This document shows positions 1 to 64,000 of a DNA stretch of 64,000 bases, one piece after another. Location of the stretch: the IMG/VR virus record IMGVR_UViG_3300018877_000003. One strand, 5' to 3'. Numbering within the stretch: position 1 is the stretch's first letter; every line of letters begins with the position of its first letter. The position numbers and the translations under genes were made by a program. Source of the stretch: a virus. The notes beneath the pieces are model-generated. The model had not been told where the DNA came from and made no database searches. It worked only from the letters and a program-made list of their open reading frames with translations.

Positions 1-53
1 ACAAAAGGGCTTGAAAAAAGGGGTTGCAAAAAGAATAGAGGAGGAAGCCAGAA

Positions 54-377
54 ATGAATTTCTTAGAATTGCTATCAGATACAGCTTGGTTAACAGCTAT
101 CTCGGCTATTCTAGGTTCTGTTTTGACATACTTTGCAACAAAGACGAATAACAAAAAGGAAATGTCAATCAACGACAGAATGCAACTCTCTAAAGACCAA
201 TATCAACTTATAGCTGAATTACGTGCAATGATGCAAGAACAACGAGACGAAATTGATCATTTAAGAGAAGAGATTAAGCAGTTACAAGAGGTAAATGTTA
301 GCTTGATGATTGAAAACAAGGAATTACAAGTTAAGATTAATGCATTAAATAATAGACTATCATCATTTGGTAGTTAA
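54..377 (+). CDS. membrane-anchored coiled-coil protein, function unknown (late/lysis side)
   Basis: 107-aa ORF. GAGGAGG SD lies 9 nt before the ATG. N-terminal hydrophobic helix (WLTAISAILGSVLTYF) followed by a heptad-rich charged tail. Confidence 0.6.
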   Translation: MNFLELLSDTAWLTAISAILGSVLTYFATKTNNKKEMSINDRMQLSKDQYQLIAELRAMMQEQRDEIDHLREEIKQLQEVNVSLMIENKELQVKINALNNRLSSFGS

Positions 378-392
378 GAGGAGAAGATAAAG

Positions 393-722
393 ATGGAAAT
401 GTTATATGACCAAATTTTAAACTTAATAGCACTTATTATTGCTGGATGTGTTGGAGTAGTTACTCGGTATGTTGTTAAATTTCTTAAAAAGAAAGGCGTT
501 ATTGCAAAATTGGAAACTCATAAAGAGTTGACAAAAATTGTAGTAAATGCTGTTGAACAAGCATATAATCATTTAGACGGAGATAAAAAACTCGAACTTG
601 CGAAGTCAGAATTAGAGAAAGTAGCAAATAGCAAGGGATTAGCAATTACACAAAAAGAAATTGAATTGCTGATCGAGTCCACTGTAAAAGAAATGAATAA
701 GGCAATTAAAGAAGAATTGTAA
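393..722 (+). CDS. putative holin (LL-H-like architecture)
   Basis: 109 aa. Has an N-terminal TM helix (ILNLIALIIAGCVGVV) and an amphipathic charged tail with AVEQAY..G..K..LA, as in Holin_LLH-type proteins. Identified from memory only. Confidence 0.5.
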   Translation: MEMLYDQILNLIALIIAGCVGVVTRYVVKFLKKKGVIAKLETHKELTKIVVNAVEQAYNHLDGDKKLELAKSELEKVANSKGLAITQKEIELLIESTVKEMNKAIKEEL

Positions 723-817
723 GAAGTAGACCTCCCTTGAGCGTGCGAAACTTATAGGGAGGTTTACCGCATTCACCTTCGAGCCAGCCCCTTTTGATGG
801 GTCTGCTTTGTGTATGC

Positions 818-851
818 CCCGACTGTTGGCGCAGTCGGGATTTTTTGTTTT
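818..851 (+). terminator. rho-independent terminator of the rightward unit
   Basis: CCCGACTG-ttggcg-CAGTCGGG stem-loop followed by ATTTTTTGTTTT. Confidence 0.8.
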
Positions 852-915
852 GAAGCTCTAATGATTACTTTAACTTTGATTTAATCATTACACAAATTAT
901 ATAACATGTCAATAT

Positions 916-1785
916 TTAATTAGATATTTTAATATCAATCTGCAACTTTTCCTCAGAATCTTTTATTTCCTCAATCAAAATATTTAACCTTCTTATAATT
1001 GCATCCGCAGAGTATTCCCCATTAAGTTCAAAGTTAAATGTTTTTCCGTTGGCAGATATACTAGAAGAGTGATTAACTTTTTCATTTGATTCCTCATTAG
1101 TCACAGAAATAACATCTTTATTAACAGTTTCAACTAGACTGTTTTCAGTTGAAGGTTTCTGAGATAAAGACAGCTTATTAGCACGTTTCTTACTACTCTT
1201 TTTATATTGATATTTCAGATTATAAAAATAATCAACATTTGAGCCTTCCCAACTATCTACTAAAGAAGCAATGCTATGTTGATTTTCCATATATTTATTA
1301 AATATGATCATTTGCTGATCTCTATATAAAGTTTTAAACTTATCAAAGTCCATATAGTTATTTGGTTGAGAGAGAACTTCGTTTAATTCATCTTCGGATA
1401 AATTTGTTTTTTCAATATTACTTGTTCTCCCTAGACCATTTCTCGGAATATCTAGCTTATCTAAAAGTTTATAATATGTGTTGTGGCTAATTCCTAGACC
1501 TTCTATTATATTATGGATTTGATAATTTTCTCTCCAATGCATCATTAACATTTTCTGCTCTTCTTTTGACTTATTCTTCAAATCATAATAGTTGATTATT
1601 TCATTCATATTAAACACCTCGACTTTGCCGTTAAGTTTCTTCCGTTCTGAGTTATTCATAAATAAATAAGGAGTTCTTAAAGCTTGAGATATACCACCTC
1701 TTCTTGTGGATGCGCGCGCAAAAATATTCTTTCCTATTCTTTTCTTCTCACGAATCTCTTCATTAAGCATCCTTTTTACATTCAA
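916..1785 (-). CDS. hypothetical protein with possible HTH segment
   Basis: 289-aa ORF, last gene of the leftward array. The segment IIEGLGISHNTYYKLLDKL looks HTH-like. No family recognised. Confidence 0.65.
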   Translation of the reverse strand: MNVKRMLNEEIREKKRIGKNIFARASTRRGGISQALRTPYLFMNNSERKKLNGKVEVFNMNEIINYYDLKNKSKEEQKMLMMHWRENYQIHNIIEGLGISHNTYYKLLDKLDIPRNGLGRTSNIEKTNLSEDELNEVLSQPNNYMDFDKFKTLYRDQQMIIFNKYMENQHSIASLVDSWEGSNVDYFYNLKYQYKKSSKKRANKLSLSQKPSTENSLVETVNKDVISVTNEESNEKVNHSSSISANGKTFNFELNGEYSADAIIRRLNILIEEIKDSEEKLQIDIKISN

Positions 1786-1854
1786 TCTATATCAACTCCA
1801 GAACATACATACTCATTCATTATCATTGTATATTATTAGTGAGAATAATGAAAT

Positions 1855-1889
1855 AAAAAAAGAGAGGGAAATGATCCCTCTCTTTTTTT
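1855..1889 (-). terminator. bidirectional rho-independent terminator after phr
   Basis: A6-AGAGAGGGA-aatga-TCCCTCTCT-T6. The 9-bp stem is perfect. Confidence 0.85.
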
Positions 1890-1896
1890 AATATAT

Positions 1897-2016
1897 TCAG
1901 GTTGCATTTCTTTCTGTAACTTTAAAGGATGCATTATCTGCTTTAACATATGCTGATGCACTAACGCCTATAGCCCCTAACAATAGGACAGCACATACTA
2001 ACAATTTAATTTTCAT
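1897..2016 (-). CDS. phr: Phr-type secreted signalling pro-peptide (39 aa, not in the ORF track)
   Basis: Hand translation gives MKIKLLVCAVLLLGAIGVSASAYVKADNASFKVTERNAT. It has a signal peptide plus a C-terminal ERNAT, comparable to PhrA ARNQT and PhrE SRNVT. The ATG overlaps the rap stop by 11 nt, and an AAGGAG SD lies upstream. Confidence 0.75.
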   Translation of the reverse strand: MKIKLLVCAVLLLGAIGVSASAYVKADNASFKVTERNAT

Positions 2017-3133
2017 GTAATAACCCACTCCTTAAAATTTGTCTTCTTGCATTGTATGCAACACGGTAAAACTCACATGCATCATAAGCCTTCTCTTTAG
2101 ACTCTAAAATCTTTGCCGCAATGATACCGTAGTCTTCCACATCTGCATACAAGCCATTCTCGTTGAAGAACTTGAAGGTCTCTCTAACTAAGTCTACGTC
2201 ATGAATTAAATACAATCCTTTTAACATTTCGAACTTTGCAACATCATAAGCATTGCGAGCTTTTTCAGCAAACTCTTTTCCTTCAAGATAAAGATCATTA
2301 GCCGACACTCGCTCAGATTGTTTTGCTCTAACAAAAGCCAGATTAAATAAAGCTTTTGAAGTGAAAATATGATTAATCTTTTTGTATGCAGTTAAAGCTT
2401 TCTCTAGATGATTGGATGACTTTTCAAGTTCTTCAAGCTGATTATAACATATTCCAAGATTCAAATGCGATGAGCCAATTAGATGATCTATCTCCATTTT
2501 CTCTGATTCGTTTAAAGCTTTATTCAAACTTGGCAAAGCTTTTTCAGGAATCATTTGATCTCGGCAATTACCAGAAAATATAAATTGGCATCGAACTCTG
2601 TGCTCTCCATAAGTGTCATATTTTTTATAAATATCGTATGCTTGTTTAGCATAGTTCATCGAGAAGAATGTTTGTTTCATGTGATAATACACTTCTGATG
2701 TTTTAAAATAGAAGTCCGCTTTTTCTAGATCGTCACAATCAAAAGAGTGAAGTTGAATCTCAGCGTTTTTATAATAAGTGAGGGCGTGTAGTAACTCTTT
2801 CTGTCTAAAATGATACATACCAGCAAAGAAATTGTAGTAGTATTCAAGCATGCCCTCAAGGTTCTTTAGTTTTCTTAGCTTTCTAAATTCTTCAAAACGA
2901 CTATCAAGATCGCCTCCACTCGAACACATATAATCAAGTTGTAACTTGTGCCTGAAATCTAATAGGGAGTAATAAATTAAAGCATCTTGGTTTTCTTCCA
3001 TAGAGTCTATCTCTTCTTTAACTTCATTCTTTATTTTTTCCGCTTCATAAGTCCAATTATTTTTTAATGCTGTATACCAAAAATTCATTTTCGTTGTTAC
3101 CAAATCATAAGGTATTACATCGCTATTCTGCAA
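2006..3133 (-). CDS. rap: Rap-family TPR response-regulator aspartate phosphatase/regulator
   Basis: Rap-like N-terminus (MNFWY, YYSLLDFRHKLQLDY) and TPR repeats. I place the start at TTG 3133 (GGAG SD 9 nt upstream), giving 375 aa, which is typical Rap length. The track ORF extends to 3235. Confidence 0.85.
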   Translation of the reverse strand: MQNSDVIPYDLVTTKMNFWYTALKNNWTYEAEKIKNEVKEEIDSMEENQDALIYYSLLDFRHKLQLDYMCSSGGDLDSRFEEFRKLRKLKNLEGMLEYYYNFFAGMYHFRQKELLHALTYYKNAEIQLHSFDCDDLEKADFYFKTSEVYYHMKQTFFSMNYAKQAYDIYKKYDTYGEHRVRCQFIFSGNCRDQMIPEKALPSLNKALNESEKMEIDHLIGSSHLNLGICYNQLEELEKSSNHLEKALTAYKKINHIFTSKALFNLAFVRAKQSERVSANDLYLEGKEFAEKARNAYDVAKFEMLKGLYLIHDVDLVRETFKFFNENGLYADVEDYGIIAAKILESKEKAYDACEFYRVAYNARRQILRSGLLHEN

Positions 3134-3173
3134 ATCGTTAAACTCCTTCCACTTTAAATTCCCGTTATTTTGA

Positions 3174-3202
3174 ATTATAGCACAACAAAGGAATGTTATG
3201 GA
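3174..3202 (-). promoter_or_regulatory. candidate rap-phr promoter (extended -10)
   Basis: The - strand reads TGcTATAAT (-10 at 3174-3179) with a weak -35. It lies between the RuvC terminator and the rap SD. Confidence 0.4.
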
Positions 3203-3232
3203 AAGTGTTTGTAAGAATTTTTTAAAATATGA

Positions 3233-3258
3233 CAATAAAAGACGGTCTTCTAACCGCC
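3233..3258 (-). terminator. terminator after the RuvC-like gene
   Basis: The - strand reads GGCGG-ttagaaga-CCGTC followed by TTTTATTG. Confidence 0.5.
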
Positions 3259-3262
3259 TTTT

Positions 3263-3769
3263 TTATTTCTCAACTATAGGTTTCTCAAACTCTATCAAAT
3301 TATTCTTTATTAAGTATGTCAAAACCACTGCAAAGCTATCAGACTCATCTTCATTAGCAAATTCAATGTCAACAAAATTATTTTTTATGATCTTCTGAAC
3401 TTGAGCTTTGGTCGCATTCCCTTTGTATATAGCCTCTTTTACCGTTTTTGGTGGATAATAAATCTGATTAACATCACTGAATAGAAGATTTGTTACTCCA
3501 TGAACCCTATATATGGTCTGAGTAGCCGCATTAAATCTCGAAAATCCACGTTCTATAGTTACAATTGCAGGTGGATATGATTCCTTAAGATTATTCAACC
3601 AATTATATATCTCTTTTAGCTTAATCGCGTTATGATACTGATCTTTTTTCTTTTTGATTTTATCTGTGTTTACACTTCCAATAAAGACAAACTCTTGCTT
3701 TTCTAAATCATAAATTGTACACCCTGTGCAGGAGAGTGACAGGTCAAGTCCGTATATATAGTTTCCCAA
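3263..3769 (-). CDS. RuvC-like Holliday junction resolvase
   Basis: 168 aa. Contains GLDLSLSCTG, IERGF and a C-terminal ESDSFA, the acidic catalytic signature of the RuvC/RNase H fold. TTG start. Confidence 0.75.
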   Translation of the reverse strand: MGNYIYGLDLSLSCTGCTIYDLEKQEFVFIGSVNTDKIKKKKDQYHNAIKLKEIYNWLNNLKESYPPAIVTIERGFSRFNAATQTIYRVHGVTNLLFSDVNQIYYPPKTVKEAIYKGNATKAQVQKIIKNNFVDIEFANEDESDSFAVVLTYLIKNNLIEFEKPIVEK

Positions 3770-3857
3770 TATGGTTCAACTTTAAGATTAGGTGTGAAGT
3801 GTTTGTGTTTTGCTTTTTTTCATATAATTGGTTGTATGCAATTTGACGATTCGTCAT
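3744..3857 (-). CDS. small ORF (37 aa) overlapping the RuvC-like start
   Basis: GGAGG SD 8 nt before the ATG. Its stop lies 26 nt inside the RuvC-like ORF, which itself lacks an SD, so translational coupling is possible. Confidence 0.3.
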   Translation of the reverse strand: MTNRQIAYNQLYEKKQNTNTSHLILKLNHIGKLYIRT

Positions 3858-3873
3858 AAGTACAACCTCCAAC

Positions 3874-3907
3874 AAAAATTACTAGGCAGAATTAATCTAC
3901 CTAGTAA
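3874..3907 (-). terminator. terminator of the polymerase unit, nested just downstream of promoter copy A
   Basis: The - strand reads TTACTAGGTAG-attaatt-CTGCCTAGTAA (10/11 bp paired) followed by TTTTTG. Confidence 0.55.
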
Positions 3908-3909
3908 TT

Positions 3910-3939
3910 ATTATATCATTATTAATTCGTTTTGTTAAA
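3910..3939 (-). promoter_or_regulatory. 19-nt element copy A, full sigmaA-like promoter
   Basis: The - strand reads TTAACA-AAACGAATTAATAATGA-TATAAT. Core has 1 mismatch. Confidence 0.6.
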
Positions 3940-6900
3940 TTATCTATTACGTTTTAAGCTTTTTCTGACAAGCTGACACTTGTTAAGATGAAGCTCTTTA
4001 ACGTTAGGATTAGGCTTCCATTTTCCATTTTCGTTTTTCCAACCATATTTCTCTTCAACATCTAAAACTTTAATAATATCCCCTTCGTAGAGTAACTGGT
4101 CATCAAACGTCCAAAATTTCTTTTTGTTTACTTTAACAACAAATTCTCGACCAGTTTTGATCTGATAAAGAGTAACTTTTGGAGTATACTTTTTGTTAAT
4201 GTCTAAAACCAGCGCATATCTTCCATCCACATTGCTCCATGTAGAAGATGCATATCCGAGACTATCCTTTTCAAAAGCAATCTGATCATACAGGTCAATT
4301 TTCTGCGGTGGATTACTCCTAACCGCTTCTTCGTATTCTTTCAGATTTTTTAGTCGTTGAATCTTTGTTTTCTCTAAAAGACCTGCATCGTATTTCAAAG
4401 GTTTCTTAATTGTTTTCTCTTTCTCAGTTATAGTGACTTGACCTGTTTTTTTATTCTTTTTCTCTTTTCGGTCAATCACAATTTGGTCATCAAATTCTGG
4501 GTATAATTCAATGTTTGCTTTTTTCTTCCCTGACATGCAGAGGTATAATTCCAACAGGACTTCTTTCTCTCCGAACTCTCTAAAGAAATCGAGGCGGATC
4601 AATGTTTCCATTTGACGACTGTCTACAGAAGTTTTAAAAATGTCAACCAACAATGATACGAAATCATTCTTATCATAGTCTTTATCTTGGGCTAACTTAT
4701 AAAGTTCTTCTGCAACTTTTCTATTCAAATATTTGATAGATGCAATTCCTTTATAGATGTTCTGCTCTTTTCTATTGAAGTTGTAAAACGCTCTTGATTG
4801 ACCAAATTGTATCGGCTTGATTTCAACGTCCATTTTTTTAGCATAATTAACGATTTTTGTTGTCTTATCTTTATCATCATCTTGAATATTTAAGATGGTT
4901 GTTAAAAACTCAAGTGGATAATGATATCTTAAATAAGCCCCAATATATCCGATATAGCTATATGGCTGTGAATGGTTTACAGAGAATCCATACCGACTTG
5001 CATCGTCAATTACCTTTAGAAATGATTCTAAAATCTGCTCAATGTGCTCCTCAGATTCATTATATTGTTCTTTCATATGAGAAATAAAACCGTCATGAAT
5101 CTTAGGCAATAATTTTTGTGTTCCTTCTTTCTTTGCAAGTCCACGCCGAACCGTGTCAGATTCCGCTCCAGTATGTTTACAGAAGTCTGTAAGAAAGTTC
5201 ATAATCTGTTCTTGGAAAATAAGGTAGCCAAGAGTAGGTTTTAATGCCTCGTTCAAAGCTGGATGTCCATTATCTTTTGTCTCCCCAGCCGCGAGGTTAT
5301 ATCTATAGCTGTCACCAGATGGCCTTATTGCTCCATTAGCCATTGATAATAAATCAATATAGTCGATATCTCCAATATTATTCTTTATCCTATTCAAGGT
5401 TTCGTCACTAAACAACTGTTTAATATAGGCATGTGCAGAATCAGATTCAAGTTGGAATACTCCAAGAGTCGAATCACGAAGTGACTTCCACACATCCATG
5501 TCTTTAACATCGACATTGTCTGGAGTAAGTCTTTCGATATTTGCAAGTTTGCATGTTTCATTGATAAGTTCAATATTTGCTAAACCTAAAACGTCTAGTT
5601 TGACATAGTTTTCACCATCAAGTTCTTTCATATTAACCGCAGTAACACGATATTTACTCTCTTTTGTATATAATGTTGAAACGTTTGTCGCCAAATCAAT
5701 AGGAGACACGATAAATCCAGAAGGATGACTTCCCATAGATTCGATTACGCCGTTCATTACATCAACATATTCAAATAGCTCAGGGTATTTATGTCTATAG
5801 CTTTCATCAATTCGATCTTTTCCGTTAAATGTTTCTACAGCCTTGGCAATTGTATCAACCTCTTCTAACGGCATGCCTAATCCTTTTCCTACGAGGCGGA
5901 TCGATCCTTTTAAAGCTTTAGTGTTAAAAGTGACGATTTCAGCAAAATCAATTCCATCAAGACTAGCAAGATAATCGATTACTTCCTGTCTTCTAGATGG
6001 TGGAAAATCAATATCGATATCAGGAAGAGAGATACGGTCTGGATTCAAGAATCGGAAAAAGTTCAAATTATGCTTAATTGAATCCATCTCTGTAATTCCT
6101 AATACATAGGCAATCAAGCTTCCATTTACCGAACCGCGTCCATATCCTTGATAGATATCATTATCGTGACACCAGTCAATAATATTTTTTTGTAAAAGCA
6201 TATAATCAACAGCATTAAGTTTTACATAGGTGTCAAACTCTTCTCTAATCCTATCGAAGTAATCTTTTTTCTTTTCACTTGGGAACTTGTCAAAACCTCG
6301 TTTCTTAACACCTTCATTTATTTTTTGTTGAAAGACTTCAATAGGGTTCTCGTATAACTTTGGATATTTCGGAGTTTTATCCAAAGTAAACTCCTCGACC
6401 ATATCTGCCATTACATTAGTGTTATGTATAGCTTCTAAATATACGTTACGTGGCAATGCTCCTTGTCTTTCAAACATCTCAACTAATTCTGGATAGGATT
6501 TCATTGTTAAATCAAAAGAGTCTTCATCTCCATAATTAGCACCTTTTGATTTTAGAAATAGCTGTCTTGCTTTTGCGTGCTCAGCGTTTAATGCGTGTGT
6601 ATCAGTTCCAGCGATAAGAGGGATGTTCAGCTCTTTTGATAGTCGTAAAAGCATCTGATTAAATGCTATCTGATCTGGATGACTGTGATATTGAATTTCA
6701 AAAAACATTCGATGACGATTTTTTGCCATCCAGTTCAACATATCCTCAAACTCATTATTGATTGCAACTGCCTCTGTTAGCTTGCCAGCCTCTTCTAATG
6801 CGTTATATTTACTATACATTCTCCAGAGTGGGGAAGCCAAGCATGCAGAAGTCATAATAACATTGTCAGATGTAGCCTTTAATTCATCAAAGGTAATCCG

Positions 6901-7314
6901 AGGATTATAATAAAAATGACCATCTTCACGATTAAATGATTGAGATGTCAATTTATTGATCTCCAATACACCTTCGTAATTTTTAGCAATTAACATGTAG
7001 TGAAAGTTGTCACGTTCTAAAATCAGTTTACCAGTGGGACTTCCGTCCACGCCTTCTTCTTTTTTGATCTCTTTAGTTAAATAAACTTCATTTGCGTGTA
7101 TGTATTTCATGCCAACTTTCTCAATTGCTTGCTTCTTTTTAATCCAATTCATGACGCTTCCATGTTCTGAGATGGCTAGAGCATTCATTCCTAGTTTTTC
7201 AGCATAATCTATGTAATCTTGGTATTTTGTTACACTGTCTGCCCCTGTACCAGCCGTAAGGTTACTAATGTCAGAATGGTCATGATACATCACATAATTA
7301 TCCACGTACATCAC
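3940..7314 (-). CDS. DNA polymerase III alpha-subunit-like replicative polymerase (PHP + pol domains)
   Basis: 1124 aa. N-terminal PHP motif (HDHSDIS, GTDTH) and DnaE-type palm/fingers segments (GRGSVNGSLIAY, PDIDIDF). The exact start is uncertain (GTG, ATG or M9). Confidence 0.85.
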   Translation of the reverse strand: MMYVDNYVMYHDHSDISNLTAGTGADSVTKYQDYIDYAEKLGMNALAISEHGSVMNWIKKKQAIEKVGMKYIHANEVYLTKEIKKEEGVDGSPTGKLILERDNFHYMLIAKNYEGVLEINKLTSQSFNREDGHFYYNPRITFDELKATSDNVIMTSACLASPLWRMYSKYNALEEAGKLTEAVAINNEFEDMLNWMAKNRHRMFFEIQYHSHPDQIAFNQMLLRLSKELNIPLIAGTDTHALNAEHAKARQLFLKSKGANYGDEDSFDLTMKSYPELVEMFERQGALPRNVYLEAIHNTNVMADMVEEFTLDKTPKYPKLYENPIEVFQQKINEGVKKRGFDKFPSEKKKDYFDRIREEFDTYVKLNAVDYMLLQKNIIDWCHDNDIYQGYGRGSVNGSLIAYVLGITEMDSIKHNLNFFRFLNPDRISLPDIDIDFPPSRRQEVIDYLASLDGIDFAEIVTFNTKALKGSIRLVGKGLGMPLEEVDTIAKAVETFNGKDRIDESYRHKYPELFEYVDVMNGVIESMGSHPSGFIVSPIDLATNVSTLYTKESKYRVTAVNMKELDGENYVKLDVLGLANIELINETCKLANIERLTPDNVDVKDMDVWKSLRDSTLGVFQLESDSAHAYIKQLFSDETLNRIKNNIGDIDYIDLLSMANGAIRPSGDSYRYNLAAGETKDNGHPALNEALKPTLGYLIFQEQIMNFLTDFCKHTGAESDTVRRGLAKKEGTQKLLPKIHDGFISHMKEQYNESEEHIEQILESFLKVIDDASRYGFSVNHSQPYSYIGYIGAYLRYHYPLEFLTTILNIQDDDKDKTTKIVNYAKKMDVEIKPIQFGQSRAFYNFNRKEQNIYKGIASIKYLNRKVAEELYKLAQDKDYDKNDFVSLLVDIFKTSVDSRQMETLIRLDFFREFGEKEVLLELYLCMSGKKKANIELYPEFDDQIVIDRKEKKNKKTGQVTITEKEKTIKKPLKYDAGLLEKTKIQRLKNLKEYEEAVRSNPPQKIDLYDQIAFEKDSLGYASSTWSNVDGRYALVLDINKKYTPKVTLYQIKTGREFVVKVNKKKFWTFDDQLLYEGDIIKVLDVEEKYGWKNENGKWKPNPNVKELHLNKCQLVRKSLKRNR

Positions 7315-7828
7315 TCCTAATTAAATCGTTAACTCTTTTCTCAACTACTTCTGTTAGTTGTAAATAAACTTCATCTCCAAATGTTTTATGCAACTTTTTT
7401 AGATCGTTAATTGCATCAAGGCATTCATCAATCGATTCAATTAAGTCATATCTAACTACATCACTGTCGTTTACACCTTTTATACCAATTGCATCTCTAA
7501 TGGCGAATTTTATTTCTTCTTTAACTTTATTTGAATTAAGTAACACAAAGCAAAATGAAGGATAGCCACCTGTTTCGTGATTATACTCCTTAATTGCTGT
7601 TGCAATGATGTCATATGCAGTATCTCCTTCGGCAAATAAAAATACTTCTTCATGATCAAAATCTTTCATATGATTGATAAGATCAGGGTATATAGGATAG
7701 CCAAAGTAATAATACTCCTTAAATTCTTCATCATACCGAACATCTGTAATTAGGTAAGCATGGTTGTATAGATTGGATGAACGTAATTTAACAATGTCTC
7801 CTATTTGAAAATGCTCCAAATTAATCAC
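7298..7828 (-). CDS. hypothetical protein
   Basis: 176-aa co-oriented ORF. No motif recognised. Confidence 0.65.
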   Translation of the reverse strand: MINLEHFQIGDIVKLRSSNLYNHAYLITDVRYDEEFKEYYYFGYPIYPDLINHMKDFDHEEVFLFAEGDTAYDIIATAIKEYNHETGGYPSFCFVLLNSNKVKEEIKFAIRDAIGIKGVNDSDVVRYDLIESIDECLDAINDLKKLHKTFGDEVYLQLTEVVEKRVNDLIRSDVRG

Positions 7829-7837
7829 CCCTTATTG

Positions 7838-8440
7838 TTATGATTTTTTAATAGCCTTCTGGAAGCAGGAGTAACAAACGGATTCATATTTTTGCTTCTT
7901 GTCAGTAAAATCCTCAACACTAATTCCACTATCATCAATTTGTAGTTGACCATCTAAATATAAAAGGTGATGGGTAGCGTCATTTATACAATGATCACAA
8001 GGCATGTCAATTGTATTAATCCTGAATCCACACTCGATTGCGCGTTTAATCGAATCAAACATTGTCCCATTGTATGAAATCATTAATCCATACGCATATA
8101 TGTCCACATCATGTATTACTGATATTTCTGCAAGCTTTTCTACCTGTTGAACAGTGAAAAATTGCAGTTCATCTAAAAGAATAATTTCTGGGTTGTTATT
8201 TTGGACTTCTTTAGACATGATTGAACCATCATCGTTTTTTGGAACTACTATAGCAGGACGCTTAAATGTTAGTGCTCTAGATGCTACAAATTCTCCATCT
8301 CTAATGTCTGTTTCAGGTTTAAACGTAAGAACTCTTTTTCCTTGTTCATCTAGTAGGAATCCTTTCATAATTAATTGTGCGGACTTGGCAGATTTCATTG
8401 TTCCAAGTATTAAATCTCTAACTCTTAAATCTTTTGACAT
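7838..8440 (-). CDS. tdk: thymidine kinase-like (TK1 family) protein
   Basis: Contains LLDELQFF (cf. IDEAQFF), C-terminal CDHC..CYSC zinc ligands, and an atypical P-loop GTMKSAKS. Confidence 0.65.
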   Translation of the reverse strand: MSKDLRVRDLILGTMKSAKSAQLIMKGFLLDEQGKRVLTFKPETDIRDGEFVASRALTFKRPAIVVPKNDDGSIMSKEVQNNNPEIILLDELQFFTVQQVEKLAEISVIHDVDIYAYGLMISYNGTMFDSIKRAIECGFRINTIDMPCDHCINDATHHLLYLDGQLQIDDSGISVEDFTDKKQKYESVCYSCFQKAIKKS

Positions 8441-8442
8441 GA

Positions 8443-9021
8443 TTAACCCTCTTTTTTAACTTTTTCTAACGTATCCATGTAACACTTTTTAAGCACTTTG
8501 TCCAAGTGAAAACACACACTAATGTCTTTGAAAGACAGGAAGAAATCTTCGTCTGAAAGAAATTCAGAATAAATAGTGTCTTTTAAGAAGAACTCTTCAC
8601 TATGTTTAGTTAAATCTCGCATCTCAATAAGCAACATCGTTAGATCAATGCGTTTAATTTTTTCATGCTCTTCGGAAGTCGGCGGTTCGATCCCAATATG
8701 TTTACAAATTGCCTCCTCAACTTTAGATTCAATAGAAGAGAATTTAGGCAATAGTTCTTTTAGAGGAGCAGGACAGTCTCCTACATATGCCTCGGTAAAG
8801 TCATGAATCAAAGTCAATAGACACTCACGATTCGAATATCCTAATTTTTTCGCCATCTCATAGCAGTAAATTGAGTGTTCCGCAACACTATAAGCTCTCT
8901 TAGAATGTCCAACAAATCTATTAATTCTAGTTAAAGATTGGACGATATCATCAATATCAATCATTTCAGGCGTAGGATTTAGATAATCAAATTTAATTCC
9001 TTTATATGTAACCAGTGACAT
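8443..9021 (-). CDS. HD-domain 5'-deoxynucleotidase (YfbR-like)
   Basis: Contains SVAEHS ... LIHDFTEAYVGDCPAPLK. Start moved to M6 because of a GGAGAG SD 7 nt upstream. Confidence 0.7.
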   Translation of the reverse strand: MSLVTYKGIKFDYLNPTPEMIDIDDIVQSLTRINRFVGHSKRAYSVAEHSIYCYEMAKKLGYSNRECLLTLIHDFTEAYVGDCPAPLKELLPKFSSIESKVEEAICKHIGIEPPTSEEHEKIKRIDLTMLLIEMRDLTKHSEEFFLKDTIYSEFLSDEDFFLSFKDISVCFHLDKVLKKCYMDTLEKVKKEG

Positions 9022-9050
9022 TTCAACACTCTCCATTTTTGTTGTTTGTT

Positions 9051-9083
9051 AGAATAAAAGTGGAAGAATAATCTCCCACTTTT
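9051..9083 (-). terminator. terminator after ClpP-like 1
   Basis: GTGGGAG/CTTCCAC stem followed by TTTTATTCT on the - strand. Confidence 0.45.
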
Positions 9084-9084
9084 A

Positions 9085-9690
9085 TTATTTGTTACTAAAA
9101 TTCCAAAATGAATTGGATTTACTTTGGCTTTCTTCTTGAGGTTCTCCCAAAACTTGATCTGCGATACCAAGTTCAACGGCCTCATTTGCCGAAAAGAAGA
9201 AATCCCGTTTACTTCTTTGAATTTCATCCATTTGACTTCTCGACAATTTAGTAGATGAAAAGAGGCTGTCATACATTTCTTGAAGTATGCCTACTTCATT
9301 ACGCATATCATCGTGATCTTTAATTTGTCCCTCCATTCCATAAGAAACAGAATGATACATAAATCTTGCTAAACGATATGCTAGGCGCCGATGTCCTGCA
9401 ACAAAAATTCCTAAAGCCATTGATGCAACAAGTCCCATTCCATATGTAATGATTGGAACAGCAGATAACTCCATCGCTCCAATGATTGCAAAACCTGCTG
9501 TAGCACTTCCTCCAACGGAATTAATAAAAATTTCAATTGGTTGTGACTCATAGTCCTTGATTGTTGATGAAAGGTACGCATCTTCATCGTTAATAGCAAT
9601 GATTCTATCAATAACATCTCCTGCAAGCGCATCGTCAATTTGTTGAGAAATAATAATAACTCTGTCTGTTCTTGCTGTTTGCTCCATCAT
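9085..9690 (-). CDS. ClpP-family (S14) serine protease paralog 1
   Basis: Contains INSVGGS, the Ser in GLVASMA, the His in FMYHS, and KRDFFFSANEAVELGIAD (cf. ClpP ERDRF.SA.EA.EYGL.D). Confidence 0.8.
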   Translation of the reverse strand: MMEQTARTDRVIIISQQIDDALAGDVIDRIIAINDEDAYLSSTIKDYESQPIEIFINSVGGSATAGFAIIGAMELSAVPIITYGMGLVASMALGIFVAGHRRLAYRLARFMYHSVSYGMEGQIKDHDDMRNEVGILQEMYDSLFSSTKLSRSQMDEIQRSKRDFFFSANEAVELGIADQVLGEPQEESQSKSNSFWNFSNK

Positions 9691-9699
9691 CCAACACTC

Positions 9700-10197
9700 C
9701 TAATCATTTTTTCTTTCATATGTAGCAAATGAGAAGCTGTATGGATGATTTTCATCCGCTTCATTTTTAACTGGTTCTCCAACCATTTTCCATTCTTTCG
9801 CATCGAAGTCGGGGAAGTGGACTCTAGCTTTGTTGCTAATTGTATGTACATGAGTGATGATGAGTTTATCAGCATCATCAATTAACTGATAATACATTTC
9901 TCCGCCACCAATGACATAGATGTCATGTTTTTGGCCTAACTCCAAAACTTCATCGATTGAATGAAGGACTTTAGCTCCAACAGGATCAAAGGATTCGTCC
10001 ATTGTTACAACATAATTTTTTCTTTTTTCTAAAGGTTTCTTCGGAAGAGAATCCCATGTTTTTCTACCCATAACAACAATCTTCCCGCTTGTGACTGATT
10101 TAAAATGTTTCATGTCTCTGGGAAGAGAGAAGAGGAGGTTTCCATCTCCATCTCCGATCCCGAAGTTCATATCAAGGCATGCTACAAGTGTAATCAT
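9700..10197 (-). CDS. dfrA: dihydrofolate reductase
   Basis: Contains IGDGDGNLLFSLPRDMKHFK, VVMGRKTWDSLP and VIGGGEMY. Confidence 0.85.
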   Translation of the reverse strand: MITLVACLDMNFGIGDGDGNLLFSLPRDMKHFKSVTSGKIVVMGRKTWDSLPKKPLEKRKNYVVTMDESFDPVGAKVLHSIDEVLELGQKHDIYVIGGGEMYYQLIDDADKLIITHVHTISNKARVHFPDFDAKEWKMVGEPVKNEADENHPYSFSFATYERKND

Positions 10198-10208
10198 TAT
10201 TTCAACTC

Positions 10209-10634
10209 CTATTTCAATTTCTTATATAAATTAAAGAATTTAAGTTTCTTATATGACCTTCTAAGTTCATCGTTCTCTTCAATCAGACAGCGATATTTTT
10301 TATAGTAATAATTGTCAAGTTTATTCACTGCTTTATCTAACGATTTATGATTTAATTTTTCTTCAATAACATAGTCTGTATAAATCCTCAATCCACCATC
10401 AATATCTTTAACTATATCCTTGATTTCAACATTTTTATTTATTTCACTTAAGAATATCGTGACACCGATTATAAGTTCTTCTTTTGGTAAATTTAAAAAT
10501 TCTCTAGTAACAATAGCTTCATATTTTTCTGATGATACTCTTTTTTTAATAGAAGGTCGTTCAAACCCATAAGCGTCATTTTCAAAATAATATTCACACT
10601 TTTCGACTTTCCCTAGAAATGTATATTTAATCAT
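10209..10634 (-). CDS. hypothetical protein
   Basis: 141-aa co-oriented ORF. No motif recognised. Confidence 0.65.
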   Translation of the reverse strand: MIKYTFLGKVEKCEYYFENDAYGFERPSIKKRVSSEKYEAIVTREFLNLPKEELIIGVTIFLSEINKNVEIKDIVKDIDGGLRIYTDYVIEEKLNHKSLDKAVNKLDNYYYKKYRCLIEENDELRRSYKKLKFFNLYKKLK

Positions 10635-10654
10635 TTTTAATCTCCTTAAATAAT

Positions 10655-11542
10655 TTAGATAGCAACTTCAAAATCTAATCTATCTCCATGTTTATAATCG
10701 ATTAGCTTAAAATCATCGATAGTGAAATCGTAAAAATTATCGACTTCTGGATTAATCCAAATTTGAGGAGCAGAGAAAGATTCTCTACTCATTTGTTCCT
10801 TGAGACCTTCGATATGTCGAGTGTAAATATGAGCATCACCAATATGATAAATATAGCTTCCCAATTCTAATCCTGTAACCTGAGCAATCATTCGCTGTAA
10901 CACGTTGTATTGAAATACGTTAAATGGATTTCCTAATGCCATATCGTTTGATCTACATCGAACTTCGAGATGTAGTTTTCCACCTTTCACATGCCATTGA
11001 GTTTCATACACACATGGTGTCAAAGCCATATCATCTAAATCATCTGGATTCCAAAGCGTTGTAATATGTCTGCGTGAAGCAGGGTTATTTTTGAGTTGAC
11101 TTAACAAGTAGTCAACTTGGTCTACCTTTTCGACTTTGAGAGTGCCTGCTATTGTATCGTCAGAATAATGACTGTTCACAGAAGTTATTGCTTTTCTATT
11201 CTTCTTACCTAACTGATAACCATAAGCTTTACCAATCGTTCCATCTTCAAGTTCCCATTCGTTCCAAATCTTAACCCCCATGTCTCGAAGGTCTTGAACG
11301 ACATTAGATTTCTTTTGCCAAATCCAAAGCAACTCTTTAATTGCTGTTTTCCATGCAACCCTCTTTGTAGTCAAAATAGGTACTTCTGAATTGTCAAACC
11401 GCATTGATTGTCCAATGTAGGAAATGGCGTGAGCAGGAGTTCCATCTGCCCACACAGTCCTTACCCGTTCTTCTTCATCGCTATATCCATGATTTAAAAT
11501 TGTTTCAATAATCTTTCTGTATTGTGTATCTGCTTGATTCAT
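10655..11542 (-). CDS. thyA: thymidylate synthase (ThyA type) with an internal insertion
   Basis: Contains ALTPCVYETQW (catalytic Cys), RSNDMALGNPFN and GDAHIY. Start set to ATG 11542, because the upstream small ORF stops at 11562. Confidence 0.85.
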   Translation of the reverse strand: MNQADTQYRKIIETILNHGYSDEEERVRTVWADGTPAHAISYIGQSMRFDNSEVPILTTKRVAWKTAIKELLWIWQKKSNVVQDLRDMGVKIWNEWELEDGTIGKAYGYQLGKKNRKAITSVNSHYSDDTIAGTLKVEKVDQVDYLLSQLKNNPASRRHITTLWNPDDLDDMALTPCVYETQWHVKGGKLHLEVRCRSNDMALGNPFNVFQYNVLQRMIAQVTGLELGSYIYHIGDAHIYTRHIEGLKEQMSRESFSAPQIWINPEVDNFYDFTIDDFKLIDYKHGDRLDFEVAI

Positions 11543-11561
11543 TATGTATTTCCTTTCAAAA

Positions 11562-11684
11562 TCATTTGCTTCTATTAAGCTCTTCACTAACGATATTTGC
11601 CATCTTTCTCATTCCCATATACTTACCAAAGTAATAAACTGAGACGAAAAAAATGCCTGCTATCAAACCAATGGTTGGCGTCAT
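11562..11684 (-). CDS. small membrane protein (40 aa, not in the ORF track)
   Basis: GAAGGAG SD 7 nt before the ATG. Sequence MTPTIGLIAGIFFVSVYYFGKYMG... has a single TM helix. Confidence 0.5.
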   Translation of the reverse strand: MTPTIGLIAGIFFVSVYYFGKYMGMRKMANIVSEELNRSK

Positions 11685-11716
11685 GATATTATCTCCTTCT
11701 GTATAAAACTACACTT

Positions 11717-12091
11717 TTATTCATTATTAATTAGTTTTGTAATATAAATAGCAACTTTCCGATCTGTGTATTGACATGTTTTCTTTCCAATAATTTCAAC
11801 CAATCCTTTTGCTCTAAGTTCATTCAAGCGCGGATGGACACTATTACGATCTGATGAAGGGACTAGATTTTTCTTATGTAAAAAAACTGCTAGTTCTTTG
11901 GCTGTAGCTCCATTTTCAAATGAGTTATGTAAATTTTCAAAAACGACACGTTGACGTTCACTCAGAGTTTCTGAAACATGTGCATATGCTTCATTGCGCG
12001 TCTCCTTGGTGATGTCACTTGTTTTGTTCTTTTTGAATAAAGACGACAATCCACTAAAAAGTGATTCAGTAAAAGGCAACTTTGTAATCAT
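11717..12091 (-). CDS. winged-helix DNA-binding protein
   Basis: 124 aa. The segment ATAKELAVFL...RNSVHPRLNELRAKGLVE resembles a MarR/wHTH recognition helix plus wing. Confidence 0.55.
   Translation of the reverse strand: MITKLPFTESLFSGLSSLFKKNKTSDITKETRNEAYAHVSETLSERQRVVFENLHNSFENGATAKELAVFLHKKNLVPSSDRNSVHPRLNELRAKGLVEIIGKKTCQYTDRKVAIYITKLINNE
11722..11740 (-). promoter_or_regulatory. 19-nt element copy B (exact core), embedded in a CDS 3' end
   Basis: The core encodes the last residues TKLINN of 11717..12091. The flanking hexamers are weak (ATTACA / TAAAAG). Confidence 0.45.
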
Positions 12092-12102
12092 ATATCATTC
12101 TC

Positions 12103-12567
12103 CTATTCTTCTAAGTATTCAAAATTCAATTTCAAGACATAACCTTTTTTAAATATGTGTTCGTTTCCACACGTCATACAATATGTAGTATTTTCTTCAA
12201 CTAGATTTACTCTTTTACTTGAGCAAGATGGGCAACTATTGATATCAAAGTCTCCTTCAATTTTTGTGAAAACTTTATCAGATGTAACTTTCTCTTTAAG
12301 TGATTGCCCAAACTGCATGCAAGATTTCTTTACAGTAGTTGGATTAATTCCTAGCTCTTTTGCAATAACCATCCTAGGAACTCCATTTATATCTCTTTCA
12401 GCAATAATCTTTTTAAAATCATCTGTAAATGTCTTTTTGTATCTGCTATTTTCTTTATATGTATTCAAAACATTTAATACATCGCTACTCGATATTTGAA
12501 AACTGTCACTTATAAATTCAATAGGGCTTCCTTCTGCATAAGCAGTTAAAATCTTTTCTATTAACAC
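12103..12567 (-). CDS. HTH plus zinc-ribbon protein (putative regulator)
   Basis: 154 aa. Contains VIAKELGINPTTVKK (HTH-like) and CPSC...CMTCG. Confidence 0.55.
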   Translation of the reverse strand: MLIEKILTAYAEGSPIEFISDSFQISSSDVLNVLNTYKENSRYKKTFTDDFKKIIAERDINGVPRMVIAKELGINPTTVKKSCMQFGQSLKEKVTSDKVFTKIEGDFDINSCPSCSSKRVNLVEENTTYCMTCGNEHIFKKGYVLKLNFEYLEE

Positions 12568-12582
12568 ATAATTGCTCTCCTT

Positions 12583-13035
12583 TTAAAGTAAATGTCGGTC
12601 ATAAATCAATGTTGCTCGTTCATTGTTAAAAAACTCATCTAGAACCTTAATTACAGGAACTTGGTTGCCATCTTCTGATACACTTCGGCTAAACAATAAT
12701 AGAGCAGTGAAGATATCTATTTCTCTGACTCCTTCTGGATTGTCAGCAGTGGCGTGTTCGTACTCTTCAATAGCATCCTTCTCATCTTTGGCTTTAACTA
12801 ATGAGTAATATGGATCGTCAAATTCATAAAACTTTAAACCATCTAATTTTTTAACCTGATCTATAATTTGATCAATTTGTTTTCCTAAACTAAAAGAATG
12901 AATATCTGAAACATCGGGACACACACCAACTTCACCAGCTACAGATAATTCCAATAATTTTTCGCGTACTTCGTTAGGGTTAACAAGCTTATCTGCTCCC
13001 ACGCTTTCAGAAACAACCAAAAAATTTTTTGTCAT
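12583..13035 (-). CDS. hypothetical protein
   Basis: 150-aa co-oriented ORF. Confidence 0.65.
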   Translation of the reverse strand: MTKNFLVVSESVGADKLVNPNEVREKLLELSVAGEVGVCPDVSDIHSFSLGKQIDQIIDQVKKLDGLKFYEFDDPYYSLVKAKDEKDAIEEYEHATADNPEGVREIDIFTALLLFSRSVSEDGNQVPVIKVLDEFFNNERATLIYDRHLL

Positions 13036-13046
13036 TTCATTACCTC

Positions 13047-13502
13047 CTATTGTTTGCTTAAAGATTGTTTTACAATTTGATTTACAAGCTTCATATCTGC
13101 TCTACCTTTAAGCTCTTGGCTTGCAAGTTTCATCGCCATCCCCATATTTCCTCCAGAGACTTTTACATATTCGACAATAGAACTTACGACATTTTCAACT
13201 TCACTTTCAGTTAATTGTTTTGGCAAATATAACATGAGCAATTGTTTTTCTGTTTCTTGCTTTGAAACATCGCGATCAACAGCTTTATACGCTTCAATCT
13301 CTTTGTCTAATTCTTTAATATTTCTTTGAATTACGGTTTGCACCTGATCATCGTTTAATTGAGTGATGTCAGATAGTTTGAGAGTGATCTTTTCTTTTTC
13401 CAACTTTGAAACCAATAGCCTCAGCGTAGAAAGTTTGTTTTTATCCTTCGACTTCAAGGCATTTTTGGTATCATCTTTAATCTGTTGTACCAGTTCAGTC
13501 AT
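13047..13502 (-). CDS. GatB/YqeY-domain protein
   Basis: 151 aa. Contains ALKSKDK..LSTLRLL and a C-terminal GGNMGMAMKL...GRAD.K.V, typical of the YqeY family. Confidence 0.7.
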   Translation of the reverse strand: MTELVQQIKDDTKNALKSKDKNKLSTLRLLVSKLEKEKITLKLSDITQLNDDQVQTVIQRNIKELDKEIEAYKAVDRDVSKQETEKQLLMLYLPKQLTESEVENVVSSIVEYVKVSGGNMGMAMKLASQELKGRADMKLVNQIVKQSLSKQ

Positions 13503-13533
13503 AGTAGCATCTCCTTTAATATCTCACACAAAA

Positions 13534-13552
13534 CATTATTAATTAGTTTTGT
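13534..13552 (-). promoter_or_regulatory. 19-nt element copy C (exact core, no credible -10)
   Basis: Lies 55 bp downstream of copy D. The - strand flanks are CATACA and TTTTGT. Confidence 0.45.
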
Positions 13553-13581
13553 ATGAATGTTTTAATTTGAGTTATGCATTT

Positions 13582-13610
13582 ATTATAGCATTATTAATTA
13601 GTTTTGTAAA
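13582..13610 (-). promoter_or_regulatory. 19-nt element copy D, full sigmaA-like promoter
   Basis: The - strand reads TTTACA-AAACTAATTAATAATGC-TATAAT. Confidence 0.65.
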
Positions 13611-13695
13611 GGTTTATTGAAAACTTTTGAATAAGGAATGATTAGTGTATATGAAATCAATTCTGCTCTATAAAATCTTCTTAAGAGACGGATTC

Positions 13696-13787
13696 ACTTC
13701 ACCCTAATAATAAATAAAGGTTGTAGACGCAATACGCCTTCAACCTCCCTCAAGTAGGCCTTTTAAAAAAACGTGACTTCACCCTAA
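13696..13787. repeat. 12-bp direct repeat ACTTCACCCTAA (13696-13707 and 13776-13787)
   Basis: Exact copies 80 bp apart that bracket the terminator hairpin at the island boundary. Confidence 0.6.
13711..13746 (-). terminator. terminator after the zinc-ribbon gene
   Basis: GGTTGAAGGCG-tattg-CGTCTACAACC (9/11 bp paired) followed by TTTATTTATTATT on the - strand. Confidence 0.5.
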
Positions 13788-13804
13788 ATATATTTTCATG
13801 CATT

Positions 13805-14125
13805 TTAACGTATAATTAATGATGAAGAGTAAATTGACTCCTCTCCATTCTTATAAATTACCTTAACTTCTTCGCTTTCTGGATTCCCTATAATTTTGCT
13901 TATATTATTTTGAATAAAAGACCTGTCAATTTCGTCTTCAAAAATGTTAAAGTGACCGCTTATTAGCCATAGAACCTCATCCTCATTTATTTGGTTTCTT
14001 GAACAGTGATTGGCTCCATAATTATCATACGTTGAACATACATAGGTATGTTTCTTAGCTCTCTTTTTAAATTTATGCTTCTTGCCACATTTCGAACAAT
14101 AAACTAAACCTTTTAGTAAAGACAT
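13805..14125 (-). CDS. stand-alone recombinase zinc-ribbon-domain protein (C-terminal third of a large serine recombinase)
   Basis: 106 aa from M8, which has an AGGGAGGA SD. LVYCSKCGKK...YVCSTYDNYGANHC matches the zinc beta-ribbon of large serine recombinases. No catalytic domain is present. Confidence 0.6.
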   Translation of the reverse strand: MSLLKGLVYCSKCGKKHKFKKRAKKHTYVCSTYDNYGANHCSRNQINEDEVLWLISGHFNIFEDEIDRSFIQNNISKIIGNPESEEVKVIYKNGEESIYSSSLIIR

Positions 14126-14221
14126 GTATGTATCCTCCCTGAACAACGCTCGTCTCCATTAATAAACATCTGTGATTATCTGGAGATAACAAAATAAAAG
14201 CACCCTTTGGATGCCTGAGTT

Positions 14222-14578
14222 TCAATTTTTATCTGATAATTCATTATCAATTATTTTCTTTGTTGCTTTCAGAATAGCTTTTCTTAATTTTTTATTTGAT
14301 GCAAGCTCTTCTTTGCCGACTTTCTCTAGATATGAGATAGTTATGTTGAGTGAATCTTCAACTTCTATTCCTTTAATTAAATAATCGAGAGACACTTCAT
14401 AATAATCGGACAACTTTTTGAGCATTTTTAAATTTGGTTTACGCTTTCCATTCTCATAGTTTGCATAAGTATTCTTTGCAACACCGATTGCTTCACCAAC
14501 TTCTTCCATAGTTGGCTTAAAAGGAATCTTTTTTCTTAATTCTCGTAGCCTGTTGCCAAATTCACTCACTTTCTTCAT
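14222..14578 (-). CDS. XRE-family HTH regulator 2
   Basis: Contains FGNRLRELRKK...MEEVGEAIGVAKNTYANYENGKRKPNL. Start uncertain (ATG 14578 or GTG 14569). Confidence 0.75.
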   Translation of the reverse strand: MKKVSEFGNRLRELRKKIPFKPTMEEVGEAIGVAKNTYANYENGKRKPNLKMLKKLSDYYEVSLDYLIKGIEVEDSLNITISYLEKVGKEELASNKKLRKAILKATKKIIDNELSDKN

Positions 14579-14918
14579 CTCCCGAGACGTCATCATTTTG
14601 AAGTATTTTTATAAGATTGATTACTGTCTTTCGTTTTTCTTCTGTTAACTTATATAAGCTATTTATGGTTTGGTTTATTTCTGACTCATAAAGATGCTGT
14701 CTTTTCATTGTTGATTGGTTATATTCTGATCTTCCAAGTAAATAATCTGTAGTTGTATCCAACACATCTGCCAATTTGCAGAGTATATCATGAGATGGAG
14801 TGCTGTGACCTGTTTCATAATTTGAAATAGTTCCTTTTGTTGTACCTATTTTATTTGCCAACTCAGTTTGAGTTAACTTTTTCTCTTTTCGTTTCTGTCG
14901 CAACCTCTTAACATCCAT
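14562..14918 (-). CDS. XRE-family HTH regulator 1
   Basis: Contains LRQKRKEKKLTQTELANKIGTTKGTISNYETGHSTPS. Start at ATG 14918, with a GAGGTGG SD. Confidence 0.8.
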   Translation of the reverse strand: MDVKRLRQKRKEKKLTQTELANKIGTTKGTISNYETGHSTPSHDILCKLADVLDTTTDYLLGRSEYNQSTMKRQHLYESEINQTINSLYKLTEEKRKTVINLIKILQNDDVSGDEESE

Positions 14919-14951
14919 GTGTTTAATCCACCTCACAGTCTGTATAAGCAT

Positions 14952-14980
14952 ATCATACATTGGTTAAGTTTCTCAAACAA
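14952..14980 (-). promoter_or_regulatory. candidate sigmaA promoter of the XRE-XRE-zinc-ribbon unit
   Basis: The - strand reads TTGTTT-17 nt-TATGAT. Confidence 0.45.
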
Positions 14981-14988
14981 GATCAAAT

Positions 14989-15016
14989 AAAAAAGCACCC
15001 CGAAGGATGCTTTTTA
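14989..15016 (-). terminator. rho-independent terminator
   Basis: GCATCC-ttcg-GGGTGC followed by TTTTTATTT on the - strand. Confidence 0.7.
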
Positions 15017-15352
15017 TTTGAAGATAAGTCTGTAAATCATTCGTTTTGGCTCATCTCTTCCGTTTTTCAAATCTGAGCGATCAACGGAGTGGATATACCA
15101 TTTATGATGTTTGTCAGACCAATTCATCAATTCAGTATCAACGATATCCGGGAAGCTATATGTATACTCTTCATCTGTTTCTGGATTTTTTAAATCCACT
15201 AACAGTATTGCTCCCATTTTTGCTTCAATGATTTGATGTCCTTTGATGCGGTGCAGGATTCTCTCATCAGCTCCGGGAATATCTGGACTCATACTCAATT
15301 CGACAGTCGAATAAGATTCAAGACACCCAATTAACATAGGATCAATAATCAC
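15014..15352 (-). CDS. hypothetical protein
   Basis: 112 aa. GTG start with a GGGAGGTG SD. Confidence 0.6.
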   Translation of the reverse strand: MIIDPMLIGCLESYSTVELSMSPDIPGADERILHRIKGHQIIEAKMGAILLVDLKNPETDEEYTYSFPDIVDTELMNWSDKHHKWYIHSVDRSDLKNGRDEPKRMIYRLIFK

Positions 15353-15423
15353 TTTTAATCACCTCCCTCTTTTTATATCGGACGTGGAGATGTAAATTTA
15401 AGGGTTTTGTAAAAATTTATAAT

Positions 15424-15452
15424 AAAAACACCCTTTGAGGGTGTTTTGTTTT
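15424..15452 (-). terminator. rho-independent terminator
   Basis: ACACCC-tcaaa-GGGTGT followed by TTTTTATT on the - strand. Confidence 0.7.
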
Positions 15453-15898
15453 TATGCTGATGGCGCATGGAGAGCTTTCCTGTACTCTTTAAAGAAGATT
15501 CGTGCACGTTCATTATCTTTAATAATATCTAGATTCTTGCTCTTTCTTACAACTTTATTTCTGTATTTTTTCTTTTTAGATTTGACGATTTGTTCATTTT
15601 CACTAAGCTTATAAGCGGCTGTTTCAAGAAAAACTTCGATCATCATTCCAATCACTAAAGGATATTCAAATATAACAAGTTTTAAGATGTGTAGTGAATA
15701 TTTCACGTTTCTTGTCAAATTAATAATCGCCCAGCCAAAATGGATAATAAAAACTGCTAATGGTATGACTAGATATATTGCCTTACTTTTTCCGATCAAA
15801 CGCATACCGCTTTGAGTGATCTTCTTATACGTTCCAACTGCCAATCCTGCATACACTACAACAGCAATAAATGGAACTCCCATAAGCAACATTGTCAT
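15452..15898 (-). CDS. multi-pass membrane protein with basic C-terminal tail
   Basis: 148 aa, about 4 hydrophobic helices, followed by KSKKKKYRNKVVRKSK. Confidence 0.65.
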   Translation of the reverse strand: MTMLLMGVPFIAVVVYAGLAVGTYKKITQSGMRLIGKSKAIYLVIPLAVFIIHFGWAIINLTRNVKYSLHILKLVIFEYPLVIGMMIEVFLETAAYKLSENEQIVKSKKKKYRNKVVRKSKNLDIIKDNERARIFFKEYRKALHAPSA

Positions 15899-15927
15899 CC
15901 CTCCCTAATTATCAGTGGTAAGGTTCT

Positions 15928-16446
15928 TTAAGCGTTTGTCTTTTTTGTTGCCCACTGCCGATTATTCACTCTGTAAAAGTCTACTCTATCCTCCATCGAT
16001 TCATACTTCCTTCTTTGACGAGTAAGCTCCTTTATTCTCTCTCTATGCTGAACTTCCTTTTTAGAACTTAATGTTGACCAATCGACAAAAGCTAAGAAAA
16101 CATATGAACCAAGTGAAAACCAGAGTATTATTTTAATCCATACATTTAAAAAAGCAGGATGAATGTTAAAACCACTCCAAGTAAAGCCCTGAATGATCGC
16201 AACTAAGATCACTGTAGCCCAAAGGCAGTAATTTCTTCTTTTGATATTTTTATTTTCAATCGGCTCTTGCGTAAAGTAATCTAATAAAAATGGCAATAAG
16301 AAAAGAATAACTGTGGAGAGTAAAGCACTCTGAGTAGCGCTTTCTTTAATTGTATTTCCAAGAGCAAACCATACCACTATGGTATATGCGGCTCTCACCC
16401 CATAAAAATTATTGTAATCTTTATCATTGCTATGATCCTTCCCCAA
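15928..16446 (-). CDS. multi-pass membrane protein with charged C-terminal tail
   Basis: 172 aa, about 4 hydrophobic helices. TTG start with an AGAGGTG SD. Confidence 0.65.
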   Translation of the reverse strand: MGKDHSNDKDYNNFYGVRAAYTIVVWFALGNTIKESATQSALLSTVILFLLPFLLDYFTQEPIENKNIKRRNYCLWATVILVAIIQGFTWSGFNIHPAFLNVWIKIILWFSLGSYVFLAFVDWSTLSSKKEVQHRERIKELTRQRRKYESMEDRVDFYRVNNRQWATKKTNA

Positions 16447-16571
16447 TACACAACACCTCTATATGTGATTATCTCTATCTTACCACATAATGTATAAAAA
16501 TTGGGTAATTTTAAATGTTTTTCTTTAAAAAATTGTCGTATAAACCGGAAATAAACAAGTGAATTGAACTA

Positions 16572-17006
16572 TTATGAGAGAACACTATTTATTGCTTCTT
16601 CAAGCATTTCATTAAAGTTTTCAAATTTTTCAATTACTTCCCCACTTGGTTTATCCAATTCGACAAAGACATTGTTATCAATATCGAGACAATACCAAGA
16701 AATGTTAGAATCACCAAAAAATAAGTAGTTATAATCCCAATCATTTTCACGCCATATTTCATTAGCTCCAATAATTCCATTGTTGTCGTCATTAGGACTT
16801 GCATTATAAATAACTAACCCATTAAAATCTAACCCATTTGCTTTTTTTAAAAATACCTCATGGTCTTTTACCCAAAGATTTTCTTTCACATTTTTGGAAA
16901 CCCATTCTTTTGTCAGTTGAATATCTTCATTATTTGCTGGTATCATAATTGATTTGTTATCTTTATTTTTAAATTCTTCTATTCGTAATAATAATTCAGA
17001 AATCAC
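16572..17006 (-). CDS. immunity protein for the LXG toxin (SUKH/SMI1-KNR4-like)
   Basis: Lies immediately downstream of the toxin. GTG start at 17006 with an AGGAGTG SD, 11 nt after the toxin stop. The FLKKANGLDFNGLVIY...YCLD pattern matches SUKH proteins. Confidence 0.6.
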   Translation of the reverse strand: MISELLLRIEEFKNKDNKSIMIPANNEDIQLTKEWVSKNVKENLWVKDHEVFLKKANGLDFNGLVIYNASPNDDNNGIIGANEIWRENDWDYNYLFFGDSNISWYCLDIDNNVFVELDKPSGEVIEKFENFNEMLEEAINSVLS

Positions 17007-17017
17007 AAAAATCACTC

Positions 17018-18889
17018 CTAGTCTTTTGTGGTTGGATATATGAAACCATCTGGCACAGGCCATTTAATTTCTGCTGATTCTCCCACCTTTAATCCTTTTG
17101 TTAAAGTTCTTTGAGCATTTGTGAGAGCCTTATGATAAGGATCGTTTTTAATTAAAACCAAATTCTCAAAATCATTTGTTCCACCATCATCTAGAGGGAG
17201 CTTGTGGTGAACTTGATAACCATCAGGAACAAGACCTTTTTTCATACTTTCAATATCTGCTTTAGTTAATCCTGCATTTATTAATTGATAAATCTTCTTT
17301 GGATCAACTGTCAAGTTCATAAGAAAATTTTTCCTAACAGAACTATTAAATTGATTTCTTAAAGTTTTAAATTCATCTCTATTACGTTTAGTGTAAGTTA
17401 TCTCTCTTTCAGAGACACTTTTTAAAGTAACGTTCTTACCTTTTAATTTCCCAATATATTCAGTTCCAATCTTTTGCATCGTGTCGATTACATTTTTATT
17501 CAAATCAGAAGCTCTCTTTATATAGTGAATGAGCTTATTTTTTATATTTTCACCATTTAGGGCATGGTAAGGGATTTTTGCTCCACCTGCAAATTGAACT
17601 TGAGGAGAAAGAGGGTTGTGTATTTGAATGTTTTTAAGTTTATTTATTTTGTCATGAATATATTTTTTAGAAGCTTCTACAGCTTTTGTTGTAGTCTGAC
17701 CAACTTTACCTGCTTTAGCGGCTTTCCCTACTTTATCAACGCCTTTTGTTCCAACAACTGATGTGCCGACCATTCCAATAGCATATGTAAACCATCTCGC
17801 TCTACTTTCTGCATCGCCATTGATAACATCTCTCTCAAAAGAGTCTTCTATCCCTTGTTTTATAATATTGAAGGTGTCAACAGGATGTATGATGGTATTA
17901 GCAATTCCTTTTAACGTTTCCATTGGATTAGTTAAGGTGTCCCAAATGCCAGTAGCAGTATCAACAACTACATCTTTCACTCCAATACCGATGCCAGTAA
18001 GAATGTCATCGCCTGTTTTGTTGAATTTAGCCAGATTGTAAATCACCTTCTGATCAGCAGTTAGATTGTCATAGCCAATCTCGTCAGCAATTTGAATATA
18101 TTCTCCATTATCTATAGTGTTATCAAGCTTTTTCTTCAATGCCTCTATTCGCTGTATTTCTTTTTCTACGGCTATTTTTTCAGCCTCTTCTTTTTTGATT
18201 GTAAGGTATTCCTGTGTTTTCTTATGGATTTCATCTTTGTACTTAAATGCTTTGGTGTCATAGTAAGCTTTTGCATTAAAGTTGATCGGTTGAGCATCCC
18301 TCCCTTTGCCTGTAGCGTCCAACAGGGCTTTGTTTCGCTCTTTGATATAATCTTGATTTAATTCCGATTTCTCGTATTCGTTTTTTAATTTCCAATCAAT
18401 TTCATGAATTTTGTCAACTGTATTGTCTTTAATCGCTTTTGCATTAGAGATATGTTCTTTAAAGTCTAATGTTGAAAAGACTTCTAACGGAACGATATCT
18501 TTTATATCTTCTAAGATAGTTTTAATCGCTTGCTTCTGTCCAACCACAATTTCATTCGATTTTCCATAGGCAACCTCTAGTTCGTTTTCTAAATAGGAGG
18601 TGTCAACAAATGTATCGCCCGAGAGACCAGCTTCTTCTAGTTTTCCAGCGATGCTATCAAAAAAAGCGATTTGCATGTCAATCATACCAAGCCATTCATC
18701 TACATTCCTAGCATGCTCTTTGTAAAAAGCCTTAATGTTGTCAGCACCTTCGCCTTGGAAATCATCTCCTAAGTTGGCTATTTCCTGAAAGGCGGTTTGA
18801 AGATTGACAAATTCTTCTCTAAGGTTCTTATATTCATTTGATCGACTTTCCATTGCGGATATAAGGGTTTTGGATTCATAAACTTTCAT
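17018..18889 (-). CDS. LXG-domain polymorphic toxin with C-terminal xHH-type HNH/EndoVII nuclease domain
   Basis: 623 aa. N-terminal LXG signature (FQGEGADNIKAFY), a long helical linker, and a C-terminal YQVHHKLPLDDGGTNDFENLVLI..DPYHKALT. Confidence 0.8.
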   Translation of the reverse strand: MKVYESKTLISAMESRSNEYKNLREEFVNLQTAFQEIANLGDDFQGEGADNIKAFYKEHARNVDEWLGMIDMQIAFFDSIAGKLEEAGLSGDTFVDTSYLENELEVAYGKSNEIVVGQKQAIKTILEDIKDIVPLEVFSTLDFKEHISNAKAIKDNTVDKIHEIDWKLKNEYEKSELNQDYIKERNKALLDATGKGRDAQPINFNAKAYYDTKAFKYKDEIHKKTQEYLTIKKEEAEKIAVEKEIQRIEALKKKLDNTIDNGEYIQIADEIGYDNLTADQKVIYNLAKFNKTGDDILTGIGIGVKDVVVDTATGIWDTLTNPMETLKGIANTIIHPVDTFNIIKQGIEDSFERDVINGDAESRARWFTYAIGMVGTSVVGTKGVDKVGKAAKAGKVGQTTTKAVEASKKYIHDKINKLKNIQIHNPLSPQVQFAGGAKIPYHALNGENIKNKLIHYIKRASDLNKNVIDTMQKIGTEYIGKLKGKNVTLKSVSEREITYTKRNRDEFKTLRNQFNSSVRKNFLMNLTVDPKKIYQLINAGLTKADIESMKKGLVPDGYQVHHKLPLDDGGTNDFENLVLIKNDPYHKALTNAQRTLTKGLKVGESAEIKWPVPDGFIYPTTKD

Positions 18890-18997
18890 GGATTCAATCC
18901 TTTCCCAAGCGATAGTTAGATATATTTTACCACTTAAGAGAAAGATTGGTGAAGAGGATTTTACTTTAAATCAATATTGTAGGGGAATATAGAGGTC

Positions 18998-19038
18998 AAC
19001 TTAAAAACACAATGAGAGTTGTGTACAGTTTTTAAGTT
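18998..19038. repeat. 41-bp palindrome A (11-bp perfect arms), probable terminator of the recombinase gene
   Basis: AACTTAAAAAC-19 nt-GTTTTTAAGTT. The loop carries the 16-mer ATGAGAGTTGTGTACA (19012-19027). Confidence 0.6.
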
Positions 19039-19044
19039 ATATAG

Positions 19045-19098
19045 ACTATGTTAGTTGTGGTTACAACGCTTTGCCGTTATGTTGTCAACTAGCATAGT
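19045..19098. other. 54-bp imperfect palindrome B, candidate attP or recombinase binding site
   Basis: ACTATGTTAGTTG (19045-57) pairs with CAACTAGCATAGT (19086-98) at 12/13 positions. There are inner ACAAC/GTTGT arms and a central TT at 19071-72. It lies 30 bp from the recombinase stop. Confidence 0.35.
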
Positions 19099-19127
19099 AT
19101 GGGTGAGCTAACATTCTCAAAATACGA

Positions 19128-20750
19128 TTAGCTGGCGAGGTATGTTTCTGATTGCTCTTTACGTCCTTTAATGAGACTGCCAATCACACCGACAATTGAA
19201 ATATTATATTGCTCACTTTCCCACTCAATTATAATTTCATCGATGAGCGAGGATATGATTTTTTGCTTTGTTTCAAAAGAAATCTTATCTTGATTCTTAA
19301 TTTCATTTTTAATCTGTCCAATAAATTTTATTAAATCCTTTTTATTCTGATTGTCGATTTCTTTATCTTGAATCTGATCCTCATATTTTGATATTTCAAT
19401 TTTGATTAACTTTTCTTTTTCATTTAGTTTTTGTATATCTAAATCCATTTCGTTCTCTTCAATATAACCTTTTTTAAATAATTGAAGTATTCTCTTTCGT
19501 TCTTTGGATATCTCCTCTAATTTAAACTTCAATAAATCGTATGCTTGTCTAACTGAATCATTTGCTCTTTCTTCTTTTCCAGCGTGAACAATTTTCGAAG
19601 GATCAAAAATAAAATCATAAATCATTTCCCAAATTTGTTTTTCAATTTCGTTAGCTTTTAAAATTTTTGAACAACAACTTTTTGCACCTTCTCCGAAAAC
19701 TCGACCATTCTTATTCACGCATCTATAATTTTTGTATGAATGTGTTGATGTAACCTCTCCTGTTACTTTTGATCTCGTTTTAGAAGTAGTTGTGTAGGAC
19801 GAATATTTTGCACCGCAGTGAGCACATCTGATCATTTTTCTCAAAAGATACTGATGTTTCACATTTCCTGAATGACTTGTATTTTTGACTCGTTGATTTT
19901 CTGCTAATGTAAATGTCGCGAAATCAACTATAGGAGGAACAGATACTTCGATCCATTCTTCTTTATCTCTATTTTCATAAGCTCTTTTTGGTTTACCTGA
20001 TTTAGTTTTTTCGCCTTTAATCTTTTTCATTTTTTTCTTGTTATAATAAAATTTCCCAATGTATGTTTCATTTTTAAGAATTTTATTGATGGTGCTCTGA
20101 TTCCACAAATGACTCTTTTTCATTTTTGTTTTGGCGCCCAATATGGAAAGTCGTTCACCAATTTCTCTGATCTTCAACTTATCATAAACATACCATTGGT
20201 AAATTTTCCTAACAAATTTTGCTTCTTCTTTGTTGATAACTAATTGCCTATCTACATAGTCGTATCCATAAGGTGGTACACGCATAGGCATAACAAATCC
20301 ATTTTTTACTGCCTTAATTGATCCTCTTCTTGTTCTTTTTTTGATTAATGCCAATTCATACTCAGCGATTGACGACTGAATATTAAAAAAGAGCTTCCCT
20401 TCTTCTGTATTCTTATACTCAGTATCAACAAAAACAAGCTCTACGTTACTTTTTTCAAATTCAGTACAAACAAGAAGTCGGTCAATCATGTTCCGGCTTA
20501 GACGGTCAGGATGAACGATGATAATTCTTTCTATCTTGCCCAATTTCACATCTTCTCTTAATTCATCCATCCGAGGTCTTTCAATATCTTCTCCAGAAAA
20601 ACCTCTTTCTTCATATTCAAGAATAAGATCATCAGGAACATTTAACTCTTTCGCCTTCTTCAAACAAGCCTCTCTTTGATATTCAAGACTTGTTCCATGA
20701 TCTACTTGCTTATCTGTGGACACACGTGTATAAATTGCTGTATATCTAAT
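19128..20750 (-). CDS. large serine recombinase (integrase)
   Basis: Contains AIYTRVSTDKQ (catalytic Ser), DRLSR, PPYGYDY, the zinc ribbon RCAHCG...YRC and a coiled-coil tail. The conserved N-terminus extends upstream of the track's GTG. The only in-frame start options there are ATT codons (20750 or 20756). Confidence 0.85.
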   Translation of the reverse strand: MRYTAIYTRVSTDKQVDHGTSLEYQREACLKKAKELNVPDDLILEYEERGFSGEDIERPRMDELREDVKLGKIERIIIVHPDRLSRNMIDRLLVCTEFEKSNVELVFVDTEYKNTEEGKLFFNIQSSIAEYELALIKKRTRRGSIKAVKNGFVMPMRVPPYGYDYVDRQLVINKEEAKFVRKIYQWYVYDKLKIREIGERLSILGAKTKMKKSHLWNQSTINKILKNETYIGKFYYNKKKMKKIKGEKTKSGKPKRAYENRDKEEWIEVSVPPIVDFATFTLAENQRVKNTSHSGNVKHQYLLRKMIRCAHCGAKYSSYTTTSKTRSKVTGEVTSTHSYKNYRCVNKNGRVFGEGAKSCCSKILKANEIEKQIWEMIYDFIFDPSKIVHAGKEERANDSVRQAYDLLKFKLEEISKERKRILQLFKKGYIEENEMDLDIQKLNEKEKLIKIEISKYEDQIQDKEIDNQNKKDLIKFIGQIKNEIKNQDKISFETKQKIISSLIDEIIIEWESEQYNISIVGVIGSLIKGRKEQSETYLAS

Positions 20751-20769
20751 GACAATTCATCTCCCGAAG

Positions 20770-20785
20770 TGTACACAACTCTCAT
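20770..20785. repeat. inverted copy of the 16-mer ATGAGAGTTGTGTACA
   Basis: Exact reverse complement of 19012-19027. Sits between the recombinase promoter -10 and its SD. Confidence 0.8.
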
Positions 20786-20789
20786 ATTA

Positions 20790-20818
20790 ATTATATACAC
20801 TATTATAGTATTTGAAAA
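20790..20818 (-). promoter_or_regulatory. candidate sigmaA promoter of the recombinase gene
   Basis: The - strand reads TTTTCA-17 nt-TATAAT. The predicted start falls at the edge of the 16-mer. Confidence 0.45.
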
Positions 20819-20867
20819 GAAAGAGATGAAAATCTTGCATTCACCTCTTTCTTATTATGTATTAGCA

Positions 20868-21053
20868 TCATTCTTCTACTCTATTAATTACTCCATTCAA
20901 AACTCCATTTAACCTTAAATCATTCCAGATTAGTTGATAACAATATGTTAAAGTCTTTTCAACATCGTCTTCATCAAAATCCTTTTGAATGAAACTAACT
21001 TTATTTAATTGACTCAATTTATTTTCACCTTTTCTTACACTACAAAGTGACAC
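20868..21053 (-). CDS. small acidic hypothetical protein
   Basis: 61-aa ORF (possibly 49 aa from TTG with an AAAGGTGA SD), directly upstream of the recombinase unit. Confidence 0.45.
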   Translation of the reverse strand: MSLCSVRKGENKLSQLNKVSFIQKDFDEDDVEKTLTYCYQLIWNDLRLNGVLNGVINRVEE

Positions 21054-21585
21054 TTAAAGATTTAGGATCAAGACGTATTACACTTCTTTGTCTCTTATTA
21101 GCATATTTAACTGTATTCCAAGTTCCTCCGGCTTCAACTCCGTCCCAAATTGCAATTAGAAATTTCGAGTTGTCTACCATCCATTCATTTCTTCTTTGCA
21201 TACACCAAGGTGTGTAATTTTCTTTTGATATATAGCAGATATGATCTGCATCTTTTAAAATATTATGATATGTATCTTTGTCTTCTCTCTTCCACTTTTC
21301 GCTTTGATTCATACAGGGGACTGCACAAATCAATTTAATATGTGGGTATTTCTTTCTTAAAGAAAGGACTACTTGTGCTGACCACATGTCTGATCCAAGT
21401 GCCATACCTGAGACAAATGTATCTATTCCTCTTCTATTAATAAGTCGCTCAACAAGGGTTTTTAATTTCAGAAACAGTCGCATATTCCCCTCTTCCAGAG
21501 GGTCATAGCCAAACAATTTATCTGGTCTATGACCTGTAAAAGCAAGGGTTTTATCAAAATTTATTTCAAATTGAAAGCAACTCAT
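21040..21585 (-). CDS. SLOG-superfamily DUF1273/YpsA-like protein
   Basis: Contains AFTGHRPDKL, SGMALGSDMWSAQVVL.LRKKYP.IKL, RRNEWMVDNS..LIAIWDG. Confidence 0.7.
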   Translation of the reverse strand: MSCFQFEINFDKTLAFTGHRPDKLFGYDPLEEGNMRLFLKLKTLVERLINRRGIDTFVSGMALGSDMWSAQVVLSLRKKYPHIKLICAVPCMNQSEKWKREDKDTYHNILKDADHICYISKENYTPWCMQRRNEWMVDNSKFLIAIWDGVEAGGTWNTVKYANKRQRSVIRLDPKSLSVTL

Positions 21586-22151
21586 TTCTTTTTAGATTTA
21601 ATTTGCTTTTTGCTTTGTTTTTCTTTGTTTTCCGTTTTAACTTTCTCTTCTTTTTTATTAATGATTTTCATTTGAAATGGTTTTTTGACCGTTTTAATTT
21701 CAAAATCACCTTTAACATTTAGAGCAATTTCTGTGATCTGATCAACTCCTTTATATTCGCCTTCATACAATAAAGGAGCAACATTCAACCCTAAATCTTG
21801 TCCAATTCGTTTTACTGCTGTATGAGGCAGGTATCGATCTGCTTCATTGTCAAGAATGTCTTCAAGCAGAAATTCACCTTTTTTTAACCACTTTCCTAAA
21901 AATGTATATCCATCACCAACATGAATTTTTAAATGGTCAACAAATTTATGAAATTCAAGAACAGATTCTTTATCGCGAGATGCAGAAAATCCCACGAGGT
22001 TGTTGACGACTCGTTTAAACGAAACGTTAATTCCATTAACAAATTCTCTAACAATAATTTCGTCACCTTTTACAAGGTTATCTCCTTTAGCAATAGATTT
22101 TTCAGCATCATTTTCATTTAGATTGATTACAACTTTGATTTGTTCGCTCAT
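21582..22151 (-). CDS. hypothetical protein, possibly a degenerate ligase-like nucleotidyltransferase fold
   Basis: 189 aa. EFVNGINVSF resembles ligase motif I (EKxNG) but lacks the Lys. Lys-rich tail. Confidence 0.6.
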   Translation of the reverse strand: MSEQIKVVINLNENDAEKSIAKGDNLVKGDEIIVREFVNGINVSFKRVVNNLVGFSASRDKESVLEFHKFVDHLKIHVGDGYTFLGKWLKKGEFLLEDILDNEADRYLPHTAVKRIGQDLGLNVAPLLYEGEYKGVDQITEIALNVKGDFEIKTVKKPFQMKIINKKEEKVKTENKEKQSKKQIKSKKK

Positions 22152-22155
22152 TTTA

Positions 22156-22575
22156 TTACTCTCCTTCTGTTGTTACTTTTAATTTTCCATTCTCTAAAGA
22201 AAAGAAATTGATTTGTTTTTTCTCGGTGTTAAAATTGACTCTGGTAATTATTGAATTTTTAACGAAATCTACACCATTTTTAGTAGACATTATTGATTTA
22301 TCTACGAAGATGTGTGTGAATTTTTCATCTGCTTCTATTTGTGCAATTGGTGCAAAATAAATCACACTTCCATCTGTAAAAAACTCTTTTCGCAATTGAG
22401 GTGAAGGCATTTGATAACCTGTTGTCTTTTTCCCTTCGGAAACCAAGCCTTTAACAACTTTCTGAAACATTGCCTCCCTTGCTCCTATAGAAGAGATATC
22501 TTGGCTATTAAAATATGTAATTAAAATTTTCTTTGGTTTATTCTCCATAATTAATATCATCAACTCCTTTGTCAT
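22156..22575 (-). CDS. hypothetical protein
   Basis: 139-aa co-oriented ORF. Start uncertain. Confidence 0.6.
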   Translation of the reverse strand: MTKELMILIMENKPKKILITYFNSQDISSIGAREAMFQKVVKGLVSEGKKTTGYQMPSPQLRKEFFTDGSVIYFAPIAQIEADEKFTHIFVDKSIMSTKNGVDFVKNSIITRVNFNTEKKQINFFSLENGKLKVTTEGE

Positions 22576-23842
22576 ATCTAATACATTTAAAGCTAGGAAA
22601 CCTCATAGACGGTTTACCTGTTTTTTCATCTTTAGATTCTTTGTGATATCGCACTTCAATAATTTTTCCACAGATTAAATCTGGGTTCTCTAAAAACTTT
22701 TTACGCTGTTCAGGACTAAAACCTGATCCAACTCCAACAAGATTACCTTTAAATTCAACATTAACATTCGACATTAGCCCTTCAAATTGTCCATCAATTG
22801 ATTTCTCGATGGACATCACAAGTAGGTCTGCTGTTTTAAATTCTTTAACTTTTAATAAATTAGCTGTTCTTTTGGTTACATAAAAACCATCTGCTGTATT
22901 AACCATTAATCCTTCGTGTCCAGCTTCCTCAACCCATTTCATTAGTTCAGTAATCATCTCTTTATCTTCTCCTGCATAAAGAACAGGTAGAATTTTTATG
23001 TGAGTTGAATTATTGTCTTGTAGAATACCGCTAAATAAATCAAGTTGATTTCTACGCTTTTCATATGTATTTTTTGATTTTCCATCTTTAAATTCTGCAA
23101 GAGGCAAAGTATCAAACATGTAAAACTCTAAATTTTTCTTTTCCCCATCTTTACGAATAACTTTTTGTGTTGCTCTAAAAAGATCATCCGATGAAAGATT
23201 GTCTTTATTTACAAGTAACAGCTCTCCATCAAAAACCCATCCATCTGGTAGGCATAGAAATTGATCTTCTAATTCAGTCAACCCGCTGATTTCTTTGCCT
23301 TGACGTGTGAAGAAATTGACTCTCCCTTCATCTTTAATAGCTACGCAACGATTTCCATCAAGCTTTAATGTTACATAGAATTTACCTTTAACTTTCGGTT
23401 CTTTTTCAGCATACGACTCCGCCAACATCACATCAAAACTAGGAATAAAACCTTTACCATAAACTTTATTAATTGTTTTTTCAGTAATCCCAACTTTTAA
23501 TTTTTTTGTAGCGATTTGTTTTGCTAACTCTTTTTCATCATCAGTTTCAAGTCTGTCCACAAAATATTGCACACTTAGAATATCTGTATCTCTGCCACTA
23601 TTGAGGCGCTTCAAATAATCCATCAAACCTTGAATGTCTCGAATAATCGTTACATATTCATCAAGCTTTATGTTTTTATTTATTTTCTTAGTCGAGATTC
23701 CAGTCACTATGTATGGGTTGAACACAAACTTTAAAACTTCTTTAAACAATTCATTATCTTCATACTTTTTCAGAATCGCCTCTTTACCGTTTCGAGATGA
23801 TTCATTTTTTAATTCGTGAAAAATCTTTACTAACTCCTTCAT
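22538..23842 (-). CDS. ATP-dependent DNA ligase
   Basis: Contains motif I LKLDGNR, motif III FDGELL, motif IV EGLMV and motif V LLKVK. Confidence 0.85.
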   Translation of the reverse strand: MKELVKIFHELKNESSRNGKEAILKKYEDNELFKEVLKFVFNPYIVTGISTKKINKNIKLDEYVTIIRDIQGLMDYLKRLNSGRDTDILSVQYFVDRLETDDEKELAKQIATKKLKVGITEKTINKVYGKGFIPSFDVMLAESYAEKEPKVKGKFYVTLKLDGNRCVAIKDEGRVNFFTRQGKEISGLTELEDQFLCLPDGWVFDGELLLVNKDNLSSDDLFRATQKVIRKDGEKKNLEFYMFDTLPLAEFKDGKSKNTYEKRRNQLDLFSGILQDNNSTHIKILPVLYAGEDKEMITELMKWVEEAGHEGLMVNTADGFYVTKRTANLLKVKEFKTADLLVMSIEKSIDGQFEGLMSNVNVEFKGNLVGVGSGFSPEQRKKFLENPDLICGKIIEVRYHKESKDEKTGKPSMRFPSFKCIRYDKGVDDINYGE

Positions 23843-23859
23843 TGATACACCTCTTTATC

Positions 23860-23878
23860 CATTATTAATTAGTTTTAT
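23860..23878 (-). promoter_or_regulatory. 19-nt element copy E (1 mismatch), abuts the ligase SD
   Basis: The - strand reads ATAAAACTAATTAATAATG-GATAAAGAGGTG. There is no credible -10. Confidence 0.45.
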
Positions 23879-23883
23879 ATTAG

Positions 23884-24453
23884 TTAAATAATTTCGTCTA
23901 CAATTCCATATTCCAACGCTTCATCTGCAAATAGGTAAAGCTCTTCTTTGTGCCGCTTTGTTTTATCCATTAGCTCTTTAGGAAGCTTAGTTCGGCTAAT
24001 GATATATTGATCATATCTGTCGCGAAGCTTTTCAACATGATCAATTTCACGTTTTAATCCTTCGACAGTGTCTTTTTGTCCAGTGGAAGCATCATGATAC
24101 ATAAAAGTAGCCAGTTTAGATGCGAAACGCTTATGCCCTGATACGTAAATATACAACCCAGCACTCATAGCTTTCCCACTACAGTATGTATGAATAGGAG
24201 TTTTACTGCTCTCGATAACACCAATTAGCATGTTGGCATCGTACAGCACACCACCATATGTATTAACATAAATTTTGATTGGTTTTGGTGTATATGATCT
24301 ATCTTTTTCTAATTTATCCTCATCATACCTATTGATTTCAATAATTTTGTCTACTAATTTATGAATGCTTTCTTCATTGACTGTTCCTCCAAGAATTAGG
24401 TCTCGTTTTTTGCCGCTACTATTTTGAGTATTATTTTTTTCTTTTTCTGACAT
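23884..24453 (-). CDS. ClpP-family (S14) serine protease paralog 2
   Basis: Contains VNTYGG, the Ser in GKAMSAG, the His in FMYHDAS and ADEALEYGIVDEI. Confidence 0.75.
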   Translation of the reverse strand: MSEKEKNNTQNSSGKKRDLILGGTVNEESIHKLVDKIIEINRYDEDKLEKDRSYTPKPIKIYVNTYGGVLYDANMLIGVIESSKTPIHTYCSGKAMSAGLYIYVSGHKRFASKLATFMYHDASTGQKDTVEGLKREIDHVEKLRDRYDQYIISRTKLPKELMDKTKRHKEELYLFADEALEYGIVDEII

Positions 24454-24480
24454 ATTAGATTTCCCCTCTCAATGTTCTTC

Positions 24481-24639
24481 TTAATTCAGCCAATCGTGAG
24501 CAAATGGTTGGTTAAGAAATTCCCCTATAATTGGATGCAGATCATCTGTAACATCTCTTCTCTCCAGAACCCCATCCCAAATGTTGATTTCTATGATAAG
24601 GAAAATTCGTCCATCTTTCAATTCAAATCTATGATTCAA
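24481..24639 (-). CDS. small ORF (52 aa, not in the ORF track)
   Basis: TTG start with a GGAGAG SD 9 nt upstream. Fills an otherwise empty 190-bp gap. Confidence 0.3.
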   Translation of the reverse strand: MNHRFELKDGRIFLIIEINIWDGVLERRDVTDDLHPIIGEFLNQPFAHDWLN

Positions 24640-24642
24640 TAG

Positions 24643-24894
24643 TCAAATCTCTCCATTAATTACAATCTCTTTTATGTCTTTTGTTTTAAGAATGAAACTT
24701 TTATCGTTATTATCTACAACCCATAGTGTGTTGTAATATTCTAATGAATTAGCTAAAAAGTTTGCAAGCTTGCTCTCACTTTCTCTGTATTCCAAAGCAT
24801 CAATAGAAGAACCGTCAGTTTTGTAAACTGTGTAAGAAAAAACTTTCAAATCAGGCTTCTTTTCTTCTTTTTTCTTAAAAAACTTTAAAAACAT
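24643..24894 (-). CDS. hypothetical protein
   Basis: 83-aa co-oriented ORF. Confidence 0.6.
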   Translation of the reverse strand: MFLKFFKKKEEKKPDLKVFSYTVYKTDGSSIDALEYRESESKLANFLANSLEYYNTLWVVDNNDKSFILKTKDIKEIVINGEI

Positions 24895-24908
24895 AACTCC
24901 ACCCCTCC

Positions 24909-25916
24909 TTAATGTGCTAATGTATCTGCTTCCCTTAGAAATTCCAGCTTTTTAAATAAATCTTCTCCCACATATTTTTTAAGCTTTTCTTTATTAGCAT
25001 TTTGATTTAAGAGATACATATGAAATTGAATCAATGTTACAACAGTATGTATAAAACCATCGTCAAACCCCATTTGTTTAAGAAGGTGCACAGCCAATTG
25101 TGAGCCAACGTATTCATGTCCAATAAAATTGGCATATCTCACCTCTTCTCCTTTTCTGTTAACAAAGCTCTTACAGAATGGTTTCCCAATGTCATGGAGG
25201 AGAGCAGTCCAAAGCATCATTTCTTTCTCAGTTTCATCTTCTGTCTTATAGTTGTCTAAAACATGCTTGTAAACGTAATATGTATGTCTACTTGTCGAAA
25301 AGCTATGATATTTCGAATCCTGAGGAAAGTCGTGAATAGCAAAGAACTCTCTAAAGTATGAGGCAAGAAAACCCATAAGATCATAACCTTCTCTGTTTAA
25401 CAAGACTCCTGCTCTCACCGCGTCAGCAAATTGTTTAGGGAGTACATCTTCAATTAGTCCTTCTGGGTAGTTAAAGACAATATTGTCCCAGCCTTCTGAA
25501 TAAATAGGGATTTGTAGACTCTTATACATATTGTCTATTGCGATTTTTGGCACAGTTCTCTCACGATGAGTGTTCATATCTATGCATGATCCATAGCCTG
25601 TCGCCATGTATACTGCCGTTTTAACCACTTCCTTTGGAAGTTGTTGAAGTAATCCTTTACGCTTTTTTCGGCTAATATTAGTAGCATCATAAATGACGTG
25701 TTTACCTTCTCTTAATGCATTTAACGTTCTTGTTCTCATTAGTTCAAAAACTTTTGAAGGGTCAGTCTGAACACTCTCATCCCCATATAATTCTTCTCGA
25801 ATCTTATCTGATGAAAGATATTTAATGTCATCTCTGCCGTCATAAATCTCTTCTGCGAATGTAGACTTGCCACTGGCAGGGAGACCAATTAGCATTAAGA
25901 ACCTCAATTGATCCAT
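24909..25916 (-). CDS. polynucleotide kinase (P-loop) fused to an HD phosphohydrolase, RNA-end healing enzyme
   Basis: N-terminal LIGLPASGKST plus kinase lid, and C-terminal LLHDIGKP...GHEYVG HD domain. Confidence 0.7.
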   Translation of the reverse strand: MDQLRFLMLIGLPASGKSTFAEEIYDGRDDIKYLSSDKIREELYGDESVQTDPSKVFELMRTRTLNALREGKHVIYDATNISRKKRKGLLQQLPKEVVKTAVYMATGYGSCIDMNTHRERTVPKIAIDNMYKSLQIPIYSEGWDNIVFNYPEGLIEDVLPKQFADAVRAGVLLNREGYDLMGFLASYFREFFAIHDFPQDSKYHSFSTSRHTYYVYKHVLDNYKTEDETEKEMMLWTALLHDIGKPFCKSFVNRKGEEVRYANFIGHEYVGSQLAVHLLKQMGFDDGFIHTVVTLIQFHMYLLNQNANKEKLKKYVGEDLFKKLEFLREADTLAH

Positions 25917-25937
25917 ATTTTCATCTCCTTTTTAGTT

Positions 25938-25956
25938 CATTATTAATTTGTTTATT
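25938..25956 (-). promoter_or_regulatory. 19-nt element copy F (3 mismatches), abuts the PNK SD
   Basis: The - strand reads AATAAACAAATTAATAATG-AACTAAAAAGGAG. Confidence 0.35.
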
Positions 25957-27230
25957 TAAACTAAAGAATTTTCTTCTTCCATATCTAAAATTTCTTGTGA
26001 TTTGATGATACCTTCTAATACTTTAAAATTGAAGCTCTTTTGTTTAAACGCTGTGAACTGATTTCTGTTCTCAATTCGAACAATTACGCCTTCCCTGATA
26101 TGAGTCTTACCAATCGGATCAGTTCCATCGACAAATTTATCTACACGATCTAAGAGGTCTTCTACAGAAGTAAATTCAAATCTTTCTAATTCAGGGCAAT
26201 GTTTGACTCCCATTTGCTCACATCTTAACTTTACTAAATGCCAAGGGTATTCAACTGTGTGACCGTCTTCATTTGTCATAGTCATTCTGTAAACATAAAT
26301 ATCGCTTTTGCCTTCCTCGCATCCATAAGTAAACCTTGTTTTCTTGCCATATTTTTTAATAAAATCTTTATCTTTTGTCTTCTTGTTGTCACATTCAGGC
26401 ATAATCAATTTTCCTTCATCAGTATATCCGACAACTTCGTAATAAATCTCTTCTCCCTTATGAAGCTTTCCTTTGAAAAAATCATGCCACTGTTTTCTAA
26501 ATTCATTTCCACCATAATATCCGCCTTTAAAATCTTTCAACACAACTCTTCTTGTACCTGTGACATGATCCCAACGATTCTCAGAGGAAACACCAAATTT
26601 ACTCATAATATTTTGCAAGATTGATTTTTTCTCTTTGATAGTATAAGCCGTTCGTTGAGATGTTCCATGCAATTTTAGAGTAACAACACAGGAGTCGCCT
26701 TCTTTAAAATGATTTGTATTGTAAGCTAATTGTTTAGTATCTAAATGCTCTTCAAAGAATGGATATGTAGCCTTTCTTTTATCTTTAACTTTACTTGAGC
26801 CATGACTAACTGATAGCTCTTTTCTTTTTGGAATATACTTTTCACAGATCAAAACTCCATTAACTATTGTAACAGTATCCCCCTCTTTTAGAGTGGCAAT
26901 GTTGCAAAAACTAGAAAGGCTTTCAATTGGCATGAATAAACCATCTGACTTCTCCCCTCTTAGTTTAAGACTTTTCACATGTCTTTTTGAAGGGTCTAAA
27001 TATCCTCCAGTTGGATTTCCATTTTCATCTTTTTCGCGCAACAACTTATTTGTTTTTGCATACTCTAGCCCTAAGCGTCCATCTGTAGGAAAGTAAATGC
27101 CTAAATCACCAACTTTGACTTTCAAATCAACAATCACATCATTGCCAAATAAGGTTGCTACTTGCAATTTGTCTGCATTAGAATGTTTTCTTAACTCTTT
27201 GATCTTAGTAATGTATCCACAATAGCTCAA
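25956..27230 (-). CDS. RNA ligase with N-terminal tRNA-binding-like OB domain
   Basis: Motif I TLKLHGTS. The N-terminus HSNADKLQVATL..VIV...VGDLGIYFP resembles the EMAP/CsaA tRNA-binding fold. TTG start with an AAGGAGAGG SD. Confidence 0.7.
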   Translation of the reverse strand: MSYCGYITKIKELRKHSNADKLQVATLFGNDVIVDLKVKVGDLGIYFPTDGRLGLEYAKTNKLLREKDENGNPTGGYLDPSKRHVKSLKLRGEKSDGLFMPIESLSSFCNIATLKEGDTVTIVNGVLICEKYIPKRKELSVSHGSSKVKDKRKATYPFFEEHLDTKQLAYNTNHFKEGDSCVVTLKLHGTSQRTAYTIKEKKSILQNIMSKFGVSSENRWDHVTGTRRVVLKDFKGGYYGGNEFRKQWHDFFKGKLHKGEEIYYEVVGYTDEGKLIMPECDNKKTKDKDFIKKYGKKTRFTYGCEEGKSDIYVYRMTMTNEDGHTVEYPWHLVKLRCEQMGVKHCPELERFEFTSVEDLLDRVDKFVDGTDPIGKTHIREGVIVRIENRNQFTAFKQKSFNFKVLEGIIKSQEILDMEEENSLV

Positions 27231-27247
27231 TTATACCTCTCCTTAAA

Positions 27248-27266
27248 CATTATTAATTAGTTTTGT
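27248..27266 (-). promoter_or_regulatory. 19-nt element copy G (exact), abuts the RNA ligase SD
   Basis: The - strand reads ACAAAACTAATTAATAATG-TTTAAGGAGAGG. Confidence 0.45.
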
Positions 27267-27276
27267 TGTGTTCAAA

Positions 27277-28116
27277 TTAAACAATAAGTTGATTGATATC
27301 AAGAATTTTATCTTCTAGATTTGAAATGATAGTTTTAATCTCTTTTGGAGTAATAATTTTGCCCTCTTTTCGAAGATAAGAGATTAATAGTGCAATTGCT
27401 CCCGCAACTAATGGTGACGCCATTGAAGTTCCAGTCATTTTTGCATATTTACCATCTTTATAAGAACTTAGAATTTCAGTAGAAGGAGCAAGAACATCGA
27501 AACCGCGATTAGTAAATGGAGCAATTTTTTTATCTTTATCAAAACCACCAACAGCTATCACTTCATCCAGACGTGCAGGATACAATGATTCGTTGCTTCC
27601 ATCATTGCCAGTTGCACAAACCATGACAATCCCTTCATTATAAGCTCTTTCGATCCGCTCTTTAAAAATGTTAGGCAGTTCTCTATCCATTCCTAAAGAC
27701 ATACATAGGACATCAAATCCATAGTTAATTGCATAAGTAATTCCATCCATTACGCTTGCCATATTTCCCTTGCCGTCATCGTTTAATACTTTAATAACAT
27801 GCAATTCAGCTTTCGGTGCGACTCCAGTATTTTTTCCTACTAAAAGTCCAGCAACATGACTTCCATGCCCTTTTTCATCTTCAACATTATGGCTTCTTTC
27901 AAAAAAGTTATAGCCAGATTTAAATGCATGGGATAGCTCAGGATGATCTGTGTCTACTCCTGTATCCATAAGAAGTATACGAACGCCTTCTCCTTTTGTT
28001 TTACTCCACACGTTAGGAGCATTGATCGCTTTTAGCCCCCAATCGATTTCGCTATCATCTCTTCTTAAAGAGTCAAACACTTCAATTTTGTCCAGATCGA
28101 TTTCTTTTCCTTTCAA
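27277..28116 (-). CDS. subtilisin-like (S8) serine protease, no signal peptide
   Basis: Catalytic triad contexts MDTGVDTDHPEL, HGSHVAG and GTSMASP. Confidence 0.85.
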   Translation of the reverse strand: MKGKEIDLDKIEVFDSLRRDDSEIDWGLKAINAPNVWSKTKGEGVRILLMDTGVDTDHPELSHAFKSGYNFFERSHNVEDEKGHGSHVAGLLVGKNTGVAPKAELHVIKVLNDDGKGNMASVMDGITYAINYGFDVLCMSLGMDRELPNIFKERIERAYNEGIVMVCATGNDGSNESLYPARLDEVIAVGGFDKDKKIAPFTNRGFDVLAPSTEILSSYKDGKYAKMTGTSMASPLVAGAIALLISYLRKEGKIITPKEIKTIISNLEDKILDINQLIV

Positions 28117-28375
28117 GTCTTCTTTTCTCCTTTTTGGTTTTTCTTATCTCCTTTTTATTTCTATATTCCTCATCATATTTTTGTTTCTCGCAAATCCTGT
28201 CATAGTCATGTCTCAAAACTTCTTTTTCCTTTTTACATTTAGGACAATAGATGATATAAATTTCTTTCAGTTCATAACCGACAGTCTTATCGATATCTCT
28301 TTTATATGTAGCCACAAGTTTGAAATCATGATTACAAAACAATCTTTTAATTAAATTAATCACTTTACTTATCAC
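28082..28375 (-). CDS. small Cys-containing protein with basic tail
   Basis: 97 aa. Contains CNHDF...CPKC followed by KKEKRRLERKRNR. Confidence 0.55.
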   Translation of the reverse strand: MISKVINLIKRLFCNHDFKLVATYKRDIDKTVGYELKEIYIIYCPKCKKEKEVLRHDYDRICEKQKYDEEYRNKKEIRKTKKEKRRLERKRNRSGQN

Positions 28376-28964
28376 TTCCTAATGGTGCAACCTCTCTAAA
28401 TTCAGTTTTTAAATTATTATAGATAGGCTTAAACACTTCTTTAATTTCATCCCAAGAGTCCATCTTTAAAATTTCGTCCAAAAGATGATTGGCACATGAA
28501 TAATCAACGATTTTGCTATGTTTTGCAATTTGAATACCAAACATCAAAATTCTTAATGAATGAAACATACTCTTCTTCCCAATATAATCCTCTCCAATAG
28601 CCAGTTTCTTTTTGCATTTTACAAAGCTATTAGATGATACAGCAGAGATTTCACGCCTAAGCTTTTCTTTATCAAGCATAAAATATTTAAGGTATGGATC
28701 ATTTGAGGTTTGAAAGATGCACTCCATGACACTAATATGATGATCTTTAATCCTCTCGATAAATTTACCTTCACTATAAACCGTATAATCTGCCCCTTCT
28801 TCTCGCACATTGTAATACAAATTCCTGTCGTCAGAATCTACTACGACAATATAGTCTGAGTCTGAGTTTTTGGTTTGAGAATTATAAACACTAGAACCAT
28901 ATGAATATACTTTTATGATTGGCTCATCAATTGTATCTCGCGTTTCATATTGTTCATCTTCCAT
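28365..28964 (-). CDS. Pol-beta-superfamily nucleotidyltransferase (RlaP-like)
   Basis: YSYGSSVYNSQTKNSDSDYIVVV is a GS...DxD NTase signature. Paralog of 39900..40622. Confidence 0.6.
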   Translation of the reverse strand: MEDEQYETRDTIDEPIIKVYSYGSSVYNSQTKNSDSDYIVVVDSDDRNLYYNVREEGADYTVYSEGKFIERIKDHHISVMECIFQTSNDPYLKYFMLDKEKLRREISAVSSNSFVKCKKKLAIGEDYIGKKSMFHSLRILMFGIQIAKHSKIVDYSCANHLLDEILKMDSWDEIKEVFKPIYNNLKTEFREVAPLGSDK

Positions 28965-28986
28965 AACGTTTCACCTCTACAAAATC

Positions 28987-29163
28987 CTAATCGTAAATTG
29001 CCTCTTCTTTTAAAAGCTTTTTAATGTGGGACAGTAGCTCAATTTCAATGTTCGCTTTTCTTACTCCGCGATCCACAAGCTGTGGCACATGAATATCAAG
29101 CTGTGTTTTTAGAGAATTTAAAATCTCCAAGTCCTCTTCATTTAATAGGTATCTGTTTTCCAT
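28987..29163 (-). CDS. small ORF (58 aa, not in the ORF track)
   Basis: AGGAGAA SD 5 nt before the ATG. Sequence begins MENRYLLNEEDLEIL... Confidence 0.45.
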   Translation of the reverse strand: MENRYLLNEEDLEILNSLKTQLDIHVPQLVDRGVRKANIEIELLSHIKKLLKEEAIYD

Positions 29164-29245
29164 GTGTTTTCTCCTGCATAAAATCCCTATTTTATTAAAT
29201 ATAATCTTCTTAATATATTTCGCAATATAAGCGAAGTGCGAATGT

Positions 29246-29554
29246 CTATCTTAGATATTCTTTAATTGTTTTTAAACTAATCATTCCGTCTTCATTTGCC
29301 ATTTCGGTCATATCTTCTAGTGCATGTTTTTTATAGATATAGTTATCATTTAACGATGCAATTACAGCACTTGCTTTTGTTAATGGTTGAGTTAAACCTG
29401 ACACTTCTTCATATACTTTAGGCGCTTCATTCAATAAAATTCTGTAATCTGCTAATTCACGTTGTACTTGGTCAAGAATTAACTCACCATTTTTATCTTC
29501 AACAATATCTTTCCAAAAATTCTGATATACTTCTTTATAATCCATTCTCATCAC
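29246..29554 (-). CDS. hypothetical protein
   Basis: 102-aa co-oriented ORF. Confidence 0.6.
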   Translation of the reverse strand: MMRMDYKEVYQNFWKDIVEDKNGELILDQVQRELADYRILLNEAPKVYEEVSGLTQPLTKASAVIASLNDNYIYKKHALEDMTEMANEDGMISLKTIKEYLR

Positions 29555-29596
29555 CTTTCTCTACTTCACAATTTTTCAACTGTATCAAAATGGCAC

Positions 29597-29779
29597 TTAA
29601 ACAATCTTTGATTGAAGAATACTCTGTTTCATCAATTCCATCATTTCGATTTTTTTCTTATGTATATCTTTACAAATTCTATTAATCTCAAGCTTTACGT
29701 CACTTGACTGACCCATTAATTTTTCTAAGTATGTTTTCTTTTTAAATAAAGCCCTTAATTCATCTTTAAGTTGATTCAT
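29597..29779 (-). CDS. hypothetical small protein
   Basis: 60-aa co-oriented ORF with coiled-coil character. Confidence 0.5.
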   Translation of the reverse strand: MNQLKDELRALFKKKTYLEKLMGQSSDVKLEINRICKDIHKKKIEMMELMKQSILQSKIV

Positions 29780-29789
29780 CTTAAGCCCC

Positions 29790-30341
29790 CTAAGAATATT
29801 GATTAATAATGTTTAAAATAATTTGCACTGTTTTCCTCAAGCCTTTACCTCGAACATTTTTGACCACATAATCAAAATTATCTCTATTCTTCATTTCATT
29901 TTCATAAGTTTCAATTCGTGATAAGGACTGTTCAATGGTGTCACCTCTTAGAAGCATATTCGCTAGGCAATCCTCCTTGCTCATGTGTAGGAAGATCCCA
30001 ACTGCATCTGGATATACTTCTTTTAATTGTTTATATCCATGATAATCAGCGATTATATATGCATGGTTATATTTCTTCATAACAGTTTCAATTTGATGCT
30101 TGGTTATCCCATAGTAGTGACTTCCATAGACAACATGTTCGACAAATTCACCATCATTCATTGCAGAAGTAAACTCTTTTTCTGTAAGAAAATAGTACGA
30201 CTCGCCATCCACCTCACCTTTTCTTATAGGTCTAGTTGTTGTAGAGATACACTCTCCGATCATTTCAGTATGATTTTTAATTTCGTTCATAATCGTGGTC
30301 TTGCCAGCTCCACTTGGAGCTGTAATTATAAACAGTGCCAT
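29790..30341 (-). CDS. gmk: guanylate kinase
   Basis: Contains APSGAGKTT and STTTRPIRKGEVDGESYYF. Confidence 0.85.
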   Translation of the reverse strand: MALFIITAPSGAGKTTIMNEIKNHTEMIGECISTTTRPIRKGEVDGESYYFLTEKEFTSAMNDGEFVEHVVYGSHYYGITKHQIETVMKKYNHAYIIADYHGYKQLKEVYPDAVGIFLHMSKEDCLANMLLRGDTIEQSLSRIETYENEMKNRDNFDYVVKNVRGKGLRKTVQIILNIINQYS

Positions 30342-30381
30342 TTAAAAACCTCCTTTAAATATTTTATTTACTTATACTATT

Positions 30382-30410
30382 ATTATAACATTATTAATTA
30401 GTTTAGTCAA
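30382..30410 (-). promoter_or_regulatory. 19-nt element copy H, full sigmaA-like promoter
   Basis: The - strand reads TTGACT-AAACTAATTAATAATGT-TATAAT. The -35 overlaps the stop of 30407..30700. Confidence 0.65.
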
Positions 30411-30700
30411 TTTCTATTTTTCTTTTTCGATTTTTTAGACATTCTCTTCCGAGCTTTCTCTTTCTTCTTATTGCGCTTCGGGTTTGTTTTACTAATAGAA
30501 GGTGTTTTAATTGACTTTACTTTTGCAAAAACCTCTTGGAGTGCTTGATTCACTTCCTCTGGTGTCATCCGTTCTTCATTTGCAACCTCGTAGACAATCT
30601 CATCTATGGATTTATTTAATACTTCATCAATAACTTCTTCATCTGACAATAACTTATTAATATCCTTATATAAATCGTTCATGTTATTTATCCTCTCCAA
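30407..30700 (-). CDS. hypothetical protein with basic C-terminus
   Basis: 97 aa, acidic N-terminal half, with a KRNKKKEKARKRMSKKSKKKNRN tail. Confidence 0.55.
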   Translation of the reverse strand: MERINNMNDLYKDINKLLSDEEVIDEVLNKSIDEIVYEVANEERMTPEEVNQALQEVFAKVKSIKTPSISKTNPKRNKKKEKARKRMSKKSKKKNRN

Positions 30701-30971
30701 TCCTTTTAATCATATTTTCAATTTCTTCATCACTAAAATGTTGTGTTAAAATACTGCGAAGAATATTATTCTGCTCTAAAATCAATTCGTGTTCTTTAAT
30801 TATCTGTAGCGAAGCCCTTGCTAATTTATCAACCTTAACCTCTCTGTCCTCAGATGCTTTAAGGATGTTCATATACTTTTTTTCATAAAAATGAACTCTG
30901 ATCTCTGAGAACGCTCCTATGAACACCACTAAAGCTGACGCACAAATTAAAATTGTTACAGGTGATGGCAT
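30684..30971 (-). CDS. hypothetical membrane-anchored protein
   Basis: 95 aa with an N-terminal TM helix (ILICASALVVFIGAF). Confidence 0.55.
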   Translation of the reverse strand: MPSPVTILICASALVVFIGAFSEIRVHFYEKKYMNILKASEDREVKVDKLARASLQIIKEHELILEQNNILRSILTQHFSDEEIENMIKRIGEDK

Positions 30972-30987
30972 ATTATTATCTCCTTTT

Positions 30988-31026
30988 TAAAAAATAGAGA
31001 GTGAAATTTCACTCTCTATTTTTTAT
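30988..31026 (-). terminator. strong bidirectional terminator
   Basis: Perfect 13-bp stem ATAGAGAGTGAAA/TTTCACTCTCTAT flanked by A and T runs. Confidence 0.85.
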
Positions 31027-31785
31027 TTATTTTCCTGTAGAACCCCAACCACCAATTCCACGTGTGCTAGGTTTTTTAATTAACTCTTCATATGAAATAT
31101 GTTCATCTTCTGCATCAGACTGTTTTAAGACAACAGCTTGAGCAATTGCTTTAGAGTACGGTACAAAATATGTATTTGTTTTTTTATCATGGAAAAGTTC
31201 GTCCACTTCACTTGAGATAACTACATCCCCGATCAATGGGACTACTTGCAAAATAACTTCTCCTATATATGTCGCATCAATCAGTCCGCTTACATTAACC
31301 ATTCCAATCGATCCGATTGATGAGCGTTCGTGTTTTAGGGATAACACATCTTCAAGATTTAGGTATGAGGCAAATCCCAAAGGGATTTTAGCTAATGTTA
31401 ATTGTGGGATATGTAATTCGTAAATCTCTTTACCTTCACGAACAATTGGTTCTAATCTTGCATAGCAATCCCTACCACCATTTTCTTTATCTTTCGTAGG
31501 AATTACCCCTCCCTTAACTGATGCGAAGTATGTAACCTTTTTATTTTTTTGCTTTCTTGATTTTAAGAATTTTTCTTTTGCTTTATATTTCAGCTTGTCG
31601 ATCTCCCACATTTTTAACGTTTTTTCTTTTGTTGCATTCTTATCAAGTTTAATTTCAACTTTTACCTCAAGAGAGTTTAGATCGATAGAGAGGACTTTCG
31701 CCTCTGTCTTTTCTTTAATAACCCAAACAATTTCTCCTACATTATAATAGCGTCTTTTCCCTTTTTCCATGTTCATTCTCCTCAT
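31027..31785 (-). CDS. dut: dUTPase with an N-terminal extension of about 95 aa
   Basis: dUTPase motifs ERSSIG, GLIDATYIGEV and a C-terminal RGIGGWGSTG. The N-terminal YNVGEIVWVIKEK... looks like a KOW/SH3-type beta segment. Confidence 0.75.
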   Translation of the reverse strand: MRRMNMEKGKRRYYNVGEIVWVIKEKTEAKVLSIDLNSLEVKVEIKLDKNATKEKTLKMWEIDKLKYKAKEKFLKSRKQKNKKVTYFASVKGGVIPTKDKENGGRDCYARLEPIVREGKEIYELHIPQLTLAKIPLGFASYLNLEDVLSLKHERSSIGSIGMVNVSGLIDATYIGEVILQVVPLIGDVVISSEVDELFHDKKTNTYFVPYSKAIAQAVVLKQSDAEDEHISYEELIKKPSTRGIGGWGSTGK

Positions 31786-31791
31786 TAATGT

Positions 31792-31817
31792 ATTTTATCA
31801 TTATTAATTAGTTTAAT
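31792..31817 (-). promoter_or_regulatory. 19-nt element copy I (2 mismatches) with -10 TAAAAT
   Basis: Overlaps the nrdF stop codon. The -35 is weak. Confidence 0.45.
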
Positions 31818-32781
31818 AATCGTAATCGGAATCTCTCATATCTTCTACAACTGACATCAGGTATCCATTTCCGACTGCACTAAAGAAATCATGATTTGTT
31901 GTAGTAGTTGAAAGACCATTAATGACTATTGGATTTACATCATCCGCAGTATCAGGGAATAATGGAGACAATCCTAGATTCATCAAAGCTTTGTTCGCAT
32001 TATATCTTAGAAATACTTTGACATCCTCAGTCCATCCAATTTTGTCATATAGGTATTCTGTGTATTTACATTCATTTTCGTAAAGGGTATATAATAAATT
32101 ATATGCCCAAGATTTTAATTCTTCTTTTTCTTGATCAGACAATTTATTGAATCCTACTTTGAACTTATATCCAATGTAAGCTCCATGTGCTGATTCATCG
32201 CGAATGATTAGCTTGATTACCTCAGCCACATTAATTAATTTCCCTCTTCCCATATAATAAAGAGGTGTGTAAAATCCTGAGTAAAATAGGAATGATTCTA
32301 GAAAAACACTTGCAACTTTCTTTTGCAAAGGACTTCCATTATGATATACCTCTCTGATAATAGAAGCTTTCTTTTGTAGGTATTCATTGTTTTCTGCCCA
32401 TTCAAAAATCTCACGAATTTCTTTTGGAGTATTTAAAGTGCTGAAAATAGAAGAGTAACTTTTTGCATGCTCAGATTCCATAAACGCTATATTGTTATAA
32501 ACCGCTCTTTCATGTTGAGTGATCGCATCTTTTTTGATTGCGTCAATTCCGTCTTCTGATTGCAAAGTGTCTAATCCTGTTAATCCTCCAAACACTTTAC
32601 CGACTAGCTCTTGTTCAATTTCAGAGAGCAAACTCCAATCTTTCTTGTCTTTTCCGACAGGCATACGATTTGCCAGCCAGAATTGACTAGCAAGTTGTTC
32701 ATAAGTTTTCTTATCTAACATATCCTCAACAGCGTTCCAGTTAATTGGTTTGAGGACATTGATCGCCTTTTCATTATTCAT
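31813..32781 (-). CDS. nrdF: ribonucleotide reductase class Ib beta subunit
   Basis: 322 aa. Di-metal ligand contexts FMESEHAKSYS and RDESAHG, with an acidic C-terminal tail. Confidence 0.9.
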   Translation of the reverse strand: MNNEKAINVLKPINWNAVEDMLDKKTYEQLASQFWLANRMPVGKDKKDWSLLSEIEQELVGKVFGGLTGLDTLQSEDGIDAIKKDAITQHERAVYNNIAFMESEHAKSYSSIFSTLNTPKEIREIFEWAENNEYLQKKASIIREVYHNGSPLQKKVASVFLESFLFYSGFYTPLYYMGRGKLINVAEVIKLIIRDESAHGAYIGYKFKVGFNKLSDQEKEELKSWAYNLLYTLYENECKYTEYLYDKIGWTEDVKVFLRYNANKALMNLGLSPLFPDTADDVNPIVINGLSTTTTNHDFFSAVGNGYLMSVVEDMRDSDYDY

Positions 32782-32799
32782 CTTTAAAACACTTCCTCC

Positions 32800-34986
32800 T
32801 TAAATTGAGCAACTTTCACATTCATTAGCTCCGATCATATCTCCATCATCAGTGAATGTTCTAATGTAATAAACTGATTTGATACCTTTTTTCCACGCAT
32901 AGTTTCTAAGAATACTTAAATCACGAGTAGTTTTCTTAGTAGGGTAATCGCTATCAGCTTTCCATTCATACATGCCTTCTGGAAGCTCTTCTCTAAAGAA
33001 CAGAGTCATGCTCATGCCCTGATCAACATGTTTTTGTGCTACTGCATATGTATCAATAATCTTGCGTTGATCAATGTCATAGGCTGTTTTATAATAAGGA
33101 ATCGTGTCATCAGAAAGATATGGAACTGGATAATATACTTTACCTCGTTTGCCTTCGGTTCTCTCCTCAATCCGCTGAGTAATTGGGTGAATTGAGGCTG
33201 TTGCTTCATTAATGTATGAAATAGAGCCTGTTGGTGCAGTTGCCAATCTATATGCATTATAAAGTCCATATCTCATAACATTTTCTTTAAGTCTTTTCCA
33301 GTCTTGATGTTTAGGAATAAAGATTCCCTCAAATAGTTTTTTAACTTTTTCATGCTTAAATTCGCAATCAGGAGCGCTTAAGTACATATCAAAATAAGTT
33401 CCATCTGCATATTTTGATTTTTCAAATTCAAAAAATGTCTCTCCTCTTTCGCGAGCAATATCATTACTTTCAACAAGAGTCCAAAAGTTTAATAGCATAA
33501 AATAAATGTCTGTAAACTCTAGAGCTTCTGGAGAGCCATATTCAATATGATTTTTTGCTAGATAACCATGAAGGTTCATAGCTCCAAGGCCAACAGAATG
33601 ATATCTGTCATTCCCATTTTTCACTGTCGGTACAGAATCGATATTTGAATTATCACTAACGTAAGTTAGTGCGCGTAACATTGTCCTAACCGATTTCCCA
33701 AAGTTCGGTGACTCCATGAGCTTTACAACATTGGTCGATCCTAAATTACAACTGATGTCACTTCCTAGAATCTCGTATGTTTGATCATCTCTGATGATCG
33801 AATCTTTCATAATTTGGAAAATTTCCGTGCATAGGTTAGACATAATAATCTTTCCATTAATAGGATTCGCATTATTGGCCGTATCAATATTGATTATGTA
33901 TGGGTAGCCGCTCTCATTCTGCAAGTTGCTAATCTCTGTTTCAAGCTCACGTGCCTTAATTTTAGTTTTTCTAATTTCAGGGTTGTTGACCATGTTGTCA
34001 TACTCTTTCGTGATATCAACATATGAGAATGGAACACCATAAGCTTTTTCTACATCATGTGGAGAAAAGAGATACATATATTCATTTTTTTTGATAAGTT
34101 CATAGTATTTGTCTGGAACAACCAAGCCGAGCGATAGCGTTTTAATTCGAACTTTCTCATCAGCATTTTCTTTTCGAACTGCTAAGAAGTCTACAACATC
34201 TGGATGGAAGATATTGAGATAGACTACACCAGCTCCATCTCTTGCTCCACCTTGGTTTGCGTACGAAAAAGCATCTTCAAAGAGTTTCATGATAGGAACT
34301 ACTCCGTCGGCCAATCCATAAATCCCTTTAATCGGGTCATTATTTGCTCTGATGTTGGATAGATTTATTCCAACTCCTCCACCTCGTTTAGACAGTTGCA
34401 AAGCTGAATTAATTGATCGACCAATGCTGTTCATATCATCTGACAAAGTTAGCAAGAAGCAAGAAACCATTTCTCCTGCCCTCTCTTTACCAATGTTTAA
34501 AAATGTAGGTGTTGCAGGTTGATATCGCTGATTAATCATTTCATCTGCCAAATCCATTGCAAAATGTTCATCACCGTTAGCTATTGCTAATGCAGTGAAA
34601 GCAATTCTGTCTTCAAATCTTTCTAAGAATCTTTCTTTATCATTGGTTTTCATTGCATATTGTTGATAGAATTTATAAGCTCCCATAAAGCTACGGAATC
34701 TAAATTTGTGATTATACAATTTCTTGAATAATCGCTTAATAAACTTTCTGCTATACTTGTTCAAAATATCGTCTTTTATGTATTTATTCTCAACTAAGTA
34801 ATCAAGCTTTTCATCAAGTGTATGAAAAAACACTGTATTTGGGTTTACATGCTCTAGAAAGTATGCTCTTGCGGCTTCTCTATCTTTCTCAAGTTGAATC
34901 TTCCCATCTTTAGGGATGTTTAATAAGTTATTTAAAGTAAAATAACTATCGTCTTTAACTTTCTTTGTTAATTTCGGTGACTCCAA
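32800..34986 (-). CDS. nrdE: ribonucleotide reductase class Ib alpha subunit
   Basis: 728 aa. Contains VSCFLL, NLCTEI, the GLGAMNLHG region and a C-terminal CESCSI. Confidence 0.9.
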   Translation of the reverse strand: MESPKLTKKVKDDSYFTLNNLLNIPKDGKIQLEKDREAARAYFLEHVNPNTVFFHTLDEKLDYLVENKYIKDDILNKYSRKFIKRLFKKLYNHKFRFRSFMGAYKFYQQYAMKTNDKERFLERFEDRIAFTALAIANGDEHFAMDLADEMINQRYQPATPTFLNIGKERAGEMVSCFLLTLSDDMNSIGRSINSALQLSKRGGGVGINLSNIRANNDPIKGIYGLADGVVPIMKLFEDAFSYANQGGARDGAGVVYLNIFHPDVVDFLAVRKENADEKVRIKTLSLGLVVPDKYYELIKKNEYMYLFSPHDVEKAYGVPFSYVDITKEYDNMVNNPEIRKTKIKARELETEISNLQNESGYPYIINIDTANNANPINGKIIMSNLCTEIFQIMKDSIIRDDQTYEILGSDISCNLGSTNVVKLMESPNFGKSVRTMLRALTYVSDNSNIDSVPTVKNGNDRYHSVGLGAMNLHGYLAKNHIEYGSPEALEFTDIYFMLLNFWTLVESNDIARERGETFFEFEKSKYADGTYFDMYLSAPDCEFKHEKVKKLFEGIFIPKHQDWKRLKENVMRYGLYNAYRLATAPTGSISYINEATASIHPITQRIEERTEGKRGKVYYPVPYLSDDTIPYYKTAYDIDQRKIIDTYAVAQKHVDQGMSMTLFFREELPEGMYEWKADSDYPTKKTTRDLSILRNYAWKKGIKSVYYIRTFTDDGDMIGANECESCSI

Positions 34987-35344
34987 ATTCTTGCACTTCC
35001 TTTTTAAAATCAGTTATGTCTTTTTCTGTACCACTAAATTCAAACTTGAATATCAATGGTTTACTGTATTTGTTTGAAAGGTCTCTAGCATTAAAACAAT
35101 ACTCATCATCAAAATTCCTATTTCCACTGCCAACAAACCCAATCAAGTGTTTTAAGTTATCTTTATACTCGATAAACTCACTTATAACATCTGTCAAATC
35201 ATCATCATATGAGGGAGTTACCACAATATAATCTTCGTCAACCTCTGTTAGAGGATTGGAGTAATCTAATTCAAGACTATCCATTCCAACCCTGCCAACA
35301 AAGTCTCTAACATTGCCTGTTAGTGAAACAAAAACTAACAACAT
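34955..35344 (-). CDS. nrdI: NrdI flavodoxin-like protein
   Basis: Contains VFVSLTGNVRDFV and GSGNRNFDDEY. Confidence 0.85.
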   Translation of the reverse strand: MLLVFVSLTGNVRDFVGRVGMDSLELDYSNPLTEVDEDYIVVTPSYDDDLTDVISEFIEYKDNLKHLIGFVGSGNRNFDDEYCFNARDLSNKYSKPLIFKFEFSGTEKDITDFKKEVQEFGVTEINKES

Positions 35345-35586
35345 TATTTTTTAAGTTCTTCTAATTTATCTGGTCTAAAACCTGTGAATGGCTCTTCTCC
35401 CTCTACAACCACAACAGGCATAGCTGTTAAGCCTAAAGTATGTTTAACATACTCCAATGCTTTTTCATCTTCTTCTATATTAATAGATGTAAATTCAATT
35501 TCCTCACCAGTTAAAAATCTTTTTGTCATTTCACATTGCGGGCATCCGTTTTTCGTATAAACCATTACCTTTTTCAAATAAATCAA
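35344..35586 (-). CDS. nrdH: NrdH-like glutaredoxin
   Basis: Contains VYTKNGCPQCEMTKRFL. Start uncertain (TTG or ATG options). Confidence 0.8.
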   Translation of the reverse strand: MIYLKKVMVYTKNGCPQCEMTKRFLTGEEIEFTSINIEEDEKALEYVKHTLGLTAMPVVVVEGEEPFTGFRPDKLEELKK

Positions 35587-35596
35587 ACTCCTTTAT

Positions 35597-35615
35597 CATT
35601 ATTAATTAGTTTAGT
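35597..35615 (-). promoter_or_regulatory. 19-nt element copy J (1 mismatch), abuts the nrdH SD
   Basis: The - strand reads ACTAAACTAATTAATAATG-ATAAAGGAG. It lies 91 bp downstream of copy K. Confidence 0.45.
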
Positions 35616-35680
35616 TGTTTTAAAAATCATTTAAACTTCATTGGCTTAGACGACCTCCTATTCAACATGTTACAATTATT

Positions 35681-35709
35681 ATAATATCATTATTAATTAG
35701 TTTTGTCAA
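35681..35709 (-). promoter_or_regulatory. 19-nt element copy K, full sigmaA-like promoter
   Basis: The - strand reads TTGACA-AAACTAATTAATAATGA-TATTAT. The core encodes the last codons (LDKTN*) of the topoisomerase A subunit. Confidence 0.65.
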
Positions 35710-37864
35710 GCGTTAATAAAATATCTGAAAAATCTTCCTTACGAAGATACTTTCCAACTCCGGCATTTGTAGTTCGGTAATATTCTGCCTCTTCACACTT
35801 GTCTTTTAGTAAATAATACGCCTCGGCAATACTATCATTCTTTGATTTTAACACTTGAACACCTATTGTAGTCTTGCTGGTTTTTGAATTAATCATTGAT
35901 GTATTAAATACTAAAGCCTTTCCAATTGAAGAAACCGCCAAAATATCAATATCTTCTCTAATGTGCTCAAAGAAAATGGCTGTTTTATCTGCATAAGCTT
36001 TAGTAAGCATCTTTCTATTTTGTTTAGTTTGGTATGCGGAAAGATCAATTTTTGCAACCTTCCCGTCCTCAAACCCAACAATTAGATACCCGTCATAATC
36101 ATTAGTCACTGCTACAAAAAGAACGTTTTCTTCTTTTAATTCTAATAATGACGGTAAATACTCTCCTAAGCTAGATGGTTTGTGGTCTTCAATTTCATAC
36201 ATTTTGTGCTTGTACACTCGGTGCTGATCCGTAAATACTAAAACTTCCGAGTTATTGGTGGTCTCCACTTCTTTAATAACTTCATCCCCGTCTTTAACTT
36301 TAAGCGAGTAATTTCCCCTTAGAGATGTAAGAGGAACTTTTTTCAGATAACCATCTTTAGTTATAAAGACTTTTACATTGTAATCATCAACTTCAATTTT
36401 ATCCGCTTCTATTTTTGGGATATCACTTAGTTGGACAACGTTTGACTTTCTTTGCTTCCCGTATAGTTTTTTAACATTGGCCAATTCATCGATAATATAC
36501 TGAGCCAACCTTTTGCGATTGTTTAAAAGATCGTCTAAGTTCTCAATTTCACACTTTAGGTTCTCAATATCTTTAATACGATTAATTAGATATTCTTTAT
36601 TAAGATGTCTTAATTTAATCTCCGCAACAAATTCTGCCTGCTCTCTATCAATCGAAAACACAGACATAAGTCTTTTGACAACTTCATTATTTGTCTTGGT
36701 TTCTCTAATGATTTTGATCGCTTTATCAATATCTAAAAGAACCTGTTTTAATGCAGACAACAAATGCATTTTAGATTCCTTCTTCTGCTTTTCAAATCTA
36801 AATCCACGTTTGATTGTATTTGCTCTAAAAACTAACCATTCGTGAATAATTTGCTTTACTCCCAAAACCTTTGGTCTACCATTTACAATGATATTGAAGT
36901 TGCATCCGAAAGAAGATTGTAGCGGAGTTAATTTGAATAACTTTTCTACGAGTAGCTTTTTGTCAATATTGTTTTTAACTGTAACTTCAATACCCTTTGA
37001 ATTGATTCCGTAAATATCATCCACATCTACAACCTCTTTAAGTTTTCCTTCTTTAACAAGCTGGGAAATCTTCTCTATGACCGCTTCAAAGGTTGTTGTA
37101 TAAGGAATGTCCTCAAAAATAATTGAGTTTTTCTCAAACCTGTATGAAGAACGAATAACCACCGATCCTTTACCAGTATCATAAATTCTCTCAAGTTCAC
37201 TTTGGTTATACACAATATTTCCGCCCGTAGGAAAGTCTGGAGCTTTAATATAGTCAGAAACCTTTGTATGTTTTGGATTTTTGATGTATTGAATAGTGTA
37301 GTCAATTACCTCATTTAGATTGAATGGTGCAATACTTGACGCCATGCCATTCGCAATCCCATTCTGCGGATTCGTTAATATTGATGGGAAAGTTACAGGA
37401 AGGTATCTTGGCTCTTTCAGTGTTCCATCATAGTTATCGATCATCTCAACGGTATTTTTATCAATGTTTTTAAACAGTTCTTTAGCAATTTCAGTAAGTC
37501 TTACCTCAGTATATCGCGCTGATGCGTACTTCATATCTCTGGAATACTGCTTCCCGAAGTTACCTTTCGAATCGATAAATGGAATCAAAAGTGCTTCTGC
37601 ATCTTTAGACATCCTTACAAGTGTCTCATAGATAGCCGCATCACCATGAGGATGCAAAAACATAGTTTGTCCTACTACACCTTGAGATTTTTTACGGCCG
37701 CCCTTTTGTAAGCCCATCTTGTACATGGTGTATAATATCCTTCTTTGAGATGGTTTTAACCCATCGATTTCAGGTAAAGCTCTCTCCATAATAACATGCG
37801 CGGTATAAGGCATATAATTTTTGGTAAGCGTTTCAACAATGTTTTCTTCAATCATGTTAGTCAT
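35693..37864 (-). CDS. type IIA topoisomerase subunit A (GyrA/ParC-like)
   Basis: 723 aa. Contains RALPEIDGLKPSQRRILY and the catalytic Tyr context ASARYTE. The C-terminal domain is short. Confidence 0.85.
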   Translation of the reverse strand: MTNMIEENIVETLTKNYMPYTAHVIMERALPEIDGLKPSQRRILYTMYKMGLQKGGRKKSQGVVGQTMFLHPHGDAAIYETLVRMSKDAEALLIPFIDSKGNFGKQYSRDMKYASARYTEVRLTEIAKELFKNIDKNTVEMIDNYDGTLKEPRYLPVTFPSILTNPQNGIANGMASSIAPFNLNEVIDYTIQYIKNPKHTKVSDYIKAPDFPTGGNIVYNQSELERIYDTGKGSVVIRSSYRFEKNSIIFEDIPYTTTFEAVIEKISQLVKEGKLKEVVDVDDIYGINSKGIEVTVKNNIDKKLLVEKLFKLTPLQSSFGCNFNIIVNGRPKVLGVKQIIHEWLVFRANTIKRGFRFEKQKKESKMHLLSALKQVLLDIDKAIKIIRETKTNNEVVKRLMSVFSIDREQAEFVAEIKLRHLNKEYLINRIKDIENLKCEIENLDDLLNNRKRLAQYIIDELANVKKLYGKQRKSNVVQLSDIPKIEADKIEVDDYNVKVFITKDGYLKKVPLTSLRGNYSLKVKDGDEVIKEVETTNNSEVLVFTDQHRVYKHKMYEIEDHKPSSLGEYLPSLLELKEENVLFVAVTNDYDGYLIVGFEDGKVAKIDLSAYQTKQNRKMLTKAYADKTAIFFEHIREDIDILAVSSIGKALVFNTSMINSKTSKTTIGVQVLKSKNDSIAEAYYLLKDKCEEAEYYRTTNAGVGKYLRKEDFSDILLTLDKTN

Positions 37865-37876
37865 TTACTTCTCCTC

Positions 37877-39835
37877 CTAATCAAGCGCATCTTCTATATA
37901 AAGATGAAGGTTATCTTCAATATATTTTTTGCGTGCAGATAAATCGTCTCCTAGAAACATTTCAAAATAATGCAAAGTGTCCTCTGCGCCGCTTGGAGTT
38001 ACTTTGATTAATTTACGCGTTTCAGGATTCATGGTAGTTTCCCACATCATTTCTGCGGTATTCTCTCCTAACCCTTTAGATCGTTGAACCGTATAGTCAC
38101 CTTTCATATTTGATACAATTTCATCTTTTTCTTTGTCACTGTATGCAAATACTGATGCGTCATTTTGTTCAATTTCATATAATGGAGATTCTGCAATATA
38201 TACATATCCCTTTTCAATAAGAGTAGGCATAAGCCTATAGATAGCCGTAAGAAGGAGTGTTCTAATGTGGAATCCATCTACGTCTGCATCTGTTGTAATG
38301 ACTATTTTTGACCATCGTAATTTGTTGATATCAAAACTATTCAAGTCTTTGGCATGTTTAGATTTAACTTCGATGCCACACCCAAGTAATTTAATCAGAT
38401 CGATAATAATGTCATTTTTAAAAATTTTGTCATAATCAGCCTTTAAGCAGTTGAGAATCTTGCCACGCAATGCATATATAGCCTGAAACTCAGCGTCTCT
38501 TCCTTGCTTTGTAGAGCCTAGAGCTGACTTTCCTTCTACAAGATATAGCTCAGTTTTCGTATTATCTTTTGACTTACAATTTACAAATCCCTCAATACGA
38601 TTAGTTAAATTGTTTACTGTCCCAGAGAGCTTCTTTTTGACACTAAGTCTCGTTGCCTCAGCCTTCTCTCGACTGTTCTTGTTTACTAGCACCTGTTTTA
38701 AAATAAGATTTGCTTCATTTGGGTTTTCCACAAAATAAATTTCTAATTGTTCTCTGAGCCATTTTGTAATCGATTGCTTCATGAAGTCTGAACCAATTTT
38801 CTTTTTTGTCTGGTCGGTAAATAAAGAAATTGTAGAGTATGTACTGGTGACAATAAGAAGACTATCTGAGATATCATCAAATGAAATCTTCTTCTCTCCT
38901 TTTTTATAAAGGTTTTGCTCTTTTAAAAATTTATCAATTACATATGTAAAAGAGTTTTTGATAAATTCTTCTGGTGTTCCACCGTTCTCCAACCATGACG
39001 TATTGTGATAGTATCTGCTAAAGGATGTTTCGCGATTGAAACTAAAATAAATATTGGCCTTAATTCTATAATCTTTATCTGAGTCATTGTCTCTCCCTTT
39101 CTGTTCTGTAGAAAAGGAAATGACATCAGTCAAAGAATATTCCTCATTTGACAGAGATTTAATATAATCAGGAACTCCATTTTCATAAAAATATTCAGTT
39201 GTCTCTTCTGTCTTCTGATTGGTGAAAATAAATTTCACACCACCATTGACTATTGCTTGATCCCGAAGAGTTGTAATAATAAACTCATCATCAATTTCGC
39301 TTTTGCCTCTAAAACACTCGGCAGAAGGTAGCCATGAAATTTTTGTTCCTCTCGGCTCACTTGACTCTTTCTCTATTAAAGACGTATATTCTGCGCCCTT
39401 TAAATATTCAATTGCAAGCAACCTTTTTCCGTTGTATGAAATTGCTTGGAAGTAATCAGAAGTGTAATTTGTTCCCGTGGCTCCCACACCATTAGTCCCT
39501 AATGAATACTCATAATTGCTTCCGCCATCTTCATCATTATTCTTATACTTTCCTCCTGCCCATAGCTCATCAAATACTTTTTTATATGCGTATTCGCCTT
39601 TTTCATTTTTTCCCATTGGAACTCCGCGGCCAAAGTCACGTACAGATATAGAGCCATCTTCATGCTTTGTTACAATAATTTCTTCTCCATATCCTGCGCG
39701 CGCTTCATCAATGGCATTTCCTAAAATTTCTAAGAAGGTGTGGTTGTGACTTTCAAGACCAATGGAAGCAGGCTTTGCCCGAACTCCGCCTAAAATTCCT
39801 AACGATTCAATTGCGTTTTCATTATACTTATTCAT
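37877..39835 (-). CDS. type IIA topoisomerase subunit B (GyrB/ParE-like)
   Basis: Contains GHKL ATPase (NAIDEA, GTNGVGA), the TOPRIM motif EGKSA, LRGKILN and DADVDG. Start set to M11 (AAGGA SD). Confidence 0.85.
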   Translation of the reverse strand: MNKYNENAIESLGILGGVRAKPASIGLESHNHTFLEILGNAIDEARAGYGEEIIVTKHEDGSISVRDFGRGVPMGKNEKGEYAYKKVFDELWAGGKYKNNDEDGGSNYEYSLGTNGVGATGTNYTSDYFQAISYNGKRLLAIEYLKGAEYTSLIEKESSEPRGTKISWLPSAECFRGKSEIDDEFIITTLRDQAIVNGGVKFIFTNQKTEETTEYFYENGVPDYIKSLSNEEYSLTDVISFSTEQKGRDNDSDKDYRIKANIYFSFNRETSFSRYYHNTSWLENGGTPEEFIKNSFTYVIDKFLKEQNLYKKGEKKISFDDISDSLLIVTSTYSTISLFTDQTKKKIGSDFMKQSITKWLREQLEIYFVENPNEANLILKQVLVNKNSREKAEATRLSVKKKLSGTVNNLTNRIEGFVNCKSKDNTKTELYLVEGKSALGSTKQGRDAEFQAIYALRGKILNCLKADYDKIFKNDIIIDLIKLLGCGIEVKSKHAKDLNSFDINKLRWSKIVITTDADVDGFHIRTLLLTAIYRLMPTLIEKGYVYIAESPLYEIEQNDASVFAYSDKEKDEIVSNMKGDYTVQRSKGLGENTAEMMWETTMNPETRKLIKVTPSGAEDTLHYFEMFLGDDLSARKKYIEDNLHLYIEDALD

Positions 39836-39862
39836 ACCATCATCCTTATTTTTCTGTATTGT

Positions 39863-39881
39863 CATTATTAATTCGTTTGAT
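39863..39881 (-). promoter_or_regulatory. 19-nt element copy L (3 mismatches)
   Basis: The - strand reads ATCAAACGAATTAATAATG, upstream of the topoisomerase B SD. Confidence 0.35.
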
Positions 39882-39899
39882 GAAATAGTATTAAACCTC

Positions 39900-40622
39900 T
39901 TATTTTAACTTTCTTTTTACTAACTGCATGATTAACTTATCAATTTTTGACTTTAATTCTAAGTTGGGTTCATGTGAGTGATACACCTCTTTGAGATGAG
40001 AAAACGTAGAATCATGATAATGTTTAATAAAGTTTTCAAAAACTTCTCTTTCAAAAACTCCATTCCTAATATCCATCATAAATTCTTTATCTTCTCCAGA
40101 GTATTTAATAACCGTTTCAAAGTCTTCAAATTTATTCTCTGCGTAATCTACAATTACCTTTAAGCATCTATAAGCGTGCTGAGCTTGTTTGGTGTCATAT
40201 CCAAACTTATCAACTAAATGTTGAGTTCCTTCTGTTCCTTTATGTAAAAGACTCATTTTGTTCTTGTGCATTCCGCCGCAAGCATTATATAAATACGGCA
40301 GATTCATTCGAAAAATATCCTCCCTCATTGAATAGATTTCTTCAATTTCAGGGTTGTTCGCTACTTCGATTTCTGTCGAGGCCAATACCTCAAGGAAGTT
40401 GATATTTGATTTAAAAAGCAACTTTGACAGCTTTCTGATATCATGAATATCATTATCTTCCGAATCAGTAATTACTGATTTTGAATATTCTTTTCCCATA
40501 TATAAGTCTTCAAAAGTTGGAGCGACAAATACTTTATAATCCTTATCAGATTCTTCTGTTGCTAAATTATAATTATGACTCCCCACCAACGCTTTTAAGA
40601 CAATTTCTCTATCTGTAGTCAT
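39900..40622 (-). CDS. Pol-beta-superfamily nucleotidyltransferase (RlaP-like)
   Basis: 240 aa. Contains LVGSHNYNLATEESDKDYKVFV. Confidence 0.6.
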   Translation of the reverse strand: MTTDREIVLKALVGSHNYNLATEESDKDYKVFVAPTFEDLYMGKEYSKSVITDSEDNDIHDIRKLSKLLFKSNINFLEVLASTEIEVANNPEIEEIYSMREDIFRMNLPYLYNACGGMHKNKMSLLHKGTEGTQHLVDKFGYDTKQAQHAYRCLKVIVDYAENKFEDFETVIKYSGEDKEFMMDIRNGVFEREVFENFIKHYHDSTFSHLKEVYHSHEPNLELKSKIDKLIMQLVKRKLK

Positions 40623-40638
40623 ATATCTATCTCCTTTG

Positions 40639-40745
40639 TTGAATTTTATTCAGAACTATAGTACAATAAAAGGGCTATATTAATTCCCACAACACTATGT
40701 TTTCATCTTTTCTGCGGCACTTTAAATAAGTGCCGTCTTTTTATT
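40639..40745 (+). ncRNA. candidate antisense small RNA (promoter plus about 70 nt transcript plus terminator)
   Basis: The + strand reads TTGAAT-17 nt-TACAAT (40639-40667). It is followed by CGGCACTT-taaat-AAGTGCCG and TCTTTTTATT (40715-40745). The U-tract is present only on the + strand. Confidence 0.3.
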
Positions 40746-40754
40746 GATAAGTCT

Positions 40755-40783
40755 ATTATAACATTATTAATTAGTTTAGTAAA
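40755..40783 (-). promoter_or_regulatory. 19-nt element copy M, full sigmaA-like promoter
   Basis: The - strand reads TTTACT-AAACTAATTAATAATGT-TATAAT. Confidence 0.65.
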
Positions 40784-40810
40784 CAAAAAAGAACGATTTT
40801 ATCGCTCTTT
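40783..40810 (-). terminator. terminator after the exonuclease gene
   Basis: GAGCGAT-aaa-ATCGTTC followed by TTTTTTG on the - strand. Confidence 0.6.
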
Positions 40811-41392
40811 TTAAGAAATTAAAGTCTTATAACATTCCGTGACTAATCTGATTTGATATTTAACATCATCCAATGCATTATGCTCAACTAGATTTTCATC
40901 AGCCATAAAATGTTTTACTGTTTCTTTTATCTCTCTTTCGTTAACACCGATCTTTTTACTTGCCAATTCTAGGATTGTTCTAACGTCTCTATCATTTTTA
41001 TAAAATATAGGGTATGGAAGATTGTGATCATTTTCAAGTTGATACTGGATCATCTTATTATCAAAAAGAATCCCATTTCCCCATAGATAAACACTTTTCT
41101 CTCCTCCTTGATCTACAATCCATTCATAAAAATTATTAAATAACTCAGATGAAGACACTGTTCCATTGCTAATAAGTTCTGCAAAAAGCTTGGAATCTGT
41201 TTCAATCCACCATTTAATTGTGTCCGCATCTAAATTTGGTGATTCAGAATTTCTTCCCAAATCAACAACCTGATTAAAACTTGATATGTATTTGCCTGTG
41301 TTAATATCAAAAGATATTGCGGCAATTTGAATGATTGTTGAATCGATCTTTTTGCCAAGTGATTCAATGTCTACCATAATATCTACTCTCAT
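40811..41392 (-). CDS. DnaQ-like DEDDh 3'-5' exonuclease
   Basis: Contains VDIESLG, GILFDNKM and HNALDDV. Confidence 0.75.
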   Translation of the reverse strand: MRVDIMVDIESLGKKIDSTIIQIAAISFDINTGKYISSFNQVVDLGRNSESPNLDADTIKWWIETDSKLFAELISNGTVSSSELFNNFYEWIVDQGGEKSVYLWGNGILFDNKMIQYQLENDHNLPYPIFYKNDRDVRTILELASKKIGVNEREIKETVKHFMADENLVEHNALDDVKYQIRLVTECYKTLIS

Positions 41393-41425
41393 TTATTCCT
41401 CTCCTTTTTAAACCTAAATCATCTT

Positions 41426-41821
41426 TTATGAATTGGATATAATATCGTTTTCCTTGCCAAATTGGTCTTCTTCTTCACAGTTGCAAAATGCCTTAGAGTA
41501 ATAGCACTCCTCACATCGAGAATACACATTTGTAAATTCGTTTAAACTCTCCCATTCATGTGTTAATCCAATTTTATAAATATCCTTTTTATTTCGTATG
41601 TATAAACATTCTTTTTCTTTCTTAAAGTTTTTCAAAAAAGAATTTAGACCGCTCTTAGCAAAATATCTTACAACAAAAGGAATCCAATATCCTTCATTAC
41701 TCATCATAAGAAGCATATCACCGCTTAATGAATGTCTTCCAAAATACTTCGTACCTTTCGTAAATGTTCCATGATTATGGTCTATATCTGTATTTGCTGT
41801 ATATACCGAAACCTTTATCAT
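41426..41821 (-). CDS. hypothetical protein with Cys-rich C-terminus
   Basis: 131 aa. Contains CEECYYSKAFCNCEE. Confidence 0.6.
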   Translation of the reverse strand: MIKVSVYTANTDIDHNHGTFTKGTKYFGRHSLSGDMLLMMSNEGYWIPFVVRYFAKSGLNSFLKNFKKEKECLYIRNKKDIYKIGLTHEWESLNEFTNVYSRCEECYYSKAFCNCEEEDQFGKENDIISNS

Positions 41822-41853
41822 ACATATTTCACCTGCATTTTTAACTCTTCCTT

Positions 41854-42048
41854 TTATTTTTCTTCGAATACATTTAAAATTTCAAATTCAGTCTCTTCAT
41901 AGTTCCAATCATCATGATTCATTAAATCTGCCTTTTCCTCAGCAAGTTTATCGATTCTTGGATCGAGACTATCTTTAAAGTCACCCTCAACAACTACTGT
42001 AGTAGTGAATTTTTGAACAATTTCTAATTCAACTTCATATCTTTTCAT
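41854..42048 (-). CDS. small acidic hypothetical protein
   Basis: 64-aa co-oriented ORF. Confidence 0.5.
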   Translation of the reverse strand: MKRYEVELEIVQKFTTTVVVEGDFKDSLDPRIDKLAEEKADLMNHDDWNYEETEFEILNVFEEK

Positions 42049-42077
42049 ATTTTATCTCTCCTCTATTATTGAATTTT

Positions 42078-42105
42078 TTAATAAAGCCAGGGAGTTGCTC
42101 CCTTG
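42078..42105 (-). terminator. candidate terminator after the SPFH gene
   Basis: CAAGGGAG-caa-CTCCCTGG followed by CTTTATT on the - strand. Confidence 0.4.
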
Positions 42106-42111
42106 ACTTTA

Positions 42112-42912
42112 TTACTTATCCTCTAGCGGCAGTTGAATCATTGAATTTGAGCCAGTTGCTTTAGGTGTCTTTCCGTCCCATTTTTGAATCCATTGATATT
42201 TGATCATTTCATCTGACATCGATTTTCTAATGGTTTCGTTATAGTCTGCAATACCTTGCGCTTCAATCTTTTTCTTCTTAGCTTCTGCTTCTGCAATTTT
42301 AATTTCTGTTTGAGAACGCTCAAGCTCTTGAGATGATTTCACACGCGCGTCAATTGCTTCTTGTGTAGCTTTATCTGGCTTTGGAACACCAAGAGTTAAA
42401 TCATCAATAATGAATCCATATTTCTTCATGTCTTCTGCAAAAGCCTTTTGAACTTCTGCGGCCGCTTCGGAAGATTTTTGACCATATGTATCAATTACTG
42501 AATATTTAGAAATTGATTGTCTTGCCGCATCCCATAGACGCGTTTTCAAGTATGTATTTTCAATTTGTTCAACATCAACTGCACCGAACTTATTGAATAC
42601 ATCAACTACTTTATCTGGCTGAACGACATAGTTATAGGCAATGTCCATTGAGATATTTTTCCCGTCAGAAGTAGCTACCTTAATATCTTCGTTATTTACT
42701 GTTTGCATACGAACCGGATACTCTGTCACTTTATCGAACAGGCCAACCACATGCCATCCTTGATCTAATGTCGTATCTTTCACTCCACCATTTGGTGAGT
42801 AAACAACTCCTACATAACCATTTGGAATCTTCTCAATAAACATTGATCCCAGAATCCCTCCTAATACCAATGCTCCACCAACAATAATTCCACCAATAAT
42901 CTTTTTATTCAT
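42112..42912 (-). CDS. SPFH/band-7 (prohibitin-like) membrane protein
   Basis: 266 aa. N-terminal TM helix, an SPFH core (GYVGVVYSPNGG..., ITLGVPKPD context) and a coiled-coil EAEAKKKKIEAQG. Confidence 0.75.
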   Translation of the reverse strand: MNKKIIGGIIVGGALVLGGILGSMFIEKIPNGYVGVVYSPNGGVKDTTLDQGWHVVGLFDKVTEYPVRMQTVNNEDIKVATSDGKNISMDIAYNYVVQPDKVVDVFNKFGAVDVEQIENTYLKTRLWDAARQSISKYSVIDTYGQKSSEAAAEVQKAFAEDMKKYGFIIDDLTLGVPKPDKATQEAIDARVKSSQELERSQTEIKIAEAEAKKKKIEAQGIADYNETIRKSMSDEMIKYQWIQKWDGKTPKATGSNSMIQLPLEDK

Positions 42913-43045
42913 TCTTATCTTCCTCCATAATTTTTTTAATTTTAGTTGCTTGCTTACCTACTTTCCCGAAAGTTGGGCTTAGCATTAACCATACTCCAAA
43001 AGCAAAAATAAACAGGATAATCAGAGAACCAATTACAACCTTCAT
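42905..43045 (-). CDS. small single-pass membrane protein (46 aa, not in the ORF track)
   Basis: GAGGTGA SD. Sequence begins MKVVIGSLIILFIFAFGVWLML... Its stop overlaps the SPFH ATG. Confidence 0.5.
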   Translation of the reverse strand: MKVVIGSLIILFIFAFGVWLMLSPTFGKVGKQATKIKKIMEEDKNE

Positions 43046-43048
43046 GCT

Positions 43049-43369
43049 TTATCTCACCTCTTCATGAATAGCTAGAGCAATTCTCCTTGCAAGATTCACA
43101 TGATCTTCTGGTTTAGCAAAATCTTTAACTACATCAAAAATACACATCGGAAGTGAGGTAAAGCTATGATAATTCGCATTTTCTAATTCTTCACCAATGA
43201 TATCGAGAATTACATCTGTATCTTTGATTTCATTGAATTTTGTAATCTGGTTCACTGAACCGCAGTGTTCACATACCTCAAAATCACTTACATGAGAATA
43301 GTGATTGTCGATATACTCATTAAAACTATAGGTACATTTAGGGCATTTAATGTGCACATAACTTTCCAT
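43049..43369 (-). CDS. zinc-ribbon protein
   Basis: 106 aa. Contains CPKC...CEHCG. Confidence 0.6.
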   Translation of the reverse strand: MESYVHIKCPKCTYSFNEYIDNHYSHVSDFEVCEHCGSVNQITKFNEIKDTDVILDIIGEELENANYHSFTSLPMCIFDVVKDFAKPEDHVNLARRIALAIHEEVR

Positions 43370-43400
43370 ACTGGAGACCCTCCTTCATAAAAGTTGAATT

Positions 43401-43652
43401 TTATACAATCTTGAACTCAAACTTGTTAAGCATATCCTCTATTTGATTAAAAGATTTATAGGCTCGCTCACCATTTTGCAAATTCTCAATAGTGATATAG
43501 CTTGCATAAGTTCCTCTATTACTCCCTGCTTTTTTCACAGGGATTGACAACATAATTTTGTCTCCAATTTTTAAATCTTTAAACATTTTTGCATTTGTTT
43601 TTGTAATGATCTTTTCAACTTCTAACACTTCACTTTTTAAAAAAATGTTCAT
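43401..43652 (-). CDS. hypothetical protein
   Basis: 83-aa co-oriented ORF. Confidence 0.6.
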   Translation of the reverse strand: MNIFLKSEVLEVEKIITKTNAKMFKDLKIGDKIMLSIPVKKAGSNRGTYASYITIENLQNGERAYKSFNQIEDMLNKFEFKIV

Positions 43653-43671
43653 TATAGCTGTCCTCCATTGG

Positions 43672-43890
43672 CTATAATTTCTTAACCAGACTTTTTATCT
43701 CTTTCGCCATATCTTTTTGTCCTTTATAGAAAAACATGTCATGATCATCTTCCCGATCAACTGCGTCTTCTTGCCATCTCTCTGACCTATTAATAAGTTT
43801 ATCTAGCAAGTGAACAAGCTTATCCTTATAAATTGAAACTTTTGATTGATTCATAAAATAGTTTTCCACTCCTATTATTCCTTTATACAT
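43672..43890 (-). CDS. hypothetical protein
   Basis: 72-aa ORF, first gene after promoter copy N. Confidence 0.55.
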   Translation of the reverse strand: MYKGIIGVENYFMNQSKVSIYKDKLVHLLDKLINRSERWQEDAVDREDDHDMFFYKGQKDMAKEIKSLVKKL

Positions 43891-43892
43891 TT

Positions 43893-43921
43893 ATTATATC
43901 ATTATTAATTAGTTTTGTAAA
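43893..43921 (-). promoter_or_regulatory. 19-nt element copy N, full sigmaA-like promoter
   Basis: The - strand reads TTTACA-AAACTAATTAATAATGA-TATAAT. Confidence 0.65.
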
Positions 43922-43934
43922 GGAGATTTAAAAA

Positions 43935-44129
43935 CTATTTACCCCTCTTAAATTCATCTAAAGCCGACTCTTCTGGTGGATAATACACCATTTCTTTTAT
44001 GCCATCTTTACTTTTCAAAGTAAATTTTTGTTTTCCATTATAATATTTAACTATTCCTTCAACTGAATACAATTCCCCATCAAATTCAATATTTCCTAAA
44101 CATGCATAGAAAGGAGTATAAATTCCCAT
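43935..44129 (-). CDS. hypothetical small protein
   Basis: 64-aa ORF. Its start overlaps the upstream stop by 1 nt. Confidence 0.5.
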   Translation of the reverse strand: MGIYTPFYACLGNIEFDGELYSVEGIVKYYNGKQKFTLKSKDGIKEMVYYPPEESALDEFKRGK

Positions 44130-44437
44130 TATTCATCCGCCGCCTCCTTAATGACATAACCCTTTAAAATGGCTTGATTCAAGTCAAACGCTGATAGACT
44201 GTTCAACGGTTCGAATAAACCCTCCCACGGTTTAGCATCACCTACCTTAATGATGAAGTGTTTACCAACGAATTGAATGCGTGCAAATTCCTTTTTGTCT
44301 CCTTTGGTCAAATCGTTTACTCTTTCAGGTTCAGCATCAGCCATTTTTAAATAAAACTTCATTCCCTCATCAATCGCCCGAGCCTGCGCGCGCGCGACTT
44401 CTATCTTGTCACTTGTTTTGATTGTAAATTTGTTCAT
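44129..44437 (-). CDS. hypothetical protein
   Basis: 102-aa co-oriented ORF. Confidence 0.6.
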   Translation of the reverse strand: MNKFTIKTSDKIEVARAQARAIDEGMKFYLKMADAEPERVNDLTKGDKKEFARIQFVGKHFIIKVGDAKPWEGLFEPLNSLSAFDLNQAILKGYVIKEAADE

Positions 44438-44463
44438 TTCCTCATCTCTCTTTACACATTGTT

Positions 44464-44838
44464 TTAAATCAATGTCTGAATCTCAAAAGAAACAGAATAA
44501 TCACAATAAATATTATTACTTCTTCGAATTAACGGAACTCCTGAACGAATTAAAGATTTCCTTGCAGAACGATATGTATTTGGATATTTTTCTTTATTTT
44601 TAGCTAAAGAATATTCCCATATTTTATATCTATCTGCTTCATATTCTGGTTTACAATCGCAACCACCATCACACCAAAGTTTATAAATCTCCTCTGATAA
44701 CTCATCTCTGTCAATAGTTACAAAATAACATTCGTAATATTCATTGTAAGCAAAGTAAATCTCGTCATAATCTTCAATTTCTCTTGATAACCTTTTAACC
44801 TTTCGTAAGGCGTCAAAAACACAATCAAACCGATCCAT
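44464..44838 (-). CDS. hypothetical Cys-containing protein
   Basis: 124 aa. The SD lies inside the GC-rich repeat copy 1. Confidence 0.6.
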   Translation of the reverse strand: MDRFDCVFDALRKVKRLSREIEDYDEIYFAYNEYYECYFVTIDRDELSEEIYKLWCDGGCDCKPEYEADRYKIWEYSLAKNKEKYPNTYRSARKSLIRSGVPLIRRSNNIYCDYSVSFEIQTLI

Positions 44839-44842
44839 TTTA

Positions 44843-44867
44843 ATTCTCCTTCCCAGCTCCGGCCGCT
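44843..44867. repeat. GC-rich 25-nt direct repeat, copy 1
   Basis: The + strand reads ATTCTCCTTCCCAGCTCCGGCCGCT. On the - strand it reads AGCGGCCGGAGCTGGGAAGGAGAAT, which includes an SD. Confidence 0.85.
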
Positions 44868-44870
44868 GTT

Positions 44871-45029
44871 TTACGCATTAACTCCCTTGACTTTATGCCC
44901 CTGTATGTCAAGTATCTCTAATATCACTTGAATAATTTCAGGGTTGTATTCATCGTATGGCTTGTTTATTTCCCTGTTGCAATAATACTCATACATTCTC
45001 CTGATTTTTTCGTTTTGTTCATCAGTCAT
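44871..45029 (-). CDS. hypothetical small protein
   Basis: 52 aa from ATG 45029 (AAGGAG SD 7 nt upstream, inside repeat copy 2). The track ORF's N-terminus merely translates the repeat. Confidence 0.5.
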   Translation of the reverse strand: MTDEQNEKIRRMYEYYCNREINKPYDEYNPEIIQVILEILDIQGHKVKGVNA

Positions 45030-45033
45030 ACTC

Positions 45034-45058
45034 ATTCTCCTTCCCAGCTCCGGCCGCT
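45034..45058. repeat. GC-rich 25-nt direct repeat, copy 2
   Basis: Exact copy of 44843-44867. It starts at the stop codon of 45058..45465. Confidence 0.85.
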
Positions 45059-45465
45059 CACACTTTACCTTCAAGTAATTTCAAAATGTCGTCGATGTCC
45101 TTTTCCTCGATGTAATGCCACTTTGCCCTTTGACATATGAATTTAATTTTTTGCATGCGCGTTATGCATTCATGTAAAGATCTCATGATCGCGGCATTCT
45201 CTGTCATCTCTTTTACAACCTGTTCGATAAGCCATTCCATATCAACACGCTCGATTTCATCTTCATTAAATCGTTCTTTGATTGCACTTAATTTGTCCGT
45301 TTTCATGCCTCCCTGTCTGCTCTTCGATTCTATTTTACCGACCGCTGTTTGTTCGCCGCTTATGTTTCTGCTGATGTTCACATGGCCACATTTAAGACAA
45401 AAATCGTGTTTGTGCTCATCTATGTACTCTTCCCAATCGCACTCATTACACCGATATAAATACAT
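45058..45465 (-). CDS. zinc-ribbon protein
   Basis: Contains CNEC...CLKCG. Start set to M14 (GGAAGGTGA SD). Confidence 0.6.
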   Translation of the reverse strand: MYLYRCNECDWEEYIDEHKHDFCLKCGHVNISRNISGEQTAVGKIESKSRQGGMKTDKLSAIKERFNEDEIERVDMEWLIEQVVKEMTENAAIMRSLHECITRMQKIKFICQRAKWHYIEEKDIDDILKLLEGKV

Positions 45466-45500
45466 TTTCTCACCTTCCTTACACGCAAAAAATGGCCTAA

Positions 45501-45716
45501 TCAACTTTCATAATCACTTGGGTTTTCAAGATAATCATCCACTAATTTCTTTAAATCATTAACAAAATCTTCGATCACGTCTTCGCATTCGTAAAAATTA
45601 TCTTCTAAAAACCAACCATCATCTTCATGCATTACTGTGTAGTAGATGCTATCCCAACCACCTAACGCTTTTTCTCGTTTCGCTTCAATTTCAAATCCTC
45701 TGTAATTAACCTTCAT
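45501..45716 (-). CDS. hypothetical small acidic protein
   Basis: 71-aa co-oriented ORF. Confidence 0.55.
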   Translation of the reverse strand: MKVNYRGFEIEAKREKALGGWDSIYYTVMHEDDGWFLEDNFYECEDVIEDFVNDLKKLVDDYLENPSDYES

Positions 45717-45728
45717 CTTTACACCTTG

Positions 45729-45920
45729 TTATGTTGCTATCCCTTTCTTTTCAATTAATTCAAAAAGATCATTTTCTTTATTGTATTTGACCTTCAAACT
45801 CATTCCATTTTTGAACCAAATATGTAAACTCATATCACCAAAGGGTCTATAATCCTCATAAAATGATTTAAGCTCAGGGAATTTCGATACAAATAATTTA
45901 TAAAGCTCACCATAAGTCAT
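45729..45920 (-). CDS. hypothetical small protein
   Basis: 63-aa co-oriented ORF. Confidence 0.5.
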   Translation of the reverse strand: MTYGELYKLFVSKFPELKSFYEDYRPFGDMSLHIWFKNGMSLKVKYNKENDLFELIEKKGIAT

Positions 45921-46140
45921 GTTGGTTTGTCAACTCCATTTCAAACCTCTTTTTAGATTCTTCTAATTTTTGTGGATCAACTGTTTTCATTACAATAGAG
46001 ACACCACTTAATTGAACCTTCCCACTATTTGAAATCAATGTTCCTCCGCACTTTACGCACTTTATACTTTTATCTGTCTGTTTGAAATTTTTAATGTCAT
46101 ATGTTTGCCTACAGTCATGATTCCAACAAACTAAGTACAC
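45907..46140 (-). CDS. zinc-ribbon protein
   Basis: 77 aa. Contains CWNHDC...CVKCGG. Confidence 0.55.
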   Translation of the reverse strand: MYLVCWNHDCRQTYDIKNFKQTDKSIKCVKCGGTLISNSGKVQLSGVSIVMKTVDPQKLEESKKRFEMELTNQHDLW

Positions 46141-46201
46141 AAATCATCCTCCTTGTCTATGCATGTTTATTGCTCTACTATAAGTATAATTTCTAAAAGC
46201 T

Positions 46202-46480
46202 TTATTCGCTCTTAAATTCAATAGAAAACGCTTTTGGTCTAAGACCTTTATCTAGCTCTATATATTCTCCTTGAAGTTCAGGTGTGATATCCCATAGTTC
46301 AATTGTTAGCTCAACTTCACTATCGTCAATCTCTTTTGCATTTGTGATTTTACCAATAACTTTAGGGATATGTTCTTCAATGTTCTTTTGCGATGCACTT
46401 CTATCAATAATCGGGAGATGTATAAAGTTTTTAATATCTACATTTGTATATCTTGCTATCTTTGTTTTAAATATTAACAT
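46202..46480 (-). CDS. hypothetical protein, paralog of 47094..47387
   Basis: Start at M9 (GAGGGGTG SD). MLIFKTKIARYTNVDI...VIGKITNAKEIDD.EVELTI.LW aligns along its whole length with the paralog. Confidence 0.6.
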   Translation of the reverse strand: MLIFKTKIARYTNVDIKNFIHLPIIDRSASQKNIEEHIPKVIGKITNAKEIDDSEVELTIELWDITPELQGEYIELDKGLRPKAFSIEFKSE

Positions 46481-46529
46481 GCTCACACCCCTCATAATCT
46501 TCATTCCTATAGAAAAGGATAATTATATC

Positions 46530-46781
46530 TCACTTTTCACAATCGACTCCATCAAAGCTTGAATACAATGGAGACATCGCAGTTGTTTTATAGTTGCCTT
46601 GTCCATCTTCAACATAAATATATTTACATCCTGTTTTTGAGTCGGTAATTATAGTGATGCGATTTGCATTTATACCATTGAATCTGTTCTCTCCATTGGT
46701 AGGTGCTTCACTTACAACAGTTTGTCCACAGCCAACTAAAAATGTTAGCAGTACAGTTGGTAATAACTTTGTCAGTTTCAT
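46530..46781 (-). CDS. lipoprotein
   Basis: Signal peptide plus lipobox: MKLTKLLPTVLLTFLVGCGQ. Confidence 0.7.
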   Translation of the reverse strand: MKLTKLLPTVLLTFLVGCGQTVVSEAPTNGENRFNGINANRITIITDSKTGCKYIYVEDGQGNYKTTAMSPLYSSFDGVDCEK

Positions 46782-46808
46782 CTTTTCTCTCCTAATATTT
46801 ATAACATT

Positions 46809-47033
46809 TTATATAATTTCGCTAATGTTATCATATTTTTTCAATTCGCTAATGACCTTTTCCATTTCAGCAATTTTCATTCCATTTAATGCTGGCACAT
46901 AACCCAAAATCCTATGTAGAAACCATCTTTTTTCTTTGATATTCCCAAATCCTACTCTTTTAAATTCTTTGTCCATCTCTTTTCTTAATACAGGAAAGTA
47001 TCCCATAGCAGTGTAAAAATTCATAATAATCAC
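46809..47033 (-). CDS. hypothetical small protein
   Basis: 74-aa co-oriented ORF. Confidence 0.5.
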   Translation of the reverse strand: MIIMNFYTAMGYFPVLRKEMDKEFKRVGFGNIKEKRWFLHRILGYVPALNGMKIAEMEKVISELKKYDNISEII

Positions 47034-47093
47034 TCCAGAAAGCTTTATTTGCTCTTAATAGAGGGGTTTTAATTTCTTAATAAAAGAAAAGTT

Positions 47094-47387
47094 TTATTCA
47101 GAATCAAAACCCATTGAGAATGTTACTGGCTTGACATTGCCGTTCGTTTCTCTTAAATATTCCCCTTGAAGTTTATTTTTCCATAATGTTATTGTTAATT
47201 CGATTTCGTTATTATCAACGACTTCTGCATTTGTTATTACGCCAATAACTTTAGAGTTGTCGTTTCCATAAATAACGCCTTCTTTAAAATTCATCCGTGC
47301 TGTAACTCTATCAGTGACAGGAACATTTATGTAATCCTCAATATTTACATTAGTACGCCTTATTGTTCTTGTTTTAATGATCATCAT
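47094..47387 (-). CDS. hypothetical protein, paralog of 46202..46480
   Basis: 97 aa. Contains MMIIKTRTIRRTNVNI...VIGVITNAEVVDNNEIELTITLW. Confidence 0.6.
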   Translation of the reverse strand: MMIIKTRTIRRTNVNIEDYINVPVTDRVTARMNFKEGVIYGNDNSKVIGVITNAEVVDNNEIELTITLWKNKLQGEYLRETNGNVKPVTFSMGFDSE

Positions 47388-47427
47388 GTTTATACACCTC
47401 TTTATAAGATAGAAGTTTTATTTATAT

Positions 47428-47550
47428 TTATACATTAATCTTACATAGGCTTTTTTGCCATGCATTTAAACGAAAATCTAAGTATTTCTCAACAAAGTAA
47501 ACAGGGTCGCTCTTTATTTTATCAAGTTCTTTTTTGCTATTTTTATCCAC
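47428..47550 (-). CDS. small ORF (40 aa, not in the ORF track)
   Basis: GTG start with a GAGGTGA SD. Sequence is VDKNSKKELDKIKSDPVYFVEKYLDFRLNAWQKSLCKINV. Confidence 0.3.
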   Translation of the reverse strand: MDKNSKKELDKIKSDPVYFVEKYLDFRLNAWQKSLCKINV

Positions 47551-47586
47551 CTTATTCACCTCTAAATAAAACTCGCATTTTAATTA

Positions 47587-48066
47587 TTATAAAAACCAGT
47601 GTCTCTTTCCATTTAGTACGTTATATGGAATTTCCTCATCCATTTCTACATCATACCCCTCTACCCAAGGGTTAGAATTTACAGAAGTTTGATTCCAACA
47701 AACTCCAATAAAATCTTCGTCAAGCAAAATCTCTTCTGAAATAATTCTTGCTTGTTCTGGCAAATTACTGTTCGGATAAGTCTTATCATATTCTTTAAAT
47801 GCTTGTAATAGATTAGGGACATCTTCTTTCTTTACCACAACATTATCGAAGGTTGCCTTCATTGTGATATTTTCAAAATCTTTAAGAACACCTTTATCAG
47901 CCATTTTCCAAAGTTGATTGAACCCTCCAAGCATTCCACCTTGAATACCATAAGCATCAGCTAGACTCTGCCATACATGAAAAGCACCTGCGAAAGCATT
48001 TCTTACTTCATCTACAAAAACAACTTCACCATTTGTCTTAACTCCATAAATTTCTGTATAACTCAT
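47587..48066 (-). CDS. hypothetical protein
   Basis: 159-aa co-oriented ORF. Confidence 0.65.
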   Translation of the reverse strand: MSYTEIYGVKTNGEVVFVDEVRNAFAGAFHVWQSLADAYGIQGGMLGGFNQLWKMADKGVLKDFENITMKATFDNVVVKKEDVPNLLQAFKEYDKTYPNSNLPEQARIISEEILLDEDFIGVCWNQTSVNSNPWVEGYDVEMDEEIPYNVLNGKRHWFL

Positions 48067-48100
48067 TTTATATTCCTCCTTTATAAAGCAAGCATCTTAT

Positions 48101-48313
48101 CTATTTTAATAAGCCTCTTATCTCCCCTGCATCGATACGTTCATCATCCCACATATCAGAAATTAAATCTTCAATGCCATCAACGTTCTCAATCATTTTC
48201 TTAACTTCTTCATATGCTTCTTCCACTTCTTCTCTGTGGTCATCTTCTAATTCACAATCTAAATAATGTTCGAAAACATAATCTATTACATATTTAAATT
48301 TATCTCTTTTCAT
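48101..48313 (-). CDS. small highly acidic protein
   Basis: 70 aa, with 24 D/E against 10 K/R by hand count. Confidence 0.55.
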   Translation of the reverse strand: MKRDKFKYVIDYVFEHYLDCELEDDHREEVEEAYEEVKKMIENVDGIEDLISDMWDDERIDAGEIRGLLK

Positions 48314-48368
48314 AATATCACCTCTGTATAAAACTGAACTTTATTCATCTATTACTTCATTTTTTGTA

Positions 48369-48677
48369 TCAATCTATCTTCTTTAAATAATCAACCTTAA
48401 TCACACATTCAAAATCATAGAATGGGATACCATTATTCTGTATTACATAGTATGTCTCTTCTGACGGATGCGGATCATATAAATATTCATATACCTCACC
48501 GAAGGTTAAATCTGTTCCTTGTAAATCCTCATCTATGATTTTGACATGTGTTGCTTCTTTTTTAGCACAAGAAATGAATTTCATAGTATAATCCTTTCCA
48601 ACCCTATATCCAATCCAATAGCACGCAAATCCTTGCAGAATGAGCATAATAAGAAGTTCACCAAATCCAAAATACAT
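48369..48677 (-). CDS. hypothetical membrane-anchored protein
   Basis: 102 aa with an N-terminal TM helix. Confidence 0.6.
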   Translation of the reverse strand: MYFGFGELLIMLILQGFACYWIGYRVGKDYTMKFISCAKKEATHVKIIDEDLQGTDLTFGEVYEYLYDPHPSEETYYVIQNNGIPFYDFECVIKVDYLKKID

Positions 48678-48691
48678 TTATAATTCTCCTT

Positions 48692-49027
48692 TTAACTATT
48701 TCCAATTAAGCTGAACAATCTATCAATATCTTCTGGTTTATGCCCATCCCATTTTGGAGCAAATTCTAATTCTTTAACATCAAACAATTCCCAATAGTCT
48801 TTGTGATAGTGGTAAGTATAGTGGCCGTGAGCAGTCTCAATCCCAACAATGAAGTAATCGTCAAACATTGTTCCATCATCATGTTTCCAAGACTTCCATG
48901 CTTTATCTTTATATGTATTACAAATGACAGAGAATAAAATCATTCGATGATAATATAATTCATCAAAAGTATGATATCCATCGCTAATTAAACCTTTTCT
49001 TTCTACGTTAAATTCAAATTTCGACAT
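48692..49027 (-). CDS. hypothetical protein
   Basis: 111-aa co-oriented ORF, rich in His, Trp and Tyr. Confidence 0.6.
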   Translation of the reverse strand: MSKFEFNVERKGLISDGYHTFDELYYHRMILFSVICNTYKDKAWKSWKHDDGTMFDDYFIVGIETAHGHYTYHYHKDYWELFDVKELEFAPKWDGHKPEDIDRLFSLIGNS

Positions 49028-49038
49028 CTATTTCTCTC

Positions 49039-49380
49039 CTAACCTTTGAATAGTTGTAATCTCTTCACATATTTTTGCGCCTCTGATTTTTTCATAGGTG
49101 GTAAGACAACAACAGTTTTTGATCCTTTTGGTATCTCTGTTAATCCATTATCAGTAACCATGAAACTGTATGTTACATTTGACAGGATTTTATGTAAATC
49201 TTTTTCTTTTCCTTGAAGTATGATCTTTTTTTGATCTCTCTCGTACCATTTCTGAAATGTCTCTTGTTCACTCAGCATCACAGCGGAAATGGTTGCTCCA
49301 TGTGCAACTTGTGCAGACATTTTTCCTTTTGACATATTAAGTTCTTTGTTAACAACGTAATATTGAACAAGCTCATCCAT
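49039..49380 (-). CDS. peptidyl-tRNA hydrolase, PTH2 (archaeal/eukaryotic) type
   Basis: YYVVNKELNMSKGKMSAQVAHGA, DQKKIILQ, VTDNGLTEIPKGSKTVVVLPP and RLQLF align with the Pth2 signature VVR.DL.MGKGK.AAQ.AHA...DAG.T....G..T. Confidence 0.75.
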   Translation of the reverse strand: MDELVQYYVVNKELNMSKGKMSAQVAHGATISAVMLSEQETFQKWYERDQKKIILQGKEKDLHKILSNVTYSFMVTDNGLTEIPKGSKTVVVLPPMKKSEAQKYVKRLQLFKG

Positions 49381-49399
49381 ATAATTCTCCTAAACCAAT

Positions 49400-49663
49400 T
49401 TAACTTTTATAATATCTCTCTTCAATTTTTGCATAGTCATATTCCTTGTCTTTTGGAGCATAATGACTGACTAGATTTAAACACGAACTCAATGTTTCAG
49501 GAGGGTGATCGAATTTTTTAGATTCATGTACAATGCCTTGCCCTATGTATTGATTTTCCCATCCACCGTTTAAAAATACATTCATATAGGTATTACCGTA
49601 ATAAGCAATTACATATTTTTTAATCATGTTTATCTCCTTATTATCTATTGATGCTTTATCCAA
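49400..49663 (-). CDS. hypothetical protein
   Basis: 87-aa co-oriented ORF. Confidence 0.55.
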   Translation of the reverse strand: MDKASIDNKEINMIKKYVIAYYGNTYMNVFLNGGWENQYIGQGIVHESKKFDHPPETLSSCLNLVSHYAPKDKEYDYAKIEERYYKS

Positions 49664-49838
49664 ATAACCTATTCTTCATATTCTTCAAAGCCTCTACAAC
49701 TGTTTCACCATCTGTCGACTCCATATCCATGAAGCTACGTCCTTTTGGAACGGCATGTACCGTTGGTTTGCGATTTATGTCTATTGTTATTTGTAATGCT
49801 ACGCAATTTTCTTTAAAGAAATCCAGTAATTCTTCCAT
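49656..49838 (-). CDS. hypothetical small protein
   Basis: 60-aa ORF. Preferred over the antisense + strand ORF because its strand is consistent with the array. Confidence 0.45.
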   Translation of the reverse strand: MEELLDFFKENCVALQITIDINRKPTVHAVPKGRSFMDMESTDGETVVEALKNMKNRLFG

Positions 49839-49874
49839 CTTGTCACTCCCTTTGTAAAGCTGTGCCCCATAATA

Positions 49875-50195
49875 TTAATTTCTTTCCAAATACAATTTCA
49901 TAGAGCTTTCAGTACCCCAAATATAAACACCGTTATCTGAATACTCTTCACGTTGTGGCGGATTGCCTATAATCTTCGCCTCTTGTTCAAAATCGAAATT
50001 CTCTAATTCTTTTAAATTAGTGACAACAAGCTTTCTAACCTCTCCAAGATAACCAGCAGGACACATTATAATTTGAATTTTTCTCTCATCTTGCGGAATG
50101 TTTAAATCGTCACAGCCAATGTTCTCTCCGTAGTAAAGAGATACAGCATAGTTGCCTTGCTGTTTAAATTTTTCTAAAACATCTTGCAATTTCAT
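49875..50195 (-). CDS. hypothetical protein
   Basis: 106-aa co-oriented ORF. Confidence 0.6.
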   Translation of the reverse strand: MKLQDVLEKFKQQGNYAVSLYYGENIGCDDLNIPQDERKIQIIMCPAGYLGEVRKLVVTNLKELENFDFEQEAKIIGNPPQREEYSDNGVYIWGTESSMKLYLERN

Positions 50196-50222
50196 CTCAA
50201 AACTCCCTATAAAATATATTTT

Positions 50223-50360
50223 TTATTTAACTCTAAAAATTCTTGATGATTTAATTAAATAGTAAGCATTGCAACATGGGCACTTCACCTTTAATTCTTG
50301 TAAGTCTATGCTCATGAAAAATGTATGACCATTTTCGCATTCATATCTCGTCACATTCAC
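50223..50360 (-). CDS. small zinc-ribbon ORF (45 aa, not in the ORF track)
   Basis: GTG start with an AGGAGATGA SD. Contains YECENGH...CPCC. Confidence 0.4.
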   Translation of the reverse strand: MNVTRYECENGHTFFMSIDLQELKVKCPCCNAYYLIKSSRIFRVK

Positions 50361-50389
50361 GTTATCATCTCCTAAATAAAAGTAAGATT

Positions 50390-50608
50390 TTATTCTGATT
50401 CAATCTCTTTAAAACTAACTCTCGCTACTTGACTAAGAGAAATAAACATAAATTCTTCTGCATTGTTTAAGCGAATAATTGCACTAACACCTTCTTTAAA
50501 AGCTGAGTCAATAATCTTTGCAATATTTTCAAATTCTTCTTCACGAAGTTCTTGCACTGCCTCCTCCTTGATTCCACTATTATATAAAATACTAATTTTT
50601 ACTTTCAT
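50390..50608 (-). CDS. hypothetical small protein
   Basis: 72-aa co-oriented ORF. Confidence 0.5.
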   Translation of the reverse strand: MKVKISILYNSGIKEEAVQELREEEFENIAKIIDSAFKEGVSAIIRLNNAEEFMFISLSQVARVSFKEIESE

Positions 50609-50642
50609 TCTTTTTTCTCCTTCCTATGTACCAATTTAAATT

Positions 50643-50858
50643 TTAAAATTCTTGCTCTAAAGAATTTTCTAAAAACAATTTTAAATTTATTGTCTCTTCT
50701 CTATCTAATTTAATTTTTCCATGAATAGAATGTGTTATTGTAATATTGGACAATCTTTTTTGAGGAACTTTATTTTCTCCAGTTATTCCGACTCCGTAAA
50801 AAGCACGATTGACCATACAATCTTCGCTGAGTAACTTGGTGTCTTTAAAATCTTTCAT
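50643..50858 (-). CDS. hypothetical small protein
   Basis: 71-aa co-oriented ORF. Confidence 0.5.
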   Translation of the reverse strand: MKDFKDTKLLSEDCMVNRAFYGVGITGENKVPQKRLSNITITHSIHGKIKLDREETINLKLFLENSLEQEF

Positions 50859-50911
50859 AATATTATTTCTCCTCTCATGATAAAAACAAGATTGATGTAT
50901 AACTCTATGAA

Positions 50912-51112
50912 TTACTTGTATTCAAAAATGAATCCTTCTTCTTCTTTAGGAATTTTAGAACACTCATTTGTATTTGGTTTAGAATTAACATATATAAATT
51001 CTTTATCTTCGCTCAAAATTTCATATTCTTTACCCTTTTCAAAGACAATATCACTGCAATTATCAGTAAAGAAAACATCTCTTTTAAAGACAACTAAATC
51101 CATTCTTTTCAC
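50912..51112 (-). CDS. hypothetical small protein
   Basis: 66-aa co-oriented ORF. Confidence 0.5.
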   Translation of the reverse strand: MKRMDLVVFKRDVFFTDNCSDIVFEKGKEYEILSEDKEFIYVNSKPNTNECSKIPKEEEGFIFEYK

Positions 51113-51149
51113 CCTTTCTGTTTGATATGCGATTGATAAAAATGATATT

Positions 51150-51386
51150 TTATTTATTATCTTTCACAATCCAACCCCAATCACCCCAACTAAAGAGATT
51201 AAAGATATTTCCTTTGAATCCCCATTTAACTACCACCTTATCCCATCCATCATATCCATCTGAAAATCCATATTTATCTTTGATAGGATTTTTTAATGTG
51301 CCGCAACCGCCACAACATTCATCTAGTTTCCACCCGCTTATATGTCCACATTTATCGCATTGGTACATTGTTTTCCACTCATTCAT
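51150..51386 (-). CDS. zinc-ribbon protein
   Basis: 78 aa. Contains CDKCGH...CCGGCG. Confidence 0.55.
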   Translation of the reverse strand: MNEWKTMYQCDKCGHISGWKLDECCGGCGTLKNPIKDKYGFSDGYDGWDKVVVKWGFKGNIFNLFSWGDWGWIVKDNK

Positions 51387-51404
51387 ATTATCACCGCTTA
51401 ATCA

Positions 51405-51590
51405 TCAAAATTCTTCTTCTTCATCTAGTCCCATCAATTCAATTTCTTCTGCCCAATTTTTAATTTGATTTACAGGAATAGCAATTTGGATTTCTTCAAA
51501 GTCTTCATCTTTTACATCCACAACAATTGATTTATCTGTAACTACTCTACCTTTACCTTTCAATAAATAGCCTTTTTGCATCTTAATCAT
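51405..51590 (-). CDS. hypothetical small protein
   Basis: 61-aa co-oriented ORF. Confidence 0.5.
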   Translation of the reverse strand: MIKMQKGYLLKGKGRVVTDKSIVVDVKDEDFEEIQIAIPVNQIKNWAEEIELMGLDEEEEF

Positions 51591-51640
51591 TCAAAAACAT
51601 CTCCCTTGTAAGTTGATTAGTTCTTCTTAATTCATACGTA

Positions 51641-51982
51641 TCAAACGTTAGGTGAAACTAAAATTTGCAATCCGCTCTCACCATAGTCCCACATTTTAAC
51701 GAAAGGATACGTGCCCTCTGGAAGATTAAAAACTCTCTTTTCATATGGTTTGATTACTTCCATGTCACATACAGTTCCATGAATTTTCGTTGCAGGGTGT
51801 ATACTTATTTCTCTTTCTGTATCATTAAAATATACAAACTTCATTAAAGCACTCCTTTGCTCTTCTTTCATTTGTTTTTGTTTTTCATAACACACATTAA
51901 ACAGCCAATCCTCAATCAATCCATACCGATCTTCAATTAATCCCTTCCATTCAAGAGGTATCTCGACAGTGATCTTCTGCAT
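51641..51982 (-). CDS. hypothetical protein
   Basis: 113-aa co-oriented ORF. Confidence 0.6.
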   Translation of the reverse strand: MQKITVEIPLEWKGLIEDRYGLIEDWLFNVCYEKQKQMKEEQRSALMKFVYFNDTEREISIHPATKIHGTVCDMEVIKPYEKRVFNLPEGTYPFVKMWDYGESGLQILVSPNV

Positions 51983-51985
51983 ATT

Positions 51986-52186
51986 TCACTCTCCACTAAT
52001 TCTTTTGTTACTTCTCTTTTCTGCCAACCACATAAGTTGATTTTCCTTCAATCTTTCCTCAACTTTTTCAGGTGGTACTAATGGAAATTCGGTTGTTTCC
52101 CAAAGAATAAACTCGCACTCTTTATCGTCTGCATCAGGGAAATATTTTCTAACCAAATCGAACCAAGTCATTCCTTCATAAAACAT
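51986..52186 (-). CDS. hypothetical small protein
   Basis: 66-aa co-oriented ORF. Confidence 0.5.
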   Translation of the reverse strand: MFYEGMTWFDLVRKYFPDADDKECEFILWETTEFPLVPPEKVEERLKENQLMWLAEKRSNKRISGE

Positions 52187-52330
52187 TTGATTTCACCCTC
52201 ATTCAATTAATCTTTCAGTCATTATAAATTCTGTCTAAAAGATTCCATTGCCATTTATAAAAATGCTTTTCAGGGTAGGATAATTGTTTAAAATTTATAT
52301 AAACACTTTTTTGTCTAATAGTCATAAGAA

Positions 52331-52368
52331 TAAAAAGCATTTTGAAAGGAGATTTAATGGCTTTCAAA
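52331..52368 (-). terminator. candidate terminator inside the small-gene block
   Basis: TTTGAAAG-12 nt-CTTTCAAA, followed by AATGCTTTTTATT on the - strand. Confidence 0.4.
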
Positions 52369-52385
52369 TTCATTCATTCCTTTAG

Positions 52386-52574
52386 TTAAACTTCAAATTT
52401 ATATAATTCGTAATCATCATCAACTAATCGGTAGCATTTAAGGCTGTCCAAACCTGAAAATTTCTCATTTAAAAATTCAACAATTTTCTCCCCGTGGTAT
52501 TTATTAATGTTTTCACAAACCAACACATCGTCTACAGTTTCTTTATTAAAATTGTCTACGCAAATTATTTTCAA
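52386..52574 (-). CDS. hypothetical small protein
   Basis: 62-aa co-oriented ORF. Confidence 0.5.
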   Translation of the reverse strand: MKIICVDNFNKETVDDVLVCENINKYHGEKIVEFLNEKFSGLDSLKCYRLVDDDYELYKFEV

Positions 52575-52576
52575 TA

Positions 52577-52768
52577 TTACTCTCCTTCCACTACTTCATC
52601 TTTAAATACATCTTTAATTTTCTTTATCGCTGATTTAATCATTCTTATATCTGTTATAGCTCCATCTTCATATGGTTTTTCCCATTCCTTATTGAATAAC
52701 GCATCAATTCTTTCCTCTTCTTCTTTTTCTAAAACTGCTAAAGCAAAGCTAATATCTTTATGTTTCAT
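52577..52768 (-). CDS. hypothetical small protein
   Basis: 63 aa from ATG 52768 (GGTGAGGG SD). Confidence 0.5.
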   Translation of the reverse strand: MKHKDISFALAVLEKEEEERIDALFNKEWEKPYEDGAITDIRMIKSAIKKIKDVFKDEVVEGE

Positions 52769-52904
52769 TACGACCCTCACCTAGATTAACCTTTTCTTTT
52801 GTAAGTTTATGTATCATATTAGCTATTTCAATTAAAAGATAAAGTATGTTGCTTCCCAATAAATATAAGAGATGGACAGAATTTGTTGTTATATTTGTTT
52901 TCAT
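52758..52904 (-). CDS. small ORF (48 aa, not in the ORF track)
   Basis: AAGGAGA SD 6 nt before the ATG. Has a hydrophobic centre (LLYLLGSNILYLLIEI). Confidence 0.4.
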   Translation of the reverse strand: MKTNITTNSVHLLYLLGSNILYLLIEIANMIHKLTKEKVNLGEGRNET

Positions 52905-52915
52905 TAACTATCTCC

Positions 52916-53098
52916 TTATTGTATTGCCATTGTTAATAGTATCGGAGTAAAAGCTGAGGCCACGGAAGTAGAAATTATTGCTCCCCACATCATTGCCGCT
53001 CCTCTGTGTTTTTTAGAAAATAATTGACCAATAAAAGTTCCTAGAAATGGGGATGCGAGTAGTATTGTTATGTAAATAATAATCATGTCATTTGTCAA
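52916..53098 (-). CDS. small two-pass membrane protein
   Basis: 60 aa with two hydrophobic helices. Confidence 0.55.
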   Translation of the reverse strand: MTNDMIIIYITILLASPFLGTFIGQLFSKKHRGAAMMWGAIISTSVASAFTPILLTMAIQ

Positions 53099-53127
53099 GA
53101 GGTTTCCTCCTCACATATCAATGGTTT

Positions 53128-53280
53128 TCAACCCTCATATTCTCCATGTGTATCAAATCCACACCGCCGACAATATCCAGCTTGTTCAATATCGTAACTC
53201 CAGTATCCTGTACTAACTGTATATGTAATCCAATCATGATCTTTGTATTTGCAAATCAAACGTTTTAAGTATTTCAACAT
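53128..53280 (-). CDS. small Cys-containing ORF (50 aa, not in the ORF track)
   Basis: AGGTGA SD. Contains LICKYKDHDW...CRRCG, the same pattern as 28082..28375. Confidence 0.4.
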   Translation of the reverse strand: MLKYLKRLICKYKDHDWITYTVSTGYWSYDIEQAGYCRRCGFDTHGEYEG

Positions 53281-53289
53281 ATCTATCAC

Positions 53290-53622
53290 CTATAAAACTT
53301 CTGTTAGTATTCTAAAAGATTTAAGCCTATCGCCTTCTATTTCAACTTCAATTGGCTTTCCAATTAATTCAGAAACATAATTCACTTTTGCATCATCAAG
53401 AACTCTCTTTAAGTCTTTCAATGCTCTTTCATACCTTTCATATTTTTGGATTTCGCTTTCCCAAAAGCAATTTTCACTAACATTTACAGTATGGTATCCA
53501 TCATCGCTAACATTGAAACCTCCATTAAACTCAAATGCTAGTTGGAGACCAAGAAAATAATCTCTTTCTTTAACAGTTCCAAATTCAGCTTGTACGATTT
53601 TCCCTAAAAATGTTCCATCCAT
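53290..53622 (-). CDS. hypothetical protein
   Basis: 110 aa from M8 (AAGGAGG SD 7 nt upstream). Confidence 0.6.
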   Translation of the reverse strand: MDGTFLGKIVQAEFGTVKERDYFLGLQLAFEFNGGFNVSDDGYHTVNVSENCFWESEIQKYERYERALKDLKRVLDDAKVNYVSELIGKPIEVEIEGDRLKSFRILTEVL

Positions 53623-53635
53623 TGCTTTTCCTCCT

Positions 53636-53836
53636 TTATTCATCTTCTATATTGAAATATTGGTTAACTTTTATTGGATATTCGCCTAAATATGTGCGAA
53701 TCTCATTTAAACTTTCAATGACTTTATCAAAAGGCTCTCTAACATGAGGTGCATATTCAACTGATGAATCTGATTGCCCTAATTCACTTAAATTTTCATC
53801 TAATTTTTTGAAATATTTCTGTAATGTTTTGTCCAC
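53636..53836 (-). CDS. hypothetical small protein
   Basis: 66-aa co-oriented ORF. Confidence 0.5.
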   Translation of the reverse strand: MDKTLQKYFKKLDENLSELGQSDSSVEYAPHVREPFDKVIESLNEIRTYLGEYPIKVNQYFNIEDE

Positions 53837-53865
53837 TTAATCCACCCCTTAATAAAAACTATCTT

Positions 53866-54216
53866 TTATTCAATCTCTATATTCAACCCTGTTGCTCCCA
53901 CTTTAATTTCCTTCATCTCTCCAATTTGTGGTATATATAAATGTTTCTTTCCATTCACCGAAACAATTTCACCCTTCCAACAACCGTTTTGCACAAAGAA
54001 TTTTGTCCCAATTGGTAAAGTGTGAATATCTGCGTTCTCTATATATTCTCCTTCCTCTCTATACACCTCTCCTTGTTCAGAAACCCTCCTTTTAGAAACT
54101 TTAATATCGATTTTGTATAGTGAATTTTCATCTTCAAGCATTAAATTATGTAACCAATCAGTTACTTTTGATTGCCCATCAATAACGTTAACTGTATCGA
54201 AAATCTTCCTATACAT
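53866..54216 (-). CDS. hypothetical protein
   Basis: 116-aa co-oriented ORF. Confidence 0.6.
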   Translation of the reverse strand: MYRKIFDTVNVIDGQSKVTDWLHNLMLEDENSLYKIDIKVSKRRVSEQGEVYREEGEYIENADIHTLPIGTKFFVQNGCWKGEIVSVNGKKHLYIPQIGEMKEIKVGATGLNIEIE

Positions 54217-54217
54217 G

Positions 54218-54412
54218 TCATTCCTCTTCTCTTGAAAAATACTTGTCTACCACTTGTTTTTCTAAGTAAACGACACCATCTATTAATATGCCTCTATGTG
54301 CATCTACATCTTTAACAGTAACCGTTCCGCCTTTCCAGAAGTTATTTAGGCAATCTTCTTTAACAGTTAATGTTTGACCCTTATAATAATCATATTGATT
54401 CCTTTTATTCAT
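54218..54412 (-). CDS. hypothetical small protein
   Basis: 64 aa from M8 (GGAGAGGAG SD). Confidence 0.5.
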   Translation of the reverse strand: MNKRNQYDYYKGQTLTVKEDCLNNFWKGGTVTVKDVDAHRGILIDGVVYLEKQVVDKYFSREEE

Positions 54413-54507
54413 TGATCTCCTCTCCAGATCCATCAGCTTGTCCTCCGCTCTGAATAAAATAACCCCTTTATTGAGCCTTATAATTTCGACTCTTTTGCTT
54501 TTTATGT

Positions 54508-54807
54508 TTACTTATGAATGCCGCTCTCTTCAATTAATTCATATGTTTCTTCAAAAATCTCTTTTTCAACCGGATATCGCTCACCTTTAACACCTGTAAC
54601 AATATAGTGCTTTCCAACTTCAACTTCATACCATCCTTCAAGTGTTTTAATTGCTGGTCTCCTATTTGTTTTAGGAATGTACCCATCTTTTGGGAAGAAC
54701 CCTAATAATTTATCCGAGAACAATGGGTAGCATGCATATCCATCTTCCATTCCCATTTCGAATAACTCCGCTTCAACAACAATAGGTTTTTTACGATATT
54801 TAGCCAA
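54508..54807 (-). CDS. hypothetical phage protein
   Basis: 99 aa. KKPIVVEAE...GERYPVEKEIFEETYE is a pattern I recall from widespread small phage proteins. Family not verified. Confidence 0.6.
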   Translation of the reverse strand: MAKYRKKPIVVEAELFEMGMEDGYACYPLFSDKLLGFFPKDGYIPKTNRRPAIKTLEGWYEVEVGKHYIVTGVKGERYPVEKEIFEETYELIEESGIHK

Positions 54808-54820
54808 TCCTTGCTCCTCC

Positions 54821-55168
54821 TCAAATTGTTTTATATGTCAATAAAATGATAATCTGTAAAATATGTATACCCTGATCGATCACCAATCCTGCACCTAACG
54901 GATTTAACTTTTTATAAAACCCTACGGGTTTTGCTTTCATATAATCTGCGATAGCATGAACTACAAATAGCCATACAATATCTATTGGTGTGACAAGAAT
55001 ATTCATAAACCACAATGCGATACAGATGACACCTGTCCAAATTCCAGCATGTGTTGCTAAGATAATTAGATTTTTACCTTTCATATTCGCAAGAAAGTCT
55101 CCTTGCAATGGGTAATCAGCCAATAAATGTGCAAATAATAAAATTAAAAACATCATATAAACGCTCAT
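54821..55168 (-). CDS. multi-pass membrane protein (DUF3307-like)
   Basis: 115 aa. Contains HLLADYPLQ...HAIADY and about 4 TM helices. Confidence 0.6.
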   Translation of the reverse strand: MSVYMMFLILLFAHLLADYPLQGDFLANMKGKNLIILATHAGIWTGVICIALWFMNILVTPIDIVWLFVVHAIADYMKAKPVGFYKKLNPLGAGLVIDQGIHILQIIILLTYKTI

Positions 55169-55180
55169 AATTCACTCCCT

Positions 55181-55342
55181 TTACAAAGCAAATCCTGTTA
55201 CTTTTAGAAAATAAATTAAACATCCTAATCCCAAAAAGAATGGAATAACTTTAAACACTACCGAACTACCAAAATCTCTCGTCTTTAAAATTAGACTAAG
55301 GAAAATATTGTAAATACCACATGCTAAAACAATCCAAATCAT
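55181..55342 (-). CDS. small membrane protein (53 aa, not in the ORF track)
   Basis: AAGGAGG SD. Sequence begins MIWIVLACGIYNIFLSLIL... Confidence 0.5.
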   Translation of the reverse strand: MIWIVLACGIYNIFLSLILKTRDFGSSVVFKVIPFFLGLGCLIYFLKVTGFAL

Positions 55343-55515
55343 AATTGATCCTCCTTCTTTTCTACTTGTTTTATAATGTCTTTTAGGTCTACTACGGTCA
55401 GCAAGACTGTTCTTCCATCAATCGTTCCTATAACTGCATCGTTATTATCAAGCATTTCAGATGTAAGCTTTGAATCTAAAAAGCGAATTTTATTTACGTT
55501 AATCTTTAACTCCAT
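55339..55515 (-). CDS. small ORF (58 aa, not in the ORF track)
   Basis: GAGAGGAA SD. ATGA overlap with the next gene. Confidence 0.4.
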   Translation of the reverse strand: MELKINVNKIRFLDSKLTSEMLDNNDAVIGTIDGRTVLLTVVDLKDIIKQVEKKEDQL

Positions 55516-55602
55516 ATACTCATTCCTCTCTTAGATTTTTGAGTTCTTCTACTTCGTCATATTTTGTACCGCGCTTAATTTTGAAGCATTGTACTTCCCT
55601 CA

Positions 55603-55839
55603 TCAAATCTTCCTCCGATCTGTTTCCCAAGCAATGATAAACCTAGTCTGATCCTTGATAGAGAATTTTTTCACTTTAAAGCCATATAGCCCATACTCTT
55701 TAGGATGATAACCAACTTCAATGCTAGTATTGAAAACCAAATCATTTTCATCAACCACGCCAGAGGCTTCTATCAGTGCTTTGTGTTTTAAAAAGTATCC
55801 TGAATGACTTTTTTCATACTTTAAAATTTTAATCTCCAT
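55603..55839 (-). CDS. hypothetical small protein
   Basis: 78-aa co-oriented ORF. Confidence 0.55.
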   Translation of the reverse strand: MEIKILKYEKSHSGYFLKHKALIEASGVVDENDLVFNTSIEVGYHPKEYGLYGFKVKKFSIKDQTRFIIAWETDRRKI

Positions 55840-55859
55840 TATGTATATATCCCTTCTAA

Positions 55860-55878
55860 CATTATTAATTAGTTTTGT
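55860..55878 (-). promoter_or_regulatory. 19-nt element copy O (exact), no credible hexamers
   Basis: The - strand reads CACC-ACAAAACTAATTAATAATG-TTAGAAGGGA, running directly into the SD region. Confidence 0.45.
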
Positions 55879-55884
55879 GGTGTT

Positions 55885-56109
55885 TTAAAAAAGATGATTT
55901 GCGTAAATTGATCCATCTAGTCTTTCAATAGTTACTTTGTCTTCATTTTGCAAGGTTTGCATAACAGTTTTTGAGTTTAATCTGTGACCAGTAATTCCGA
56001 ATTTATGCTTTGTTACTTCGTACAAATTGTTATAAACCTCTGTAAAGTAAAAATTAGCTCTTTCTTTTGCCTTTTTGTTGCACTTTGATTCATATATATA
56101 ACGCATCAA
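55885..56109 (-). CDS. hypothetical small protein
   Basis: 74-aa co-oriented ORF. Confidence 0.55.
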   Translation of the reverse strand: MMRYIYESKCNKKAKERANFYFTEVYNNLYEVTKHKFGITGHRLNSKTVMQTLQNEDKVTIERLDGSIYANHLF

Positions 56110-56159
56110 AATCTCTCCTTATTAAGCAAGATCGAACTAACAATTAATTATGTATTATT

Positions 56160-56188
56160 ATTTTCTCATTATTAATTAGTTTTGTCAA
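56160..56188 (-). promoter_or_regulatory. 19-nt element copy P (exact) with -35 TTGACA and -10 GAAAAT
   Basis: The -35 overlaps the stop codon of 56185..56856. Confidence 0.5.
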
Positions 56189-56856
56189 CTGCCAAAATCG
56201 TTTCTTTCATCGTTTATATGTAAAATTTCTAACTCTCTTTCATTAAAGCCAACTTCATGTAATTTTAAAAGCATCTTCGCCACTTCATGATTAGTAATGG
56301 TAAATCCGCGCTCAACAAATTTCTTTATTCTAATAATTGTTCCACAAATATCTCTAGCTCTCTTTTCATTGTATTTAAGCTTATTGTCATTTAAATACTC
56401 CCAGCCAACTAACGTCTCAATCTCTCCATTTATGTAGTAATACATATTATGTTTAAAGTCAAATTCTCCAATTACATCCTCTGGTTTGCCCACCCATTTA
56501 GTAATTATCTGGTACATTCCAATTGATATTGCATTGTCAGTATATACAAGAGTCTCACCCTTATACTTTCCGATTTTGACACCATTTTTATATTTAAGTG
56601 TTCCATTATCAAAGAATCTCCGTAATTCTTTTACGAGCGACTCATCTGTTAAAAAGAAATCATAATCCTTTGGTATTTGATTATTATATAAACTGTAAAT
56701 AGCTCCACCAGCCAAATATGATTTGTTTTTAAACTCCTCCTGATATTCTGGAGGAAGAAGGTTTGTAAAATCTTTCTTTGCTTTTTCAAGGTCTTTTTTA
56801 ATATTTGCAAGTTGCAAAAAAGGCTTCATACCTCGATAAACAGTTTCTTTCCCCAT
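56185..56856 (-). CDS. hypothetical protein, possible nucleotidyltransferase head (GG...DxD-like)
   Basis: 223 aa. YLAGGAIYSLYNNQIPKDYDFFL is reminiscent of the CCA-adding/poly(A) polymerase head motif GGxVRD...DxD. The resemblance is weak. Confidence 0.6.
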   Translation of the reverse strand: MGKETVYRGMKPFLQLANIKKDLEKAKKDFTNLLPPEYQEEFKNKSYLAGGAIYSLYNNQIPKDYDFFLTDESLVKELRRFFDNGTLKYKNGVKIGKYKGETLVYTDNAISIGMYQIITKWVGKPEDVIGEFDFKHNMYYYINGEIETLVGWEYLNDNKLKYNEKRARDICGTIIRIKKFVERGFTITNHEVAKMLLKLHEVGFNERELEILHINDERNDFGS

Positions 56857-57305
56857 TACTTCACCTCGTCCATAGCTAAGTTTGCCAACTCATCTGCTCT
56901 TTCGTTTAGATCAACACCTGCATGTCCTTTTACTTTTAACACTTGAATATCTTCCTGTTTTGAAACAAGATTATCAAGGTGTTTCCAAAGTTCAAGGTTT
57001 TCAGGATTTTTTCCATCGCCTTTCTTCCAACCTTTTTTCTTCCATCCTTTAACCCATTGATTTATTCCATTTACCACATAAGCAGAATCCATGTGTAAAC
57101 GAACAGGAATATTTGTTGTTTTAAGTGTCTCTAGCGCATTGATAGCTCCTTTTAATTCTTGAATATTATTGGTGGTATTTCTTTCTCCTGCGTAAAGCTC
57201 TTTTACATGGCCGTTATATTGAAGCACCGCTCCCCAACCACCAATATTATTCTCTTTACCATTATTCCTACAACCTCCATCAGCATAGATAATAATTTCG
57301 CTCAT
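56856..57305 (-). CDS. rnhA: ribonuclease HI
   Basis: Contains IYADGGCRNNG, NNIQELKG, MDSAYV, VKGHAG and NERADELA. Start at M10 (AAAGGGGAG SD). Confidence 0.85.
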   Translation of the reverse strand: MSEIIIYADGGCRNNGKENNIGGWGAVLQYNGHVKELYAGERNTTNNIQELKGAINALETLKTTNIPVRLHMDSAYVVNGINQWVKGWKKKGWKKGDGKNPENLELWKHLDNLVSKQEDIQVLKVKGHAGVDLNERADELANLAMDEVK

Positions 57306-57316
57306 ACGCTCCCCTT

Positions 57317-57538
57317 TCAAACGAATTTCCAATAAACGGTTTTTGATTCTTCATCTATTCCCAACTTGATTTCGTAAATATCTCCCCATCCACCTCTTAT
57401 AGTCAGGCTTTTATTTAAATGTATAATTCTATTTTCTTTTAATTCAGCATATTTCTTTGCATATTTAATTCCAAAGAAAGTTTTATATGAGAGTAATATT
57501 TTTTCAATATTTGCAAGAGTGACCTCCACTAGATGCAT
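57317..57538 (-). CDS. hypothetical small protein
   Basis: 73-aa co-oriented ORF. Confidence 0.5.
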   Translation of the reverse strand: MHLVEVTLANIEKILLSYKTFFGIKYAKKYAELKENRIIHLNKSLTIRGGWGDIYEIKLGIDEESKTVYWKFV

Positions 57539-57612
57539 TCCAATTTGCTCAATCTCGTATTTTGGGAATAATATTTCAAGCCTATTTTCAATATATTCAG
57601 CAGTATAAGAAG

Positions 57613-58095
57613 TTACTGCCTCAACTCACTCCTGACTTCCATAAGAACTTTACCTAATAAATTCAGACCTTTCCACTTTTCAGGGTTTTCGGCATCAGGA
57701 TGACTTTCCGACAATCCAATACCCCAAATCTTATCATAAGGGCTGGCCTCAACTAACATCCTATTCCCTGTAGATAGGATTGCGATCTTTGCATGTGGAT
57801 GTGAGAACTTATCCTTTAAGACTTCTTTATAAATTCTTTCTCTGTTTTTCAGCCAGACTTCTTCATTAAATGGGATTTGTCTGCTTCTCCCCAAAGATTT
57901 ACATTCTTTTGGTGAATTAGCTTCTAAGATTTTCGATGCAATTTTATGTGCTCCAAAAAGCTTTGCCTTTCTGTACATTACAGCTTGTTCTGACCATTTA
58001 AATGAAACACCTTGATGTTCAAACGGAAAGTAATGAAAGTTTGAAAAAACATCTTCCGCTCCCCAGAAGAAAACAAATTTATCAGTTAACTTCAT
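57613..58095 (-). CDS. NADAR (YbiA/DUF1768) family protein
   Basis: Contains FFWGAEDVFSNFHYFPF..GVSFKWSEQAVMYRKAKLF, KSLGRS, VWL.NRE, LLSTGNRMLVEASPYDKIWGIG. Confidence 0.8.
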   Translation of the reverse strand: MKLTDKFVFFWGAEDVFSNFHYFPFEHQGVSFKWSEQAVMYRKAKLFGAHKIASKILEANSPKECKSLGRSRQIPFNEEVWLKNRERIYKEVLKDKFSHPHAKIAILSTGNRMLVEASPYDKIWGIGLSESHPDAENPEKWKGLNLLGKVLMEVRSELRQ

Positions 58096-58112
58096 TCGCC
58101 CAATTCCTTTCG

Positions 58113-58409
58113 TTAGTTCTCGTTTGCCGGATGACGGTACAAAATTTTTATAGAGTCCACACGACCAATTCCCACGGACATTTCTGTTACGTAACCGTTT
58201 TCTGGATTATCTTTCATTAAGCTTCTTGCATACACTTCAATGTGTTGGTCTGAAACTCGTTTAACTACTCCAACTGTTTTCTTCGGCAAATCGTAGTATC
58301 CGGGAGGCAGTTTTAGTAATCGGAACTCGTATTCACTAAATTCAATTATGTCTCCCTTTCCAATCTTACTGCGGTCGAATATAGTTCGTGTTTCTGTTTT
58401 TGTAATCAT
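58113..58409 (-). CDS. hypothetical protein
   Basis: 98-aa ORF with a 4-nt overlap with its upstream neighbour. Confidence 0.6.
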   Translation of the reverse strand: MITKTETRTIFDRSKIGKGDIIEFSEYEFRLLKLPPGYYDLPKKTVGVVKRVSDQHIEVYARSLMKDNPENGYVTEMSVGIGRVDSIKILYRHPANEN

Positions 58410-58765
58410 CCTTCGCCTGCCCCCTTTCGTTGGTTTTCACCTTTTAGATATTTCTCTTTCTCTTCTTCATTTAAAACTTCGTAGTCATCGTTCTCAAGAA
58501 AAAACATCACTTCGAAGCACTCTTTATGGATATCCACACCCAGAGGAACCCAAGTTGGGAAAGCCGTTACTTCATCTGCTTTAGTTCCTTCTGGGTAATT
58601 GATTTCTACATGCTCCTCATCGTACTCTCCGTTTTCAATCTTCTTTCTAATCGGAGACATATCGATTATCTCATGAACTCGAAGAACACTTCCTTCCTGA
58701 TAATTTTTGCTTGCGTAAATGGTCAGTCGAATCAAATCACCTATGTTTGCTTTAGCTTTAGTCAT
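58406..58765 (-). CDS. hypothetical protein
   Basis: 119-aa ORF with 4-nt overlaps on both sides. Confidence 0.6.
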   Translation of the reverse strand: MTKAKANIGDLIRLTIYASKNYQEGSVLRVHEIIDMSPIRKKIENGEYDEEHVEINYPEGTKADEVTAFPTWVPLGVDIHKECFEVMFFLENDDYEVLNEEEKEKYLKGENQRKGAGEG

Positions 58766-59022
58766 TCACTCAACTCCTCAGCAGTTTTTACAGCATCAAT
58801 AACTAATTGTATTGGCAAGCTTCCTTGAGCATCCATAATGACTTCTCTTCTTTTACAATCAAATAATTCAAAGTAATCGTGCATCAGAAATCTGGCAAGT
58901 TTAAGCCTAGGCAATTCTTTCATTGCTTCTTCATAGGTGTTAAAGTGACATACTACATCACTCATACCCCCTATAGGTTTAGATGTGTTTAAGCTGAATA
59001 ATATAAATCTACCATAACTCAT
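58762..59022 (-). CDS. hypothetical protein
   Basis: 86-aa co-oriented ORF. Confidence 0.55.
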   Translation of the reverse strand: MSYGRFILFSLNTSKPIGGMSDVVCHFNTYEEAMKELPRLKLARFLMHDYFELFDCKRREVIMDAQGSLPIQLVIDAVKTAEELSE

Positions 59023-59329
59023 AATAACTCCTCCTTAATTGCTTTAGTTCATCTTTTATAGAATTTCTTAGAGAAACAGTCTCTCTAAATTCTATATTTA
59101 AATTCTTATGTTCTTCTAGGTGTAAACTTAAAGTGACTCGATCTTCTATTTGATTTACTCTATGCTCTCTCAAAATCTTAAGATGGTTATCCATTTCTTC
59201 TAATAATGTGTTTAGTTTATTTTCTAGCTCTTCTATAAACCATTTTAATATTTCAATCCTTATTTTGTGGTTTGATCGTTGATTATGTATGTCTATTCTT
59301 TCTTTTATTTGGCTGATAATTCTTTTCAT
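59009..59329 (-). CDS. hypothetical coiled-coil protein
   Basis: 106 aa with heptad-rich sequence. Confidence 0.55.
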   Translation of the reverse strand: MKRIISQIKERIDIHNQRSNHKIRIEILKWFIEELENKLNTLLEEMDNHLKILREHRVNQIEDRVTLSLHLEEHKNLNIEFRETVSLRNSIKDELKQLRRSYYELW

Positions 59330-59392
59330 TTATGTTCACTCCTTAATAAAAGAATGGTTTTATACATCCAGCTTTCAGACGATCTATCATCT

Positions 59393-59653
59393 TTAATAAT
59401 GCTTTGCTTTTTTAATAATTTCTTCGATATCTGTATGGTTAAAATATGTAATGTTTGACTCCCAATCCTTGCTATACTTACTATAGTCTAATCGATATCC
59501 CTCGCTAAAGGGTACGCAAACATAGTCCCAGCGATTCATGGTATTTGGGTTCACCTGTCTTACACCAATTATGATATACATTTCAATCTTTTCATCATCG
59601 TGCGGTGGATAAGCCTTTACAATACTGCCATGTGTAAGTAAAACATCTTTCAT
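59393..59653 (-). CDS. hypothetical protein
   Basis: 86-aa co-oriented ORF. Confidence 0.55.
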   Translation of the reverse strand: MKDVLLTHGSIVKAYPPHDDEKIEMYIIIGVRQVNPNTMNRWDYVCVPFSEGYRLDYSKYSKDWESNITYFNHTDIEEIIKKAKHY

Positions 59654-59797
59654 TGACTCTCTCCTAATTCTTTATTTTCCTTATAATTTCTCCAACTACA
59701 ATTCTCAAAAACTTTAATGTCTGCTCCTAAATGCCATTTATACCAAGCTAAGTTGAACCACGCTGTGTCTAAAATGTATTTAATATAGCCTAAAATC

Positions 59798-60508
59798 TCA
59801 TCCACCTCGTTTAACTTTCTTTTCTAACGCCTTTCTTTTCATTCTCTCTTGATTTAATTTGTGTTCAAGCTCTTTAATTTTCTCTTTTAGTTTTGCCTCA
59901 TCCTTATATGCTTTCTTAATTCTTAATAAATGGGGCATAATCGAAGTTTTCACAGAATGAAAATAAGCAGAATAATCGGGATATTTCTTTCGAGCCTGTT
60001 TAAAGAAAGGAATATAAAATTCCTCTGTTTCCTTTACCTGTTTCATTTCATGTTTCCTATTTGATTCATTCAATGTGCTAAAATTATGCTTTCTGTCCGC
60101 CGCTTTTATTAGGCAAGCTCCCAAGCATATTAAAATATTATTTAAATAGTCTTTTAAATTTTCTTCAATTTTATAATCAATATCATCTTGTTTTGTGACA
60201 CTCAAAACTAAGTGAGCAACATCTTTCCCATATTGATCCTCAATTAAATAATAGTCCACCTCTGGAATATCTTCTATTGAATCATGAAGTATACAAGCTG
60301 TAATAATTGATTCATTCCTGATCCCATGATTCAATAAATCCTGAGCTGTATCAACTAAATGATAATAATAATGGCTTCCATCATGCCTCATATAATTGTT
60401 GTTTGCATTCATTGTCTCGATCATCCAATACAAAGCTCTTAAGGCATTGTTGTAGTTCAATTGTTTTAAATCGTTTTTTAACTGAGCAACCCTTGCTTCC
60501 TTTGCCAT
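59798..60508 (-). CDS. RelA/SpoT-type HD hydrolase (small alarmone hydrolase-like)
   Basis: RHDGSHYYYHLVDTAQDLL...ITACILHDSIEDIPE...YGKDVAHLVLSVTK matches the (p)ppGpp hydrolase HD_4 signature. No synthetase domain is present. Confidence 0.8.
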   Translation of the reverse strand: MAKEARVAQLKNDLKQLNYNNALRALYWMIETMNANNNYMRHDGSHYYYHLVDTAQDLLNHGIRNESIITACILHDSIEDIPEVDYYLIEDQYGKDVAHLVLSVTKQDDIDYKIEENLKDYLNNILICLGACLIKAADRKHNFSTLNESNRKHEMKQVKETEEFYIPFFKQARKKYPDYSAYFHSVKTSIMPHLLRIKKAYKDEAKLKEKIKELEHKLNQERMKRKALEKKVKRGG

Positions 60509-60538
60509 GTCATCACCCTTTAACTTTTTGATATTATT

Positions 60539-60567
60539 ATTATAACATTATTAGTTAGTTTTGTAAA
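60539..60567 (-). promoter_or_regulatory. 19-nt element copy Q, full sigmaA-like promoter
   Basis: The - strand reads TTTACA-AAACTAACTAATAATGT-TATAAT. Core has 1 mismatch. Confidence 0.65.
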
Positions 60568-60573
60568 TGTATA

Positions 60574-60604
60574 TAAAAGAAAAAGGTGAGAATTATTTCT
60601 CACC
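60574..60604 (-). terminator. rho-independent terminator after the RecJ-like gene
   Basis: GGTGAGAA-ataa-TTCTCACC followed by TTTTTCTTTT, immediately after the stop codon. Confidence 0.85.
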
Positions 60605-62293
60605 TCAACTTTTCACATAATCGTGTAATATCACCTGTGGTATAGCTACTAATTTTCTCGTTGCAAAATTAAACCACTCGTTCATTGTTAGTTGACCTAC
60701 TACATCAATCATGTCAAAATAACCTAGTTCTGACGCGTATTCTTCGTTAACTCTAAATTTAATTAATTCCATATCATTTAAAGTTCCTATTTTTACTGTC
60801 TCTCTTGTCTCACCAATACAAGACGGCTCTTCTACCGATATACCATTAACTCGAACAATCACTTTAGGGAATCCATTCCCTGTAAGCAGATTAAATTTGT
60901 CCAACTCTTTTACATATTGATCAACCTCATCTACGCTGATATCCAGATCGTAATATACAGTAGGCTTCACATCTTCAAGAGAAGGCATATGTCTTTCAAT
61001 ATATTTCTCTAGATCAGGAAGTAAATCTTGAGATATCTCAATACCTCCTGCACCTTCATGTCCAAGAGCATCAAGCTCTCCATCAAATTGATTTAAAAAC
61101 CTCTTAAACTTAAATCCGTTATAGCTTCGAAAACTTCCTGATAACTTACCGTTATGTATACGCCCAACAATCACAGGGCGCTTGTATTCTTCTGATAGCT
61201 GTTGAGCTACAATACCATTAAATCCTTTACTTGATTGTTCATCAGTAACAATAAGAACCTTCTTGGTGTCGTCAATGTTCTTTTTGTATTGCTCAGTAAT
61301 CTCTTTTTGCTTTTCTTTTCGATGCTGATTTAATTTGTGCATTTGTAGGCGAATTTTTTTACAAACCTTATCATCATCTTCTAACAATATATCGATTGCT
61401 AATTTGATGTTATCCATACGTGCCGCTCCATTTAGCATTGGAGCAATGGTGAACCCAATTGCATCGCCTTTCATTTTGTACGTGTTCACTTTTCCACCTT
61501 TTAAAATGCGAACAAGACCAGTATTCTTCATATTTCTTAATCCTTGCATGATTAAATATCTGTTTTCTAAGATATCTAATCTCATAACATCCGCATAGAG
61601 ACCAACTGCCACCAAATCAATGTACTGCCAAACGTCTACCTGATTTAATGTATCCTCCATTACTTGAATAGTTTTAAATACTACTCCCGCACCACTCAAA
61701 TACTTGTTAGGGTATTCGCATCCATCCTGCTGTGGATTAACTAATAGCACATAAGGATTCTTGCATTCAATAGCATGGTGATCTAAGATTATAATATCTG
61801 TATTTAATTTTTCTTTTATAAATTTACAAGTCTCTACATCATTTGAAGATGAGTCAATTAAAATCAGCAAGTCCGCATTGCGAATCTTATCTGTATTTAA
61901 CTTATTATGATCAATCCGCTCAGCATCTTTTGATGGATCAAGACTACTGACTTTAATCATCTCTGTAATGCCGTGTCCATCACTTCTTTCACCATATATG
62001 TAATCAACATTATCGGTGTAATTTTTCAAATATCTCAACATGATTGTTGTAGCTGTCAACCCATCCGCATCTGGATCATATGAAACAATTATTCTTTCAT
62101 TCTTATCGATTGCCTTTATGATACGGTTGCTTGCATCTTGGATATTTTTCATGGAGTATGGATCGTGTAATTCCACCTCTGTAGGATTTAAAAATTTTTG
62201 ATAATCTTCGATGCCTCTGATTTTTGCAATCCTTTCTAGGATCGAGTCATCATTATTTGGCTTTCTTATAGGCTTTCTTTGTATCCAATTCAT
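60605..62293 (-). CDS. RecJ-like DHH-family single-strand DNA exonuclease
   Basis: Contains YDPDADGLTA, LILIDSSSND, ILDHHA and GHEGAGG. Start set to ATG 62293 (GAAGGTG SD). Confidence 0.8.
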   Translation of the reverse strand: MNWIQRKPIRKPNNDDSILERIAKIRGIEDYQKFLNPTEVELHDPYSMKNIQDASNRIIKAIDKNERIIVSYDPDADGLTATTIMLRYLKNYTDNVDYIYGERSDGHGITEMIKVSSLDPSKDAERIDHNKLNTDKIRNADLLILIDSSSNDVETCKFIKEKLNTDIIILDHHAIECKNPYVLLVNPQQDGCEYPNKYLSGAGVVFKTIQVMEDTLNQVDVWQYIDLVAVGLYADVMRLDILENRYLIMQGLRNMKNTGLVRILKGGKVNTYKMKGDAIGFTIAPMLNGAARMDNIKLAIDILLEDDDKVCKKIRLQMHKLNQHRKEKQKEITEQYKKNIDDTKKVLIVTDEQSSKGFNGIVAQQLSEEYKRPVIVGRIHNGKLSGSFRSYNGFKFKRFLNQFDGELDALGHEGAGGIEISQDLLPDLEKYIERHMPSLEDVKPTVYYDLDISVDEVDQYVKELDKFNLLTGNGFPKVIVRVNGISVEEPSCIGETRETVKIGTLNDMELIKFRVNEEYASELGYFDMIDVVGQLTMNEWFNFATRKLVAIPQVILHDYVKS

Positions 62294-62402
62294 AATAAAT
62301 AACACCTTCTTCTGCAAAGAAAAACTCCTCAGATATTTCTAAGTTGATTTTCCCCATTTCTTCATATCCTTTAGCCATTTCTAATTTATCGATATTTTTC
62401 AT
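62253..62402 (-). CDS. small ORF (49 aa, not in the ORF track)
   Basis: AGGGG SD. Overlaps the RecJ-like start by about 40 nt, so it is uncertain. Confidence 0.25.
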   Translation of the reverse strand: MKNIDKLEMAKGYEEMGKINLEISEEFFFAEEGVIYYELDTKKAYKKAK

Positions 62403-62454
62403 ATTTCATTTCCCCTTTCAGAATGATATCCAAAAGCAAATGCAACTATTACAT

Positions 62455-62473
62455 CATTATTAATTAGTTTTAT
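62455..62473 (-). promoter_or_regulatory. 19-nt element copy R (1 mismatch) with -10 TGTAAT
   Basis: Lies 128 bp downstream of copy S. It contains the stop codon of the 19-codon micro-ORF. Confidence 0.45.
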
Positions 62474-62529
62474 GAAATATGAATCTTTCCCCTTTCGGGA
62501 GTTATATGTATTTCGGATATGTCGATCAT
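62470..62529 (-). CDS. 19-codon micro-ORF between element copies S and R
   Basis: AGAGGTGA SD 4 nt before the ATG. Sequence is MIDISEIHITPERGKIHIS. May be a leader rather than a protein gene. Confidence 0.25.
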   Translation of the reverse strand: MIDISEIHITPERGKIHIS

Positions 62530-62575
62530 TATATCACCTCTGATAAAATTGAACTATGACAAAACTCATAAAACT

Positions 62576-62604
62576 AATATAACATTATTAATTAGTTTTG
62601 TAAA
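62576..62604 (-). promoter_or_regulatory. 19-nt element copy S, full sigmaA-like promoter
   Basis: The - strand reads TTTACA-AAACTAATTAATAATGT-TATATT. Confidence 0.6.
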
Positions 62605-62611
62605 TATGTTT

Positions 62612-63706
62612 TTAAGATTTATTTTTAGGTATTTTTACTTCAAATACACAATTGTCAAGTAACTTATTCCATGTCTCAATACCTTGGTCAATAGGAGAAT
62701 TTTTCTCTTCAAGAAGGCCTTTTGTATCGAACATCGCCAGCACTCTTCTTCCTTCAAACATCTTTGCATTTTTTCGTATTTCATCAACCGTTATGCCTTT
62801 GTCGTAGCATAGAACTATCTCTATATCTAACCCTATTTGCATTACGATCTGTGCCTGCTCTGGAGATATTTCAGATGCACCAATACCTAATGTATTATAT
62901 ATCCCATTGTCAAAAGCTTTCATGTTAGACTTCTCCGCTTCAAAGATATACACTCTTTTGTTCATCTGTATATAGGGAAGTGCGTAATGAAAATTAAACC
63001 ACTCATAACGATTTTGATACGGATAAAGATAGAGATATTTTCTATCATCATCCTCATCTTTCATTATTCTGCCTTTGACACCAACCAATTGTCCAAATCT
63101 ATTTCTCATTGGAATGATTACTCTTTTTGTATCAAGATCGAAACCAATCCCATACATTTCTTGAGTTTTATATGAAATCCCCTCATCAATCCATCCTTTA
63201 TAAGGTAGGGGTTTATCATAAAAGTAATAATCGTTTAAGACTTCTTCTGGAAGAACAGGATTTGGTTTAATTTCTTTAACCCTTTTTTTATCTTTTAAAA
63301 TAGCTTTAAGAGGTGCTACATAATCTTTTTTTGTTTTAAACGATCCACCTTTTAAAAACTCTGTCCATCCTAAATGTTCGCAGATAAATGTCTTTGCATT
63401 ATGTAAGTCCTTTAAGATATCTTCTCCACGTTTATCATTGACAATATAAGATACAAGAGAAAATATATCCGGTGAAGAGTCGATATTTCCGCTCTCAAAA
63501 TCTGGTCTATTGCGGATAGCTGAGGTAAGCCATTTATTAAGCTTGGTCTGAACCGCTCTCTTATTGTTGCTATGATACCTTGATGGCAATTGAGCTTCTA
63601 TTCTTCCTCCACTGTATGATATATACTCACAGCCCATTGCTCTGTAAATATCTTCGACCTTATCTTCTCTAAGTATCCTTTCTTTGATTTCCTGCAAGTC
63701 CGACAT
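62612..63706 (-). CDS. DNA primase-like (TOPRIM) replication protein
   Basis: 364 aa from ATG 63706 (AGAGGTGG SD). The TOPRIM-like segments IFEAEKSNM and VLCYDKG are the evidence. Sits between helicase-like and RecJ-like genes. Confidence 0.55.
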   Translation of the reverse strand: MSDLQEIKERILREDKVEDIYRAMGCEYISYSGGRIEAQLPSRYHSNNKRAVQTKLNKWLTSAIRNRPDFESGNIDSSPDIFSLVSYIVNDKRGEDILKDLHNAKTFICEHLGWTEFLKGGSFKTKKDYVAPLKAILKDKKRVKEIKPNPVLPEEVLNDYYFYDKPLPYKGWIDEGISYKTQEMYGIGFDLDTKRVIIPMRNRFGQLVGVKGRIMKDEDDDRKYLYLYPYQNRYEWFNFHYALPYIQMNKRVYIFEAEKSNMKAFDNGIYNTLGIGASEISPEQAQIVMQIGLDIEIVLCYDKGITVDEIRKNAKMFEGRRVLAMFDTKGLLEEKNSPIDQGIETWNKLLDNCVFEVKIPKNKS

Positions 63707-63753
63707 CCATCTTACCACCTCTTTTACTAACTAAATAATCAACTTGAGAGAGA

Positions 63754-64000
63754 CTACCTTCCTGCTTTTTCGTTTGGTACAAACGTCCAGCCAATCTCTT
63801 TAAAGTGATTACTATTAAATATTGGTTCAATAACCAACACAGGCTGTCCATTATCATTATTAGCTCCGAATCTGTTTTTAGGCGTAAAGACTAGGTAATA
63901 TGTTTTCCCTTTTTCTAATTGGAAAAACTCTTTAAGATACCCATCTCCTTTAGGGTTTTTCTTTAATCTATAGCAGTTTAATTCCTTCTTTTCACCTTTG
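63754..64000 (-). CDS. replicative helicase / RecA-fold ATPase, C-terminal fragment (runs off the window)
   Basis: Hand translation of the open frame to the window edge gives ...YYLVFTPKNRFGANNDNGQPVLVIEPIFNSNHFKEIGWTFV... This resembles the DnaB-type C-terminus (K.R.G motif). Confidence 0.5.
   Translation of the reverse strand, partial: KGEKKELNCYRLKKNPKGDGYLKEFFQLEKGKTYYLVFTPKNRFGANNDNGQPVLVIEPIFNSNHFKEIGWTFVPNEKAGR

Follow-up and report, generated by a model that had tools for sequence, protein, structure and literature searches.

A RapI-clade Rap-Phr cassette with the predicted pheromone ERNAT in a temperate siphovirus of the Bacillus licheniformis group

Organization of the locus

The window, that is, the whole stretch of 64,000 nucleotides that was analysed, carries a two-gene cassette flanked by predicted hairpins. 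The features are listed below in the direction of transcription, followed by the neighbouring gene p289.

3262-3237, minus strand: terminator-like hairpin ending the RuvC-like gene (-13.5 kcal/mol, z -4.0), followed by UUUUAUU
3202-3197, minus strand: -35 element TCCATA, weak (3/6 consensus positions)
3182-3174, minus strand: extended -10 element TGcTATAAT of a predicted sigma-A promoter, read from the sequence
3150-3143, minus strand: rap ribosome-binding site GGAAGGAG, 9 nt 5' of the TTG, read from the sequence
3133..2006, minus strand: rap, 375 aa, TTG start at 3133, stop at 2008-2006
2033-2028, minus strand: phr ribosome-binding site AAGGAG, 11 nt 5' of the ATG and within rap, read from the sequence
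2016..1897, minus strand: phr, ATG at 2016, stop at 1899-1897, 39 codons encoding MKIKLLVCAVLLLGAIGVSASAYVKADNASFKVTERNAT, sharing 11 nt with the 3' end of rap
1890-1854, minus strand: predicted intrinsic terminator 3' of phr, with a 16-bp stem free of mismatches (-22.6 kcal/mol, z -5.45; terminator scan and fold)
916..1785, minus strand: p289, co-cargo gene with an HTH-like segment, in the same variable slot but a separate transcription unit

The phr gene lies directly 3' of rap on the same strand and overlaps the rap stop codon, which is the layout expected for the cognate Phr of a Rap. It was found where the preliminary description of this DNA had placed a 39-codon ORF ending in ERNAT, starting 11 nt before the rap stop. 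The position of the phr ribosome-binding site inside rap suggests that the two genes would be co-transcribed and their translation coupled. A separate sigma-H promoter for phr, as found for several B. subtilis phr genes, was rejected because the 3' half of rap contains no sigma-H-like AGGA-N11-16-GAAT motif and the motif is no more frequent across the window than expected by chance.

Upstream of relatives in other genomic contexts lies a conserved -10 that lines up with the -10 hexamer of rap. The T, A and T of this hexamer are invariant columns in this upstream alignment with relatives from unrelated contexts, in which the GGAAG core of the rap ribosome-binding site is also kept. The promoter was missing from the consensus promoter scan because its -35 matches fewer than four of the six positions. 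A predicted 5' leader structure was set aside since the fold spans the promoter itself, and an Rfam scan of positions 1-8000 gave no match. The terminator after phr is symmetric, its stem carrying both an A-run and a U-run. The hairpin at the end of the RuvC-like gene was not picked up by the consensus terminator scan, and none of 200 shuffled sequences was equally stable; this predicted hairpin would shield rap from read-through. The earlier claim that the cassette is insulated is supported: predicted hairpins flank it, and an extended -10 is present, at or near the places proposed for them, although the -35 is weak.

The Rap protein

In profile searches the product of rap matched Pfam RapH_N (residues 7-67, E 1e-21) and TPR_12 (E 8e-12), and it was also matched by PHROG 5208 (E 3.5e-101). 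RapI, RapJ, RapF, Rap3T and RapH all align to about residues 4-375 (E 3e-92 to 2e-55); the RapI structure 4i1a gave E 2.9e-92 over residues 4-375 with 43-44% identity, and the bit scores were 313 for RapI, 207 for RapF and 192 for RapH. Raps are RRNPPA receptors that lack a DNA-binding domain; in these proteins of about 375-390 aa, a 3-helix bundle at the N-terminus precedes a TPR domain of about 7 repeats. The window protein fits this architecture and aligns with the solved Raps over its whole length. The assignment of the 2006..3133 ORF to the Rap family, for which a Rap profile search had been proposed as the check, is confirmed by these family matches and by the full-length match to RapI. 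A database protein (P0001) begins identically to the window Rap (MQNSD...), and a 'Rap family tetratricopeptide repeat protein' of B. haynesii at NCBI is 99% identical to it with an identical start. An arbitrium AimR was rejected as an identification, since the N-terminus of the protein is a RapH_N bundle without an HTH profile match and no adjacent aimX-like unit was found. The locus is almost certainly a Rap-Phr pair.

The phr gene and its predicted pheromone

The 39-aa Phr consists of a signal peptide (residues 1 to ~21-23), a pro-region (~22-34) and the predicted mature pentapeptide ERNAT (35-39). The signal peptide was judged by the Sec rule of a basic n-region, a hydrophobic core and small residues at -3 and -1: the basic MKIK is followed by the hydrophobic LLVCAVLLLGAIGV (mean hydropathy 2.7) and then by VSA/SAS. 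On the Kyte-Doolittle scale, residues 5-19 average 2.7 and residues 24-39 average -0.74. Whether the small ORF is conserved after homologous rap genes was another check that had been suggested, and it is conserved after ~20 diverged homologues; an equivalent ORF of 39-40 aa adjoins the rap stop or overlaps it even where the Raps are only ~40% identical, and Phr length and signal peptide are kept over the same range. The Arg at -4 (Arg36, in ERNAT) is invariant across 14 aligned relatives, and a rule on this Arg has been stated (PMC3601965). The last five residues vary among the homologues (ERNAT, ERFAS, ERLAS, DRFGS, ERAET, ERMET and DRVGA, the last being PhrI). Among the peptides compared, ERNAT was seen in the phage lineage only, and searching the literature for 'ERNAT' brought up only a surname. 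ERNAT is a predicted pheromone that had not been described before, paired with a receptor of the RapI clade.

The phr gene had been described as unannotated. This holds for the NCBI B. haynesii record, in which no gene is called at the phr position, but not for ENA metagenome contigs, in which the ORF is called, though unnamed. Annotation tends to miss this Phr. The shortness of phr, its absence from the NCBI annotation and the existence of relatives that are orphan Raps without a Phr (L031, L037) would fit a chance ORF, or a decaying cassette without signalling function. However, rap and phr are both intact and identical in six independent contigs, and the length, signal peptide and Arg at -4 of Phr are kept down to ~40% Rap identity. 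The dN/dS of phr is 0.05-0.2, with 6/7 substitutions synonymous against a 95%-identity relative, which indicates that the gene is under purifying selection, and receptor and peptide covary as described below. A chance or decaying origin is thus considered extremely improbable.

Peptide-binding residues and relatives

The mapping of Rap residues was validated against the residue names in PMC3601957 and PMC3601965. The peptide anchors Y68, Y150, D192, N225 and D334 are kept in the window Rap; Asp192 corresponds to the Asp forming a salt bridge with the Arg of Phr (RapF D194 / RapJ D192) and Asn225 to the Asn invariant in RNPP proteins (RapF N227 / RapJ N225). The RapF/RapJ anchors Q183, R223 and Q263 are replaced by R181, S221 and K260, and the Tyr that corresponds to RapJ Y297 lies one residue away from its expected place. 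Across loci, the residue at receptor position 300 changes together with the first residue of the peptide: Lys occurs with Glu/Asp, Leu with Ser, Glu with Lys and Thr with Ile, in agreement with a published rule (PMC3601965). This covariation places the Glu within the mature peptide.

The best solved match of the window Rap is RapI of the RapI-PhrI system of ICEBs1 (B. subtilis; 4i1a; peptide DRVGA). Both systems have a 39-aa Phr that starts within the rap 3' end and terminates in a [D/E]-R-x-x-x peptide preceded by a 'KV(A/T/S)' pro-region. They also share a Lys pairing with the acidic first residue of the peptide, the catalytic Gln and Spo0F interface, and carriage by a mobile element. They differ in the peptide (ERNAT in the phage, DRVGA in ICEBs1) and in the carrier, which is a conjugative element for RapI-PhrI and a ~158-kb siphovirus here, and the 64-kb phage window revealed no ImmA-like protease. 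In addition, the equivalent of RapH D65 is Asp in the window Rap but Ser in RapI, and the window Rap clade has a one-residue insertion at 133.

The nearest relatives outside the phage lineage are chromosomal Rap-Phr systems of B. swezeyi, B. sonorensis, B. glycinifermentans and B. paralicheniformis, with 56-75% identity. Chromosomal peptides of the B. licheniformis group are ERFAS, ERLAS, DRFGS, DRLQS and DRMAI, and the mapped peptide pocket of the ERFAS/ERLAS receptors differs from that of the window Rap only at R181/Q and S259/P. The chromosomal raps share the upstream -10 region with the window rap, and they are low-GC islands in non-phage loci (rap GC ~0.35, loci 0.42-0.47). Some chromosomal Raps of this group are the orphans mentioned above. 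One host chromosomal orphan Rap is 66% identical to the window Rap and has a similar pocket.

The preliminary description had stressed a close resemblance of ERNAT to the peptides PhrA (ARNQT) and PhrE (SRNVT), and had raised possible cross-talk with RapA/RapE circuits. The three peptides do have x-R-N-x-T in common, as well as the Rap-Phr family and the general mechanism. However, RapI-PhrI is the nearest characterized relative among those compared, and positions 3-5 of the peptide vary freely in the clade, so that the RNxT likeness looks incidental. The Raps of other loci with an RNxT core (L043 and L045, ...AKRNIT...) are just 37-39% identical to the window Rap. It has been reported that the receptors of Phr peptides starting with Ala or Ser carry Leu at the equivalent of position 300 (PMC3601965), a rule that the new pairs follow. 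By published residues, RapA/RapE have Phe and Leu at the equivalents of RapJ Y297/K300 (PMC3601965), whereas the window Rap has Lys300, which fits Glu1. Cross-talk with these circuits is disfavoured by this residue comparison.

Phage and genomic context

The carrier, a ~158-kb temperate PK-3/FADO/PBC2-like siphovirus of the B. licheniformis group, has some replication genes of SPbeta type but is not a phage of the SPbeta group. A serine integrase is encoded within the window, and a B. haynesii chromosomal contig of 809 kb carries, at 580-601 kb, a copy of the Rap with 99% identity. At the nucleotide level the locus had no match among 50,697 phage records, and the first 25 kb of the window matched only in patches, at ~80%; the phage is thus not a sequenced isolate. 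Searches of IMG/VR with p289 and the RuvC protein returned a single contig, the same one found with Rap, and the presence or absence of the cassette was for this reason compared in PK-3 and FADO rather than within the lineage.

The cassette occupies a variable slot between RuvC and the lysis genes with the holin. RuvC (81-83% aa identity), a 107-aa protein and the holin are kept in PK-3 and FADO, while the genes between them are unrelated. As first proposed, the cassette is moron-like accessory cargo of the phage, judging from its own predicted promoter and terminators and from the variability of its slot among syntenic phages. A compositional island was rejected, as the GC content of rap equals the phage mean (0.334 vs 0.332). 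Its composition is typical of the phage and gives no sign of recent acquisition.

In this phage lineage p289 is always adjacent to the cassette, and neither PK-3 nor FADO nor any other rap locus has it. It has a weak match to a PHROG 'DNA binding protein' (E 6e-4) and no match in Pfam or the PDB. Whether p289 belongs to the Rap-Phr system is uncertain. The phage also encodes an S8 subtilase (27277-28116) without a signal peptide and closest to intracellular subtilisins; it is unlikely to be a dedicated Phr-maturing protease unless released at lysis.

Rap-phr cassettes on temperate Bacillus phages are known from phi3T (8rst), Rap105, RapBA3 and RapBL5. The phi3T rap-phr is an operon with intrinsic terminators on both sides and is expressed during infection (PMC8027211). 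The window cassette differs from the phi3T type in several respects. Raps of the phi3T/Goe type belong to a different clade (34-35% identity to the window Rap), their pheromone is duplicated (RRGHT/SRGHT) whereas the window Phr has a single pheromone region, and both the phage lineage and the position between RuvC and the lysis genes are different.

Target of the Rap protein

The catalytic Gln (RapH Q47, RapI Q53) is Gln49 in the window Rap and is invariant across the clade. The Spo0F interface was compared at the 18 positions of Table S2 in PMC3601965, and at 15 of them the window Rap carries residues seen in proven Spo0F phosphatases, the Rap subclass of RapA, B, E, H, I and J. Asp67, a position at which RapI itself deviates, is among those kept. 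The three deviations, F131 (for V/I), D132 and L136 (for I), adjoin the clade-specific insertion, C133. In vitro, RapI acts as a Spo0F phosphatase, and DRVGA inhibits it (PMC3601965); RapBL5, a prophage system of B. licheniformis, inhibits Spo0F~P (PMC8027211; bioRxiv 10.1101/2021.07.15.452460). The best explanation, which is probable on these residue comparisons, is a functional Rap-Phr operon encoding a Phr-inhibited Spo0F~P phosphatase and carried as accessory cargo by a temperate Bacillus siphovirus. Spo0F as the main predicted target is a less certain part of this explanation than the Rap-Phr identity.

Instead of Spo0F dephosphorylation, or besides it, the Rap might block binding of ComA to DNA as RapF, RapC and RapH do, in which case less competence, surfactin and antimicrobial production would be expected in lysogens. 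The phage Rap3T and the prophage RapBA3 repress both pathways (PMC11343458; PMC8027211), and of the three ComA-interface positions compared, RapF Leu67 is conservatively replaced by Met69 and RapF Arg80 is identical (Arg79). However, the third, RapF Phe24, which is critical for ComA binding (PMC3601965), is Asn26 in the window Rap, and among the solved Raps compared the best bit score is to RapI, above RapF and RapH. For RapI, the literature consulted reports ImmA activation and Spo0F dephosphorylation (PMC3601965) but no ComA binding. A ComA anti-activator is regarded as unlikely.

RapI activates ICEBs1 through ImmA and not via a response regulator (PMC3601965), so that homology alone does not fix the target of the window Rap. 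By analogy with RapI or RapLS20, the Rap could bind a regulator or protease of the phage and so mainly control the phage's own cycle (induction, the decision between lysis and lysogeny, or the time of lysis), and ERNAT would signal that neighbouring cells already carry the phage, an arbitrium-like function exerted via a Rap. This would accord with RapI being the closest solved relative and with the control that some mobile-element Raps exert on the mobility of their element (PMC5199041). The surroundings of the cassette also fit: it adjoins the lysis module and the lineage-specific p289 with its HTH-like segment, two XRE-type HTH proteins are encoded at 14222-14960, and no AimR-like receptor was seen in the ~90 kb of phage examined. 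On the other hand, identity to RapI is just 43-44%, and the nearer relatives (56-75%) are found in ordinary chromosomal loci, e.g. beside queCDEF or after the suf operon, without a mobile element to regulate. Elements activated in the RapI manner, such as ICEBs1, encode an ImmR-type repressor together with an ImmA-type protease. An ImmA-type metalloprotease is expected to carry an HExxH motif, but no ORF of at least 70 aa in the 64-kb window has one, and no Peptidase_M78 domain was found in the flanking loci. The Spo0F interface, moreover, is kept. Control mainly of the phage cycle is judged improbable.

A related idea, which we regard as a long shot, is that Rap and ERNAT might form the phage's own density sensor gating induction, lysogenization or lysis timing, or that the peptide might reprogram a host orphan Rap. 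A sensor of this kind could act directly via a phage partner (p289 or the XRE regulators) or indirectly via Spo0A~P.

Proposed mechanism and significance

For the preferred reading, a Phr-inhibited Spo0F~P phosphatase, the following sequence of events is proposed. From the sequence elements described, rap and phr would be co-transcribed from their own extended -10 promoter between the terminators. By homology, pre-pro-Phr would be exported by Sec and cut after VSA or SAS, and extracellular host proteases would trim it to the C-terminal ERNAT, possibly TERNAT. While phage-carrying cells are few, free Rap would bind Spo0F~P, with Gln49 entering the active site, and would drain the phosphorelay, so that Spo0A-dependent sporulation and biofilm formation would be delayed, as the conserved interface residues suggest. 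When lysogens or infected cells accumulate, Opp would re-import ERNAT into the TPR groove. The anchors and the covariation predict contacts between Arg2 and Asp192, between the peptide backbone and Asn225/Tyr150, and between Glu1 and Lys300; binding of ERNAT would then close the Rap and switch off its activity. Most likely, the cassette would thus let lysogens hold back sporulation of the host until their numbers are high. It has been reported that the phage Rap3T represses sporulation and competence and that its own peptides relieve this repression (PMC11343458).

The cassette is a further example of a well-catalogued phage accessory module, more than 300 prophage Rap-Phr systems being known; 326-333 viral systems have been catalogued, which are polyphyletic and have been exchanged with hosts (PMC8027211; bioRxiv 10.1101/2021.07.15.452460). 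The current picture, in which phages exchange Rap-Phr modules with their hosts and manipulate sporulation by them, is unchanged. The catalogue of virus-encoded quorum sensing gains ERNAT and its RapI-clade receptor, from a carrier lineage (PK-3/FADO-like, B. licheniformis group) distinct from the SPbeta/phi3T phages that have served as models to date. The comparison covers ~20 receptors paired with peptide tails, and the nearly identical mapped pockets that go with ERNAT, ERFAS and ERLAS provide a convenient natural series for the divergence of Rap-Phr specificity.

The rap-phr cassette

Reading of the minus strand of 1700-3400 together with the ORF list recovered all the sequence features named in the preliminary description, including the extended -10 element and the two flanking hairpins:

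1890-1854, minus strand: hairpin downstream of phr, perfect 16-bp stem, -22.6 kcal/mol, z -5.45 (terminator scan, folding)
2016-1897, minus strand: phr, ATG start, beginning 11 nt within the 3' end of rap; product MKIKLLVCAVLLLGAIGVSASAYVKADNASFKVTERNAT
3133-2006, minus strand: rap, TTG start 9 nt 3' of GGAAGGAG, 375 aa (sequence reading, ORF list)
3182-3174, minus strand: predicted promoter element TGcTATAAT (sequence reading), -35 weak
3262-3237, minus strand: hairpin after the RuvC-like gene and upstream of rap, -13.5 kcal/mol, z -4.0, then a U-run (folding)

The mechanical rap ORF reaches up to 3235, and the 375-aa form agrees with the start of a 99% identical Bacillus haynesii database Rap (P0001). 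The hairpin at 3262-3237 was not picked up by the consensus terminator scan, and the promoter element was not listed by the promoter scan because its -35 is weak; the -10 hexamer is kept upstream of rap in relatives from quite different genomic contexts (upstream alignment). Terminators on both flanks of a rap-phr operon have been reported for phi3T (PMC8027211).

The proposed Rap identity was confirmed by profile search, in which the protein matched Pfam RapH_N (E 1e-21) and TPR_12, as well as the phage protein family PHROG 5208 (E 3.5e-101). All solved Raps could be aligned with it over the full length. RapI of ICEBs1 was clearly the top match (E 2.9e-92, 313 bits), followed by RapJ (218 bits), RapF (207), Rap3T (201) and RapH (192).

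The small ORF downstream of rap is, judged by its conservation, a genuine gene. An ORF of 39-40 aa starting 3-10 nt before the rap end was found in all relatives whose flanks could be used, at Rap identities between 95% and about 40%, the exceptions being two chromosomal orphan raps. Its dN/dS against relatives was 0.05-0.2, and six of the seven substitutions separating it from the 95% relative were synonymous. Each product has a basic n-region, followed by a hydrophobic core and then a hydrophilic pro-region with a 'KV(A/S/T)' end (alignment A2). In the last five residues Arg is invariant at -4 and the remaining positions are free to vary; the tails seen were ERNAT, ERFAS, ERLAS, DRFGS, DRLQS, DRMAI, ERAET, ERMET, IRIET and ERLMT, and that of PhrI is DRVGA. 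The gene had been described as unannotated, which holds for the NCBI B. haynesii record, where it is uncalled, but not for ENA metagenome contigs, where a nameless 39-aa protein is called.

Peptide specificity and likely target

Residue lists were taken from PMC3601965 (text and Table S2) and from PMC3601957 and transferred via HMMER alignments, and the mapping was verified against the residue names given in both papers. The RapF anchors D194 and N227, whose mutation abolishes peptide binding (PMC3601965; PMC3601957), correspond to Asp192 and Asn225, and the groove residues Tyr150, Tyr68 and Asp334 are also present; in place of RapF Q183, R223 and Q263 the window Rap has R181, S221 and K260. 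In the set of natural pairs, the position equal to RapF E303 / RapJ K300 covaries with residue 1 of the predicted pentapeptide (Lys with Glu or Asp, Leu with Ser, Glu with Lys, Thr with Ile), which reproduces the rule for receptor position 300 in both structural papers (PMC3601965; PMC3601957). This covariation argues that the Glu of ERNAT would belong to the mature signal.

While the essentials of the earlier interpretation were supported, some details had to be corrected. The likeness of ERNAT to ARNQT (PhrA) and SRNVT (PhrE) finds no backing in the receptor, which has Lys where receptors of Ala/Ser peptides have Leu. The only other RNxT-type loci found were AKRNIT ones, whose Raps are just 37-39% identical to the window Rap. 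Since the mapped pockets of ERFAS and ERLAS receptors differ from that of the window Rap at only two positions, cross-talk with these sister-species systems seems more plausible, if speculative.

The two orphan raps without a downstream phr (L031 10001-11122 in B. paralicheniformis, directly 3' of the suf operon; L037 8001-9113 in B. haynesii) encode proteins 65-66% identical to the phage Rap, with four mapped peptide-pocket positions unlike it. Both may serve their hosts as receptors for foreign peptides.

The best-supported reading, drawn from residue conservation and characterised homologues, is that the window Rap would act as a Phr-inhibited Spo0F~P phosphatase. The catalytic glutamine is kept (Gln49, equal to RapH Q47 and RapI Q53) and is invariant in the whole clade, and 15 of 18 conserved Spo0F-contact positions carry residues known from proven Spo0F phosphatases; the three that deviate (F131, D132, L136) border a one-residue insertion common to the nearest relatives. 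Spo0F is the probable target because this interface is conserved and RapI has demonstrated Spo0F phosphatase activity (PMC3601965). It has also been reported that Rap3T of a phage represses sporulation and competence (PMC11343458) and that Spo0F~P is inhibited by RapBL5, a prophage system from B. licheniformis (PMC8027211; bioRxiv 10.1101/2021.07.15.452460). Inhibition of ComA, alone or besides action on Spo0F, is a less probable alternative. The ComA contacts RapF F24 and L67 are Asn26 and Met69 here, which may be taken as weak evidence against ComA binding. Control of the phage life cycle, as exerted by RapI or RapLS20, is less probable still. No ImmA-like HExxH protein was found within the 64-kb window, which covers part of the 157-158 kb phage, and the nearer Rap relatives occupy ordinary chromosomal loci with no element there to regulate. 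As a Spo0F~P phosphatase, Rap would hold back sporulation and biofilm formation in cells carrying the phage, up to the point at which the ERNAT concentration reports them to be abundant; from Phr export through re-import, each step would follow characterised Rap-Phr systems, by homology.

The carrier phage and its cargo slot

In the window, which is phage DNA, there are genes for a DNA polymerase III alpha-type polymerase, a RuvC-like protein, thymidylate synthase, ribonucleotide reductase, type II topoisomerase subunits, DNA and RNA ligases, RecJ, primase, a large serine recombinase, an LXG toxin and a holin. The exact Rap sequence was found on 157-158 kb metagenome contigs. One of them is probably a complete, circularly permuted genome, since the window wraps around its ends. 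An 809-kb B. haynesii contig has, at 580-601 kb, a copy in the same gene neighbourhood that encodes a 99% identical Rap; this copy, together with the integrase, indicates a temperate phage. Its polymerase shares 78% identity with those of PK-3, FADO, PJN02 and 2S-4 and 72-76% with those of PBC2, Kirov, vB_BanS-Thrax1/3 and vB_BcoS-136 (roughly 160-170-kb phages). SPbeta-type replication families are present in part (YorF, YorH, YosH_C).

The order thyA-DHFR-ClpP-TK-polymerase-RuvC ... holin-lysin is kept in PK-3 and FADO (RuvC 81-83% aa identity), whereas the genes separating RuvC and holin there are unrelated to those of the window. Thus rap-phr and the lineage-specific p289 are occupants of a variable cargo slot. 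The GC content of rap is 0.334 against 0.332 for the phage, and the chromosomal homologues are low-GC islands. Rap-Phr systems on temperate Bacillus phages are already established: 333 prophage-borne homologues were identified (PMC8027211), a later survey counted 326 viral systems, which are polyphyletic and have been traded with bacteria (bioRxiv 10.1101/2021.07.15.452460), and among Rap-Phr clusters 75% were deemed mobile (PMC5199041). The novelty lies in this peptide (ERNAT), its RapI-clade receptor and the carrier phage lineage.

The p289 gene (916-1785, minus strand) always accompanies rap-phr in this phage; its product has an HTH-like stretch (…IIEGLGISHNTYYKLLDKLDI…) and gave no match in Pfam and PDB searches. 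FADO has its own, different Rap (24% identity), located elsewhere in its genome. The ORF 3' of it (L081 3610-3738) has a Phr-like end, ...IQVAELPVGT, in which Leu replaces the usual Arg at -4 if the pentapeptide is LPVGT, reminiscent of the Arg-to-Leu exception known for PhrBL3 (PMC5199041).

Other genes of the phage

The following genes were also noted:

3940-7314: DNA polymerase III alpha
14222-14960, minus strand: overlapping pair of XRE-type HTH proteins (124 and 132 aa)
17018-20723, minus strand: large serine recombinase (531 aa, integrase PHROG 95) directly adjoining an LXG-domain polymorphic toxin (623 aa)
24909-27230, 39900-40622 and 35693-39865, minus strand: RNA-repair-like set and type II topoisomerase pair
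27277-28116, minus strand: subtilisin-family (S8) protease, 279 aa
56185-56856, minus strand: 223-aa protein

The polymerase is only 42-43% identical to its counterparts in the B. haynesii copy (L001 6020-9190) and the IMG/VR copy (L002 1020-4187) of the locus, whereas identity is 93-100% for the genes on either side (TK, p176, RuvC, rap, p289, holin). The pattern resembles allelic replacement of the replicative polymerase inside a single phage lineage; the window-type polymerase also occurs on other contigs. The XRE-type pair adjoins a small Zn-ribbon recombinase-like ORF and is a candidate for the lysogeny regulators of the phage. The recombinase-LXG pair lies centrally within the early-gene block, and the toxin has a weak HNH match near its C-terminus. 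In the S8 protease, DTGVD, HGSHV and GTSMASP, typical of the catalytic Asp, His and Ser, are readable; it was considered as the Phr-maturing enzyme and judged unlikely, being without a signal peptide and closest to intracellular serine proteases. The precomputed annotation of an identical contig assigns PF26128 (Gad2) to the 223-aa protein, which had a weak nucleotidyltransferase match in PHROGs and gave no match in the Pfam scan of the window; Gad2 denotes an anti-Gabija (anti-defence) protein, and the 223-aa protein may be one. The topoisomerase pair is GyrB-like plus GyrA/ParC-like. The RNA-repair-like set comprises an RNA ligase, an RlaP nucleotidyltransferase and a kinase/HD protein (AAA_33 and HD domains) that can be read as PNK-like; one sister contig has a T4 Rnl1-type ligase instead.

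What the first reader, a model, noticed from the sequence alone, without database searches (positions are those of the whole stretch)
3910..62604. Nineteen co-oriented copies of a 19-nt element (ACAAAACTAATTAATAATG) that forms the spacer of the array's promoters
By eye I find 19 copies, all on the - strand and so co-directional with transcription. Nine are exact 19/19 matches, at 11722, 13534, 13589, 27248, 35688, 43900, 55860, 56167 and 62583. The other ten have 1-3 mismatches. In eight copies (A, D, H, K, M, N, Q, S) the element is framed as TT(G/T/A)AC(A/T) + 17 nt + TAT(A/T)(A/T)T. The first bases of the element supply the end of the -35, and the rest is the entire 17-nt spacer of a near-consensus sigmaA promoter. 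Spacer sequence is normally unconstrained, so a conserved spacer points to a second reader. That reader could be a phage repressor or activator operator buried in every early promoter, or a promoter for a phage-specific sigma or RNAP. The element is conserved even where it overlaps coding sequence, for example the last codons TKLINN of 11717..12091 and LDKTN* of the topoisomerase A subunit, and the nrdF stop. It is absent from the 13.8-20.9 kb island and from the 44-55.8 kb small-gene block. From memory, SPbeta has a repeated element (SPBRE) in early promoters bound by its master repressor. I cannot verify any sequence similarity here.
Basis: partly seen in the sequence, partly recalled or inferred. 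Interest (0 to 1): 0.8.

Follow-up and report, generated by a model that had tools for sequence, protein, structure and literature searches.

The report
Repressor box inside phage promoters
A 19-base sequence repeated at 19 gene junctions of a large Bacillus-type phage is real and under selection, and is most likely the docking site of the phage's integrase-shaped master repressor, as already shown for phage SPbeta, so it extends a known system to a new phage group.

Summary
There are 19 copies (at most 3 mismatches) of ACAAAACTAATTAATAATG, all on the - strand, against 0.26 expected. None lies inside a gene body (P about 2e-17). The 19-nt block has sharp borders, and it evolves about 4.5 times more slowly than its flanks in a 92-96% identical relative.

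Eight copies are near-consensus sigmaA promoters (TTGACA-like, 17 nt, TGnTATAAT) with the element as spacer. Three are weaker promoters. Eight have no usable -35 or -10, yet keep the block and sit 17-37 nt before a start codon. So something other than RNA polymerase reads the block.

The window comes from a circular, roughly 158 kb Tsamsa-like phage that is distantly related to SPbeta. About 7.6 kb beyond the window it encodes a full-length homologue of MrpR/SroF, the integrase-fold repressor that binds SPbeta's repeated element SPBRE. I recovered SPBRE from SPbeta and it has the same architecture. Phi3T SroF binds a long asymmetric AT-rich box as a monomer, which fits this asymmetric, transcription-oriented element.

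Best reading (about 0.6): an SPBRE-type operator, with the promoter-less copies acting as auxiliary or roadblock sites. Binding is inferred, not shown. This is a new member of a known kind and of moderate interest.

The parts
3917..3935 (-). Box copy with 1 mismatch inside a strong sigmaA-type promoter (TTAACA-17-TATAAT, TG at -15/-14; whole promoter 3910-3938). It lies 4 nt after the stop of the PolIII-alpha gene.
   Evidence: an ortholog is present in the relative
11722..11740 (-). Exact box copy with no usable -35 or -10. It overlaps the last codons (TKLINNE*) of ORF 11717-12091, and an RBS plus ATG follows 37 nt downstream.
13534..13552 (-). Exact box copy with no -35 or -10 (TCATAC ... 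TTTGTG). It lies 55 nt downstream of the promoter copy at 13589 and 31 nt before the start of gene 13047-13502.
13589..13607 (-). Exact box copy inside a strong promoter (TTTACA-17-TATAAT, TG). It is the upstream member of a tandem pair.
23860..23878 (-). Box copy with 1 mismatch and no usable -35 or -10. It lies 17 nt before the ATG of the DNA ligase gene 22538-23842.
25938..25956 (-). Box copy with 3 mismatches that is not a promoter. It abuts the stop of the RNA ligase gene 25956-27230 and lies 21 nt before the ATG of 24909-25916.
27248..27266 (-). Exact box copy that is not a promoter. It lies 17 nt before the TTG start of RNA ligase gene 25956-27230.
30389..30407 (-). Box copy with 1 mismatch inside a strong promoter (TTGACT-17-TATAAT, TG).
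31799..31817 (-). Box copy with 2 mismatches. It contains the nrdF stop codon. A possible weak extended -10 promoter is present (TGaTAAAAT with a poor -35).
35597..35615 (-). Box copy with 1 mismatch that is not a promoter. It lies 91 nt downstream of promoter copy 35688 and is followed directly by an RBS.
35688..35706 (-). Exact box copy inside a strong promoter (TTGACA-17-TATTAT, TG). The -35 and the first part of the box encode LDKTN* of topoisomerase subunit A.
39863..39881 (-). Box copy with 3 mismatches that is not a promoter. It lies just before the topoisomerase subunit B gene 37877-39865.
40762..40780 (-). Box copy with 1 mismatch inside a strong promoter (TTTACT-17-TATAAT, TG). It follows a T-rich terminator-like stretch.
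43900..43918 (-). Exact box copy inside a strong promoter (TTTACA-17-TATAAT, TG; 11 of 12 hexamer matches).
55860..55878 (-). Exact box copy that is not a promoter (ACCACA ... TAGAAG). It lies 20 nt before the ATG of 55603-55839, at the head of the box-free 12 kb block of small genes.
56167..56185 (-). Exact box copy inside a promoter with a perfect -35 and a weak -10 (TTGACA-17-GAAAAT, TG).
60546..60564 (-). Box copy with 1 mismatch (T11C, the same in the relative) inside a strong promoter (TTTACA-17-TATAAT, TG). It lies directly after terminator 60606-60583.
62455..62473 (-). Box copy with 1 mismatch and a weak promoter (TTCATA-17-TGTAAT, TG). It lies 128 nt downstream of promoter copy 62583.
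62583..62601 (-). Exact box copy inside a strong promoter (TTTACA-17-TATATT, TG; whole promoter 62576-62604). It lies 10 nt after the stop of the YorJ-like primase gene.

Best explanation
The 19-nt block is the operator box of the phage's MrpR/SroF-family master repressor. This is an integrase-fold protein that, in its studied relatives, no longer recombines DNA. It is encoded about 7.6 kb beyond the right end of the window.

In about eleven window copies the box occupies the last three bases of the -35 plus the whole 17-nt spacer, up to the extended -10 TG, of a host sigmaA promoter. A bound repressor would therefore exclude RNA polymerase.

In eight copies the box stands alone at a gene junction, just upstream of the next ribosome-binding site. 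There it would act as an auxiliary operator or as an orientation-dependent roadblock to read-through transcription. Because the repressor family binds a long asymmetric box as a monomer, the box has a direction, and that direction always follows transcription.

Genes that should stay on in a lysogen lack the box. These are the island with the serine recombinase, the LXG toxin and the Xre regulators.

Shown here: the element, its selection, its promoter register, the homologous repressor gene and the parallel with SPBRE. Inferred: that this protein binds this box and represses.
For: 1. Real and selected. There are 19 copies against 0.26 expected. All 19 lie at gene junctions (P about 2e-17). 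The conserved block has sharp 19-nt borders. Across 18 orthologous copies in a 92-96% identical relative there are 6/342 differences in the box against 115/1440 in the 40-nt flanks (Fisher p = 6e-6).

2. Read by something other than RNA polymerase. Eight copies keep 16-19 of 19 bases while both hexamers are lost. For example, 13534 is an exact copy flanked by TCATAC and TTTGTG.

3. A candidate reader exists. L110, which is 100% identical to the window over 11.4 kb, encodes a 349-aa protein at L110:2016-3065. It scores 76.4 bits on Pfam MrpR_N_CB and 49.5 bits on MrpR_C_cat, against cut-offs of 27. Its only PDB relatives are MrpR/YopR of SPbeta and one further entry named only as a 'Core-binding (CB) domain-containing protein', matched end to end at E = 1e-18.

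4. Same architecture in the experimentally characterised system. SPBRE recovered from SPbeta reads tAGACA-AATACAAATAATATGTA-TATAAT. Its yopV, yopM and yonX copies also lack a -10 and abut the RBS, and all copies are co-oriented with their genes. MrpR occupies these sites in ChAP-seq and EMSA (PMC10516654).

5. Phi3T SroF binds as a monomer and reads 24 of 26 bp of an asymmetric AT-rich box (bioRxiv 10.1101/2025.11.27.690993). The window element has no dyad symmetry and always follows gene direction, including + strand copies before tail and lysis genes.

6. Variant boxes sit in the promoter and the first codons of the repressor gene itself, at L110:1652 and L110:2031.

7. Specificity tracks the repressor. 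A phage with a 99% identical MrpR homologue has the same box. PK-3, at 50% identity, has its own box, TGATACAAATAATG, in 23 copies per 50 kb.

8. All strong TG-bearing promoters on the gene strand in 43-63 kb carry the box. The box-free island has ordinary box-less promoter candidates.
Against: - There is no binding, transcription or genetic data for this phage. The link between protein and box is by homology (27% identity to MrpR) and co-occurrence only.
- Similarity of the box to SPBRE is weak (10 of 17 spacer positions, not clearly above the expectation for AT-rich DNA). No SPbeta site matches within 3 mismatches.
- The 3' half of the box (AWTAATG) is shared by promoters of many Tsamsa-like phages whose MrpR homologues are only 44-68% identical to one another. 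That half may serve RNA polymerase rather than the repressor.
- The other SPbeta lysogeny genes (aimR, yopQ, yopO, yopN) were not found in the parts of the phage and its relative that I could read. No LexA boxes were found there either.
- The window alone has about twice as many copies as the whole of SPbeta, and some precede late genes. Nothing like that is reported for SPbeta in the papers I read.
Confidence: 0.6

Rival explanations
1. The box is the binding site of a different phage DNA-binding protein. Candidates are one of the Xre-type HTH proteins (14222-14596, 14562-14960), the winged-helix-like protein 11717-12091, the HTH protein 12103-12567, or a timing regulator that activates or shuts off transcription during lytic growth.
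For: Several small DNA-binding proteins are encoded in the window. The operon that contains 11717-12567 is headed by a tandem box pair. Boxes in front of tail and lysis genes would also suit a temporal regulator. Nothing here ties the box physically to the MrpR homologue.
Against: Xre-type HTH proteins normally bind dyad-symmetric sites as dimers, and the box has no dyad. The only family with a demonstrated multi-copy, asymmetric, promoter-spacer box in related phages is MrpR/SroF. The Xre genes sit in the one island that lacks boxes.
Confidence: 0.15
2. There is no second reader. The block is simply this phage's consensus for very strong host sigmaA promoters (AT-rich spacer plus extended -10). 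It spread by duplication or gene conversion, and the promoter-less copies are decaying promoters.
For: The -35, the 17-nt spacing, the TG and the -10 are textbook sigmaA features. The 3' half of the spacer is common to promoters of all the Tsamsa-like phages examined, whatever their MrpR divergence.
Against: Neutral decay would hit the spacer as well as the hexamers. Yet eight copies have lost both hexamers and keep the 19-mer nearly intact. The box is about 4.5 times more conserved than its flanks between relatives, including in promoter-less copies. The 5' half of the spacer differs between the window phage, PK-3 and Tsamsa. Several promoter-less copies sit so close to the RBS that a transcript started there would lack it.
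Confidence: 0.12
3. The element works at the RNA level. In polycistronic transcripts, ACAAAACUAAUUAAUAAUG just upstream of ribosome-binding sites would be a processing site, or a binding site for a translational regulator or enhancer.
For: Promoter-less copies lie 17-37 nt before start codons. The sequence is AU-rich and would be unstructured. It is strictly co-oriented with transcription.
Against: Promoter-embedded copies lie upstream of their own transcription start, so they would be absent from those transcripts. The block's register with the -35 and -10 hexamers is exact. No Rfam family matches. The homologous SPBRE copies next to an RBS are occupied on DNA by MrpR.
Confidence: 0.05
4. The block is the promoter for a phage-encoded sigma factor or RNA polymerase.
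For: A roughly 19-nt conserved, oriented block directly upstream of genes resembles phage polymerase promoters. SPbeta-type phages can encode the YonO polymerase.
Against: No YonO homologue was found in the window, its flanks or the relative's loci. No sigma factor was found among the roughly 40 proteins scanned. The strong copies already have near-consensus sigmaA hexamers at the correct spacing.
Confidence: 0.04
5. The copies are module-boundary sequences that mainly serve as short homologies for recombination and gene shuffling, like the mobile promoter cassettes of T4-type phages.
For: All copies are at gene junctions. The gene content between copies differs between the window phage and its relative (patchy alignment).
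Against: Nineteen bases is short for homologous recombination. No conserved stem-loop or flank accompanies the block. This could be a side effect of the boxes, but it does not explain their exact promoter register.
Confidence: 0.04

Closest known systems
SPBRE (SPbeta repeated element) and Phi3TRE, the operator boxes of the integrase-fold master repressor MrpR/YopR/SroF of SPbeta-family phages
   Same: The boxes are multi-copy, AT-rich and asymmetric, and co-oriented with the genes downstream. SPBRE spans the last bases of the -35, the 17-nt spacer and the -10 of sigmaA promoters, in the same register as the window element. Some SPBRE copies lack a -10 and abut the RBS. The source phage encodes a full-length MrpR/SroF homologue. 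A box lies upstream of the replication module (near the YorF gene) in both phages (PMC10516654; bioRxiv 10.1101/2025.11.27.690993).
   Different: The box sequence differs (10 of 17 spacer positions shared with SPBRE). The repressor is only 27% identical. The phage belongs to the Tsamsa-like group, not Spbetavirus. There are at least 27 copies in the roughly 84 kb I could read, against about 10 in all of SPbeta. Copies also precede tail and lysis genes. No arbitrium or sro operon genes and no LexA boxes were found in the parts examined. Binding is untested.
Operators and stoperators of cluster A mycobacteriophages (L5 gp71, TipsytheTRex repressor)
   Same: More than twenty asymmetric sites are spread over the genome, both in promoters and in short intergenic gaps. 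They show a striking correlation between site orientation and direction of transcription, and a monomeric repressor reads them (PMC9283540). The promoter-less, junction-located copies here look like stoperators.
   Different: The repressor fold is unrelated (two HTH-type domains against an integrase fold). Those sites are 13 bp, not 19 or more. The host and promoter type differ. No elongation block has been shown for MrpR/SroF or for this phage. This is a functional analogy, not family membership.
Conserved early-promoter spacers of other Tsamsa-like phages (Joanripponvirinae: Tsamsa, PK-3, Kirov and metagenomic relatives)
   Same: The gene order is the same, and MrpR-like genes (44-52% identical) are annotated as integrase or Xer recombinase. 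The promoters read TTGACA-17-TGnTATAAT with a shared 3' spacer half AWTAATG. PK-3 also has promoter-less copies next to an RBS.
   Different: The 5' half of the spacer is lineage-specific: AAACTAATT here, AGTGATACA in PK-3 and ARCAYAAAA in Tsamsa. None of the papers on these phages that I could read mentions promoters or repressors.

Membership tests
SPBRE/Phi3TRE-type operator of an MrpR/SroF repressor | The same phage encodes an MrpR/SroF-family (integrase-fold) protein. | tested here: met
   L110:2016-3065 scores 76.4 bits on Pfam MrpR_N_CB and 49.5 bits on MrpR_C_cat (cut-offs 27). The PDB matches are MrpR/YopR of SPbeta plus one entry named only as a CB-domain protein (E = 1e-18, full length). 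L110 is 100% identical to the window over 11.4 kb.
SPBRE/Phi3TRE-type operator of an MrpR/SroF repressor | A long asymmetric AT-rich box is present in many copies across the phage genome, co-oriented with the genes downstream. | tested here: met
   There are 19 copies in the window and 8 more in 20 kb of flanks. There is no dyad symmetry. The orientation follows gene direction on both strands.
SPBRE/Phi3TRE-type operator of an MrpR/SroF repressor | The box overlaps the core (-35, spacer, -10) of sigmaA promoters of lytic genes. | tested here: met
   Eight strong and three weak promoter-type copies share the register of SPBRE as recovered from SPbeta.
SPBRE/Phi3TRE-type operator of an MrpR/SroF repressor | The box sequence is similar to SPBRE or Phi3TRE. 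| tested here: inconclusive
   No SPbeta site matches within 3 mismatches. Ten of 17 spacer positions are shared with SPBRE when aligned on the hexamers. Boxes are expected to differ between repressor specificities, as SPBRE and Phi3TRE do.
SPBRE/Phi3TRE-type operator of an MrpR/SroF repressor | The repressor physically occupies the box (ChAP-seq, EMSA) and represses the promoter. | not testable with these tools
   This needs experiments. The evidence exists only for SPbeta and Phi3T.
SPbeta-family arbitrium phage (Spbetavirus-like lysogeny module) | The phage carries aimR-aimP-aimX and the sroA-F (yopM-R) operon. | tested here: not met
   tblastn with AimR, YopM, YopN, YopO and YopQ found nothing in the window, its flanks or the relative's loci. 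Only YopR-like and YopP-like genes were found. About 74 kb of the phage could not be read, so absence is not proven.
Cluster A mycobacteriophage stoperators | Asymmetric sites lie in promoters and in short intergenic gaps, oriented with transcription. | tested here: met
   compared with PMC9283540
Cluster A mycobacteriophage stoperators | The phage has an L5 gp71-type repressor (HTH plus stoperator domain) and a 13-bp consensus. | not tested
   I made no search for gp71 homologues. The box is 19 nt and the candidate reader has a different fold, so I claim analogy only.
T4-type mobile promoter cassettes (early promoter plus stem-loop) | A conserved stem-loop accompanies each promoter copy. | tested here: not met
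   Information content in the 25-30 nt on either side of the block is at background.
Promoter of a phage-encoded sigma factor or RNA polymerase | The phage encodes its own sigma factor or RNA polymerase. | tested here: inconclusive
   No YonO homologue was found, and no sigma factor among the roughly 40 proteins scanned. Most small genes, and about 74 kb of the genome, were not scanned.

The most novel reading that the evidence does not exclude
A monomeric integrase-fold repressor silences a 158 kb phage genome through at least 27 oriented boxes. It would do so both by occluding promoters and by blocking elongation at promoter-less junction sites, a convergent counterpart of mycobacteriophage stoperators. 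The box would be modular: a constant 3' half shared by the whole Tsamsa-like subfamily, and a variable 5' half that sets immunity specificity. It would follow that the 'integrase' cited as evidence of a temperate lifestyle in this phage group is in fact the master repressor.
Probability: 0.25. Interest if true: 0.65.

Novelty: new member of a known kind. Interest (0 to 1): 0.45.

Why it matters
- It would extend the recently described integrase-fold repressor system (MrpR/SroF with SPBRE) from SPbeta-family phages to the Tsamsa-like giant siphoviruses of Bacillus.
- In the papers I could read on those phages, the homologous gene is annotated as an integrase or Xer recombinase, and none of them mentions promoters or repressors.
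- It gives a concrete, testable operator sequence and a map of the regulated promoters.
- The set of lineage-specific box variants (this phage, PK-3, Tsamsa) could be used to study how an asymmetric 19-26 bp specificity evolves.
- The promoter-less copies offer a direct test of whether this repressor family also blocks elongation.

Tried and rejected
- Megablast of 4 kb of the window against 50,697 phage records found no close relative, only 80% identity over thymidylate synthase.
- Searching SPbeta for the element with up to 5 mismatches gave only chance-level hits on both strands.
- An exact 16-mer scan of IMG/VR gave mostly singletons. Only the two contigs of IMG genome 2728369130 carry many copies.
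- An exact 19-mer scan of GTDB representative genomes gave 28 unrelated singletons and no host identification.
- The published Phi3T box does not occur in the Tsamsa-like loci. It was found only in SPbeta-like loci, next to an RBS.
- There is no dyad symmetry in the element, so I set aside a classical dimeric HTH operator.
- No LexA (Cheo) boxes occur in the window or its flanks, so the Sar/LexA induction route of SPbeta phages could not be traced.
- No Rfam family and no tRNA gene is present in the window.
- The generic promoter scan is not enriched over shuffles as a whole. Only the top-scoring TG-bearing sites coincide with the box.
- Literature searches on Tsamsa-like phages found no description of promoters or repressors.
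- Tiling the whole 158 kb contig was not possible, because only window-encoded proteins can be looked up. About 74 kb of the phage remains unseen.

Full report
OBSERVATION

All are on the - strand, and nine are exact. Dinucleotide-preserving shuffles give 0.26 sites on average, and none of 100 shuffles gave more than 3. A weight matrix built from the sites finds 19 on the - strand, none on the + strand, and nothing of intermediate score except one weak site at 14242. The family is therefore discrete, not the tail of an AT-rich background.

Aligning the 19 copies with six further copies from the flank shows high information content at positions 1-19 and background immediately outside. The 3' part, ATTAATAATG, is almost invariant, and variation is confined mainly to positions 2, 3 and 8.

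All 19 copies lie in intergenic gaps or overlap only the last codons of the upstream ORF. Since 87% of positions lie inside ORF bodies, this has a probability of about 2e-17.

TWO KINDS OF COPY

- Eight copies (3917, 13589, 30389, 35688, 40762, 43900, 60546, 62583) are near-consensus sigmaA promoters. They read TTGACA-like, 17 nt, then TG-n-TATAAT-like. The element supplies the last three bases of the -35 and the spacer up to the TG.
- Three more (56167, 62455, 31799) have one good and one poor hexamer.
- Eight copies (11722, 13534, 23860, 25938, 27248, 35597, 39863, 55860) have no usable -35 or -10, yet keep 16-19 of the 19 bases. They sit 17-37 nt before a start codon, often so close to the ribosome-binding site that a transcript started there would lack it.

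Four promoter-type copies are followed 55-128 nt downstream by a second copy, counting one pair just outside the window. In three of these pairs the downstream copy is promoter-less. In the fourth (62583/62455) it is a weak promoter. These eight promoter-less copies, rather than the general rule that spacers are unconstrained, are the real argument that something other than RNA polymerase reads the block.

SELECTION

IMG/VR holds a relative from IMG genome 2728369130, on two contigs, that is 92-96% identical in DNA. For 18 orthologous copies there are 6 differences in 342 box positions against 115 in 1440 flanking positions (Fisher p = 6e-6). All six box differences fall at positions 1-3 and 8, and promoter-less copies are conserved as well as the others.

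The exact 19-mer occurs only as 28 unrelated singletons in 185,579 representative genomes. It is therefore not a feature of AT-rich Bacillus DNA.

WHAT THE PHAGE IS

The window encodes, all on the - strand:
- a PolIII-alpha polymerase, a RecJ-like nuclease and a YorJ-like primase;
- type II topoisomerase and nrdIEF;
- DNA and RNA ligases;
- an LXG toxin and a large serine recombinase.

Identity to SPbeta proteins is 23-45%.

An exact-protein look-up places the window on a 158,061-bp metagenome contig (ENA ERZ27286114, k141_714978). That contig is 100% identical to the window over 11.4 kb, and its ends overlap by 141 nt. The genome is therefore circular and about 157.9 kb. Gene order and protein similarity place it with the Tsamsa-like giant siphoviruses (Joanripponvirinae).

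THE CANDIDATE READER

About 7.6 kb beyond the right end of the window, L110:2016-3065 encodes a 349-aa protein. It passes both Pfam MrpR models (76.4 and 49.5 bits against cut-offs of 27). Its only relatives among solved structures are MrpR/YopR of SPbeta and one entry named only as a core-binding (CB) domain protein. The match is end to end at E = 1e-18. No canonical integrase family matched.

MrpR is the master repressor of SPbeta. ChAP-seq found ten peaks, all at promoters carrying the SPbeta repeated element SPBRE, and EMSA and reporter fusions confirmed binding and repression (PMC10516654).

I recovered SPBRE from the SPbeta genome de novo. It reads tAGACA-AATACAAATAATATGTA-TATAAT, that is, the end of a -35, a 17-nt spacer and a -10, in exactly the register of the window element. 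Its yopV, yopM and yonX copies lack a -10 and abut the ribosome-binding site, and every copy points the same way as its gene.

A recent preprint shows that the Phi3T homologue SroF binds as a monomer and reads 24 of 26 bp of an asymmetric AT-rich box. Its authors call that box Phi3TRE, and it differs from SPBRE (bioRxiv 10.1101/2025.11.27.690993). This fits three properties of the window element:
- it has no dyad symmetry;
- it has a fixed direction;
- that direction always follows transcription.

The third point holds outside the window too. Copies on the + strand precede + strand tail and endolysin genes (L191:3206 and 8299). In the relative, copies on either strand are followed by long ORFs on the same strand.

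Variant boxes lie in the promoter and in the first codons of the repressor gene itself (L110:1652 and 2031). A pair lies before the YorF-like replication gene, where SPbeta also has an SPBRE.

SPECIFICITY

The relative with a 99% identical MrpR homologue has the same box. PK-3, with a 50% identical homologue, has 23 copies per 50 kb of its own block TGATACAAATAATG in the same promoter register, again including promoter-less copies next to ribosome-binding sites. Tsamsa promoters read TTGACA-ARCAYAAAAAWTAATGA-TATAAT.

The 5' half of the spacer is therefore lineage-specific. The 3' half, AWTAATG, is shared across many Tsamsa-like phages whose MrpR homologues are only 44-68% identical to one another. 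That shared half includes the extended -10 TG. It may belong to RNA polymerase recognition, or it may be a constant part of the repressor box. I cannot tell which. It is the main reason my confidence is not higher.

DISTRIBUTION

In 43-63 kb, every strong TG-bearing promoter on the gene strand carries the box. The 12 kb block of small genes at 44-55.8 kb has no strong internal promoter and is headed by the copies at 56167 and 55860.

The box-free island at 13.8-20.9 kb holds two Xre-type regulators bracketed by terminators, an LXG toxin and the serine recombinase. It has ordinary box-less promoter candidates. These are the genes one would expect to stay on in a lysogen. That fits a repressor operator, but it is an inference.

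MECHANISM PROPOSED

The MrpR homologue binds each box as a monomer. At promoter-type copies it covers roughly -33 to -14 and excludes sigmaA polymerase. At promoter-less copies it adds occupancy or blocks read-through from upstream, in the manner of the operators and stoperators of cluster A mycobacteriophages. Those are also asymmetric, oriented with transcription, found both in promoters and in short intergenic gaps, and read by a monomer (PMC9283540). The second part is analogy only. No elongation block has been shown for this repressor family.

RIVALS

- A different phage DNA-binding protein may read the box.
- The block may be a pure promoter consensus. The promoter-less conserved copies and the lineage-specific 5' half argue against this.
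- It may be an RNA-level signal. The exact promoter register, and the DNA occupancy of the homologous SPBRE copies, argue against this.
- It may be a promoter for a phage sigma factor or RNA polymerase. None was found, but the search was incomplete.
- The copies may be recombination module boundaries.

VERDICT

The element is best filed as a new member of the SPBRE/Phi3TRE class of operators, in a phage group where, in the papers I could read, the repressor homologue is annotated as a recombinase. Binding and repression remain to be shown.

Noticed in passing
window 1897-3133 (- strand): A Rap-type TPR protein (375 aa, Pfam RapH_N plus TPR) is followed by an overlapping 39-aa secreted peptide, MKIKLLVCAVLLLGAIGVSASAYVKADNASFKVTERNAT. 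Its C-terminal ERNAT resembles Phr pentapeptides. This looks like a phage-borne Rap-Phr quorum-sensing cassette next to the point where early and late genes converge.
   Followed up: partly
window 13800-20900, especially 19065-19080: This box-free island holds two Xre HTH genes (14222-14960) bracketed by terminators, an LXG/HNH toxin (17018-18889) and a large serine recombinase (19128-20723). Both contigs of the 92-96% relative end at window 19065-19080, about 50 nt beyond the recombinase stop codon. That suggests an attP site, or an assembly branch between the integrated and free forms.
   Followed up: partly
window about 15467-15607; loci L110 and L191: The source contig (ENA ERZ27286114, k141_714978, 158,061 bp) has a 141-nt terminal overlap that falls inside the window. 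The phage genome therefore assembles as a circle of about 157.9 kb.
   Followed up: yes
window 53869-54511 (- strand): Two small proteins are 72-83% identical to SPbeta YoqR and YoqS, whereas the replication proteins are only 23-30% identical to SPbeta. This points to a recent gene exchange between otherwise distant phages.
   Followed up: no
window 13534-13607, 35597-35706, 62455-62601; L110:3946-4030: These are tandem box pairs spaced 55, 91, 128 and 66 nt apart. The upstream copy is always a full promoter. The downstream copy is promoter-less in three pairs and a weak promoter in the pair at 62583/62455. The relative has a further pair 56 nt apart.
   Followed up: partly
L110:1652-1670 and L110:2031-2049 (7.6-8 kb beyond the right end of the window): Variant boxes with 3 and 2 mismatches sit in the promoter and in the first codons of the MrpR-homologue gene. 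Both are conserved in the relative. This suggests autoregulation.
   Followed up: no
L115 (Bacillus phage PK-3) and L116 (Tsamsa): PK-3 carries 23 copies per 50 kb of its own promoter-spacer block TGATACAAATAATG. Tsamsa promoters share ARCAYAAAAAWTAATGA. Conserved promoter spacers seem to be a trait of the whole Tsamsa-like subfamily, and the papers I could read do not describe them.
   Followed up: partly
window 3880-3909 (- strand) and L191:8330-8370: Short hairpins (for example ctaggtagattaattctgcctag) lie directly downstream of some promoter-type copies, in the predicted 5' leaders. No Rfam family matches them.
   Followed up: no
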